From NCBI RefSeq assembly GCF_028641065.1, contig NC_073383.1, positions 46,190,001 to 46,254,000 of the forward strand: 64,000 nucleotides of DNA, in the 5' to 3' direction. Made by a program: the position numbers and the translations under genes. This DNA is from Leucoraja erinacea. Its lineage: Eukaryota. The notes beneath the pieces were generated by a model that did not search any database, was not told the origin of the DNA, and was given only the letters and a program-made list of their open reading frames with translations. Positions 1 to 64,000 of the stretch are shown piece by piece (position 1 is the stretch's first letter; each line of letters starts with the position of its first letter).

Positions 1-756
1 AGGGAAAATATACAGAGACTGGGAAATGGCTTACAAATGAGGCACTGCCAGAGGAGAGTCATAGCAGTTCAGTATGAATTGACGCAAGTTAAGATGCAGA
101 GAGCAATAGTCAGCACTCTGGGCACCAAGTCTAATCCAGTGATAATTCTAGTTAATGTACACATGACCCACTGAAGGAATTGCTGCTGGTTCTGTCTTGC
201 CTGTGTTCAATTCAAAACTCGTTACATTCTCATTAAGAATTCTTGCATCCTTTAATTTTGCCCCCCCCTTTAACATCATTATTTCCAGTGGCCGTCTCTG
301 CAAATGTTGCTTCAATTCCTTATTTTCCAGAACTTCACACCTACATCTCTCTGCCTCTCCACCTTTTGTACAACAGTCCTCAAAGCCTAGCTCTTTTTCA
401 ATACCCTTGGCCACCAGTTCCAAAATCTCTTTATATGGCATCATATCCCATTTGTCTGCTCATTGCTCTTGGAAAGCACAGGGAACAATGTACTATATGC
501 AAGATGCTGTCTAAATTTACATTGCTATTAGCTCAAGATATCAAAATTCAGAATCGCTTCACCTCCTTGAATGTTTCTACAAACGGCTGGCTTTGAAATA
601 TTAAATTACTCACTAGATACTGAATTACTTATTCTTCCCAATCTTCCTGGCTTGAATCCATTGTCACCGGTGCTTCTGAATATACAACCTTAACACTGAA
701 CTTCTGCACAATGGCTGCATTTGGTCAAATGTACAGGGCTGGATGAATTCACTCAC

Positions 757-851
757 CACATATTCAAACACGAAGGTCAGGTTTTCCTGTGTGTGGATAA
801 TGTCATGCAGAAGCACCACATTGCTGTGCTTCAAGCCCTTCAGAAGGGATG
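757..851 (-). CDS. CDK15: CDK15 coding exon 6 (kinase subdomains III-V); gene continues beyond the left edge
   Basis: 95-bp AG..GT exon encoding (A)[31 protein letters not shown]; phase matches the preceding exon. Confidence 0.93.
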
Positions 852-1139
852 CTGGAAACAAGACAGAGACAGCCTCACACCAGATGTTTTATAGGAATAG
901 GTACAATTTTGGGCAAACAAACTATTCTGTTTCCACTAGTCGTTCTGAGTGACCAATCTCCTGACTATAATGCATTTACTGAACTTTTTGTTGCATCCCA
1001 ACTTCACAATCATCCATAGTAGTGACGTCACAATATATGTAATGCACAAACACACTCTGAAACTGGAAGTCATTGTGGAATCGGCAGATTCTGTGGGACA
1101 GGAGATGCCTATTAGACAGGTGGGTGCATTGTGAAACGG

Positions 1140-1860
1140 TCCGTTCCTTTGTTACTTACACAGGGCTGAAAGGAAAAGGGGGAAGGGTCGGGTGGGAGAC
1201 GAGCGGAAGGAGGGGAAAGGAACAGAGTGATGAAGTAGGCAAAAGGTTGATGCGGAGGCGGATTGCAGGGGAGGTAGATGTTTACCAAAAATTGGAGAAT
1301 TCAACATTCATGCTGTTGGGATGTAGGCTACCAAGCTGAATATGAGGTGCTGTTCTTCCAGTTTGTGTATGGCCTCTCTCTGGCAGTAGAGGAGGCCGAG
1401 GACAGAAAGATCGGTATTGGAACGAAAAAGGGAATTCAAATAACTAGCAACCATGAACTCCAGCAGACCTTAGCGGATGGAGCACAATTGTTTGGCGAAA
1501 CAGTCACCCAGTTTAGGTTTCATCTCGCTAATGAAGAAGAGGCCACATCAGGAATATCTAATGCAATAGATGAGGTTGGAAGAGACACAAGTAAACCTCT
1601 CACTCACCTGGAATGGCTATTGAAGTCTCTGAATGGAGGTGAGAGGCAGATGTGTAGGGGCAGGTGTTAAATCTTGGTTGTAGGGAAATGTTCCTGTGAG
1701 CGGTGGGCCAATGAGGAGGGATGAGAGCGCTAAGAAACTATGGAAAGAGGTATCTGCAGAATATGGAAAAGGATGGGGCCAGGTGGTGGAATCATGTTGA
1801 ATGTAGTGCAAATGATCTGTGGGATATGGAGACTGGTGGGATGAATAACGAGGACCAAGC
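1140..1860 (-). mobile_element. Decayed Penelope-like retroelement fragment (GIY-YIG region and 3' UTR)
   Basis: Minus strand reads FQVSERFTCVSSNLIYCI.. and KLEEQHLIFSLVAY, typical of the PLE GIY-YIG endonuclease; contains stops. Confidence 0.7.
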
Positions 1861-1975
1861 ATAGCATGGAAACACTATGTTATTGATAGCCAAAAGAGGA
1901 GGTGCTCCACAGAACCCTCCAACTGATGGGTCGAAGGCTTTAGGCTGATAAATGCTTTGCACTGGGTCTGATGTT

Positions 1976-2272
1976 GACTTTAGACTCTAGAGATACAGTG
2001 GGGAAACAGGCCCTTCTGCCCACCGAGTTCACATCGACCAGTGATCCCCCATACCCTTGAACTATCCTACATACTAGGGCCAATTTACAATTTTACGGAA
2101 GCCAATCAACCTGCAAACCTGTATGTCTTTGGAGAGTGGGAGGAAACCGGAGCACCTGGTGAAAACCCACGCGGTCACAGCGAGATGTAAAACTCCATAC
2201 AAACAGCACCCATAGTCAGGATTGAACCTGGGTCTTTCGTGCTGTAAGGCAACAACTCTACTGTTGCGCTAC
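1976..2272 (-). mobile_element. V-SINE (HE1-like tRNA-derived SINE)
   Basis: tRNA-like head with B box (ggttcaatcc on minus), V-domain core (plus strand gtgggaggaaaccggagcacc), CR1-type tail. Confidence 0.8.
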
Positions 2273-2677
2273 TTTTCCACCACAATAGAGCACTGTGCTG
2301 CTACCCCTATTTTTCTTGAAGTGGACCAATGAAGATCATATTTGTTGTGCATCTGGATGGGCAAAATCTACACCCTAGCCATTAGGAAAAGGCCACATCA
2401 ACCACCTCAGAACAGACAAAGCCAGAATGAAAGCAGAGCATCTTAAATCTTGAGGACTGTCTCAGAAGAAGTTAACTTTGCACCAACACCAAATTGTAAT
2501 AATTTATGGTGCATTACTTTCCCTCAAGTTTATATAATCCCCTACTAGTAATAGTTAATGTACTTGATCACACATGCTTACTTCAGTGGAATTACATCAT
2601 AAAACACTCCCAGTCTACAAAGTTTCTTCACTGGAGTGATTTACAGATGTAGAACCAGAGTCTTATACTGTACCTAC

Positions 2678-2757
2678 CCTCACGGATTGCAGTAAAAGGA
2701 ACTCCCTCTTCTTCCTGCATCTTAATTACCTTCAAGGCGACAAGATTGCCATTTATC
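2678..2757 (-). CDS. CDK15: CDK15 coding exon 5 (catalytic Lys and PFTAIRE helix)
   Basis: 80-bp exon cag|G..G|gtaggt encoding (R)INGNLVALKVIKMQEEEGVPFTAIRE. Confidence 0.95.
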
Positions 2758-4085
2758 CTGTATACAGTAAAAAGATCGTTAACACCACTTTGAGTCTGTC
2801 ATTTTAATACAAAATCTGATCTCTGTAATATTCCACAGTAGTTCCCATACACTGAGATAGCTTGAATTACAGTTATTAATAATAAAGATATCCAGATAAA
2901 ATGCCGATGTTTAGGGATAAATATTTACCTGGATCTTGGAAAAAAAGTCCAGTCTGCTAAAAAACTGCTTCAAGCAGCTGAGTAGTAGATGGCTGAGAAC
3001 TTACAAAACATTCAAGTTAAGCAAATCAGGAAATTGTCAGTGTCATATTTGAAGACCACACACAGGTCAGCAAACTGAATGCAAGAAAACGGAATTTGAC
3101 AGGTTTCTGATTGACCCATTCAATTTTCAGAACTATTAACATTTATGATCCTTATAACATTTATTGTCATCATATTTTATCTGAAGCATCATAAAATTGT
3201 TCAATAACTATTGACAAAATTATTAAAATGTGGCCAAATATGTTTTACATCTGTCTCAAAGTATATCTAATGTTGCCTATCTGCCAAAGCTAAAGATGAG
3301 GCTCTCTGAAAATCCTAAATACGAGATCCAGATTCCAGCTTCCAGAGTTAGGAAATCAAAAGGTTTTTAAGAAACCAAATGACCTGGTTAATATAGCATC
3401 ATTTAAATCCATTGACATTCATCTCCATCTGACATTTTAAAGTCATTAGCAAAATGATCATTAGGAAGAAAGCAGAATTTAGTTGGTTTAGGAATAAAGT
3501 CAGTGACTGTTCGGAAATACATGGGTTCAGCACAGATCAACAGTGAAAACAAATTAAACGAGTCATGCTTTAACATTTGGAGAATGTGGTGGAAGTAATG
3601 TAAATGGTTGTTCCAGAGGCATTTAATAAGATGTCTTACACGAGCTTCATCTTCAGTATTTAAAAGCTTGGTATTAAAGAATAGGATATATAACAACATA
3701 GTTTGAGAGTTGGTTGTCAACAGCTAGAATTAGAGTCAATAGTGGGCTTTTCATATTAGGTGAACGATGAAAATGGAGTGTGCGAGATGTTAGTGCTGGG
3801 TCCAGGCTGCTCTCAAGAGATCAATCATTTGAGCATAAGGAAGATAATCAAAAACAATCTGAGAACACACAGATAGATGGCTTGCAAAACACTGATGACT
3901 GTGGAATGGGTTGCCAGGAATCAGAACAAGAATTGTATGCTTTCACAGGAAAACATGGGTGAAGAAATACTGAAGATGGTGGATAATAAGAGACCAGATC
4001 AAATTAACTGGGCTGATACTATGTATGGGAGGAGACGTGATATACTAATACTACTTCCACTAGAGTCAACAAGTGTAAGAGATTT

Positions 4086-4385
4086 AGGGGTCACAGTTTA
4101 AGGATAAGGAGGAAATCTTTTACGACCGAGATGAGAAAAACATTTTTCATACAGAGAGTAGTGAATTTCTGGAATTCTCTGCCACAGACTGTAGTTGAGG
4201 CCAGTTCATTGGCTATATTTAAGAGGGAGTTAGATGTGGCCCATGTGGCTAAAGGGATCAGGGGGTATGGAGAGAAGGCAGGTACAGGATACTGAGTTGG
4301 ATGATCAGCCATGATCATATTGAATGGCGGTGCAGGCTCGAAGGGCCGAATGGCCTACTCCTGCACCTATTTTCTATGTTTCTAT
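4086..4385 (+). mobile_element. Young 5'-truncated CR1 LINE 3' end
   Basis: RT C-terminal coding (FFxQRVVNxWNSLP), 3' stem-loop and ctatgttt tail; near-identical to other copies in the window. Confidence 0.9.
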
Positions 4386-4607
4386 TTAGCAAGGGACAGA
4401 TTCTGAGATCTGCGAGCTAGAAAAAGGGTGCCCTATGACTCTCCTGTTTATCTTTTACTCTTTGTTACTCCTCTTCCGGAAAACTGCATGCAAATGTTTG
4501 TTGATTTGGACAAACATCATCTTGGATATTGACTCACAACATATTTCAAAGAGTTTATGTACGGGTAGAGTAGTCCTAACTAGAAAATTGAAGCCTTCAC
4601 AACAAAC

Positions 4608-4702
4608 CTGCTAATCCCCTTGTACACCGTAGAATAAGATCCTTCCCCCAGTTTCTCTAGGTTTAGGTAGGAGGCTGCTGTTCCAAATCGTAGGCCACTT
4701 TG
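4608..4702 (-). CDS. CDK15: CDK15 coding exon 4 (Gly-rich loop)
   Basis: 95-bp exon after a polypyrimidine tract, encoding QSGLRFGTAASYLNLEKLGEGSYSTVYKGIS(R). Confidence 0.95.
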
Positions 4703-4794
4703 CTGGAAAAAAGAAACTAATATCACAATTTCCTTTGGGTGAACACTTTCCCCCTATGTCACCTGAAGATATATAGTTAATCGCTTTAAGGCCA

Positions 4795-5117
4795 ATGCCA
4801 TACTTCTGAAGAGCAGTCGCAATTGCGATGTAGGAAAATAGGGAGATAATCTGCATAATGTAAATCCCCATGAAGAGGAATTGACTTGATAGTTTGGTTG
4901 AGGGATATCAGAGAGATCCACTCTCTTTCAGATGGGTAAATGGAGCTTCCATTGAGCATCTCATCCAAAAAAAGGGTGCATCTGGCAGTGGACAATTCCC
5001 TTAATACTGCACTGGATTGCAGCCAGGATTACATGCTCAAGTCTCTGGAGTAGGACCTATGCCCACAACTTCTGATTCAGAGACAAAATTGCAACCCACT
5101 GAGCCATAGTTGACACC
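4795..5117 (-). mobile_element. Old DeuSINE (SacSINE1/AmnSINE1-like)
   Basis: Minus strand: tRNA-like head ggctcagtgg..gttgtggg..ctccagagacttgagca, then Deu-like core ccagtgcagtattaagggaa..ggatgagatg. Confidence 0.6.
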
Positions 5118-5316
5118 GTTCACAATACAGAAAAGGCTAAGGGAGCTGCGGTGGATACCTAAATAACATAAGATGGTAAGTGGGCCAGAGCAGGGAGGTG
5201 GGAAGTGGGGTTTGAGAGCCCATTGAATACTCTTTGAACATGAGAGAAAGGAGTTATCCTTCAGATTGGCAAAGGAGTGCTGTCTATAGGCTATGAGAGG
5301 TAAGACTGACGTACGA

Positions 5317-5665
5317 GATGCAGGAAACAATATTCCCAATGTTGGGGGAGTCCAGAACCAGGGCCACAGTCTAAGAATGAAGGGGAGGCCATTTAAAACT
5401 GAGATGAGGAAAAACTTTTTCACCCAGAGTTCTGAATTTGTGGAATTCTCTGCCACGGAAGGCAGTGGAGGCCAAATTACTGGATGAATTTAAAAGAGAG
5501 TTAGATAGAGCTCTTGGGGCTAGCAGAGTCAAGGTGATATGGGGAGAAGGCAGGTACAGGTTACTGATTGTGGATGATCAGCCATGATCACAATAGATGG
5601 CAGTGCTGGCTCGAAGGGCCGAATGGCCTCCTCCTGCACCTATTTTCTATGTTTCTCTGTTTCTA
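5317..5665 (+). mobile_element. CR1 LINE 3' end
   Basis: GHSLRMKGRPFKTEMRKNFFTQ motif, conserved 3' hairpin and tail. Confidence 0.88.
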
Positions 5666-5801
5666 CTATTTGGAAGAGGATCGGTCTCAGTTTGGAGGAG
5701 GGGTGTCATATTGATTAGGAAGTGCTGTTAAATTGATCAGCGGAGGGACTATTAAGGGTTAGAGGGTCTGTCGTACAGAGGCTAGTGTTGATGCAGTGTA
5801 C

Positions 5802-5951
5802 CCATTGGTGACCCTGTGTGTAGTTCTTGCACCCTATCGGAATGCTGTTGCTGCGGTTCCTGTGCCCATTGAGTTTCCGGGCCTGCAGCGTGTGGTACAG
5901 GCGTGGCTCGCAGACAAATGGACTTCTTGGCGACTCAGTGACCTCAGTCAG
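5802..5951 (-). CDS. CDK15: CDK15 coding exon 3
   Basis: 150-bp phase 0-0 exon, LTEVTESPRSPFVCEPRLYHTLQARKLNGHRNRSNSIPIGCKNYTQGHQW. The RSNS and terminal QW match CDK15 rather than CDK14 as recalled. Donor gtacac is weak. Confidence 0.85.
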
Positions 5952-8900
5952 CTGCAAAAAGAGAAAACAACATTAGTATTGAGATAGTGCAGAGCTGAAT
6001 GCTGAATAATCACCATCTCTGCATTAAATCTTGAATCCAGGGCACAAACAGTCTGCTGACCTTTGCTCCAGGGACCTGTAATGTCACGTGATGCCCAGTG
6101 ACCATCCCAACTTTCTTGCCTTTATAGTTTGGCTCAGGTAGTAGTATACCTCATCAGAGTAAAAAAGTTGTGGATCCCAGGCACAAACATGTCCCCAAGC
6201 CCATAAAAGGGGGATTGGGATAATCTACCACAAATGCAGGGCTTGTAATTAAATGCATTGGTATCCTCTTGCAATAGAGAGGAGGGGTACTAGCATTCGA
6301 GCCAGGTTAACCCAACTTCCAGTGTCAGTGGGGCTGGTTGAATGCAGGATTATCACAGCTCCCAATAGAGTGAGCAACAACTGCATGGATGGTGGAATTA
6401 TGTAAATAAGTATAACATGATTTCTGATGTGATTGATTGAGCTTCTTTCTGGGCATTTTGGATGAGAATTCTGAACAAACCTGTCACACTTTTTAGAACT
6501 CTTTGTGTTTCTCACCTATTATTCAGCACATAACTGCACCAAGCCCCCTCAAGGTACAGGTACCACAATGGCAATGAGAAGAATGGAAGATTTGAAGTAG
6601 TAAAGTTAAAGTCTTTAACCTGTCCACGTGAGTTATCTCACCAATTTCAATTTGGAATCCAGTACAGGGAATAAAGACAGTGTGTTTGGGATTACCGATT
6701 TAGGCCTTGCAATGATAAAGTAGGACTGTTGCAAGACAGCAGTGCAAACACAATCAAGCCCGATTGAAGGGAGCCTTGAAGTCAATGAGAGCCTTTCTAT
6801 TGTTCTGCAGAATGGATGAAATGTTTTCGGGACAAAAAATATCAGTAAAATTGAAGATAAATGTACCTGCTCAAAATGAAACCATAAAACTTAAAAAAAA
6901 AACATTATTGTGGTATGCTCTGGTGCTTCAGCCATGTAGCAGACCTCCTATGTCACATGATACAATAGATGTTGTATTCGATGAGATGATGGAGGATTAA
7001 TCACTTTAATAATGCACACTCAGAATTGTAGAAAATGCAAAAATTAAAAACAGTCACCAACGGTCAGAGAAGACCAGTAGTGATTATTTAGCAGTGTTAA
7101 AAAATGTGTCATGACATTATCATTTTAGCACTTTCCTGAACCAGGTACTGCAAGACAACTTTGTGTGCAGTTGAACAAACAAGTCATTTCAATCAAACCT
7201 ATCTGTTAAATCGGAGAATGGGACTGACAGCTGTTCTCCAAGGTTTGCCTGGGTCAAAATATCTCGTCAAATCCAGTTTGTTATGTGCACAAGTACAGTG
7301 ATGTCCAGGTACAGTGAAAATCTTGCTTACAGCAGCATCACAGGTGCAAATATCCCTTTTTAGCCCTGAAGAAATAAGTAAATGAATGTTTGAACATGTA
7401 TGTAAAACAGCCTTAGTGATGGAAGCAGCTTCTAAAAATCCCAAAGAATTTCAACCACACCTAGTTTTAATGTTAATGTTCATTGTTAATGCGCTAACAA
7501 GGATATAGGACAGTAGCAATTGTGGGAGCGCCAACATTCAGTTGGAGTCACATGGATATATGAATTGTCAAGCATCCAGGAAAGTCGTAGCCCACATAAT
7601 CTCAAATGTGCTCATTTACAGCAGCAGAATATTGTAACAAGGGCACAGAGCCTCCATGTGTAAAGCTAGACCTGGATTGCCAGCCAGAATAATGTCAGCC
7701 AGGTGAGCAAGAACAATACTAACAAAAGAAAGCTACAATAAGGTGACTTTTATCACAGTAAAGCTGGTGAACAACCTGATGGGTGGTATAATATCACACT
7801 TGTCACTAGCTGCATTAAGGAAAAAATAGTTTTTCTAAAATCAAATTGAACGTTAATAACCTGAAAACAGAAACTAGCATCGGTACAGCAGCTGACTACT
7901 TAATTGTGGCCAGAGATATGTATACTAAGAGGCTAGGCAAGGTGTTGATAAAACATTCCAAAACATTTAGTCAGATGTGACATGTAGCATATGATCATAA
8001 AAGGAAGGTGATCATTTATATTAACTAATTATACAAACATGCAAGATCTGTCAGGAAAAGATTGCCTTGCAGAATAAAAGTGGGATTAGAAGAATGAACA
8101 CTTCCAAAAATCATCTCGAGAAGCCTCCAGAGCAATTTGCAAATCTGTTTAAGGATTTATAGACAAGGATTAAGGGACACAAAGCCCATATGGACATTAA
8201 GCCAAATGTCAAGATTTATTGCATACCTAGACTGGTATCATATAGCCCAAAGGATCAAGTGGCGGAATAGGTAAACAAACACAAGTGACACAATGTTTTG
8301 GTCAAAACTGCAAACAATATGCGGGCAACACCCGTTGTGGTGCCCAAAATAATCTTCAACCAAGCTGTAGACAATAAACATTTTTTGCTTGTATCTCAAG
8401 ATCTGGGTGCACAATTGGCCTGCTTCAAAGTGAATCTTTCTCACATAACCACACAATTAAACACAACTGCACAATAGCAGAAGATAGACACAAAAAGCTG
8501 GAGTAACTCAGTGGGACAGGCAGCATCTCTGGAACGAGCATCAGCTGTTCCTTCCTGCACAATAGCAGTCCAGTTAGTGTACAATTGCCAAGACTGCAGA
8601 TCACAAGCTTCAAGATCACCAGCCCAAGTGTGAAGGGGTCCCCAGAATGCCCATCTTGACCACAACAAGATAGTCATGGGCAGCATCTTGGTGGACAATC
8701 AATCAAAATGGTTTGCAGCAAAGCATGTAGGGTCATGCTGCACCATCAAAGACACAGTAGAAGAACTCACATTCCAAGATGTCATCTCATGAGGAGGCTG
8801 TAATTTTGGTCTTTCCAAATGAGTACTTTATGAAACTAAGTAAGAATACACATCAGGTCTCCTCATCATCCTCAAACAAAAATGCTAGGAGGTTAGTTTG

Positions 8901-10057
8901 GACAGTAAAAAAAGAGACTGAAGACAAAGTTGTGAATAGCACTTAAAATATTATTACAAAGTTTTGGCTCTCGGATTTTCTTTCACAATTAGTTGATGTC
9001 TCGGTTCATTCCAGAGGACACGCCTGCCACTATCAATGCATATAAAAGCCAGGAGTGCGTTTCAGTCTGGTTCAGCCAAGTCTGGAAGCTGGGGGAAAGG
9101 CAGTTGAAACAAAGCAAACAGGAAGACACATTACTTTAAGGGGAGAAGTTCATTTTGAGTTTGAATGTACTCCAGTGACGAGTCCTACAATGGTTTAAAG
9201 AGCTGCCACAACCAATAAATGAGCAGAGACAAGAAGTGAGACCTTCAGAAAAACGAGATGCATTCTACATCACCAACATCTATTGAGTCACTAAGATTAG
9301 CACAAGCAGCACTGAATTTTAGAAAGATCAAAGTGAATTCAAGACGGGAATTAAACTTGCCAAACTATGTTTTGATTATTATGAAAGGCTGTAAAGATGG
9401 TAAATAATGTGATTTAATTTACGATGTGCTTGATCACAAGCTTATCATTGTTTGCAGTCTAAAAAGAACTTTAAAAAAAAAAGAACCAATTACATGTTCC
9501 ACAGTTCTTCATGTTTCCTGCGTATTACACTGTATGATACTGGACGAAAAACCGACAAGAGTACAGATATAAAGGGCAATTAAATCAATCAGTTACCATC
9601 CGGAGTCTGCAATTATCCCCCTCTTTTTACAAAGAAATCCTATTATGTAGCCACTTTTTATGAAGATTATTTCCAGAAAATGATAACATCCTGATTCCTA
9701 TGTTGCAAACATTAATCAACAGTGAGAAAACAACAAAATGTAAAGTACCAAACCACAAATCTAATCTAAATGCAATCATAGAATTGGATTGAAAATTTAA
9801 ACCCGCTATTTTTGTGGATCTGAATTTTGTTTCTGCTGCACTGCTCTCAAGGCTGCGGTTCCGTTTTGCTGCTCATTCTATGTATTTACACTTGATTTTC
9901 ACTTTTTGAGACTGTGAAGGACTTTTGATACAGAGTTATATACAGCAAAGAAAGGCTCATGTGGTCTCCCTCATTTACCTAATCTAGATAACCTTAATTT
10001 CCTTTTGTATTCTCTATTTACCTCGGTCTCTTCACATTCCTCATGACTGGTGAAAAC

Positions 10058-10310
10058 CATAAGACATAGGAGCTGAATTAGGCCATTTGGCCCATCGAGT
10101 CTACTCTGCCATTCAATCATGGTGGATTTAATTTTTCTTCTCAATCCCATTCTCCTGCCTTCTCCCCATAATGTTTGATGCCCTCATTAATCAAGAACCT
10201 ATCAATCTCCATTTTAAATATATTGGCCTCCGCAGCCCTTTGTGGCAATTAATTCCACAGATTCACCACCCTCTGGCTAAATAAATTCCTCCTCATTCCC
10301 CTTATCAGGT
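10058..10310 (-). mobile_element. Older CR1 LINE 3' end
   Basis: Diverged reverse complement of the CR1 3' UTR (cataagacataggagc..ggccatttggccc). Confidence 0.75.
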
Positions 10311-11112
10311 TGATATTACCTCAAAGGAAGCCTTCCTGGAACACTCGAGGCTCTCCAGCCTGGACTCTGGTCTTGGACAGCAGCAGATTCTTACCCACTG
10401 GGGCATTTCCTTTCACAGCAAAGGCCCTTTCCTGCTCGACTTCAAACCATCCCATCAATGCTCGCCTCAGTCACAAGGCCTGGTCCTGTGACCTGTCACA
10501 CAGTCCTCTTTCATGGAGGAATGCAAGCAACTCTAAAACAAAACACACAGCTCTCTCTGTGTGCTGCAGTCAACCCAAGCATTGCCTAGTTTTAAAGGCC
10601 GAGCAGGCAGATTGGAAAGCTGGAGGCTGGTCCATGTTTAGTTAAATCCAAATCCAGGCAAGAAAGAGGCTAAGGGGGTGGGGGCATTCAGTACAGAGAG
10701 AGGCAGACAGAGAAATGGAAAGGGAGTGTACTGGTATGACATCATGAATATTGCATTTTGTTTATTTGTCATTGAAAACTTCCATTGAGCTGGTGCAGGG
10801 ACCAGAAGACAGTGGCTGGAGGCCATAAGGGAGGCTCAAAGGGTCAAATATGAACAGGCCAGGAGAGGGTGGGTGGCAGGCACCAATGAGGAGGTAGAGC
10901 CTCCAAAGGAAGAGCTTCAGCACAGTTGGGGGAGTTCCCAAAGCTAGGCTCATGATCTCCACTCCCCCTCCTCCTCCTCTTCCTTCTCTTCCTCCTATCC
11001 CTCCCACCTTTGTGACACACCAACGCCAACAATCAGCTCTGGGGATGGCCAATACGCAGCAACCTTGCCAGATGCATCCACCATCTGAAAACAAGATATC
11101 TGTGACCTTTAC

Positions 11113-11144
11113 CTCTTTATATCCAGGATGATGGTGTGTCAGAC
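11113..11144 (-). CDS. CDK15: CDK15 coding exon 2 (32-bp microexon)
   Basis: tttattctcaacag|GTCTG..AAAGAG|gtaaag encodes (G)LTHHHPGYKE and bridges phase-1 exon 1 to phase-0 exon 3. Confidence 0.8.
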
Positions 11145-12401
11145 CTGTTGAGAATAAAGTACAGAGTGAATTCTCTAAAAGGATGAGTGCTCAAAAACAG
11201 TGAATGGTTAGTTGTTCAACAAAAGCAGAGTCTGAAATGAGAGCACAATAGGGAATGTTTTTGCTGTAGGTATCAAACTCTGCACAATGGGCCAAAAATA
11301 TTATTGTAATACAATCCTGATCATTGCCAGGATTGAACAAATTAAACCTTTGGAATACATTCAATACTGGGTGGGGACTACAAACAGGAGGTCAGGATTC
11401 AAGCAGGAGAAGAGCCTGGAGACGAATCTTTTTGCACTCTGCAGCTTGTAGCTAATGGGATGAATTGAGAGGACGTTTTAGAACATCTGAACTGATAAGT
11501 AAGAGAGAGGAAATTATGGTGTTTGCTTTCAGGGCTGATCCACAGATATCAACTTTACTATTGAAACCCCTTCCTCTGATGGATTAAGCACCACCAGCCC
11601 TCTCCCTCCCCCAACATCCCACACAAATGAAGCCTAACCTTCTCCTCCTCCTCACAAAATTGAAACACATCATCATTCTGATGCCATTAATTCAATTCAC
11701 TGTAACACATATACACAAAATTGAAAAACATTCCAATGGTAAAATAATTTCTGCATTGAACTAAGCTCATTCTTTGCAATTTCATTTATAATTTTAAGTA
11801 AATAATTACTGCTGGGTATTTATGCTACATTGTTTTTGACAGTGGATCTTTCTCAGCTTTGCTCATATTCCTTTGGTATAATTCCCAGCACTGTTCTGAG
11901 TTCTTTTCTTTATTCTGTTAAATAATTTATCACCTTGAGAGAAATTCTAATTGAACCATTGTCTGCTGACTACATATAATACATTTCTAAACTCCCTCTT
12001 AATTTGCTTTATGCCAGGATCAGTCAAATGGTTTTGTAGTTTTTTCAGTCACTGGAAGGGCAGAATCCACACATCAAGGAAGAGGCTGATCCTGCCATAA
12101 AGCAAATTAAAAGGGAGCTTAGAAAGTGCCTGAATGATTTTTTTCTTATCCAATACTAGGTTCCTATACCACCTGTGGAGACGGCAAGCATAATGCCTAT
12201 GTCTCCCAAGTACTTGACTTTTCAACCATGATTGATACAGAAAGAGCCTGCCAGCGCTCTGGAACTTTAATTTATGAAGCACAAGCTCTGAGCATTTACC
12301 AGCTCCACACAATAAAGTACCTCACCTCACTTTATAAATTGCAAAGATTGCCTCCTTTCAGAGAGAAGTGAAAATGTAAGTCCATCCTACTGGATGCAGT
12401 A

Positions 12402-12436
12402 TTTGCTACGGCAACCAACTTAGTTTCCATGGCAAT
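12402..12436. promoter_or_regulatory. Tandem RFX X-box-like motifs in CDK15 intron 1
   Basis: TTTGCTACGGCAAC (12402-12415) and GTTTCCATGGCAAT (12423-12436) compared with the consensus GTTNCCATGGNAAC. Confidence 0.45.
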
Positions 12437-14286
12437 CTTTCGTGCTCTACAGCATAAGGGTTTTATTCCAAACCCTTTAATTTTACAAAGCTGTTTGTTC
12501 CAGAAAATTGGTGTATGTTAACCTTAAAACTGTCACTCATACCTGAGCATGTGTTATTACCACGGTGATTCAGCTGGTAAAAGCCATCCCAGAAACAACC
12601 TAAAGCCTCTCCTCCGCATTAACAGAAATGCTGACACTCAGATCTAGATTTCCCAGCTTCCCTTTCCTTACCCCTCCAAGGTAGTGAGATTGTCAAAGAT
12701 GCATCAGAAATGGCCAAAGACTTAGTTAAAAAAGGCCATGGGATTCCTAAAGGTCAGCCAACTCTTTTACAATTAGGTCCTGTGCCGGTTACAGCACAAT
12801 GGGGAAGTCTATGGACGTTAATGAATTCAGTTCTGGGGCAAGATAGGGGTAGGAAGGAGAGGGGAAATCATGGTGGAGTTTGGTGTGGGGCACTATAACA
12901 ATACTGCTGCTGCAGTATTAGGTCAACTTGCATTGACAAAACATAAGTGAAGTATCAAAGATCATGCAGTGTATTAATTGTGGGTATTAAAGTAATCAAA
13001 GTAGTTGATAAGGTAAATGCACAGAAATTGTGTAAGAAAACCATTCTTCACTCAAAGGGCACTGGAAATCTGAAAGCTCCATCCTTAAAAAGACAAATGA
13101 AAATTTACAAACAGAGATTAATTGCTTTTGGTGGTTAGTATGTCAAGAGTTGTGGAAAAAAATTCTTGTTTCTCTAAAACATTTCATCCTAAACCCAGTG
13201 CAACCTTGCGTTAACCAGTTACACGCTCAGTCGTTAGTGTCTGGGTGTCATTGTAATAATCACACAATTGGTGTAATTATTGTACACACTTGAGGATTAA
13301 TACTAAATCTCTACATAAACTGAACCAGCCAAGAATAAAATACCATAACAAAACCACTCTCAAAGCAATCCTTAAATTTGATAGCATTGTTTCTATCTGT
13401 TCAAATTCTTCCTGATCCGCTGTTCCACTATTCTGTTCCACTATTGGGACGAAGGATTGCTGACATGGCCAGCATCTGTTGCCCATTTCCACTGCCTTGA
13501 GAATGTGTTGGTAAATTTTGAACAACTTGTGAAGAATGAAGGGTTGAACAGCCACTTTGGAGGACAAATAAGAGCCAGTCAGGTTTGTTCAAGAATAAAA
13601 TCACATTTTAACCTGACTAAACAGCACATTTATTTCCCTAAAAGCCATTGGATCATCTCCTGGATTGAATAGTAATTAGTTTTACATTTACATTCTCTAC
13701 ATTGTTAATCCAGCAATATAATCACTTTCCACTCATGTTTTTGGGGACATTTTTCTTCTCCTTTGGAAGATGCTTTATCTAAAACCATTTACCCAACAGC
13801 TTGCAACCACTCCAACCCCCTCTCATACTGCACACGCACACTCCAACAGATTAGAATGCAAGGATTAAAAGCAAGGATCTCAGCAAGGGTTTGGGAGATC
13901 AGCTCCACATTGGTTGTTGAATGTCGTCTCAATCATCGGATGGGACTGTTCCTTTAGGTTGGTAATACATTTGGACTTTCGTCCAAGGCTCATATCATTT
14001 TATTTCGGAAACAGCCGCCCAATACTGTATAATCCCATGCTCGACAACATCTATTCCTTCTCTTGCTTGCAAGAGAAGGGAGAGAACAGTGTGTCCTTGA
14101 CCTCGAAGGGTTAACGGTGATTTGCGCCGAGGGTTTCAAGCCCTAATATCTTTGGTTTCAGGAGCGGGAATGTCTCAGAGGCCAGCTAATATTGAGGGGA
14201 CAGGGCCTGTTGTGCCATGGCCTGCGGCAGGTGTTTGGGTCGGGTTGTCTCCGCCTGCTCCGTGGTGCTGTGTGTTCATTGCTCAC

Positions 14287-14332
14287 CTAACCGAGTCAGA
14301 GTCTCTGATGCAGCCTGCCTGAGATTCTTCAT
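14287..14332 (-). CDS. CDK15: CDK15 coding exon 1
   Basis: ATG AAG AAT..TTA G|gtgagc encodes MKNLRQAASETLTRL(G), resembling the recalled teleost Cdk15 N-terminus; locally CpG-enriched. Confidence 0.82.
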
Positions 14333-14554
14333 CCCAACGACGGTGCCGGGTCTGATTCATTGACTCGGCACAACGCTTGCCCCCAGCATCCACGGCAGCC
14401 TGTCTATCCCGGCAGCTGCTGCTTCGGAACAGCACAGAGATGCCGTTGCACAGCGTTGATGTTGACTGCCCCGTGTGTGTGTGTGCTCACACTGACTATC
14501 TCTCCCTCCCGGGCATACGAGAAAATGCAGCTCTCCTCAGCATCTTACCACACA

Positions 14555-14900
14555 GGCAAACTGATGCCGGCACAGAATTTGAACAGAGCAGCCAGACTAA
14601 CCCCAGCACAGACAAATTAAAATTGTTGCTAAACAGAAGTCGCAGCACCCAAATTAATCCCAGCTCACAAGCAAACAAAGCGCAGTCATCAAACTAACCC
14701 CAGCACACAGCAAAATTAAACTCAGTGCTCAAACTAACCGCATCATATAATGTAACCCCACTTACAAAGTAACTTCATAGAAAATCCCGGCAGGCAAGCA
14801 AACTCCGGCACAGAGAGCATGTCAATTAAATAGACTGTCAAATTAATGCTCAAAATAAATTTGACACAACAAATTAGCCTCAGAACACAAACCAAGCACA
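14555..14900. repeat. Degenerate tandem repeat upstream of CDK15
   Basis: About 7 diverged copies of caaactaaccccagcaca-like units. Confidence 0.55.
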
Positions 14901-15129
14901 GACAGACACTAACTAACATCAGAACAGTCCCACCCCTAAACATGGACATACCTTTTTCTCTCAGTCTAGTTTCCACTCTAGTATTGTGGATTCTGAGATA
15001 ATCAATAAGGCCAATAAGCCACAAATCGGCTGGGGTGCCTGACGGGGTGTTTGAGCTGGTGTGCTCCTTTTGCTTCTATAGACCTTCTCCTTGCAGCTCG
15101 ACTAAATGATATTACGACAGCAATTTTTT

Positions 15130-16220
15130 CATGAGGGTGAACTCGCAGAAAGTGTCCAGCCCTGATCTGGCCTCGTTCTTAAATTCTATGTGGACCATCT
15201 GGCTGGGGTTCTCACAGACATCTTCAAACTTGCACTGCTATAATCCAAGGTCCCCACCTACTTGAAAGGATATCCATAATACCAGTACCAAAGAAAAGCA
15301 ATGACTACACAAGGCATTTACATCCTTTGCAATTAAGTGTTTTGACAGATTGGTTATAATGCAAATCAACTCAGTAATGATCTGGACCCACTTCAACTCA
15401 CCTACCAACAACACAGATCAATAGTAAATGCGATCTCGCTGGCTCTCCACTCAGAGCTGGACTACTTGAACAACAGGAACACCTATTGATGGACCTACTG
15501 GTTGATGTTCATTGACCACAACTCAGCATTCATCATCTTCATCCCTTCAAAAATCACTGACACATTTTGGGAACTGGGTTTTGGCTTCTCCTAATAACAA
15601 CTGGATTTTTGCAGTCCTCATTCACTGGCCTCAGTCAGCATAGTTTGGCAACAACACCTCCTCATCCTCTCTGAGCATCAGCACACAGTCACTCAGAGCC
15701 ATGTGCTCAGTTCCTTGCTCTACCCTCTCTTGTATACTCAAGACTATGTAGCCATTCATAGCTCCAACACCATCTTTAAATTCACCGACGATGCTACCAT
15801 CGCTGGACGAAGAACTCTACAGGTATACAATGGAGTGGATAATGACTGGTTGTATCATGGGCTGGTTCGTTAATTTGAATGCTCAAGATTAAAGGAAGCT
15901 GCAGAGTGGTAGACATTGCCTGCTTCTTCACTTAAACGGACCTCCCCACCATGAAAGAGATCTATAGAAATGCTGTCTCATGAAGCCAGATAATATCATC
16001 AAAGACCCACACCACCTTGGCCATGCTCTCCTCTTGCTGCTACCATCGGAAAGAAGGTACAGGGGCCTGAGAACCTTTACTCTAGATTCACGAGCAGGTT
16101 CCTGAACCACCCTGCACAACCCTAACCATAACCCTGTATTATCACTGAACCATTATACTTGTGCCTGTAAAAGTGCAGCAAATTGTTTCAGACCATATCC
16201 AGTACACATGACAATAGACA
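15130..16220 (+). mobile_element. Decayed Rex1/Babar-clade LINE (RT region and 3' end)
   Basis: Frameshifted RT motifs (LAGVLTDIF, IIPVPKK, LDPLQ, IFKFTDD) and Rex1-type 3' region. Confidence 0.7.
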
Positions 16221-17242
16221 CTTTCTGATACCTTCCCAACTGCCCCTTCTCAACTTTGATTGGTCATGTGCCATAGATTTCCAAGCATCGATGAGGATTT
16301 GCGATTTTTTTCAATTTGCCTTGTAATCACTTCCGATGACAGAGCTTGGAACAGAGTACCTGCTTCGTGTTTCTTCATTCTAATGATGTTGATATAAAGA
16401 ATTATCTTCACCTCCGGCCAAACTGTACAATTAAGGTTACAACAATGACACCAACCATTAATGCAGAAAATTGCCCGCATACTGCATGTCCTGTCCATAA
16501 AGAGCAAGACAAATCCAATCTAGCTAATTATCACCCAAGAAACCAGCCTAAAAAGTGCACCCATTGGTATTCGTACTTGGTATTGCTCCCAAATATTATA
16601 GTTTTTGCTGGGAAAATAAAAATTGGACATTATTTTTGTCAAATCTGACAATTTATTATTCCCAAATTTAATTTATCATATTGGCCCAATGTATGGTACC
16701 TAATGAAACTGAAATGGGGCCAAATCGAAATGTTTAATCAATACTTTCTATCTCTAGTAATGCATTTGACAGAAAGAGTTTGCTGTTTTTCTGAACAAAA
16801 TGAAAGGATAATTTCCATTGTATATTCCATAAAATTGTACCATAGGTATATCTGGCCTCATAATGTTAGGTAGATACAAAAGAGATACAAGACCATCCAT
16901 AAAGCTATTCTACTTTAAGTCATGAAAAGTGTAATTAGATATATTTTATTAATTATTTTCTCAGGGAACCTTGTGTACTGGTCTATAAAATGAACAAAGA
17001 TTTGTAAGTTGTAAGTTGGACCACCAGCCATGTCACTAAAAATGAATGATTTTTCAGCGTGGTAGCGTGCCTAATTACGTGAAGTAAAAGGGCACACACT
17101 TTTATTTCTCAACAGAACACCATAGAATGGTCTGAAAAAGGATCCTGACCTGAAACGTTCCCTATCCATGTTCTCCAGAGATGCTGCTTGACCCGCTGAG
17201 TTATTCCAGAATTTATTTTTACCTTTCATAAACCTGCTTCTG

Positions 17243-18072
17243 TAGTGGATAAATGTGAGGTTATCCATTTTGGTGGCAAAAACAGGAAAGCAGACTATTA
17301 TCTAAATGGTGGCCGACTATGAAAAGGGAAGATGCTGCGAGACCTGGGTGTCATGGTACACCAGTCATTGAAAGTAGGCATGCAGGTGCAGCAGGCAGTG
17401 AAGAAAGCGAATGGTATGTTAGCTTTCATAGCAAAAGGTTTTGAGTATAGGAGCAGGGAGGTTCTACTGCAGTTGTACAGGGTCTTGGTGAGACCACACC
17501 TGGAGTATTGCGTACAGTTTTGGTCTCCAAATCTGAGGAAGGACATTATTGCCATAGAGGGAGTGCAGAGATGGTTCACCAGACTGATTCCTGGGATGTC
17601 AGGACTGTCTTATGAAGAAAGACTGGATAGACTTGGTTTATACTCTTTAGAATTTAGGAGATTGAGAGGGGATCTTATAGAAACTTACAAAATGCTTAAG
17701 GGGTTGGACAGGCTCGATGCAGGAAGATTGCTCCCGATGTTGGGGAAGTCCAGGACAAGGGTCACAGCTTAAGGATAAGGGGGAAATGTGACCTTTAAAA
17801 CCGAGATGAGAAGAACTTTTTTCACACAGAGAGTGGTGAATCTCTGGAACTCTCTGCCGCAGAGGGTATTCGAGGCCAGTTCATTGGCTATATTTAAGAG
17901 GGAGTTAGATGTGGCCCTTGTGGCTAAGGGGATTAGAGGGTATGGAGAGAAGGCAGGTACGGGATACTGAGTTGGATGTACACAAAAAAGTTGGATGATC
18001 AGCCATGATCATATTGAATGGCGGTGCAGGCTCGAAGGGCCGAATGGCCTACTCCTGCACCTAATTTCTATG
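17243..18072 (+). mobile_element. Young CR1 LINE 3' fragment
   Basis: ORF 17332-17772 [21 protein letters not shown] is the CR1 RT C-terminus; intact 3' tail. Confidence 0.93.
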
Positions 18073-18210
18073 TAGTTCCTTTTTTTAAACCATGAAATGG
18101 TTAATGCAACACAGAAGACAACTCAGGGAACTCACACAAAATTTGACTGTGATTATCAAAGAAAATTAAAGCATACAGATATTTTTGATCCTCCAAGTAA
18201 TATTTCACAA

Positions 18211-18402
18211 TGTGTAGGATGGAACTGCAGGTGCTGATTTACACCGAAGATAGGAAACAAAATGCTGGAGTAAATTCAACGGGACAGGCAGCATCTCTGG
18301 AGAACGGATGGGTAATGTTTCAAGTTTTCCAGTCTGAAGAAGAGTCTCGACCCGAAACCTCGCCCATTCCCACTCTCCAGAGATGCTGCCGCTGAGTTAC
18401 TC
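18211..18402. mobile_element. Penelope-derived fold-back element with hammerhead motif (18334-18361)
   Basis: Inverted arms ggcagcatctctggag / ctccagagatgctgcc around CTGAAGA..GAAAC. Confidence 0.7.
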
Positions 18403-18579
18403 TAATATCTCACAAATGTTAAGTATTTAAACATTGTCTTTGAAATGGAGGCATCTGCTTTTGATTACTGTGAAAGCTGGAGGTTTGTGCTTGCTGAATC
18501 GGTGCCGAGGAATAAACTTCAAAATAAGGCCACCGATAAACCTGATACCTTCTGTCTCCCTCTCACACTTCTTTCTCAC

Positions 18580-19310
18580 TCAGTCACGACTGATGGGGCA
18601 TGTTCTACCCAGCGGGCTACTCGCGGCTGCACCCGCCCTATTAACCAAAGATTATAGAGGAGCTCCTCTAGTATCTTTGCTATAAACTGATAACTGTTAA
18701 CTGCAAACTATTAACGCCGCCGCCCGTAATGCTGGGATGAGTCAATTCTCCATAGCCGCCTCTCACTCTGCTATAGGATCTTTGCTTGGAAGAGCGAGAG
18801 AGGTCCAGCATCCAGGGGGGCGGGTCGGTCGGCTGGCGGCTGATCCAGGGGATTGTGAAATCCAAATCCATAACCACGGGTATAGTTGCATCCAGCGTGC
18901 GCCACGGTGGCTGGATACCCGGATGGTTTACAATGTGACGCCGGCCGTGTTGTTACCGCCGGCCCGGTAAGAGTGTGACACTGGTTCCCGCAGCCAATGG
19001 CCTGCGCGAATGGAACGGGGTGGCCGAGGGCCGTGGTCCAATGAGGTTGCCGATGGAGCCAAGCCGGAGGCCGGCTCGTGGATGTTATTGAGGCGGCGGA
19101 ATGCGGCGAGCCGCCGGCAGCGGGCCGCTGCTCCGGGCTTGACCGCACGCCTCGGCCACACTTCGGCCCGTCGACGCAGCTGCAGCCACTGCAGGCCACA
19201 CAGGTAGGAGCCGGGATCATGCGGAGAGGAGAGCGCACCGGTGGGACAGGCAATGGAAAGAGACGGGTCGGGTCGGGTCGGATGTGCGCCTAGGCCACGG
19301 GGTTAACGCA
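18580..19310 (+). promoter_or_regulatory. CpG-island promoter of HYCC2 with CCAAT boxes and a non-coding first exon ending near 19203
   Basis: High CpG density in a CpG-depleted window; CCAAT at ~18994 and ~19038; donor CAG|gtagga at 19203/19204; additional donor CCG|gtaaga at 18966. Confidence 0.7.
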
Positions 19311-19429
19311 CAAGGGCAGAGTGGAGAGAAGAGGGTGAATGGGTGGGGAGAATGAATGGGAAGTAAGTGTGTGTGTGTGTGTTGGGTAAACACCAGAGAT
19401 TGCAGATACTGCAATCGTGAGTAAAACGT

Positions 19430-19635
19430 ATCACAAAAGTGCTGGTGGAACTCAGCAAGTCAGGCAGCATCTGAGAACGGAATGGGCGGACGACGTTTAT
19501 GGGTTGGACCCTTCTCCAGACTCCAGGCAAGGTTTAGGCAGGAGATAGACTCAAAAAGCTGGAGTAACTCAGCGGGACAGGCAGCATCTCTGGAGAGAAG
19601 GAATGGGTGACGTTACGGATTCGAGACCCTTCAGG
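19430..19635 (-). mobile_element. Two tandem Penelope-derived tail copies
   Basis: acaaaa-gctggagtaactcagcgggacaggcagcatct-like sequence twice, each followed by a degenerate reverse hammerhead. Confidence 0.7.
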
Positions 19636-20193
19636 TTTAGGCAGGGTCAGCTACTATCCGAAGTGGAGTGTTCCGATCTCTGATCCGTTCCAAATAGTTG
19701 GCCCATGCCCTGCTATTCCTGTGATGACTGTTCGTTGATGTGTTCCAGTTGAATCGTACTTCCTCTGTATCGTCTGATCTACACACGGTATTGCATTTTT
19801 CTGTTGCACGTCGAAGATAATCATTAACAGTATTTGTTGGGGGGGCGGGTCTGGGGCTGGAGAGAGAGAGAGCAGAGGTTACATGCACAGACTGGTTGCA
19901 CTGTTCAGGGACAAGGTATAATAAACACCTGATTGCTGTGACCGTGACGTTTGGCATCTGTGCTGTATAAGTTCAGTTCTCATTATAAGCTGCTGCACAA
20001 TTTTATGTTTGTTTATTGTCAGGTGGCTAACTGTTCTATAAGGCATCACACATTCTTGGAAACGTAGTAGATGTAGTAGTGATGTGAATTTTAATTGAAA
20101 TCCTTGTTTACACTACTCTTTATCTTGACCTTCCCTGTATTTCTCTCCAGCAGTTTCTTTTTGCTTAGGATTTCAGCATCTACTGTCCCTTGT

Positions 20194-22604
20194 AACATAG
20201 AAAATAGGTGCAGTAGCCCATTCGGCCCTTTGAGCCTGCACCGCAATTCAATATGATCATGGCTGATCATCCAACTCAGCATCCTGTGCCTGCCTTCTCT
20301 CCATGCCCCCTGATCCCTTTAGCCACAAGGGCTACATCTAACTCCCTCTTAAATATAGCCAATGAACTGGCCTCAACTACCTTCTGTGGCAGAGAATTCC
20401 ACAAATTCACTCTCTGTGTAAAAAATGATTTTCTCATCTCGGTCCCAAAAGACCGAGATGAGATCCTTAAACTGTGACCCCTTGTTCTGGACTTCCCCAA
20501 CATCGGGAACAATCTCCCTGCACCTACCCTGTCCAGCCCCTTAAGAATTTTGGAAGTTTCTATAAGATCCCCCCTCAATCTTCTAAATTCTAGCGAGTAC
20601 AAGCCCAGTCTATCCACTTTCTTCATATGAAAGTCCTGCCATCCCAGCAAGAATGTCTTTCCTCAGATTAGGAGACCAAAACTGTACACAATACTCCAGG
20701 TGTGGTCTCACCAAGGCCCTGTACAACTGCATTAGAACCTCCCTGCTCCTATACTCAAATCCTTTTGCTATGAATGCTAACATACCATTCGCTTTCTTCA
20801 CTGCCTGCTGCACCTGCATACCTACTTTCAATGAATGGTGTACCATGACACCCAGGTCTCGTTGCATCTCCCCTTTTCCTCATCGGCCACCATTCAGATA
20901 ATAGTCTACTTTCCTGTTCTTGCCACCAAAGTGGATAACCTCACATTTATCCACATTATACTGTATCTGCCTTGCATTTGCCCACTCACCCAACCTATCC
21001 AAGTCACCTTGCAGCCTCCTAGCATCCTCCTCACAGCTAACACTGCCCCCCCAGCTTCGTGTCATCCGCAAACCTGGAGATGTTGCATTCAATTCCCTCG
21101 TCCAAATCATTAATATATATTGTAAATAGCTGGGGTCCCAGCACTGAGCCTTGCGGTACCCCACTAGTCACTGCCTGCCATTGTCAAAAGGACCCGTTTA
21201 CTCCTACTCTTTGCTTACTGTCTGCCAGCCAGTTCTCTATCCACATCAATATTGAACCCCCAATACCGTGTGCTTTAAGTTTGTATACTAATCTCATATG
21301 TGGGACCTTGTCGAAAGCCTTCTGAAAGTCCAGATATAACACATCCACTGGTTCTCCCTTATCCACTCTACTAGTTACACCCTCGAAAAATCCTATAAGA
21401 TTCGCCAGACATGATTTACCTTTCATAAATCCATGCTGACTTTGTCCAATGATTTCACCACTTTCCAAATGTGCTGCTATCCCATCTTTAATAACTGACT
21501 AGCATTTTCCCTACTACCGATTTTAGACTAACTGGTCTGTAATTCCCCGTTTTCTCTCTCCCTCCCTTTTTAAAAAGTGGGGTTACATTAGCTACCCTCC
21601 AATCCTCAGGAACTACTCCAGAATCTAAAGAGTTTTTGAAAAATTATCACTAATGCATCCATTATTTCTGGGGCTACTTCCTTAAGTACTCTGGGATGCA
21701 GCCTACCTGGCCCTGGGGATTTATCGGCCTTTGATCCATTCAATTTACCTAACACCACTTCCCGACTAACCTGGATTTTACTCAGTTCCTCCATCTCATT
21801 TGACCCCTGGTCCCCTGCTATTTCCGGCAGATTATTTATGTCTTCCTTAGTGAACACAGAACCAAAGTAGTTATTCAATTGGTCTGCTATGTCCTTGTTC
21901 CCCATGATCAATTCACCTGTTTCTGACTGCAAGGGACCTACATTTGTTTTAACTAATCTTTTTCTCTTCACATATCTATAAAAACCTTTGCAGTCAGTTT
22001 TTATGTTCCCTGCCAGTTTTCTTTCATAATCTATTTTCCCTTTCCTAATTAAGCCCTTTGTCCTCCTCTGCTGCACTCTGAATTTCTCCCAGTCCTCTGG
22101 TAGGCTGCTTTTTCTGGCTAATTTGTATGCTTCATCTTTTGTTTTGATACTATCCCTGATTTCCCTTGTTATCAACGGATGCACTACCTTCCCTGATTTA
22201 TTCTTTTGCCAAACTGGGATGAACAATTGTTGTAGTTCATCCATGCAGCCTTTAAATGCCTTCCATTGCATATCCACCGTCAACCCTTTAAGAATCATTT
22301 GCCAGTCTATCTTGGCCAATTCACGTCTCATACACTCAAAGTTGCCTTTCTTTAAGTTCAGAACCCTTGTTTCTGAATTAACTATGTCACTCTCCATCCT
22401 AATGAAGAACTCAACCATATTATGGTCACTCTTGCCCAAGGAGCCACGCACAACAAGACTGCTAACTAACCCTTCCTCTTGACTCAATACCCAGTCTAGA
22501 ATAGCCTGCTCTCTCATTGGTTCCTCTACATGTTGGTTTAGAAAACTATCCCGCATACATTCCAAGAAATCCTCTTCCTCAGCACCCCTGCCAATTTGAT
22601 TCAC
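20194..22604 (-). mobile_element. CR1 LINE, ~2.4 kb 5'-truncated copy (end of endonuclease plus RT, frameshifted, internal deletion)
   Basis: ORFs 21606-22604, 21184-21468, 20610-20867 and 20276-20650 carry SDHNMVEF, KSPGP, YLDFQKAFDKVPH and [11 protein letters not shown]; 3' tail at ~20194. Confidence 0.95.
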
Positions 22605-22699
22605 TCCCTTCCTTTCACCATGTGCAGTTTTAATTTAAAGGCAAGAATAAACTGCAACTTTTTTCAACACAACATCAGGTATCTCATTGAATGCAAGTA

Positions 22700-23720
22700 A
22701 ATAGGAACACGAATGGTCACGGCCTTCAAGCCTGTAATGCCATCAGTAAGATCATAGCTGATTTATGTTGGTCTCAATTCCTCCCCTGTGCCATTTCTCT
22801 ATACCCCACTACTCTTTGATCTATCAAATATTTATTAACCTCCTCTTTAAACACTTCAAATGATCATATTTTCTGCTGGGGCAGAGAATTCCATCGATTT
22901 GCCACCCTCTGTGAGATGAAATTTCTGAGTGCCTCAGTTTCAAATGACGGGTCCCTTATCTTGTGGTTATGTCTCCTTGTTTGATTACTCTCCCACTCGT
23001 AAGAACATTTCAGCATTCACCCGGTCAAGTCCCCATAGGATCTTGTGTTTGAATAGGTCATCCTTCATTCTTCTAAACTCTATAGTCTAAAGGAACATGG
23101 GTCTCATCAGCCCTCTCATCCATGAGTATGATGCATCTCCTTTGTATTTACTCCAGTGTTACCATACCTTTTTTTAGATAAGGGGACCAAAACTGTATGC
23201 AGTATTCCAGATGAGGCCTCACGAACGCTCTGTGCAATTGCAATAAAAATGACCTGTGTTTTTAAACTCCAACTCTTTTGCTGTGAAGACTAAAATGCCA
23301 TTAGCTTTTTTAACACTTGTTTCAAAAGGACCCACTTATTCCAACTCTTTTTTTCCCCCATGAAACAGCCAGTTTGCAATCCATTCAAAAACACTTTTTT
23401 TCCGAGACCTCGGACCTTTAACTTATCAACCAGCCTCCTATGTGGCACCTAGTCAAATGATTTTTGGAAATCTAAACATAGTATCTCTACAGGGCTTCCT
23501 TTATCAATTGTTCCTGTTACATTCTCAAAGAATTTGAGTCAACATATCAATCATAATTTATTTTCTTAAAACCATTTTAACTTTATTTAATTATTTTCCA
23601 CTTTCCTAAATGATTAACTACTTTCTCTTTTGATTATTCTGCAGCTTCGTGGCAGTAATAGCTGTTAAACTAACTAATCGATAGTCCTCGGCCTTTGACT
23701 GCTGTCCTCCTTTGTTTTAA
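22700..23720 (-). mobile_element. Older, heavily decayed CR1 copy next to the young one
   Basis: Diverged reverse-strand CR1 3' UTR and RT remnants (gaccaaaactgtatgcagtattccag). Confidence 0.65.
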
Positions 23721-25589
23721 ACACCGCTATCGAGATTTGGAATGCAGACTGATCTTCTATCAGATATAACAGCTTAAAAAATAAATTATTGCTAGTCTCA
23801 AGTCCAAGGTGACATGAGAAATCTCTTCAATTATTGTCCCTGCACCTGCAGGAAAGTTATGAGCCTTGAGCAGCTTTTAGCTATTTGATCTGAAGTGTTA
23901 AGATTGTTTGTCATGGGAGGGGGGGGGGAGTGTTTGTTTTAATCACGGCATCAGCTTTCCCCACTGAGTTTGACTTTGGTTCCTGGAATGGAGTTTTGGT
24001 CCAATCAAGAATAAATGTAATGATTGCTATCTGAAAGCATCATTCTGATAGGTCTTTGTGTCATCTTGTTTTGGGTTGTAGGTTAGTTTATTGTCACGCG
24101 TACAGGTACAGTGAAAAGCTTTTGTTGCATGCTGACCAGTCAGCAGACAGACAATACATGATTGCAATCGAGCTATCCACAATATACAGATACATGATAA
24201 AGGGAATAATATTTAGTGCAAGGTAAAGTCCCATTAAAGTTAGCCCATGGGTCTCCAATGAGGTAGATAGTATCTCAGGGCCACTCTAGTTATTGATAGA
24301 ATGATTCAGGTGTCTGATAATAGATGGGAAGAAACTGTTGTTGAATCTAGAACTGGCCATTAATCTGTTGTTAGATGTAACGTTAAGTGCAGACCACTCT
24401 GGTTGCTAACCTCTGCTGCTCCTGGACTGAAGCCCCTTAGACAATTTTCATAGTTTGCATAATTTATTGGCAAAACATCTCAAAGGTGGAATGCTTGCAA
24501 CTGCATATATGTAGCATGGTTATAGTAGTCCTTCTGGATCATATGATGAACCCGGCAGCTGTATGATTCTAGTTTCTATAGGCAACTTGAACTTTGTATG
24601 TGTCACTCTGTGAAAAATGGACTGGACTTTGCCAGGAGTCTGCCAACATCAGTATAATTTTAACTGAACATGGACAGCATGAAGATTTGGATTAGATTCA
24701 GACTCAACTTTAATTGTTATTGTCAGTGTACAGTACAGAGACAACCTACAGTCGCACTCCATATCTCTGGTGAAAACCATGCACGCAGCTCAGGCCAGCA
24801 GCTTGTGCTGTGTGGAGAATTAGAGTTGGCATGTGCGCATTTCACTAAGTTCACTAAGTATCATGCGGATCAGATACATTAATTAACATTTTGTGCTTTG
24901 TTCTAGTGGTACAATTTATCTTGAACCCTCTGGGTCACTGGCTTGTAACATATTGTGGGAGTATATGCATCATCAAAATAGCGTTGCCTTTTCAGGGGTG
25001 CAACTTTCCATTCTAATGAGGATGAGTGGGTGGATCTTGATAGTGCTGCCACTTGGTACACTTCTTTTGTGTGGACTCAACCCAACAGTAACCTCAAAGT
25101 GAGGTCCCACTAGATAAAACTGCTGAAATTGGATGGATCATTGTTTTTATGCTTCTCTCCAGAGATGCTGTCTATCCCGCTGAGCTACTCCAGCATTTTG
25201 TGTCTACCTTTTTTTATACAACCGGTTTGCCGTTTAAACACCCTATCCAATAGCACCACGGGAAAACCTCCTAGAAAGGCTGCAGTGGGTCAAGGAGGCA
25301 GCTCACTGCCAACCTCTCAGGCAATTGGGAATAAGCAGTAAATGGTGACTTCTTATTGATGCTTGTTTTGATACAGGCCTAAGAGAAACTTGAAGGAGTC
25401 GAGGCATGAAAATTCCAGCTGCTGTTTATGGGTATTTTAATGTGATGTACATTCCACCACTTAACACATCGATTCATCCAATTTCAGCTGGCTTATGTTA
25501 GGGCAATTCACTTTTAGAGGTTACTGTTGGCTTCAGTCCTTGTATTTTTTTTTAAAAACATGTACCCAGAGGGGCAGTACTATCAAAAT

Positions 25590-26060
25590 CCTCTTGTGCA
25601 CCCTAAAGTAAGGCAATGTACCTCAATGACTACCATCCAGTGGCTCTTGACATCCACAATCGTGAAGTGCTTTGAGAGACTAGTACACATTAACCAGCCT
25701 CCCAAAAAGTTTGATCCACTGCAGTTTGCCTACCGTCACAACATCCACAGCAGGTGCCGCCTCCCTGGAACACATACAACAAGGATGCCTATGTCAGATA
25801 GAGGACGACACATCCTCCACAATAATTCTCAACACTGGCGTATCAGTCTCTTAGTATACTCCCTGTGCTGCATTCATGACCATGTATTCAGGTCTACCTC
25901 CGTCTACAAGTTTGCAGATGACACCAGTGCAGTGGGTCCAATTCCGAACTATGCCAAGATGGAGTACAGAAAAGATATTGCAAACTTAGTAACATGGTGT
26001 CAGAACAATCTCTCCCTCAATGTCAGCAAGTTGAAGTTGACTGTTATCAATTTGGAAAGC
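25590..26060 (+). mobile_element. Rex1-clade LINE RT fragment
   Basis: LTSTIVKCFERLV, DPLQFAYR, YKFADDT and WCQNNLSLNVSK motifs. Confidence 0.75.
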
Positions 26061-26762
26061 ATGGTATCAGCATCAGTAGTGCTGGTAGAGATGGGATTAA
26101 GATTGTGCAGTTGGGTTCAAGACTTTAATAGTTGAAGGGAGTAAGCTGTTCCCGAACCAGATAGTCTGTGACTTCAAGATTCTTTGCCTTCATGATAGAA
26201 TGGCTCGGATGGTAGGAGTTCCTTGTTGATGGAGTCCGAATAAAAGTCCTATCCAATATCCAACAGAGGAAAGGAGATGCAATAAAGTCAATGTCAGTGC
26301 TTTTTATTTTCGGTTAAACCACTTATCGTAGGTTTTCCTCATTGGTATGTATCCATTCTGTGTGTTCTGAAAGATTGCATTAAATGTTTGCTGTTGCATC
26401 TGGGCATATCAACTTTTTAAGCTAGTGTGCCAGCTTTGATATTTCATTTCCCAGCTGCCATCTTCTCATCAACTGAACTTTGTTGTTTGCCATTTTCTCT
26501 GATCTGTTGCGAATGGCTTCATGCTTCACCATTTTTAATTTTATCTTCTATTGACTTTCCCATTCATTCCATCTTGGTGTACCATGCAACATTTTATCTC
26601 TTTACACACACAATACTGTGGTGTATTGCCAATGATCGTGCACATCTGGCTTCTGGGTGTGCTTGTTAGAGTTTTAAAGTTATTTATAGTATGAAGTTTC
26701 TGAAAATGTGTGATTAAAGTTTCACTTTCTTCATAGATAACCGGAAGTGAGGATAGAAAAAG

Positions 26763-26813
26763 ATGCTGGGCTCTGACAGAGGGGTTGTGGAGGACTGGCT
26801 CTCCCAATTCAAG
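26763..26813 (+). CDS. HYCC2: HYCC2/FAM126B coding exon 1 (exon begins 26737)
   Basis: MLGSDRGVVEDWLSQFK|gtaagg; matches the FAM126B N-terminus. Confidence 0.93.
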
Positions 26814-27527
26814 GTAAGGTTACCCGATCCCACTTCAAAGTTTTTGCATTATGTCTTTGACTGGAAAGTTTTCCGAGGTGTTTTGGAAATATTTAGGGCG
26901 AATGGTTCCTAGAATCTATGATGCCATCAATTAGACAAAGCTAAGTACCAAAGTTTATTCACTGATGGGTGAATGGGGTACCTTGTTCTATGAAAGATGC
27001 GTTTTTCCTTCAGCCACTTAGTGGAGTGGTATACTTTCTGTTTGTTTATTCTCAGCTTTACTTGGTTAGACCTAATGTGCTGTAGTTTCTATGGTAAAAA
27101 AGATGCAAAGTGCTGGAGTAATTCAGCGGGTCAGGCAGCATCTTGAGTATATGGATAGATGAAGTTTTGAGTCGGGATCCTCCTTCAGACACTTGTACAT
27201 TATGTTATTTCTGAGGGTCTGTCCTTGGAATGCTGGCAGTTTGACGCTACAACTGAATCGATCTTGATATTTGATGGGATTGTTTTGCGTTGCCATTGGC
27301 TTTCAAGTGTTGCAGCTGAGGCTAGCAGTAATTCGGTCTGTTATCTTGTTGGATGGTGATTATACTGAAGATATGATAACGGACAACAGTTCTAATTTTG
27401 ACTCTGGAAGTACTGAGCTTCACAAAAACATACATTAATCCTCTACCAAGGACAAAAACTGTGATGGTAATGATGCTCACCTTTTTCTTTTTTTCACTTT
27501 GACTGTATCTATTTATAATCCTTTTGA

Positions 27528-27653
<126 letters not shown>

Positions 27654-27781
27654 TAGTGATGTAGACTGGGGGTGGTTTGATTGGAAGGGAAAGAAGCAAG
27701 ATTGGCTAATGGCGGAGAACTGGTGAGGCCTAGAATGATGTGGTTGTTTGTACTTTCTATCTCTCTTTGCTCTGTTTGTAG

Positions 27782-28057
<276 letters not shown>

Positions 28058-28251
28058 TGAGTTAATATGCAGATGGCTGGATTTGCAGTTGCTGTGTGTG
28101 TCTGTGCCCACCTACTGTCAGGCCTGGTAACAGTGGACCTAGAATATATGCATTTTATTCAATAATACAAGGTAAAACCGATCACCACATCCCTATAGTA
28201 TTTGAATTGCAATTATATCATTGCATGAAACATTGTGCTGTACTTACAATA

Positions 28252-28860
28252 AACATAGAAACATAGAAATTAGGTGCAGGAGTAGGCCATTCGGCCCTTC
28301 GAGCCAGCACCGCCATTCAATATGATCATGGCTGATCATCCAACTCAGTATCCCGTACCTGCCTTTTCTCCATACCCCCTGATCCCCTTGGCCACAAGGG
28401 CCACATCTAACTCCCTCTTAAATATAGCCAATGAACTGGTCTCAACTACCCTCTGTGGCAGAGAGTTCAGAGATTCAACACTCTCTGTGTGAAAAAAGTT
28501 CATCTGCTTTTAAAGGATTTCCCCCTTATCCTTAAGCTGTGACCCCTTGTCCTGGACTTCCCTTCGGGAACAATCTTCCTGCATCTAGCCTGTCCAACCC
28601 CTTAAGAATTTTGTAAGTTTCTATAAGATCCTCAATCTCCTAAATTCTAGAGAGTATAAACCAAGTCTATCCAGTCTTTCTTCATAAGACAGTCCTGACA
28701 TCCCAGGAATCAGTCTTGTGAACCGTCTCTGCACTCCCTCTATGGCAATAATGTCCTTCCTCAGATTTGGAGACCAAAATTGTACGCAATACTCCAGGTG
28801 TGGTCTCGCCAAGACCCTGTACAACTGCAGTAGTACCTCCCTGCTCCTATACTCAAATCT
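28252..28860 (-). mobile_element. Young CR1 LINE 3' fragment
   Basis: aacatagaaacatagaaa tail; [16 protein letters not shown] at 28621-28824. Confidence 0.92.
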
Positions 28861-29874
28861 TACAGTGAATATTTGTAAAGTTAATATTCACTGCTGACAA
28901 CATTATTATTATTACCATCTCATATTAATGTCACATCACCTCATGGGCACAGCCACTGTACAAATAGCTTGGTGTCTACGGAAATGAGACATAATTGGAA
29001 TTTGAGATTTTTGTGGGGTCAGCTTCACCTTCTATTGATCACGACTTGTGATGTTGCATAAGAATTTTTTTCACAATACAGGAGCTGGCTGTAAAATCAC
29101 AACATTGCAGTCTGCTGCACAATAGTAACACCATCAAATCAGTATGTTCTCAATCATCGGTCTTGCTACACTTTGTGACAAAGTTATAAACCTCATTCTT
29201 TAGGATCTTCAAAATCTTACATCCATGGTTGCATCACCCTTGTGGCTATCACTCAATGGAAATACATCCATTATTAGTTGTGAATAATTTCTTCAAATGT
29301 TTGCAAAAGCATGACTCATCATATGTTGACTACCTCGTGTCTCAGATTTATTTTTGCCAATCATCTCTCTTATCTGCCTACTTTGCATTGTTCAAATTTA
29401 AGGCACTAATTTCATTCTTAACTAATACGCTTTCAATTCCATTCAGTAATGATCAACATTAGTTTGCCAAAATAGGTCAAATGTAATTATTGAGAAGCCA
29501 CTTAAAGGATGTGGTTGTTTGCTATGCGTTCTTCTGGCCCATGTCCTGTCAGAGATTAGGGAATTAGAAATAAATGTGGTTGTGTGATGTTTAGCTTCTG
29601 CTCAGCAGTTGTGAGCCAGTTTCAGCAGATCAGATTGTAGATCATTAAGTGGTGGAAGCTGCTCTGACGTACCTTCCACTTAACCAGCCTGCGTACACTG
29701 GCAACAAAGATTAGCTTTGGACAAGTATAGGCAGAATCTATTCTTCCCAATGTAATGCATCATGGCAAATAGAGTAACCGCTTGTTCAACAACCGACACA
29801 AGACCCCAGTTGTCATTTCAACCTTGTGTTCATTATAACCCTCCACCCAATTATACAAAGGGATTTGCAATTAA

Positions 29875-30055
29875 ATAGTAGAAACAAGGAACTGCAGATG
29901 CTGGTTTACCAAGGAAAGATACAAAATGCTGGAGTAACCTGGCGAGTCAGGCAGCATCACTTGATAACATGGATCGGTGATGTTTCAATATCACCTATCC
30001 ATGTTCTCCAGCTATGCTGCCTGCCCCCTGAGTTACTCCAGCATTTTATGTCTTG
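29875..30055. mobile_element. Penelope-derived fold-back element
   Basis: acaaaatgctggagtaac..gttactccagcattttatgt inverted arms. Confidence 0.65.
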
Positions 30056-31014
30056 CATTTCAATAATGCCTTTCACAATTCCAGAGCAAGCAAACATTTT
30101 ATAGCCAAGTATGTATTTGTATGGTGTCTCCACTATTGTAGGGGGAATATGGTGAACAATCTATGCTCGGTGTGATCAACAAAATAATTAACCTGTTCTA
30201 TCTTGGCAACAACCAATTAAACATTGACCACGAAAGAGGAGGTAAGCCTTGGTTTTAAGATGAATTCTTTTTAAAAAAAACGTGCAGCATTCTCTTGACA
30301 CTGGCCTGACGTGAAGGCTGGGTCGTGCGTAGCTCCAAGGCTGGTATTAGACCTGGATCTCTCTGACTGGAGTCGTATGTGTGATCAGGACAGTGAATAT
30401 AATACATTAAAAGAAATGTGCTGATTTAGGGTTATAAGAAACTATTCTTCACCTCCAAGCTTTAGGGGCTAATTTCAATTTTATAAACTTGGATAAGAAT
30501 TTGAAAAGAGAAGACACAAGTTCAGCATTACTTTACTTTCTCCAACATCATCAAACACCATCTCATATTGGTCGTTATCTTGGCACTAATACTTTGACCA
30601 TTTGCCAGGCAGCTGCATCAGTCGCTGGGTGAAATCGTAGATCAGCCTGTACCCAGAACTGGTGTCGCATGTAGTGTTTCTTTCCCTAGTTAAATTAGTC
30701 ATGATGTTCTTGGGTAAAACCTCTGAAGTAGTGCAAGTGTAGAAGTTGTAATAGGAACCTGACCAACAACTCTTCGGCTTGCCCAGTATGATCAAAAGCA
30801 CAAACTGTCCAGCTTGTGATGTTGTCACACACTAGCTTGTGGCTGTAGTGCTGTTTGTGTCCAACCAGCATCAACTTTCATTGTCTTCTTCATGTAATAA
30901 GTTTTCACATTGAAATGGTGTTAATAATAATTGTCTGTTCTTCACTTTTGCATTTTCTCAACCGTACATTTATTTCTGTCATTCTCATTCTTTCCTTTAA
31001 CTCCCTTTAGGTCA

Positions 31015-31178
31015 TGTGGAGGAAGGAACTGCAGATGCTGGTTTAAACTGAAGATAGACACAAAAAGCTGGAGTAACTCAGTCTGAAGAAGGGTCTCTGC
31101 CGGAAAAGTTACCCATTCCTTCTCTCCAGAGATGTTGCCTGTCCCATTGAGTTACTCCAGTTTTTGGTGTCTATCTTC
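31015..31178. mobile_element. Penelope-derived fold-back element with degenerate hammerhead (~31083)
   Basis: aagatagacacaaaaagctggagtaactca / tgagttactccagtttttggtgtctatctt arms with central CTGAAGAAGGG. Confidence 0.7.
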
Positions 31179-31504
31179 CCTTTATGTCATTCTCTTTGCA
31201 TTATCAGTTCTGTGTGTGGTTTTCTGTTGCGTTGGGCTGGGTTTTAGGAGGAGGGGAGTCGATTTGGAGGGGGAGGGTTTCTTACTAAGTCTTGGAGCTG
31301 GGCTTGGGTTTTGGGAATGATGTGTCATTGGTCTCAATTTTGGACCTTCATTGTTGGGTTGAATTTATTGTGGATGTGACAGGCGTGATTAAACTTATAG
31401 ATTGGATTTAGGGCCGATTGTTCTGTTGTTAGTCATTATAATCCATGTCAAACCCACTTTTATTTGATAATTATATTAAATTGAATAGCTTTAGTATGAA
31501 ATAG

Positions 31505-31732
<228 letters not shown>

Positions 31733-32479
31733 TGAAACAACCCTTCTTGTGTGGACCACAAGGTCTGATTTGCTCAGCATGCACATTGCTGTACTTCTAT
31801 TAGGATGGCATTTTGCACATAATGGTCGGTCCCAACAAGCATCAATGAGAATACGCATGTATTGTGATGCATCTCTGTCCAGTGATCCCAGATAGGAAGT
31901 CCATACATTACTTAAGTTTCAGGGCACCTCTGGTTGCTTCCAGTAGAAATCCTGCCCTCACTTGCTATCTGATTGTCTGGAGAGTTGCTGGCTCCTGTGT
32001 GGATATACTTTGCCTAAGTGAGAACTTTCAGGAGTTTGATGGGTGTGGCTGGGAGGATGAATAAGATTAATTCATCAGTGTCCTGATGGAAGAAATGTGG
32101 GTAGAGAAGGTCACTTAGCTCCCTGATGTTTTCACAATCCAATGAGATTGTGGCTGACCTGCACCTGGCACCATGTACCATTCTACCTGGTGCCTCAGAC
32201 ATTTTAGTTCTCTAGTAAGAACATTACAATATTTGATTAAATAATTTACTCAACACCTTGTAAGATTTTCTTTACCCATAGCAATCTCCAACTGTGCATT
32301 CGACCCGAGCACAATGCACTTGCCCTTTAGAAATGAGTGTCTTTCACACTTCAGGATGTCCCTGCACCGAAAGTATTTCATTACTTTCGGCTACTAATGT
32401 AAATCTAGATGGTGGTGCAGAATAGCTTCAAGGGTATAATTCACGTGTGTGAATGGAAGGAGATAGCATATGGACTATG

Positions 32480-33010
32480 ATATGGAAAAAATCTACGGTC
32501 AAAAGGGGAAGACATATTGAAAAGTGTTGATATCCAGAATGACCTGCAGTGTCTTTAAACGTGAATTGCAGCATGACAACATGCAAGTAGATCAAGCTAT
32601 CAGAAAGACGAGCAGTGCGTTGGTCATTAATACACGAGGATTTGAGTACAAGAGATCTCTTGTTTCATTTTTATAGTGTGCGGGTGAGACTGCATCTGGA
32701 AAATAATGTACTGATCTGGTTTCTCCACTGAAGGAAGGATATACTTGTGAGAGAAGAGTGCAGTAAAGGGCCTCCAGATTGATTGCTGAGATGGTGGGTT
32801 TGTCATTGGAGGCGAAATTAAGCAAACTCTGCCTATACTCTTGGGTTTAGAAGAATGCAAGATTATCTGTTAATGCATAAAAAACCTCTTGAGGGATTAT
32901 GTGAAGTTAGGGTTTTGCCTGAAGAGGCACCCACAACCAGGACCACACCCTCCAATTAAAAGGGTTGGTGATTTGGCACTGAGATAAGGAACAGGTGATC
33001 CGCAGGGGAC
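32480..33010 (+). mobile_element. Old CR1 fragment
   Basis: Decayed RT C-terminal sequence (gaggatttgagtacaaga, ctatactcttgggtttagaagaatg). Confidence 0.55.
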
Positions 33011-33347
33011 ATAGCAGATCAGTTGCTGTGGATTTTCAAGACCATTGGATTTCTGCTGATAATCTGCTTCTGATCAAGTTTAGATATATAAATCACATCT
33101 AATATATCTTTATAAAAAAACTTGATATCTGTAGAGCTGTTGCATTCTCGGGCCTTGGCTAAGAAGTTGTGGGCTGGTTTGCTCCAGACATTTGAGCACA
33201 ATAGTGAATGCTAAGACTTCAGTGCAATACTGAATGGGTGGTGGACCATTTCAGATGAGATATTATCGTGCAGATAGTAGATTCCATAGCCTTGTTTTGA
33301 AGAGGAACAGTAGATTCTTAATTTAGCATCCAATTCAGAACAGGTAA

Positions 33348-33846
33348 GTCATAGAGTTATAGTGTGGAAATAGGCCATTCAGCCCAAATTGTCCACCCAG
33401 CTACACTAGTCCCACCTGCTTGCGTTTGATCCATATCCCTCCAAACCTGTCCTATCCATGTACCTGTCTAACTATTTCTTAAATGTTGGGATAGTCCCTG
33501 CCTCAACTTCCTCCTCTGGCAGCTTGTTCCATACATCCACCACCCTTTGTGTGAAAAAGTTACCCTCAGATTCCTATTAAATCTTTTCCCCTTCACCTTA
33601 AACCTATGTCCTCTGATCCTCAATTCACCTACTCTGGGCAAGAGACACTGTGCATGTACCCGATCTATTCCTCTTGTGTTCTTATACACTTCTATAAGAT
33701 GACCCCTCATGCTCCTGCACTCCAAGGAACAGAACAGAGTCCCTCTCCCTAAAGCTCAGACCCTCTAGTTCTGGCAGCATCCTCATACATCCTTCCAGCT
33801 TGGCAATATCTTTCCTATAACATGGTGCATAGAACTGAACACAATA
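33348..33846 (-). mobile_element. CR1 LINE 3' fragment (second subfamily)
   Basis: ORF 33468-33725 MRGHLIEVYK..RGHRFKVKGKRF. Confidence 0.8.
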
Positions 33847-34029
33847 TGTGTGGAAACATTTTTCGGCATTCCTCGTGGCTTTTGCTGATGTACTTTTATT
33901 GGATTTAAGTTTTTAGTAACATTCCTACCCTAAAATACATGCAGTGAATTAAAGACTTGGATTTCAGCAATGCTACATTATCAAACAGCCCTTCATATTT
34001 TTGGTATTAGAATCAAGCAGTTCCTGTAG

Positions 34030-34700
34030 ATTTAAGATAGACACAGAATGCTGCAGTAATTCAGTGGGCCAGGAAGCATCTCTGGAGCGAAGGAATGGCT
34101 GGTATTTCGGGTTGAGACCCTTTTTCAGACTAGACGGGAAAGGGAAACGGGAGATATAGACAGTGATGTAGAGAGATAAGAACAAATGAATGAAAGATGT
34201 GCAAAAAAAGTAGTGATGATAAAGGAAACAGGCTATTGTGAGCTGTTTGCTAGGTGCGAACGGGAACCTGACATGACTTTTGTGGGGGAGTGATGGAGAG
34301 AGAGGGGACAGGGGTTACTTGAAGTTGGAGAAATCAGTATTCCTACCACTGGGTTGTAAGCTGCCCAAGCGAAATATGAGATGCTGTTCCTCCAATTTGC
34401 GATTAGCCTCACTCTGACGATGGAGGAGGCATAGGACATAGAAACATAGAAAATAGGTGCAGGAGTAGGCCATTCGGCCCTTCGAGCCTGCACCGCCATT
34501 CAATATGATCATGGCTGATCATCCAACTCAGTATCCTGTACCTGCCTTCTCTCCATACCCCCTGATCCTTTTAGCCACAAGGGCCACATCTAACTCCCTC
34601 TTAAATATAGCCAATGAACTGGCCTCAACTACCTTCTGCAGAAAGGTCAGTGTGGGTATGGGAAGGGGAATTAAAGTGTTTGGCAACTGGAAGATTTGTG
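34030..34700 (-). mobile_element. Penelope-like element 3' end (GIY-YIG C-terminus, 3' UTR, hammerhead tail) interrupted by a CR1
   Basis: RQSEANRKLEEQHLIFRLGSLQPSGRNTDFSNFK in ORF 34315-34512, followed on minus by a pyrimidine-rich UTR and gtctgaaaaagggtctcaacccgaaa. Confidence 0.8.
34436..34640 (-). mobile_element. Young CR1 3' end nested in the Penelope-like element
   Basis: Nearly identical to the 4086-4385 and 28252 copies; Penelope sequence resumes at agaaaggtcag. Confidence 0.9.
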
Positions 34701-35320
34701 AGATATTGTACTGGGTCAAGAAATCACATTGCCTCATATGCAATTAGTGCATTTTAGTTCAAAGGCACCTTGGAATTTATTTGTTTGTTGAATCCATTGC
34801 TTTTATAACAAACACATCCATTAACTGGGCATAACATTTATCTACCCAATGTATCAATGATTGGGGACACTTAACAGAGACCTGCACAGTGACCACTGCT
34901 GGGAGGAAGCTCTAACTGGTGAAAAAACATTCCTTGTCCTTGGTTTCATTCAATAATTGCAAGTCACTCCCCTCGATAAGCAGAAGATAAAGGCTATAAG
35001 ATTACATGAGTATCACACATTATCTTTTTAGCTGAGGAGACCAGCATATGTTGCATGAATGGCTCTATAACCTTGACAGTTGCTCAGCACATTTTGGTTT
35101 CATTCAGCATGCATGACTCTGGCTGATTTACCCTGACAGTGTGGTTGTCAGACAGATAATGCTGTCTTTTTGCTGTGTTATCCTGCAGGGTTAGAATGTA
35201 ACGGAGCTTGGAACATTGGCACAATGAACACGAACATAACCATTTATTTTATTGTTTATAATACAGTTTATTATAAGAGTTAATCTCCAAATAGGCATGA
35301 TTCCAACTGTGTAATCTCCT

Positions 35321-35526
35321 TGTATAGGAAAGAATTGCAGATACTGGTTTAAATCAAAGGTAGACACAAATGCTGGACAGGCAGCATCTCTGGAGAGAAG
35401 GAATGGGTGGCGTTTCGGGTCTGTCTTCAAGTCTGAAGAAGGGTCTCGATCTGAAACGTCACCCATTCCTTCTCTCCAGAGATGCTGCCTGTCCCGCTGA
35501 GTTACTCCAGCATTATGTGTCTACCT
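35321..35526. mobile_element. Penelope-derived fold-back element
   Basis: gacaggcagcatctctggagagaaggaatgggtg and its exact reverse complement flank a hammerhead motif. Confidence 0.8.
35431..35463 (+). ncRNA. Minimal type I hammerhead ribozyme motif
   Basis: gt-CTGAAGA-A-GGGT(CTCG)ATCT-GAAAC-GTC-acc: conserved core, stem II, ACGT palindrome in place of stem III, GUC cleavage triplet. Confidence 0.65.
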
Positions 35527-36424
35527 GTGCAATCTCCTTTCCTAGTTAAGGAAATGCCTTCCTGTTTTTTTCCTTTTCCCACATCAAATGCCTATCGGCC
35601 AATTCCTTAGCACTTTTGGGTCCTCTGTCTTCTTGCCCTGGTGTTCCTTGGAATCTTCTCTCCACTTGTACTTGTAATACTTTGCTAAGGATGTATTCCC
35701 GATCTTCTAATCTACCTTGTTGCAGCCCTTGCAATTTCTTTCACTTAATCTGCACTTTCTCGGTAGTTCTAACACTACATTCCTATGTAGTTATAACACC
35801 CTATTTCCTTTCCCTTTTTGCATTAGCTGTTGTCTTCGTGTATGGTATGATCTATCTGCACAGTAGCTCACAAACAAGTTTTTTTATTTTTTTTATTTAC
35901 TGTATCTCAGTGCACATGACAATGATATACCATGATAATTGCAAGCCACACCCCTCGAAAAGCAGAAGAAAAAGGCTTTAAGATTACATGAGTATCACAC
36001 AATATCTTTTTAGCTGAGGAGACCAGCATACGTTGCATGAATGGCTCAATGGAGAAATGAATGGCACTTGTAAGAGTGTGACACTCCTTTACTACCAAAT
36101 TAGAGAATTTACTGTAATGAGAGTCATTATGAGATCAACTCTCTGGTGTAAACTTGTGACTCTGGGGGAAGGGGAAAGTCCGTCTTTGTCAGAGTTGGAA
36201 CACTGGCATGATAGAAAGCCAGTTTGAAGTTTTAAATGTTTGGGGATGTGGGCTCTACACATCTGGGTTTGATGCGAGTGGGTGGTTTGCTTGAGAATCT
36301 CGGAGGACAACTGTACCAGATGTAACTTGTCAAGATGCCATCTCTAAAAGACGGCAATAAACTACTTAGACTTTTTTTTACAACAATTCAATAAAGTTGC
36401 CAGGTTTTAAATTTACAGAATTAG

Positions 36425-36742
<318 letters not shown>

Positions 36743-36994
36743 TAGTAGCTGTTTAGTACAGCCCTATTCCACGTGCCATCATGCATTGCAAGTGACCTTA
36801 GTTGCTTCTCCTATCCCTCACGCAATCCTTCATCGCATCCTCCAGACTGCCTGTTACTCAAGTTCCACATGCTATTCAATTTCAGCCTTCCCCTCCATTT
36901 GCTGCTCAGACTATGCCCCACTTACTGCTCACAATAAATGCTATCATTAATTATCTAAATACACCACACAATTCTTGCTCAATAAAATTAAATA

Positions 36995-38010
36995 TTGAAC
37001 AGATCAGCACAGGAACAGGAGCTTTGTCCTACAATGATACTAAGTTAATCTCTGCCTGCATATGATCCATATCCCTCCATTCCCTGCATATCCACATGCC
37101 TCTAAAAATGTCTTAATATCACTATCCTATCTGCCTCTACCACCACCCCTAACAGCTACCACCACCCAGAGCAGCGTGTTCCAGGCACCCACCACTCTGT
37201 TTCTAAAAATAAAACCTGCTCCACACATCTTTAAACTCCCCCCCCCCCCCTCCCCCTCTCACCTTAAAGTTATGTCTTCCTATCTTTGACATTTGCACCC
37301 TGGAGAAAAGGGTTCTGACTGTCTACTCTATCTGTGTGTCTCTCATCATTTATATACTTCTATCTGTTCTCCATAGGCCTATGAAGCGGCAGAAAAAATT
37401 ATCCAAGTTTTTCCAATTTCACTGTATAGCTAATACCCTCTAATCCAGGCAACATTCTGGTAAATCTCTTCTGCATCCTCTTCAAAGCCTCTGTATCCTT
37501 CCTGTAATGAGGCAACCAGGACTGCATACAATACTCCAAATGTTGTCTAAGCAAAGGTTTAGAAAACTGCAACACGATTTTCTGATTCTTATACTAAATG
37601 CCTCAAGCAATGAAAATAGGCAGACCATACGCCTTCTTTTCCTCTTTATCTAGTTGTGCTGTTATTTTCAAGGCGCTTTGGACTTGGACCTCAAGATCCC
37701 TGCAAAGTCATCTACATTTACTTCTGTTGTTTGCACATTATCACAAACAGATCCTACCACCGATCTCCACCAAACATCAATTGGTCCCAGACCTCCAGCT
37801 GAAATAACATAATTCCACCACTACCCTCTGTTCTATTAGTAAGCCAGTTCTGAATCCAAATTACCAAGTCACCCTGGATCTCCCACATCTCTTATCTCCT
37901 GGATCATCCTGCCATACGGAACTTTATGAAATGCCTTACCATGTTCTATGTAGACAACATCCATTGCTCAACCCTCATTAATCACTTTCATCATCTGCTC
38001 AATAAATCTC
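36995..38010 (-). mobile_element. Old CR1 LINE fragments
   Basis: Reverse-strand CR1 3' end (gaacagatcagcacaggaacagg) and RT remnants (caggactgcatacaatactccaaatg). Confidence 0.65.
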
Positions 38011-39046
38011 AATCAAAGTGTCAGGTAGGAACTGACACTGGATGTTTAATACCTCATAGTAGTGAGTTCCACAAGTTAAACCAGTGGGCCCTAGATAGGT
38101 GCAAGAAGTCTGTATGTTTAGTATGGGAGAGGATGTGCACCTGCTGTGATGGAAGGTACACTTTTCTTGAAGTGGTGAAATGTGTTGAAGGTGGAGGGGA
38201 GCTACTTTGTTTTAATATATTGCATTAGCCACTTCATACTGTTTGTGAGGGGAGCATTGTGTAGGAGACCCAGTGCAATGCAATACAATGCAAGCTTTTT
38301 TTATTCAGTGTATACCACTTTGCTTGACAAGGGCAAAGATTCTTAATTGGTGTTTGGGAGAGCCACTTTTTATTTGGTTGGCCATATTGACTCGAGTTCA
38401 TTTGTTCGAATTCTTTATCAAACGTGCTTCACGAGAGGGAGAATTATTGCGGGGGGAGATAATGAATGAAAGGTGGAAAGTGGAGAGAAGTTTGTGCCGA
38501 GTGTAACTCGACTATCTCCATTAGAACTGATAAAGTGGTGAGTTATTGTTATTGTTATTTTTGTTTTATTTTGAACATAGAATTTCATCAGTAGACTTGG
38601 AGCCCATTCACACTTTCCACTGTAGTTCCTTCGGGACATGCCTCTTAATGTTTGAAAGGAAAACAATCTGCAGGCTAATAAACGAATGAACAGGCTAATA
38701 TTGTTATAGTCACTGAAAGTGTGGGTGTGTGGCATTTCCTAAATCCTCTTTTAATGTTCACAGAGCAATGGGCCGTTTTAAAACATGTATGTTATTATTT
38801 ACTTGATTGAGCCCACCAGCCACACTCGCCACAGATAGCTGGTTGTCCTGCACTGGAGCTGGTTTGGCTGCACAGGGCCCAACCTGCTGACTACCAAGAC
38901 ATTTTAAACTCAGGCTAGCATGGTAGAGGTGCTGGTGTGCACTCTGGATACAACAAAGGATATCATGCACCTTAACTGCTGATGGCTTTTCCAAGGCAAA
39001 TGTCTAAAGATACATGGTCAGATTCGTAAGTGTTGTATAATTGGTT

Positions 39047-39285
39047 GTACACAAAATAGCTGGAGAAACTCAGCGGGTGCAGCAGCACATATATGGAGCG
39101 AAGGAAATAGGCAACACAAAATTTCGGGCCGAAACCTTCCTCACTGTGGTCTGAAGAAGGGTTTCGGCCCGAAACGTTTTGCCTATTTCCTTCGACGGCT
39201 CCATAGATGCTGCTGCACCCGCTGAGTTTCTCCAGCTATTATGTGTACCTTCGATTTTACAGCATCTGCAGTTCCTTCTTGAACA
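39047..39285. mobile_element. Penelope-derived fold-back element, second subfamily, with hammerhead at 39151-39178
   Basis: Arms agctggagaaactcagcgggtgcagcagca / tgctgctgcacccgctgagtttctccagct; core CTGAAGA-A-GGGT(TTCG)GCCC-GAAAC-GTT. Confidence 0.8.
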
Positions 39286-39399
39286 CTTTGTATAATTGGT
39301 TATTGGGAATAGTGAGGAATTGGCATTGCTTGAAGAGTGAGACAAGATTCAGGAACACTCTGAGTTTATAAATGCAAACGATTTGCATTTCTGGCCTAA

Positions 39400-39549
<150 letters not shown>

Positions 39550-40785
39550 TAAGCATTGCTGCAAGAAGTATATTTTTTACTTATTCCACAATATTAGTTT
39601 TGTATCTAAAGTTTTTAATTTTCTTAAACTGTTATCATTTGAGGAGCTGCAGTGTAACGGGTGGGTGGCAGAGAAATGTTGCAATTCGAATGAAAGCATG
39701 AGCCATGCACGATTGGGGTATTGGGTACAAAGAGCCGTCAGACTCTGACTCGGTGAGATGTGGGCACTGTAGTGGTGGAACATGTTAGCACCTGACAGCT
39801 GCAAGATGTGCCTCTACATTCACAAATTGTAGTTTTGTGTATTGGACAGCATGCATTAAGATTTCTAATGCAGAAAATAATCAAAAAGCACCATTACAAC
39901 TGATACTTGAGTAGGTGAGGTTGTGCCAAACTATGTGATTAGAGCAATATTGAATTTCTTTTCTTGATGAATAGAAGTTATAAAATATGCCTCTGATCTC
40001 AGTGTATTGAATGAAATTGTGTTGTTTTACTGTTTGGAGGATAAAGAAATTAAACTTATTAAACCTCTTTCATAACTTTGGTAGCCCAAAGTACTTTACA
40101 GCTAAATAAATTCTTCTGTTGTCATTTCAGGATCGCAGCAGCTAATATATATCGATCAAGCTCCCACAAATATCAGAGCACTGATGATTAAGTTTTATTC
40201 TGGGATAACTATTAGCGGGGACCCTGTGCCGAATTCCCAGAATTTTCTTCAAAATATGTCAAATGATCTTTTATCTTCACCAGACAGATCATTACTAGGC
40301 ACCAGTTTAATGTTATCTTACTAGTCTACATCTCCCAACTTCTGTCACTAACATAACTGGCAACCACTGACCCTCAACTGCCTAGCTCCTGATCTTTTTT
40401 GTAGTCAAACTAAAAACTTTCAGAATGGTTGATTCTCTTAAGTGACTAGTGGGAGTAGGCATCTGATAGATATGATGGAGAAGGGCCTTTAAGGCTATAT
40501 TTGGAAAGATCCACAGAACAATGCACAGAGGATAAATATGAATGAGTGATTGCATAGTGAAAGATTGATGATTTCCTTGTTGGAGAAAGGAAAATGAATG
40601 GAGTCGTGGATATTAAGGGAATCAAGGGATGAATGAATAGTGCAGAAAAATGGTATTGCAGTAAGATCTATCATGATCTTGAAGAAGGGCCAGCTAGCCT
40701 ACTGCTACTCCTATTAAGTTATCATTAGATAAGCAGAACCTAAGGAAGCCCAAGTAATGTGCTGTTCATGTTCACTAATACCTGA

Positions 40786-40920
<135 letters not shown>

Positions 40921-40994
40921 TAAGTAAGTAGTAAAGGGTAGGATTGGTTCTGTTAGAAGCTATCTGTTTGCTTTCCTCTGTAATTACCATCAAA

Positions 40995-41620
40995 GGTTAG
41001 TTTATTGTCACGTGTACCAATTAAGGTACAGGGAAACTCGAATTTACCATACAGCCATACTAAAAAGCAATAAGACGCACAACTACATAAGTTAACATAA
41101 ACATCCATCACAGCGGATTCCCTCACTGATGGAAGGCAATAAAGTCAAATTTTCTTCCTCTTTATTCTCCCGCGGTCGGGGCAGTCGAACCATCCGCAGT
41201 AGGGGCGATTGAAGCTCCCGCAGCTGCTGATCGAAGCCCCCCTGCATCAGGGCGGTCAAAGCTCCTGCGACTTGGAGCTCCCGATGTCGGTCTCCAACCA
41301 GGGACGCGGGCTCCACGATTTTAAAGTCCGCAGTTCTCTCTTTTGGAGCTCCCTCAGTTGGAGCTCCCAAAGTCGGTCTCCAGAAAAGACCACCAGCTCC
41401 TTGATGTTAAGCCACAGTGCGGGCGGAGATACGTTATGAAAAAAAATCGCATCTCTGTCGATGTGAGAGATTTTTAAGTCCGTCCACCCCCCACCCCCCC
41501 CCCACACAACAAGCTAAAGAATGCTAAAATATACATTTAACACATACTAAAAACCACCAAAGAAGGAAGGGACGAGACAGACCGTTAGCAAGGTGGCCGC
41601 TGCGGGCCCCACCCGGTGAT
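40995..41620 (-). mobile_element. CpG-rich non-autonomous element with a Rex1-type 3' tail
   Basis: Starts on plus with tttattgtcac..gtacag (reverse of the tail also seen at ~24085); GC-rich non-coding body. Confidence 0.55.
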
Positions 41621-41674
41621 CACAAAACTATTTCTGGCTGGGCAGTGTGTTTGTTCAAGATCAAATGTTTTTAT

Positions 41675-41995
41675 CAGTTATCAAGATCAAGATATATTTA
41701 TTTGTCACATGTGCCAGATGGCACACTAAAATAAAGAACGCACCACACGATAGATTTAAACATAAAACATCCCCACACAGCAGAATCAAAAGTTTCCACT
41801 GAGGGAAGGCACCAAAGTCAGTCTCTTCCTCGATGTTCACCCGTGGTTGGGGCCTCCGGAGCCCTCCGCAGTCGCTGCTATGGCAGCCCACCGCTCAGGC
41901 CTGCTCCCTGGGATGTTGGCTCTCCGACGTCGGGACTGGAGGCCAACCTCAGCGGCTTGGACCTCCAAAACGGCCGCTTCCCACCGCTTCACATT
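41675..41995 (-). mobile_element. Related CpG-rich non-autonomous element
   Basis: atcaagatcaagat microsatellite tail, tttatttgtcac, and aacataaaacatcccc..cacagc and ggaaggca motifs shared with the 40995 copy. Confidence 0.5.
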
Positions 41996-42371
41996 CCTAC
42001 CTCCAATATAATCAAAGTTAGATTATAAATACAACCTCTCAATCCCTCTGGCACCCTCAGCTCCCTCTACACCAACCCATCACCACTCATTCATTGCCCT
42101 AATTCACTCAACAATGCCTGCATCTGTTGCTGTGCTGTAATTGTGACTCTGCACTGTTGCTTACAGAGTTGCCCAAGAAGCTATTTCAAGCCCCTTCCTG
42201 TTTCTTATCTGCATGTTATTTGTGTGTGCCATCATCCATGTAAAATGATTAGGATCCTGCATATGATAATGCCCAGCATTAACTCATGATCTATTTTAAC
42301 TTGACAGTTTAGGGCTTGCATATATTTAATAATGATGTAGATGGGGATTTGGAATCCAGGGAGGAGCATGA

Positions 42372-42641
<270 letters not shown>

Positions 42642-43527
42642 TGATGGGATGTAACGTTCCTCATGTCCTGCACTAAGCAGATAGTTAAAAATCATGCACA
42701 ATTGTGAGTCTAGAGATCACATATTAACTAGATAGATAGATACTTTATAGTCACATTTACAGTGCAAGTCTTTGTTTTTGCATACCCTTTGTTTTTATAT
42801 ACCCAAAACGCAGTCGCCACAAGGCACAGACAAAGTTAAAGTACCCTTAAATATTGTTGGTCCCTTCTTCATTCGGGGGGAATGAAGAAGGGACCAACGG
42901 GGGGGACACCACTTCCACCACAGGTCCCTCTTGTTCTGGGCAGCCCAAGTACATCGGGTCCGCTCTGTTCTTCATGTCTTTGGCCTTAGTGACTTCAGCC
43001 CCCAGGGACTAAACCGCATGTTCCACGTCCCTCCTCGCTTTTGGTCAATGCCAGTGGCTCGGGCGTGAGGTCGGAGTGCACAGGTCCTACGGGTAGGTCG
43101 AAGGTCCGCGACAAGTGATTCTCAGTCTGTGGTGGATGGTCCTCCGTCGTCTATCTGCAGCATCGGTGGATCTGCCTGCTGGGTCCTTCCCACACCACAC
43201 CGCTTCGGCTGCCCTGAAAGCCGCGGTGCCTTGTGGGTGCCTTCAGCCATGCGTAGCACCCTGGGATAGAATCGTGATTACCATTACCGAGCTCAGCTTT
43301 TAGACACTCCTGATTTGTAGACTTGAATTTGAATTCTCACGGTACCGTGGTGGCATTCATGCTCTTGCATCTGCATCAGTGGTCCATTCATTTAGTGACA
43401 TAACTATAATTTACCCTACTCCAATGGGCAGTACAGTTCCACAAAGCTCTGCAGGCCTGTTTGTCACAATAATAGCAAATTAAATGGGAAATCTTGATTG
43501 AGGCAGGCAATTTTCTATTGAGAATAA

Positions 43528-43863
<336 letters not shown>

Positions 43864-44035
43864 TAAAAAAATGCACCTCTTCCCCTCCTGATACTTCAGA
43901 TTCCCCGCTTTCAAATTAACCTCGACCTTGCCGTTTCCAATGCCTGTGTGAGGGCTGCTTCCATCCATCGCACTTGAGGCAGATGCCAGCAGGATGCCTG
44001 GATGATGGGTGGCACATGGCCTTCTTTCCCAGCCA

Positions 44036-44130
44036 GCTACGGTGGCACAGCTTCCAGTGTCTCAAGTTTGATCCCAACCTCCACAATGTGGAGTTTGCAC
44101 ATTCTCCCTTTGAATGTGTGGGTTTCCTTC

Positions 44131-44164
<34 letters not shown>

Positions 44165-44370
44165 TGGAGATTCCCCTATGTCCTCCCACAACCCAAAGGA
44201 ATGCAGGTTGGTAGGTTAATTGGCTGCTGTAAATTGCCCCTGGTGTGTGTGTGAGTGGTAGAATCTGGAAGGAAGTTAAAGGAAATCTGGGTAGAATAAA
44301 ACAGGATTCATACAAATGTGTGGTGGATGGGTGGTGCAGACTTGATGTGCTAAAGGGCCTGCCTCTGCAC
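44036..44370 (+). mobile_element. V-SINE with an internal poly-C expansion
   Basis: tgtggagtttgcacattctccc..gtgggtttcc..tcctcccacaacccaaag..ggttaattggc V-domain. Confidence 0.75.
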
Positions 44371-44680
44371 ATGGAACGGTACAGCACTGGAACAGGCCCC
44401 TTGACCCACAGTATGTGTGATGCCAAGTTAAACTGTATGACATCTGTACTCATGTCTCACTCTGTCTGGATAAGGGCTGCCCTTGGGTAAACCCTTCAAC
44501 TTAAAGGAGCAGCACTTGGTATGAGAGTCTCTGTCTGACACCTGTATTTAATGTTCTGTGCTCTGTCAATATTCTGTATTCTCTACTGTCTCTCCTTGTG
44601 TATTGTACTATCTTCACTCTGTCCTTTCCCCTTGGCCTGCTGGACAGGGTGTACGCTAAATGTTTTGTGTTGAATCCCAG

Positions 44681-44839
44681 ATTGTGTTGACCTCCTATTT
44701 GATGCTGAGTCAAGCGACCCCACCTCCCTAACCTGTGACTCGTCTGAATTGACCGGAGAGCGCAAGAGGAATGGGGAGGGGATGCCAGTGGCGCCCAAGC
44801 ACAGTCAGCAAGAACCAGCAGCTGTGGCAACGGCAGAGG
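44681..44839 (+). CDS. HYCC2: HYCC2 alternative (cassette) exon, phase 1-1; frame stays open to TAA at 44958 if the donor is skipped
   Basis: cccag|AT TGT..GCA GAG G|gtaggc, 159 bp, (N)CVDLLFDAESSDPTSLTC..EPAAVATAE; resembles a recalled alternative FAM126B exon. Confidence 0.7.
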
Positions 44840-46489
44840 GTAGGCCAGAAATAAAGAGGCAGAGATCAGTGAGGGTGCTGGAAGTCAAACGTGGCTCTTT
44901 ACCCAAAGCAGGGGCTCTTTATCCCAGTGCCTGTATCCACTATCCCAGCGTGCATTAATGCCTTTCCCCTATTCTAGCATCAGGTCAGGTAGTATCATTC
45001 TTGTACTTTGCTGTACCAGGCCAGATCCAAGGCTGTGAGAATGGCAAAGGGTGATTTTGAAGGCTGAATGTTTGGCTGAGAAGACTCTCTGATAAGGTTG
45101 TGCTTTCTGAGTGTTGCTTGCATGTTCTCTTGCATCTCTCCCCTGTACCAGCCTAATCATCACAATCTCTGAGCCTTCCCCTTCCTTCCCACCCCCACTT
45201 CTCCAATGTTCTGCTTCCATTACCTCCTGCACTGTGTGTGGTTCCAGTGACACCGGATACTATGGTTCCACATCCAAACTTTTGCCAAATGAGAAATCCA
45301 GTTGGTGTTTCTCAATATGTCCTTTGAATAGAAAGCCTGCAAGTTCTACCTGATGGTGACTGGGCAGTGGTTGGGTGCAGAAAACCAGGGTGAGTAACTC
45401 TGGAGAACGAGGTCTCATGTATTTCTCCTATGATGTTAACTCTGGACATCCCACAGATAAAACCGAAGCTTTTATCTATCTGTGCATGGTCAAGCATTTA
45501 AGAAGTCCAATTTATAGCAACGTATAGAAACAAATAGTTTTGGGGTATTAGTTAAAAGGGGCTTGGACAGTACATATACGGAGCAAGTTAGTGCTCAGAC
45601 GAGTGCTATCCTGACTTCTACAATGGAACATACTTGATCTGTTCTTGATTTGATCTGGAATTAGATTACTGGATCATATGAAAATAACGGGGTTTAATTA
45701 TTGGTGGTAGACAAAAATGCTAGAGAAACTCAGCGGGTGAGGCAGCACCTATGGAGCGAAGGAAATGGGCAACGTTTCGGGCCAAAACCCTTTTTGCAAA
45801 TGCCATTGACTTTTCTTCATTTATAAAATTGTAATTTATGGCAAGTTTAAAAGATAAATAACCATGTATATCTCCATTCTAGTGATGAAGCAGTCAATGT
45901 CTTATGATTTCAATGAATGGGTGTGACAGTGGATGTGGAGGGTCTACCTTGGCTTTGTAAGCTCTGCTGCATGTGTGTGCTTATTATTCTATGTACTTCA
46001 TTTGGACTATTTGCTGGCTGGGCTGCTATGTAACTGGTAAAGAGAGGAATGCAGGATTACTGTAGCTTACCCAATATTTCAATGTCAAACTATGTGTTTG
46101 ATTTAGATGTTAATGGAATGAAAAAAAATCATTATCTAATAGTCCCCACAGAGGCAGTCTTATGACTTTTATCAAGCTGAGTCTGTTTGTATTGCAGGGT
46201 CAGAATGTGCTTCTGAGGAATTATGTTTTTGCATTTGGATGTCATGAAAAGTGACAATGTTCTAGAGTAACTCAGCGGATCAGGCAGAATCTCTGAAGAA
46301 CATGTATAGGTGACAGGTAGACAAATGTGCTGGGGAAACTCAATGGGTGCAGCAGCATCTATGGAGTGAAGAAAATGTACAGGTGACATTTTGGATTGGG
46401 ACCATTCTTCACACTGATTGTGTGTATGTGGGAATATGGGATTGGGGATGAAAGCTGGAAGAGAAGAGGGGCAGAAAATCCTGGCAAGT

Positions 46490-47672
46490 TGGTAAAATTT
46501 TAGAGTCCATTATAAAGGATAAGGTTACGGAGTACTTAGAAGCTCATGATAAAATAGGCTGAAGTCAGCATGGTTTTGTGAAGGGGAGATTAATTGCCTG
46601 ATGAATTTGTTGGAATTCTCTGAAGAAGTAAATAGCATGACAGACAAAGAAGAGTCAGTGGATGTTGTTTACCTAGATTTTCAGAAAGCCTTTGATAAAG
46701 TACCACATGAGAGGCTGCTAAGGGAGATGAGAGTCCAGGGTATCAAAGGGCAGATACTAGCATGGATAGCAGGTTGGCTGAATGGCAGAAGGCAAAGAGT
46801 GGCAATAAACAGGTTTTTTTCTTGTTGGCTGACAGTGACTAGTGGAGTTCCGCAGAAGTCTATGCTGGGGCCGCCACTCTTCATGTTGTATATTAATGAT
46901 TTGGATGAGGGGATTGAAGGCTTTGTGGTCGTTTGCAGATGTTATGAAAATAGGTGAAGGGGCAGGTAGTGTAGAGGAAGCAGGGACTGCAGAAGGACTT
47001 GGCAGCTTGGGAGAGTGGGCAGAGAAGTGGCAGATGGAATATAGTGTAGCAAAGTGTGGAGTCATGCATTTTGGTAGTCAGAATAAAGGCGTAGACTATT
47101 TTCTAAATGTGGAGAGAATCCAGAAATTGGAGGTGCAAAGGGACTTGGGAGTGCTCATTCCCAAAAAGTTCATTTGCAATTAGTAAGGAAGGCAAAGGCA
47201 ATGCTAAAATCTATTTCAAGAGGGCTAGAATACAAGAACAGGAATGTAATGCTGAGGCTCTAAGGCGCTGGTCAGGCAGCATTTGGAGTATTGTGAGTAA
47301 TTTTGGGCACCATATCTGAGGAAGGATGTGCCAGCTCTGGAGAGGGTCCAGAGTTGGGTTACAAGAATCATCCCAAGAATGAGTGGGTTAACATATGATG
47401 AGCGTTTGACGGCACTGGGCCTGTACTTGCTAGAGTTCGGAAGGATGAGGGGGTTCCTCATTGAAACTAACCGAATAGTGAAAGGCTTGGACAGAGTGGA
47501 TTTGGAGAGAGCATTTCCACCAGTTGGAGAGGGTAAGAATAGAGCTCATTGCCTCAGAATTAAAGGCCGTTCCTTTAGGAAGGAGATAAGGAGGAATTTA
47601 TTTAGTCCTAGGATGGTGAGCCTGTGGAATTCTTTACCACAGAAGGCTGTGGAGGCCAAGTCAATGGATATT
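46490..47672 (+). mobile_element. CR1 LINE RT fragment (frameshifted)
   Basis: VYLDFQKAFDKVPHERLL, SGVPQKSMLGP and LWNSLPQKAVEA motifs. Confidence 0.9.
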
Positions 47673-48245
47673 TCCCACCAAAACCACCCCTCCCCAGGTA
47701 CTTTCTCTTGCAACTGTAGGAGCTTGAAGGAAGGAGGGGCAGGTCAAAAACTGGCAAGTAATGAATGGATAGAGGGCTGAATCTCCTGGTTGCTAACCAT
47801 GTTAATTCCCCATTACCATACTGATCTTTGTTCTGGGCCGCCTCCACTGCCAGAGTGAGGCCCACATGCCCCCCCCCCCCCCCCCCCCGCCCACCCCCCC
47901 CCCCTCCCCTGTGCCTCTCCTGGACTCACAGCGACATCCTCTTACTTTACAGTTTGGGACTCTTCAATCCTTTTGTCTCGCACCTTTTGTCATTTCATCT
48001 CTGGCCTTTGTCTTCGTATCTGCCTATCAGCCCCCATCACCTCTATCCATCTATTAGTTACCAGTCTATGTCCTGTCCCTCCTCTCTTCAAGCTTTCTTT
48101 TCCACCACCGTCTCCTCACAATCAGGAAGCCCTGACACAAAACGTCACCCATCTGTGTTCTCCAGGGTGCTGCCTGACCTGCTGAGTTACTCCAGCAGTT
48201 TTTTTGTTTTTTTAAACAAGCATCTGCAGTTCCTTGTTTCTGCAT
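47673..48245 (+). mobile_element. Rearranged Penelope-like 3' fragment
   Basis: PGTFSCNCR remnant, VANH..LHCQSEA remnant, pyrimidine-rich UTR, then the same tail ending gcatctgcagttccttg. Confidence 0.6.
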
Positions 48246-48587
48246 GAAAAGTGACATTTGATGCAAGAAAAATACTTAAGAAATGTTTCTATTTAAATGT
48301 GCTCTCAAACGTATGTTGCCCTCTCCATTCCAAAATTGCTTCTCGTGTTCCTTTTGTATTACAAAAAAGTTGTTTATGCTTGCGGAGATAAAGTGGTGAT
48401 TATTTTGATGTGCATGTTTGAGGAGAACCTTGGTAAAAGTTAATTGAAGCATAGTCAGCAAGGGTTACTGATAATCAAATGTTACTGATAAAAGTTATTT
48501 ATTTGGATTCCTAATGAAGTTCCTCATGGCTGCATAAAATTAACTGTAGAATAATTTGAATCGCACAACAAATGTTCATTTATGCAG

Positions 48588-48782
48588 CAGATGGATACAA
48601 AAAACTAGAGTAACTCAGCAGGTCACACTGCATCTCTGGAGAAAAGGAATGGGTGACGTTTCGGGTCGAAGGAACGTCTCAACCCGAAACGTCACCTATT
48701 CCTTTTCTCCAGCGATGCTATCTGACTCACTGAGTTACTCCAGCTTTTTGTGCCTATCTTCGGTTTAAACCAGTACCTTCCT
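48588..48782. mobile_element. Penelope-derived fold-back element
   Basis: ggtgacgtttcgggt / acccgaaacgtcacc central inverted repeat with extended arms. Confidence 0.75.
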
Positions 48783-49540
48783 ATTTATTTATACAGCACT
48801 TTTACAACATTTCTTGCCCCAAACCACTCTGCAGCCAATTGTATACTTTAAGCATAGCTACTGTTGCAATACATGAATTTCAGTATTTGTTTTGCACAGA
48901 CAACTCTCATAAGCAAAAACATGGTAATAATTGGATGTTTCATTTGATTGATCTGGAAAGATTGTCTGGGTGATTGAGGGGAAAGCACACAAGGTCCATA
49001 TCTCAAGACTAACGCTCAGGCAGGTAGCTCACCAACAACTTCTCATGGGCAGTTAAGGATGGGCAATTAAATGCTGGCTCAGCCTGCAAAGTCCAGATCC
49101 TCTGAATAAGTAGTAAAAATACTTCAAATGGTGTAATGGATTAATTTGAGAGGGCAAAGTGAACTTAATGTGAAAGATGATACCTCTGACAGTGCAGTCG
49201 TCCAAAGGATGTACACTGGGATAATGGAACCGAATGTTTGAAATTACTCAACTGAATGGGTTGGAGTACATGTGAAAGAAGTAATGTCAGGCTGAAGGGC
49301 AGGTAGTGTGGAGTCTTATCGGGTTATTGGTTACTAATCTACATAAACTAATGAAATTGGATGCAACTAGTGATTTAAAAGGAGGCAATTTTATAAAGAA
49401 CTGCAGGATTTATTGATTGATTTTAAAACAAATGTGCATGTTCTCGTATATTCCACCTTCGAGCTAACTCTCGTTTCCCCAGACCCTAATGTACTCATTG
49501 AACTGCAACTCTCCACGTCCAACAAAATAACTTGCTTTTT

Positions 49541-49573
49541 GTCTGAAGAAGGATCTCGACTCGAAACGTCACC
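49541..49573 (+). ncRNA. Minimal hammerhead ribozyme motif at the head of a Penelope tail copy (copy extends to ~49636)
   Basis: gt-CTGAAGA-A-GGAT(CTCG)ACTC-GAAAC-GTC-acc; stem II partly mismatched. Confidence 0.5.
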
Positions 49574-50009
49574 CATTGCTTCTCTCCATAGAAGCTGCCT
49601 GTCCCGCAGAGATACTCCAACATTTTGTGTCCATCTTTGCTTTTTTTTTTTTTTTTTTTTTTAATTCACTTCAACTTCCATCGGCCCTACAACCATCCCA
49701 GATATTTGCACTCTGGCCTTCCATTACTTTGCACATCCCTGAATTCAATAGGTCTACTCTATCACAACTTGCCAAGTCTTTGGAATACCTTCCATAAACA
49801 TCTCTGCCCATCTAACAATCTGCTCCATATGAATTGTCACTTTGAGTAATATACATTACTTTTTATGTGGTGCAGCAGTTTTTTTTTTCTCCTTCATGAA
49901 AACATTGTAAATGCAAGTTGTCTTGTGTGTTTGCGGACAGAATACTAGATTCTTTAGTTTTGGGTAGTGAAGACAGGAGTGTGAGTGGTCGGTGTGACGG
50001 ACCTGATGA

Positions 50010-50546
<537 letters not shown>

Positions 50547-53500
50547 GCAGGCACTGCCTTCCTTGTCCAATCAATAATGTCTGGGTATCCTTTTTAAACA
50601 CCATTCTCTTTTGGGAGTTGTCCCGCTGTCCCCTTCTCCTTCTTTCCCCAATTCCCTCCCAAAACCTATCACCCCTCCCTGACTTTCAGCTCTATTTTAT
50701 TCCAAGTGATGATACTGTGCAGAATAAAGAAACTATTTTGTACTGGAAGAGCAATAAAGGAGTCTGTAGGAAGCAGGCTGTGGTGTGACGTATGTCCCCA
50801 CATTCAGTCTGTTCCCTACCTCGTCTTCGGGTGATGTGCAATCCATTGGTACCAGTCTTGACTGAGTACTGGAACTTGTCCATTTCTATCTGACCTTCCA
50901 CGGCAGGCGATTCTCGGTTTGTCCAGCGCTGTCTTTCAATTTGTACAGCTTGACACTGACCTATTTCTTCAGAATACACTATGTTGCCTTCAGAAAGGCC
51001 CAAACGTTCTTTTGCTTGCCCATACCTGAATACATCATTAAAGAAAAGAGCAACGTTTATATCGCCGCTAACGGGCAATGTCACTGAAAGAACATTTTCA
51101 TGAAACTATTTGAGAACCCCGTGAACACGTAACAGCTGCAAATCACTGACCATAGTTTGCTGAGGTGACCAAACCCACTTCACTAAGCTTCACCTTTTGA
51201 CACAAAAAAATTGAAAACTTGTCTCCTTGCACAGCATCCAATCAATATTTAATTGGAATGCTTAACTGTGTAGAGCCAAGAGATGTTTAAACCATAAATA
51301 GTAGTAGTTTCTCATTTCTCCCCATCCCCCACTAGTATGTCTCATAATGGGCTAGCGTTGCACTGATAGTTGAAGAAGTGAAATTGCACTATAGTACACA
51401 TAGACACAATCTAAACCGCGATGAGATTTGGAGTATTAAGCAAAGACTGGCCCATTTGGTACTTGTAAAACAGCAACATAAATGTTCCCTCCCTTTCATT
51501 CGGATTCTTTATTAATATAGGTATTTAACCCTCTGGGGCTCAGATGCCCAGGGTCACTGGTCCCTAGAGCATATCATTCTCCAATAGCTATTTGTTGTAT
51601 AATGTATTAATTGGGTGTGTAACTGTAAGAGCCTTTTGTGGGAGTGTACCCACTTTTGTGCACACTTCCAGTACTGGGTACGGATCTCTCACTCTTAACC
51701 TTGTAAGGATGTGTATGCCTGTATGTACATTTGACTGTCTGTTTCTACCTATACATCCATGTGTCGTGTACCATGGATGGTTCCTGATGAATAGTTGTCA
51801 CAAATGTGCATGGATATCTGCACTAAAGCCCAAGGGTTCTTGAATGATGTTGAGGGAGCTGGCTCCATATTCAGCACAAGTCAGGCCTGGGCCTATGGCA
51901 ATAACTTGAGTCATTGTTATGAGCTTGGAGCTGATACTTATTGAGATAAAATATTTTGTTTTTTCTCTTTCTGGAGGTCTTGATACTTTAAGTTGCTTGA
52001 TCATCTCTCATGAATATCACTCCACTTCCTTGATAGGTTTTGTTGGGAAAAGCCGCAGTGACAGCTGGTACCTGAAAATGCATTTTTTATTTTAATCCAG
52101 CCCTGGAGAGAACAGGAATGGGGTTCCCTGGGGTCAAAATGCTTTCAGGTTATGCTTTGGCTATGTTCGGATTTCTGTTTTTAGAAACCGTGGGAGGAAA
52201 CATTGATTAGATTTCTGTATAAGCCTTTGGTAAATTTTGTATATTCCTGGGTGTCTTATGTTTGTATCCTGCCTGCAGGATGTCCAGCTGCTGTAATATG
52301 TTTATAAATACCAGTCGGCTACCAATCATGCAGCAACTCCCAACCTAAGAAGTAATGTAGTTTTGCTCCATGGCCCAAAATTAGCCTTTGCTTGCAAGCA
52401 CGCTCTAGAATCTGTACTCCATTCTCCTGGTAAAGGAATGTTTGGGATCCTTGGAATGTAAAACCTCACTGCCTCTCCCAACCAGTACACTGCCAGGCCA
52501 ATTTGTCTGGCCAAGGAAAGTTCCCTGAGCACTTGCTTCCAATTTGGAGACCACGGTATGGTGTGGTGGAGACCACAGACAGGTGTGGTGGAATCTCTGC
52601 CTCGGGTCAATGTTTTAAAGAGGTAAACTTGGATTTGATTAGGCTGCTGCCTGGCCTTTGCGAGTACTATTGGATCAATTCTTGGTATGCATCGTCTAGC
52701 TATAACTGATATTAAGTTATCCATTCAAATGATTTTGTTTTGCACACTTTGATTTTTACATTCCGCCATGGGTTGGGTGCTTGATAGCCTGGGATCGGGC
52801 CACCTTTTTTACGTTCCAACTTTGTTTCACAAGTGACCAAGGTAATTAGCCAAGTGATTTGAATTATCCAGGGCTCAGTCAGTTGGTCTTGAAGAGGTTA
52901 TAGGAGTTACAGCAACGGGTTGATTGAGCAACACGGGTAATTAATTTGGGTTTATTCTGTCTGGAAATAGGGCAGTGCCCCTTCGAACATTGTCGGCTCT
53001 CCCCGTTTATAGAGCTGATGGACCTGTAGGAATCAACCCATTCTCTACAAATTTAATGCTGTGTTTGTTTGGTCTTCCGTCTTGGTGCTTGTGAACAAAT
53101 ATCAATAGAAGTATTTATTTTGCCCAAAGAATGTTCAGCTGCAGTGATAATATGTCCAGTGAAGTTGATCTGACCAGTGTGGATCTGACTTTAGCTGGAG
53201 GCTACGTATGGGAGAGGAATGTTCCTCATTCCTCCCAGCTGGGTTAAGCTCATAGTCTACTGAAAACTGGAGAGTACGTCAAGAGTAAAATGCTCCTGTG
53301 TTCCTGAGAAATTCTCAAGGGACTGGGAGCTGTACTTTAATGGGATAATAATAGCAAAAGTAGAATCTAATGGAAATTCGAGTGTTGCCGTTTGGATTGG
53401 TGCATGTATATCTGTCATTCTTTGATCAAAAATCTTTTTTTAAATTAAAAATGAGCTGTACTGTTAATGCAAGATGTGAATGTGATATTGTAAATACTTG

Positions 53501-53625
53501 TCAGATTAAAGATTTTAAATGTGTAAATACAGATGTATAAACATTCAGATCCATCTGCAATGCAGAGAAATTATCTATCTGTAATCTCATTTCCTGGAAT
53601 AAATACTGTGCTGTTTCTGCATTTC
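50547..53625 (+). other. Probable HYCC2 3' UTR
   Basis: Stretch after the stop with no recognisable repeats, ending in an AU-rich block with AATAAA followed by U/GU-rich sequence. Confidence 0.6.
53598..53603 (+). terminator. Distal polyadenylation signal of HYCC2
   Basis: AATAAA with upstream TGTA elements and downstream T-rich sequence. Confidence 0.6.
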
Positions 53626-54619
53626 TGTATTTTTTTGTTAAATCAGGCTTTTTGCCTCTTTGGAATAATTCATCAATATTGAGATGGGTGTAGGTGGCAG
53701 CTTTTGTACATTCAGTTATTTGAAAGCCACCTGTGATCCATGTGCCACTCTCCAGTCCTACAGTTTTCTTGGTTCAGCAGGGAGATAGAGTTATGGATTG
53801 CTTGACCAAGTTCCAATGTGTGTGGAATACATCTGCGTGCATGCAAAATGTGGCACAAGTGGCAGGAATGTCGGCTGTGTGTGTGGATGCTGGAACTTGC
53901 AGAGTACTTTAGTGAAAGAACATTCCCTGAGCCTTGGCCCACTAGGACTAATAACAAGGTTGGGCATTAGCTGCTTGGTGCTGCCGGACTGATGTGTTTC
54001 CAGCTGAATCTGTTCTTTGCAACTACTCAGTGTAGCCTCGTACCTACCCACCTAATGTTTTGCCAGGAGCTGAAATGTGACAGATGATGAAAACTTCAGC
54101 TTTTCTATTGATCCTCCTATGAGGGGTGTTGGTGCCTCTTGCTGACCTATGCTGCCTCGCCCACAGCAGTGTGCTAGAATGCTGCAGGGTGAAGATGAAA
54201 TATATTGTGGCGATGTTCCATGCAAAATTAATCAAAAAGCAGAGTTATGATTTATCTTGTTGCATAAGTCGGGCTGCATGAGGCCCAAAGCAGTATGTGG
54301 CACAGCTGAAAGTGATGGATGATTAATGTGACATCAAATGGAAGGAAATAACGTTATGAAATGCAGATTGTCACACTCGAGAATCAGGCATGAGATTTCT
54401 CTGCAGATTTCCAAATTCAGTAAAAAAAATAAAATAGTCTAAATCTCCACGAGACAGCCGCTGCACCAATGGTTGAGTGCGTGGAAATCCGCTGAGTCAA
54501 TTTTAGCGGAAAGCGTGTACGTGGGTGCGGGCCGACCGTCTTTGCATGCGCATCTCTACGACTAGCGCTCAGCTCCGCACATGTGTAGCAGTTTTCCTTT
54601 GTCCCCGATGCCTACCGTA

Positions 54620-55095
54620 CCATGGTTGGGTAATTCAAGGTATAATTATCAAAAAATTATCAAACATTTCCTGTGTAAAGGATACTTCTCTCTAATTAGA
54701 GTAAACAAGCAAGGAACAGGTATGTTACAAGTAGATGTAGGTGTAATATAAAATATTTTCAATATGACAAGTGTAAACAAGCAAGGAATTGGTGTTATTT
54801 TAAGGTATGATTATCACAAATTTTCTGTGTAAATTAAGAAGTGACAAGCAAGTAAAATGTTTAAGAAGGTACTGCAGATGCTAGAAAATCAAAGGTAGAC
54901 AAATGCTGGAGAAACTCAGCGGGTGAGGCAGCATCTATGGAGCGAAGGAAATAGGTGATGTTTCGGATCGAGACCCTTCTTCAGACAAGTAAAATGTTAT
55001 TTTAAGGTGCAATTAAAAAAATTACAGTATAAATTAAGGGTAAACGGGCAAGTAAACTTATTTCAAGGTGTAATTATCAAAAAATGTCTGCATAA
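54620..55095. repeat. Degenerate ~60-bp tandem repeat
   Basis: Recurrent tt(c/t)aaggt..aattatca..tgtaaa..aaacaagcaag units. Confidence 0.55.
54862..54985 (-). mobile_element. Short Penelope tail insertion with hammerhead motif and 13-bp TSD
   Basis: caagtaaaatgtt at 54849-54861 and 54986-54998; minus strand reads gtCTGAAGAAGGGTCTCGATCCGAAACATC. Confidence 0.8.
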
Positions 55096-55284
55096 AGTAG
55101 CAATGTTACAAAATTTTGAGATTTTAAAAAATCAAGTCTTTAATTTATCCCATCAGATAAAGCATAAAAAGTAGTTTAATTTGACACCTAATTCACTTTC
55201 ATATCTTCAGTATTAAAAAGGTTATGGCCATTTTCATACTCGGAAATTAGCATCTTGTTCCCTATTGCTTTTTCATTGACTTAA

Positions 55285-58200
55285 CTGCTGGACACCTCTC
55301 TGCACCCTCACTGCTGGACACCCCTCTTCACCTTCTCTGCTGGACACCTCTGCACCCTCGCCCTCAGAGACAACCTCTCTGCTGCTTCCTGCAGCTGCTC
55401 GGGCTCCTCATCATGCTCAAATACTCAACTCTGCAACTGATTGGTCTCTTCAACAACTACATCCCATCCTGCATCCAAGTCATTAAAGAGCTTAGACTTC
55501 TACGTCGACCCCGTTTGGTCCACAGAGGCTCTCGATGCAAGCTTGTTTACTTCAACCACGGACTTTCCATTCCATCCATCTGCTCACTACCACGCTATGC
55601 ACCCCCCCCCCCCCCCCCCCCCCCCCCCACCCCCCCCCGCGTCACCCCCCCCATCCCAGCTGACCGCACGCACTGTCAACTGGGACAACTTCAGATCTCT
55701 CCAGCCTGCCCCCATCCCTCCACCCTCTCACAATGCCAACTTTGCCCTCCTCAACACCAGGTCGCTCAACAAAAAAGCCCTTGTCCTCCATGAACTAATC
55801 CGTGACAACACTCTGGACTTCCTTCTGCTCACTGAAACCTGGCAACAACCCAATGTCTTCTTCTCCCTCAATCAAGCATCCCCACCTGGATTTAATGACA
55901 TTTCCAAACCCCGCCCCTCCAGCCATGGAGGTGGCCTCGCTGTTATTTTCAACCAGAACTTTCGGATCACTGAACTCACCCTCCCCCCAGTAGCATCATT
56001 TGAATTCCTCGCCTTCAAAGCCCTTTCCTCCATGACAAGTCATCCTCATTTACCGGCCACCTAAACCAAACCCCTCCTTCCTATCTGACTTCACTGAACT
56101 CCTCACACTTGCCTCATCCCTCTCCCCCACGTCTGCTGCTACTTGGTGACTTAAATATTCACATGGACTCCCCCACCTGCAAGCTCGCATCTGAATTCGC
56201 CTTTTTACTTGACAACTTCTCTCTCACTCAGCACGTCACCTTTCCCACCCATGACAAAGGTCACATCCTTGACCTGGTCTGCTCCATAAATCAACCTGTA
56301 CTCGACCTCCATCCATGCCTCTTCCCCCTCTCTGATCATAAGCTTATACGGTTTACCATCGCTTCTCCGACACCTCGCCCCCGCTTCCACCCGTAATCTA
56401 AAATCCATTGATCCCCACCATCTCTCTGACCTGCTCTCCACCACTCTCCCCCTGGACGCAACCCATATCTCACCTGATGATCTCACCAACCATCTCAACT
56501 CCACCTTGTCTACCTCCCTTAACATTCTGGCCCCCCTCAAAACAAGAACCGTAACTTTTAACACATCTTCACCCTGGTACACACCTGCACTTCGTAAGCT
56601 CGAAACCCTGGTCACTTCCACCCAAATAATCTCACCAGATGATCTTACCCCACCCATCTCCTACAAAGATGCCCTGCTGCTGCAAATCTGCCTACCTCTC
56701 TCCCCCAACCCATGCCTCTTCCCCCTCTTCTCCACAGTGGGCAACCTGGGTCTTGACTCGAACACATCTCCCCCCTACCATCCGGATCTCGTGCATCTAT
56801 CTCCTCCACCTGATGATCATAAATCCAGCACATCTCAACTCCCTGTACCCGACTCCCCTGCTCTTCCACCACTCTTCTGGCCCCCCTCAAATCACATCTC
56901 CACACTGAATCCTCTCCCACTTGGACCTGCACTTCGTAAGCCAACAGACTGGTCAAACCAACTCACTGAACGCCTCCGCCCAAATTCTGGCCCCCTCAAA
57001 ACAAGAACCGTAACTTTTAACACATCTTCACCCTGGTACACACCTGCACTTCGTAAGCTGAAACAGACTGGTCACCAACTTGAACGACTCACAAATAAAT
57101 CATCTCTCACAGTCCACCATGAAGCTTACAAACTCCACCTCACTGCCTACAAAGATGCCCTCATTGCTGCAAAATCTGCCTACCTCTCCTCCATATTCAC
57201 CAACCCCTGCCTAAACCACAGAACCCTCTTCTCCACAGTGGGCAACCTCCTCAAGCCTCGAGCCAACACTCTCCCTACCTCTACTCCGGATCTCTGCAAC
57301 TCACTCCTCCACTTTTTTGCTGATAAAATCAGCACCATCTATCAATCTTTATCCCCTGTACCCGACTCCCCAGTATCTACTCCACCACCTACCAAGGCCC
57401 CTCCTTTCAACATCTCCACTGACCTCCTTACCCCTCCTCCACACTGCTTCCTCTCCCAGTTTGACCTGGTCACCCCTACTGAAATCGCCAAACTCATCAG
57501 CTCTTCCAAACCCACTACCTGCTCCCTCGACCCTCTCCCCATTCCCCTGCTGAAGTCCTGCCTCCCCGTTCTCTGCCCATACCTCACTAATCTCTTCAAC
57601 TCCTCATTGTCCCAAGGAATTGCTTTCAAAACTGCTGCTGTCACACCAATCTTAAAGAAATCTGGTCTTGATCCCTCCTCTCTCATTAACTACCGCCCAA
57701 TCTCAAACCTCCCCTTTCCTTCAAAAACCCTGGAGCGTATCGTTGCGTCACAGCTTAATTCCCACCTCCTTGCGTATAACCTATTTGAACCCCTCCAATC
57801 TGGCTTTCGCCCCCTCCATAGCACAGAAACTGCTCTCCTCAAAGTACTTAACGACCTCCTCACCTCTGCTGACACTGGTTCCCTCAACATCCTCATCCTC
57901 CTCGACCTGAGTGCAGCCTTCGATACAGTGAACCATAACATCCTGCTTACCAGACTTAGGGACCTTGGCATTGAAGGTTCTGCACTCAGCTGGCTCTGTT
58001 CCTACCTTTCCAACAGATCCCACTTCATCTCTCTGCATAACCACACCTCTGCTACAGCCACAGTCACTCAAGGCGTTCCCCAAGGCTCCGTACTCGGCTC
58101 CCTCCTCTTCATCATCTACATCCTCCCATTTGGTCAGATACTCCACCACTTCAACCTGGACTTCCACTGTTACGCCAATGACACCCAGATCTACCTCGGC

Positions 58201-58846
58201 ACCAAATCCCCCCACAACCCCCCCCCTCCCATATCAACTCCTGTTTGTCAGCTATAAAAACCTTGATGCAACATAACTTCCTCAAACTCAACAGCAATAA
58301 AACAGAATTCCTCCTCATAGGCTCCAAATCCACACTCAGCAAAATCAATAACCCCACTCTCACCATCGACGGCACCACTGTCTCCCCATCTCCCCAGGCC
58401 CGCAACCTTGGCGTGATCTTTAATTCCGCCCTCTCCCTTGAGCCTCACATCCGCCATGTCATTAAAACCTCCTTCTTTCATCTCTGCAACATCGCCAAAA
58501 TCAGACTCTCTCTCACACCTCCCGCTGCTGAAAGACTCATCCATGCCTTCATCTCCTCCCGACTGGACTACTGCAACTCACTTCTCCTTGGCATCAGCTC
58601 CACCTACATCAACCGACTCCAACTGGTCCAGAACCCAGCCGCCCGACTCATCACCCACACCAAATCCTGGCATCACATCACTCCAGTCCTCAAACAACTT
58701 CACTGGCTTCCCATCTCCCACCGGATCACTTACAAAATCCTGGTCCTCACCTACAAAGCCCTCCACTATCTGCCCCCCCCCCCCATATCTCACCCCCCCT
58801 CCTCTCCCCCTACCAACCCTCACGGTCCCTCAGATCCACATCAGCT
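55285..58846 (+). mobile_element. Near full-length L2-clade LINE (APE endonuclease plus RT), frameshifted
   Basis: LLNTRSL..LTETW, GGGLAVI, LGDLNIH, SDHKLI (EN); [35 protein letters not shown] (RT, YADD mutated); SRLDYCNSLL and HITPVLKQLHWLP are the L2-type C-terminus. Confidence 0.92.
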
Positions 58847-58849
58847 GAG

Positions 58850-59795
58850 CTGGCCTCACTTTTCTGCATTTGGCCCATATCGCTCAATGTTTTGCTATCA
58901 TGTACCTGTCCAAAACGTCTCTTGGTGTCTTAATTGTACTTGCCTCGACCACTTTCTCTGGCAGCTTATCCCAAACAACTAGCTCAAGGTGCTAATCTCG
59001 CCAACCTCTCCTTATAACTCAAACCCTCCAGACCCAATAACATTCTCGTACATCTATTTTGCACTCTTTCCAGTTTAATGACATCTTTCCTACACCAGGG
59101 GAACCGGAATTGTGCACTGTATACCAAATATGGCCTTAGCAACACCTTGATCAACATGATACATGATGTCCCAACTCTAATACTGAATGACTGATGAAAG
59201 CTATTGTGCCAAATGCCGCTTTCTCCACCCTGTCTACTTATATTGCCATTTTAATAGAACTATATGTGTAGGAAGGAACTGAAGATGCTGGTTTCTACCG
59301 TAGCCACAAAATGCTGGTTAACTCCGCAGGACAGGCACCATCCTTGGAGTGAAGGAATCTGTGACGCTTTGGGTCAAGACCCGAAACATCATCCATTCCT
59401 TCTCTTCATAGAATTATATACTTGTACCACAACGTGTCTGTTCTACTACACTATAATTTAGAACATAGAAAGGTACAGCACAAGAACAGGCCCTTTGGTC
59501 CACAATATCTTTTCAGAACATGATGCCAAGTTATGCTAATCTCCTCTGCCTGCATGTGTTTATTTAAAAAATACTATTGTAGCTGCCCTTACCATCACCA
59601 TTGGTAGTATAACCCAAGCACCCATCATCCTTTACAAATCTCCTTTAAACATTTCCCCTCTCACCATAAAATGATGCTCCCTGTTTGGTAACATTTACAC
59701 CCTGGGTTCTGACTGTCTACCCTATCTATACCTCTCATAATTTTATATACTTCTATCCGGTCTCTTCTCAACTTCCGTTGTTACAGAGAGAACAG
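58850..59795 (-). mobile_element. Old CR1 fragments with an embedded Penelope tail (59265-59405)
   Basis: Reverse CR1 3' ends (tagaacatagaaaggtacagcacaagaacaggccc) and RT remnants. Confidence 0.6.
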
Positions 59796-59845
59796 GAGAT
59801 AGGTGGTGGCAGCAAAGGGCTTCTTGCACCCCCCCCCCCCCCCCC

Positions 59846-60259
59846 CTCAAGTCATGGCTGACCATGGGTGGCTGCAGGGTGTTAATCCTTATATGGAGGA
59901 TGTCTGTGCGTGACTTTGTTTAACGTGGGGAGACTGATGCACAGACAGCCACCCCACGGTCCTTGACAGATCTGGGTCACGATCCAGTGACATGGAGTCC
60001 AAGATGACCGGAGACTCTTTTCTGCTGCAGCCTTCATCTGCCTTCCCAGTTGTTGTGATGCTCCGCTAAAGTCAGCCATCATCCTCTGCCTGTTCCACCG
60101 TTGAGGTCTTGGTTGGATACCTCTTTGTTGGAGACCTCTCCCTCGACCTTACCACCATGGGTGGCCCTACCAGGAGCATAGCTCCAGACGTCATCGTTCA
60201 CAGGATCTCAGGTCCACACAAGCTTCTCCACCATAACAAGGTGACAATCCACGGAGAAG
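59846..60259 (-). mobile_element. RTE-derived non-autonomous element (RTE 5' UTR joined to a 3' tail)
   Basis: Minus strand starts ..caccttgttatggtggagaagcttg..agggccaccca.., resembling the conserved RTE/Bov-B 5' motif, and ends in gacttgag. Confidence 0.6.
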
Positions 60260-60414
60260 TAAAATGATGTAATATAGGGAGGTTGCACAGCAGTCGGGTC
60301 ACGACCCGTGACCCGTACTGTTGCTATGCTACGCCAACTGGATTGCATGCGATGAACTGCAGGTATGCACTGACCATTGTTTCCAGCGTAGCGTGCCCAT
60401 TAAAACCCACCAAA

Positions 60415-60634
60415 ATGGTCAATTTTTGCACTGTAAATAATTATGGAAATCGGGATAAGCGTGAGAGACATTTATCCTACTTCAGAATTCCAAAAGTGAG
60501 GAGAAATGACGGTAGATAGAAGCGAGAGCTGAAGGGACAACAACAGCCAAAGAGCTTAGTGAACATTGGCCGTGCAGATATCGAGATTGAAAATATTGGG
60601 AATTATCGCGTTTGCTCACTGCATTTCATCAACA
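60415..60634 (+). pseudogene. THAP zinc-finger exon remnant, left arm
   Basis: MVNFCTVNNYGNRDKRERHLSYFRIPKVRRNDGR*KRELKGQQQPKSLVNIGRADIEIENIGNYRVCSLHFIN|gtaagg; one in-frame stop. Confidence 0.75.
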
Positions 60635-61095
60635 GTAAGGCATTATTTGTGTTTTTTTCTTGATTCCCTTTGCATCTAAACAGTTTCAGAAGTGATAAAT
60701 CTGGCTGTAAAATTTTAAAATCACCCATGGTTCTCAAGTGTGTTTTTACATACAAAAAAAACGCCTCTGAAGCAAAATTTATCATTAAAAAAAAATCGTA
60801 AACCATACGTGGGTTTTGAATTACATTGTACTCAGATACAAGCCAAGGAATGGCATAATTGTTAGCTGTTAATTGGACATAATCAACCTCAGCAAATTGA
60901 CAATATCCTATTGAAAGGGAGTGGGTGTTTAAGCTGTCAGGACATTTTATTATTTCCCAAAATATACCTCAATAGCATAATGATAGAAAACCTACTTTTC
61001 CACACACCACTCGTAAGTCTGGAGATTTTTTTAATGATAAATGTAGCTTCAGAAGAGTTTTCTTTTTGCATGTAAAAACACAAATAATGCCTTAC

Positions 61096-61309
61096 TGTTG
61101 ATGAAATGCAGTGAGCAAACACGATAATTCCCAATATTTTCAATCTCGATATCTGCACGGCCAATGTTCGCCAAGCACTTTAGCTGTTGTTGTCCCTCAT
61201 CTCTCGCTTCTCTTTACCTTCATTTCTCTTTTGGAATTCTGAAGTGGGATAGATGTCTCTCACGGTTACCCAGACTTCCACAATTATTTACAGCGCAAAA
61301 ATTCACCAT
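61096..61309 (-). pseudogene. THAP zinc-finger exon remnant, right arm
   Basis: MVNFCAVNNCGSLGNRERHLSHFRIPK..(small deletions)..CLANIGRADIEIENIGNYRVCSLHFIN|gtaagg. Confidence 0.75.
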
Positions 61310-61654
61310 TTTGGCAGGTTTTAACAGGTAGGAAAGTACGCGTTTCGTGTATTAACAACATATACCGGAAGCTGCGATGTCCTCCAGATGGATTGAGCGG
61401 CTCCATACGGTAAGCCCTTTGACCCAGTGACCTTACGTGCAACCCCTCTATTACGGCTGGGGGTCAGCCTTTCCTTGCGTCAAATTTCCTATCAGACTCC
61501 ATCATTTACAGCCGTCTCCACCTATCACCACCCAGTCTTTGCCAGTGTCACCATCTCCAACTTTCATTCCCTCATCTGACACCATCTGCCAAACTACTCC
61601 ACCTACACTGCATCCACATATCGTGTATCTCCATCTCTCTGCCCGTGCTCCTTC

Positions 61655-62140
61655 CCCGTATCTCCACCCCCCGTATCTCCACCCCTCCGGCCCCCCCGTA
61701 TCTCCACCCCTCCGGCCCCCGTATCCCCACCCCTCCCCACCCCTCCGGCCCCCGTATCTCCACCCCTCCGGCCCCCGTATCTCCACCCCTCCGCCCCCGT
61801 ATCCCCACCCCTCCGTATCCCGTATCCCCACCCCCCCGTATCCCCCCCCCTCCGGCCCCCGTATCCCCACCCCTCCGGCCCCCGTATCCCCCACCCCTCC
61901 GGCCCCCGTATCCCCACCCCCCGGCCCCCCGTATCCCCACCCCTCCGGCCCCCGTATCCCCACCCCTCCGGCCCCCCGTATCCCCACCCCTCCGGCCCCC
62001 GTATCCCCACCCCCTCCGGCCCCCGTATCCCCACCCCTCCGGCCCCCGTATCCCCACCCCTCCGGCCCCCGTATCCCCACCCCTCCGGCCCCCGTATCCC
62101 CACCCCTCCGGCCCCCGTATCCCCACCCCTCCGGCCCCCG
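61655..62140. repeat. 23-bp C-rich minisatellite (ggcccccgtatccccacccctcc)n, about 20 copies
   Basis: Directly visible tandem array; the minus strand is G-run rich. Confidence 0.95.
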
Positions 62141-62179
62141 GATCTCCAGCTCCCTCGGTCTCTCGCCTTCTTGGCTGTG

Positions 62180-62235
62180 ATTGGCTGCGCCTGCCGTTCC
62201 CCTGATTGGCTAAGAGGCTGAGCGCCGGTGATTGG
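62180..62235 (+). promoter_or_regulatory. Three inverted CCAAT (NF-Y) boxes of the ORC2 promoter
   Basis: ATTGG at 62180, 62205 and 62231, evenly spaced in CpG-rich DNA just 5' of the ATG. Confidence 0.7.
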
Positions 62236-62258
62236 TCGCCGCTGCCCTTTGCCCCGCG

Positions 62259-62343
62259 ATGGCGGCGCGGAGTTTGCGGTCCCGCGAGCTGCGGTTCGTC
62301 AGCGACGACGACGTGTTGGGGCACATCTCGGAGAGAGCGCCGG
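62259..62343 (+). CDS. ORC2: ORC2 first coding exon; gene continues beyond the right edge
   Basis: MAARSLRSRELRFVSDDDVLGHISERAP(G)|gtgagg matches the recalled ORC2 motif EVHFVGDDDVLNHI; ORC2 also follows FAM126B in tandem in human. Confidence 0.85.
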
Positions 62344-62640
62344 GTGAGGCGGGGAGGGGGAGAGGGAAGAGAGAGCTCCGGGTGAGGAGGGAGGGAGAGG
62401 GGGTGGGAAGAGAGAGCTCTGGGAGAGAGAGGGAGAGAGGGAGAGGTGGGGAGAGGGAGAGGGAGAGAGAGAGAGAGAGAGCGGAGAGCTCCGGTGAGCT
62501 CCGGGTGAGGGGGAGGAAGAGAGAGAGCTCTGGGTGAGAGGGGGAGCTCCGGGTGAGGTGCGGAGAGGGAGAGAGCGAGGGAGAGCTCCGGGTGAGAGGG
62601 AGCTCTGGGTGAGGTGGGGAGAGGGAGAACAGAGGTGAGA
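62344..62640 (+). repeat. G/A-rich degenerate tandem repeat (gagagctc(c/t)gggtgag) at the start of ORC2 intron 1
   Basis: About 8 copies of a unit matching the exon 1/intron 1 junction. Confidence 0.8.
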
Positions 62641-62819
62641 GCGCCGCGTGAGGGGCCAGATCTGGGGACGGCGGCGTGGTGTGGAGCTGGTGTGAAGCTG
62701 GTTTGAGGCACATCTCCAAGTCTAGGGGTTGATGCCAGAGGCTGGGCAACACCTGTGAGAGACCGGAAGGTCAGGCAGGGCCAGGGCATGTCACTATCCG
62801 CTGACATGACACTAGCAGC

Positions 62820-64000
62820 ACATAGTCATACAACATAACAATAAGCCATTCTGCCCAACTTGCCCATGCCGCCCATGATGCCCCCATCTACACTAGTCCT
62901 ACCTACCTGCTTTTGGTCCATATTCCTCTAACCTTTCCAAAGCATGTACCTGTCTAAATGTTGTTCAAGTGTTATTATAGTACCTGCTCAAATGCCTCCT
63001 CAGCACCCTCTGTGTGGAAAAAGTTGCATGTCAGGTTCCTATTACATTTTTGCCTCTTACCTTCAGCTATGTCCTTGGTTCTTGATTTCCCCTACTCTGG
63101 ATTAAAAAAACTGTGCATCTACTCTATCCCCCTCATGACCGCTTTAAGATCACCGTCATCCTTCTGCGCTCCAAGGAATATAGTTCTAAACTATCCAACC
63201 TCTCCCAATAGTTCAGTCCCTCAGGTCCTGACAGCATCCTTGTAAATCTTCTCTGCACTCTTTCCAGCTCATCAACATCCTTCCTATAGTAGGTGACCAT
63301 AACTGAACACAATACTTTGCCAACGTTTTGTGCTACTGTAACATAACATCCCAACGTATACTCAATATAGTCACAAAATGCTGGAGTAACTCAGCAGGAC
63401 AGGCAGTATCTCTGGAGTGAAGGAATGGATGACATTTTGAGTCGAGACCCTTCAGATTGATGTTGGGAGTGGGAGATACATAAATAAGGAAATGTAAGAT
63501 GTGAAAACAAGACACACAGATAAAATGTAATCGGAGACAGTAAGACTGGTCGGAGAACTGGGAAGGACGAGGGATGGAGCGAGAGGGAAAGCAAGGGTTA
63601 CTTGAAATTAGAGAAGTCAATGTTCATACCGCTGGGGTGTAAGTTGCCCAAGCGATATATACTCAACAGCTTGACTGAAGAAAGCCAATGTACTGAAAGC
63701 CTTCTTGATCACTCTATATACCTGTGATGCCACTTTCTAGTAACTACGTATCTGCACAACTAGATCCCTCTGCTCTACAACACTCCCCAGAACCTTGCCA
63801 TCCACTGTGCAGGCCCTGTCCTGATTTGACTTCCCAAAATGCAACACTCGCACTTATCAGCATTAAACTGCATTAACCATTCTTCAGCCCACTTGCCCAA
63901 CTGACTAAGATCCTGCTCTAATTTTTGATAATCATCTTCACTCTCTATGATACCAATCACTTCATTGTCATCTGAAAACTAGATAATCGTGCTTTCTAGA
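62820..64000 (-). mobile_element. CR1 LINE fragment with a nested Penelope 3' end (63366-63657)
   Basis: YRKDVDELERVQRRFTRM and LGKWAEEWLMQFNADKCE motifs; the insert is flanked by a tatactcaa duplication (63357-63365 and 63658-63666). Confidence 0.8.

Follow-up and report, generated by a model that had tools for sequence, protein, structure and literature searches.

The window analysed here, a 64-kb stretch of the Leucoraja erinacea genome, contains the host gene HYCC2 (FAM126B), which was located by mapping a skate hyccin-2 protein and extends from start to stop codon on the + strand at positions 26763-50546, with 10 coding exons. A profile search of the whole window revealed 28 arms of one repeat family at 20 loci between positions 8479 and 63453, with 73-94% identity to the family majority sequence. 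The earlier note had listed about 20 repeats of 100-240 bp: the number of loci agrees, and all 14 coordinates given there coincide with copies, while the spans, which we delimited by hand, run from 59 to 241 bp at 17 loci and from 292 to 570 bp at three longer fragments of Penelope-like elements (PLEs). Seven inverted pairs, target-site duplications (TSDs) and remnants of PLE open reading frames (ORFs) had gone unmentioned there.

Half of the arms (14/28) are solo. Two short arms lack the hammerhead part, one beginning at model position 41 (8479-8537, - strand, found by the profile search) and one at 25151-25210 (+). Several others begin exactly at G2.2, the 5' edge of the hammerhead motif: 17130-17246 (+), where the core is broken by a G8 to A change and a stem I mismatch; 19397-19521 (-), an old arm with a broken core; 27098-27190 (-), with A9 and G12 altered; 49541-49636 (+), which starts immediately 3' of a 9-bp TSD and retains an intact core, with one G.U pair and one A.C mismatch in stem II; and 54862-54986 (-), which runs from G2.2 to the end of the tail within a perfect 13-bp TSD, its palindrome broken by G16.2 to A. 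The arms at 19543-19632 (-, perfect 13-bp TSD) and 45705-45797 (-) begin at model positions 8 and 6, respectively. At 46248-46414 (-), where the core is broken, two arms lie head to tail, the upstream one with a parent-type pyrimidine-rich flank.

The seven inverted pairs, which occupy both strands, carry a tail on one arm only in each case, and their inversion junctions differ at all seven loci. The tail belongs to the left arm at 18211-18402 (13-bp TSD), where the sense motif 18332 lacks the palindrome and is one stem II pair short, and at 29878-30052, where the junction lies within the motif and the 5' half of the hammerhead is missing; it belongs to the right arm at 39047-39287 (perfect 14-bp TSD), where position 17 of the sense motif 39149 is U and stem I is disrupted by an insertion of 2 nt. 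The pair at 31016-31176 (14-bp TSD) contains a degenerate sense motif at 31081, with G.G at 10.1-11.1 and no palindrome, while that at 35322-35524 (15-bp TSD) contains the sense motif 35431 with its full core and two G.U pairs in stem II. At 48590-48786 (12-bp TSD), the junction falls within the motif and CTGA is gone, and at 59266-59407 (12-bp TSD), it falls within stem II. The predicted hairpin energies of these loci range from -46 to -150 kcal/mol, the lowest being that of 39047-39287.

The three longer loci connect the family with a PLE. The 3' fragment at 34022-34711 (-) contains, in order, a GIY-YIG C-terminus, a stop codon, a pyrimidine-rich 3' region and motif 34130, in which G8 and U16.1 are altered. 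Its GIY-YIG stretch, at 34711-34631 (E 5e-7) and 34437-34318 (E 2.6e-12), is interrupted by another repeat at ~34436-34638 and has the same orientation as the motif. The fragment at 63366-63657 (-) has an ORF end, a different 3' region, a motif with a 3-nt deletion and a 9-bp TSD; positions 63660-63569 are 83% identical over 92 bp to the GIY-YIG stretch of the 34 kb locus. Thus, at both 34130 and 63453, the motif lies inside a PLE 3' repeat with a GIY-YIG C-terminus upstream on the same strand. The third fragment, at 47674-48243 (+), is degraded, with a weak ORF remnant (an 11-aa match, E 0.005), the 3' region, a deleted motif and the tail.

The parent family was identified with a broken GIY-YIG remnant that has no recognised motif arm (1285-1640, -). 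With positions 1311-1640 as the query, 248 proteins were retrieved at E<=0.001, and Pfam scanning of 10 of the 248 revealed GIY-YIG in seven and RVT_1 in five (E<=0.01, mostly below curated cut-offs). Long related proteins consist of a reverse transcriptase (RT), a CX4CxxC linker and a C-terminal endonuclease with CxxC inside GIY-YIG; the CX2-5CxxC linker upstream of GIY-YIG is present in P0256 and P0282 and leaves degraded traces in the window. The coding remnants of the window itself are endonuclease ends only, the combination of RT and C-terminal GIY-YIG being seen in the relatives. Pfam found no relevant family in four window remnants, a word-index protein search with a 53-aa remnant gave no match, and an Atlas search, with top scores of 0.80, returned a single GIY-YIG cluster, which scored 0.76 and is no more than a lead. 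The clade is probably of the Neptune or Nematis type, judging by motifs in the relatives and not by a tree.

TSDs of 9-15 bp were found at 10 of the 20 loci, whose edges were drawn by hand with the sequence in view, a score reached by only 1 of 400 spans placed at random. A joint that skips 135 bp at 54859-54995 was present in all four public runs examined and is an empty-site allele or a paralogue. Two further signals there were discarded: a loose-end peak at 54986, at which truncation is inseparable from continuation into parent sequence, and a depth step at 54900, which may equally reflect the 3-bp deletion carried by the copy used as reference. Since ORF ends lie upstream of the motif and TSDs, one-tailed inverted pairs and an empty site accompany the copies, it is very likely that the repeats are independent 5'-truncated insertions of a PLE 3' end (pLTR) whose inherited minimal hammerhead is probably inert and decaying here. 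By analogy with published PLE work, the parental GIY-YIG endonuclease would nick AT-rich DNA, and RT would start at either of two pLTR sites, giving arms with or without the ~35-bp tail; synthesis may then halt or switch strand near the hammerhead and leave solo arms or fold-back pairs. The motif would be constrained in active master elements only, perhaps as a protein-assisted dimer, and splicing would remove the copies from the HYCC2 pre-mRNA like any other intronic repeat, several of them folded into long hairpins.

Inverted 5'-truncated PLE copies with a one-sided 30-40 bp tail have been described (Craig et al. 2021, PMC8557442; Frangieh et al. 2024, PMC11167929). Those insertions resemble the skate loci in the inverted partner, the optional tail at one end, the strong 5' truncation and the AT-rich targets, whereas the skate loci are mostly 60-240 bp long and have truncation and inversion points clustered at the hammerhead, a feature that was not found in the consulted sections of these works.

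A key question is what kind of motif the insertions carry. By its majority sequence, the family has a minimal type I hammerhead, whose core follows the type I order of CUGANGA and GAAA-N-N-U-H; A is the extra base between 9 and 10.1 in 16/16 arms, and the G10.1-C11.1 pair and the C-G palindrome at 15.2-16.2 are each present in 7 of 13 aligned arms. Such motifs (min-HHR) are known from the pLTRs of metazoan PLEs (Cervera and De la Pena 2014, PMC4209133), and their CUGANGA, GAAA, extra base 9/10.1, G10.1-C11.1 pair, palindromic 15.2-16.2 and absent loop 3 recur in the skate family, as do their position at the element 3' end, the mostly solo truncated copies and the nearby opposite-strand pairs. 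The assignment to the hammerhead architecture of PLEs made in the earlier note therefore holds in core, extra base, palindrome and PLE 3' location. The skate stems are shorter than those of Schistosoma (stem II 4 bp versus 7-8 bp, stem I 2 bp versus 4-5 bp), and a 2-bp helix I is also reported for D. virilis in the same paper. Rfam scanning gave 8 matches at E<=5, none of which belongs to a hammerhead family. The motif pattern with <=3 mismatches matched seven times in the window versus 0.00 expected (0 in 100 shuffles), and scans of viral contigs and of metagenome contigs gave 0 matches in each.

The full motif, said earlier to be contained in many copies, is that of the family majority, to which none of the 28 arms is identical. 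Twelve arms span the motif start; CTGANGA and GAAA are both kept in six, and the core is intact in two, 35431 and 49541. In these two, U16.1, H17, the 2-bp stem I and the ACGT palindrome are retained as well, whereas stem II is weakened in both. A strict descriptor found one site (35433) and a relaxed one two (35433 and 49543), with none in 60 shuffles. Stem I consists of 2 bp without extension in 10/12 arms, and the two arms with a 1-bp extension are broken. In folding predictions, stem II had a pairing probability below 0.01 in all six + strand copies folded in context and likewise was not predicted to form in the family-majority motif (P 0.02), so that equilibrium folding may miss protein-assisted or co-transcriptional states. 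Motif 35431 lies inside a perfect helix of 47 bp, and forcing it into the ribozyme fold is predicted to cost 32.7 kcal/mol; dimer hammerhead folds lie a predicted 23-30 kcal/mol above the best alternative.

Selection on the motif was assessed from substitutions. An excess conservation of the core was observed: among arms collected with a motif-seeded model, non-CpG differences amount to 10/162 (6.2%) in the core versus 209/1453 (14.4%) at downstream positions (p=0.002), while two further blocks common to all subfamilies come close to the core in conservation, at 8.9% and 8.3%. This conservation above the average downstream position counts against inertness. Covariation in the stems did not appear, as none of six stem I/II pairs changes on both sides (13 arms of one species, a small sample) and the covariation score is below the shuffle mean, with 338/500 shuffles scoring as high. 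The double change of the palindrome at 34130 (CG to TA) was not counted as covariation, since a CpG that decays on both strands gives the same result. In genome-wide variant figures, which leave out core positions 3-9 and 13-15, G12 to A makes up 18% of the contig depth in each of the two DNA-type runs versus 9-12% at the loop CpG; decay of the catalytic G12 is thus no slower than that of this CpG, and G12 is not protected. A directional difference in the G12-to-A share (21% vs 15%) is uninterpretable and was set aside. RNA reads in two runs, of which 6% and 1% were read, gave no pile-up of begins or ends at the cut site; this is a weak test, with poly(A) and single-cell libraries from species that may differ from that of the window. 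Damage copy by copy, predicted folding, missing covariation, decay of G12 and the lack of an RNA-end pile-up together argue for an inert motif.

The 5' ends of the arms deserve separate attention. Upstream sequence of the parent type is missing from 24 arms, and 9 of these truncated arms have their exact start at G2.2, two of the 9 with bounding TSDs. Cleavage was rejected as their source, since 0/28 arms begin at the scissile bond and the nearest start is 3 nt upstream of it; the ends cluster 30 nt upstream of the bond, an argument against cleavage as the step that produces the insertion template. As a speculative option to which we give a minor chance, the hammerhead 5' edge could be a fixed stop and strand-switch point of the PLE RT, mass-producing ribozyme-headed elements of 100-130 bp and seeding introns with long double-stranded hairpins. 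Such a stop might result from a 3' splice site that coincides with stem I, or from a very small fold-back hairpin at that point; it would imply ~10^5 copies per skate genome (an order of magnitude extrapolated from the window) and a motif that shapes its own spread without cleaving.

The same exact starts could come from dedicated non-autonomous masters, SINE- or retrozyme-like, whose sequence opens with the hammerhead and whose mobility depends on PLE protein in trans, and animal retrozymes have been proposed as non-autonomous PLE derivatives (bioRxiv 2026.07.22.740005). We regard this origin as improbable: the G2.2 start occurs in at least three sequence variants, four copies extend into ORF-bearing or parent-type sequence, and no two inversion junctions coincide. 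Animal non-LTR retrozymes (Cervera and De la Pena 2020, PMC7229834; bioRxiv 2026.07.22.740005) are likewise short, non-coding, high-copy, PLE-linked and provided with a type I hammerhead, but they form tandem arrays with canonical active hammerheads that give rise to circular RNAs, whereas the skate copies are dispersed, solo or inverted, and minimal in motif. The window holds no tandem array of the family, the degenerate doublet at 46248-46414 being its one head-to-tail arrangement.

Another important question is whether sense copies in HYCC2 introns pair via the ACGT palindrome and cleave the host pre-mRNA, as had been suggested, thereby forming a genome-wide layer of RNA processing. The four copies named for this (31083, 35433, 39151 and 49543) are indeed sense-oriented and lie in four separate introns, two of them with a full core. 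Potential partners are abundant, as family reads make up ~0.13% of two RNA runs (9,321 of 7.3 M and 24,092 of 17.6 M); PLE minimal hammerheads cleave as dimers in vitro at a low level (PMC4209133), and an intermolecular 4-bp helix III is predicted to contribute -3.1 kcal/mol for the majority motif. Against this, 14 kb and five coding exons separate the core-intact 35431 and 49541, which lie in different introns, the former locked in its hairpin, and closing the 2-bp stem I costs a predicted +7 kcal/mol. Orientation bias is absent (7 sense and 10 antisense arms in the gene, p=0.63), stem covariation is lacking and G12 is unprotected. The anole PLE hammerhead cleaves only with its own protein, and no RNA-seq reads end at its site (PMC11167929). 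Since each copy of the motif in the window either carries mutations or has a predicted fold that closes it, the copies probably do not cut host RNA; pre-mRNA cleavage, if true, would be a major result, but present evidence is against it, and we consider it very improbable. The strand skew of single-cell run X23 (14,508 + versus 1,804 - motif reads) could reflect transcripts with a mostly antisense motif, but A-rich internal priming could also produce it, and it was not used. A run search gave no match recorded as RNA, which is uninformative on expression.

That the palindromic loci are MITEs or miRNA-like hairpins with an incidental hammerhead likeness can practically be dismissed: the long hairpins at seven loci account for the best Rfam matches, weak miRNA-precursor models below the gathering score that we rejected, and the unequal arms, differing junctions, TSDs of 9 to 15 bp, solo half of the arms, same arm 3' of PLE ORF ends, and motif with PLE-type extra base 9/10.1, G10.1-C11.1 and palindrome all contradict it.

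Intronic hammerheads are also known from amniotes, where they are few-copy, conserved and canonical. The skate copies likewise place a hammerhead motif inside an intron on the sense strand, but they are repeats in decay that lack helix III, and an empty-site counterpart exists for one of them. Among the conserved amniote examples named in PMC6155905 is that of RECK. In our literature search, no paper dealt with hammerhead, Penelope and skate together, those on Penelope, hammerhead and shark being off-topic, and skates and sharks were not found by name in the consulted parts of the text and supplement of PMC4209133. The known motif class is thus extended to skates, whose genome offers a test set for PLE hammerhead function through core versus neutral substitution, intron orientation, and truncation relative to the cut site. 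As the earlier note had supposed, the family is highly abundant, with matches in 59,323 and 45,464 contigs of two DNA runs that carry a neighbouring HYCC2 exon, contig counts that are homology matches and whose summed depths were not taken as copy numbers. This seemingly exceeds the motif counts of coelacanth and Xenopus, put at 4,000-9,000 (PMC4209133), which are descriptor hits and not homology matches; a very common skate repeat is PLE-derived, which is relevant to repeat annotation.

Searching the window with a profile model made from the window copies, we identified 20 loci comprising 28 single copies (arms) of the repeat family. Read 5' to 3', the family majority opens with a stem I strand of 2 nt, the CUGANGA box and an additional A; stem II follows, with 4 bp closed by a loop of 4 nt, and then come GAAA, the C-G from the ACGT palindrome, the U-C and finally the second stem I strand (2 nt). 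As judged from its sequence, this is a type I hammerhead layout. The motif pattern matched seven times in the window, far above chance (0.00 matches expected). The arms share 73-94% identity with the majority, and none of the 28 is equal to it. The motif start is covered by 12 arms, six of which keep both the CUGANGA and the GAAA box. The whole core, together with the palindrome and stem I, is kept in only two of these 12 arms (35431 and 49541), in both of which stem II is weakened. The dense hammerhead-bearing repeats described in the earlier note are a real feature and were assigned to the correct class. A descriptor scan of the window agreed with this arm-by-arm count (one strict and two relaxed sites, none in 60 shuffles), and an Rfam scan of the window returned no hammerhead family match.

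The hammerhead repeat is real, but of a known kind. The minimal motif was defined in repeats of Penelope-like elements (PLEs) by Cervera and De la Pena in 2014, whose report describes thousands of mostly solo motif copies and opposite-strand pairs in vertebrate genomes, with no cleavage by the monomer and low cleavage by the dimer (PMC4209133); a review also credits dimer cleavage to Lunse et al. (PMC6765202). According to Frangieh et al. (2024), the anole PLE hammerhead is active only with protein and is dispensable for in vitro insertion, and no read ends at its site (PMC11167929). Retrozymes are reported in one chondrichthyan (preprint, bioRxiv 2026.07.22.740005). We found no literature on this repeat family in skates; the supplements of the 2014 paper or of the preprint may list cartilaginous fish.

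Several lines of evidence connect the family with PLEs. On the same strand, the arms at 34130 and 63453 are preceded by pyrimidine-rich sequence and by the end (stop codon) of a reading frame. The frame at 34437-34318 matches GIY-YIG-type proteins (E 2.6e-12) and resumes at 34711-34631, past an inserted repeat, and the stretch at 63660-63569 is 83% identical to the 34130-locus frame. A protein search with a longer remnant (1311-1640) retrieved 248 proteins; GIY-YIG was found by Pfam in seven and RVT_1 in five of the ten relatives scanned (E<=0.01), most of these matches being below the curated cut-offs, and a direct Pfam scan of the remnants in the window itself gave no match. In two long relatives, a CX4CxxC linker precedes the C-terminal endonuclease, as has been described for PLEs of the Neptune and Nematis types (PMC8557442). 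Flanking direct repeats (TSDs) of 9-15 bp were present at 10 of the 20 loci, with edges set by hand, and the same score was reached in 1 of 400 random spans. Inverted pairs occupy seven of the 20 loci, and an extra tail of approximately 35 bp is found on only one arm of each pair, an arrangement reported for PLEs (PMC8557442), in which the optional tail is ascribed to two RT start sites (PMC11167929).

To assess abundance, four public runs were matched to the solo copy at 54862-54986, with 80% likeness required. The two DNA-size runs contained 59,323 and 45,464 family contigs, and approximately 0.13% of the reads of the two RNA runs belonged to the family. Together with the density of 312 loci per Mb in the window, these values support the earlier suggestion of very many copies in the genome, their exact number being outside the reach of such run data. 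Up to 120,000 retrozyme copies are reported in the axolotl (PMC7229834), so high repeat counts are not unprecedented. All four runs contained a joint skipping 135 bp at this copy (two contigs, one contig, one read and 21 reads), which represents the site without the element; since its flanks are multi-copy, the site may be a paralogous one. In run X23, family reads at 54950-54989 were approximately 7- to 9-fold strand-skewed over the motif versus approximately 4-fold downstream, a skew that A-rich internal priming could produce.

The truncated arms show a preferred start. Of the 24 arms with no parent-type sequence upstream, nine (within 17130-54986) have G2.2, the base at the motif's 5' edge, as their very first position. 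Two caveats apply to this count: the first column of the profile was set from G2.2-starting arms, and some of the flanks upstream could be parent sequence that escaped recognition. A TSD borders this start in two of the nine. The scissile bond, 30 nt beyond G2.2, is the starting point of none of the 28 arms, and the right-hand arm begins within the first 25 model positions in all seven inverted pairs. The parent-type flanks resemble a 3' splice site at the first base of the hammerhead: they are 71-79% pyrimidine, and at 34130 and 46414 their last three bases are TAG or CAG, G2.2 being the final G. In D. virilis Penelope, an intron is reported to end at helix I (PMC4209133). Candidate causes of the clustering are a splice site at G2.2 and a small hairpin folding back there.

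The host gene was recognised through an ORF at 50010-50546, which matched FAM126B/HYCC2 proteins, with little-skate hyccin 2 as the best named match (99% across the last exon), which places the window in a skate genome. Mapping with the skate protein gave a + strand HYCC2 coding span of ten exons (26763 to 50546). A probable alternative coding exon at 44680-44838 (+) matches longer isoforms in other elasmobranchs at 62-83%. CpG-rich stretches (o/e 0.56-0.82) at 18001-20000 and 61001-63000 may be the promoters of HYCC2 and of an adjoining gene, respectively. The seven fold-back loci (18211, 29878, 31016, 35322, 39047, 48590 and 59266) are predicted to fold into hairpins (-46 to -150 kcal/mol), and the five situated in HYCC2 introns could provide double-stranded RNA substrates for editing.

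Could the copies cleave the RNA of this gene? We regard cleavage of host pre-mRNA by paired intronic sense copies, the route proposed earlier for HYCC2, as very unlikely. The four copies named for it (31083, 35433, 39151 and 49543) are indeed sense-oriented, but they are spread over four different introns. An orientation bias was not borne out in the coding span (7 sense vs 10 antisense, p=0.63; solo arms, 2 vs 5). Six + strand motif copies were folded within their natural flanks; each has a predicted stem II probability below 0.01, and forcing the hammerhead fold would cost 7-33 kcal/mol, the most for 35431 (32.7) and 39149 (28.9), whose motifs are predicted to be buried by their antisense arms. 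Dimers of natural copies are predicted to form hammerheads at +2 to +13 kcal/mol versus -17 to -25 for the best alternatives, and the majority motif would also favour another fold (stem II probability 0.02; dimer hammerhead -5.7 vs -21.1 kcal/mol), all of these being equilibrium figures that omit tertiary contacts and protein. Further arguments against such cleavage come from variation. Across 13 arms, no compensatory change was found in stem I or II pairs, and the covariation score was under the shuffle mean. At G12, the hammerhead general base (PMC6155905), a change to A accounts for 18% of contig depth in each of the two DNA-size runs (16% of X21 reads), above the 9-12% of contig depth in which the non-catalytic loop CpG is changed. 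No pile-up of molecule ends was found in the mapped runs, a weak test for these library types.

The window copies are probably inert PLE ends. Counting against inertness, non-CpG differences are fewer in the core (10/162) than downstream (209/1453; p=0.002). Two further blocks common to subfamilies are nearly as conserved (23/258 and 29/351), which fits constraint on master elements rather than on the copies.

Other repeats were also observed in the window. A 203-bp piece of another family (34436-34638; copies at 20184 and 28253) splits the PLE endonuclease remnant. Fragments of an RT-encoding LINE-like family occur in both orientations (17245-17980, 20184-22634, 28250-28860 and 46550-47670), and a frameshifted LINE-like element at 55441-58982 (+) has endonuclease- and RT-like reading frames of up to 655 aa. 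An element of approximately 925 bp (60400-61324), with long inverted arms 88-96% complementary, is possibly a non-autonomous DNA transposon, and GC-rich tandem arrays lie at 61632-62204 (23-24 bp unit) and 62308-62652 (purine-rich unit).
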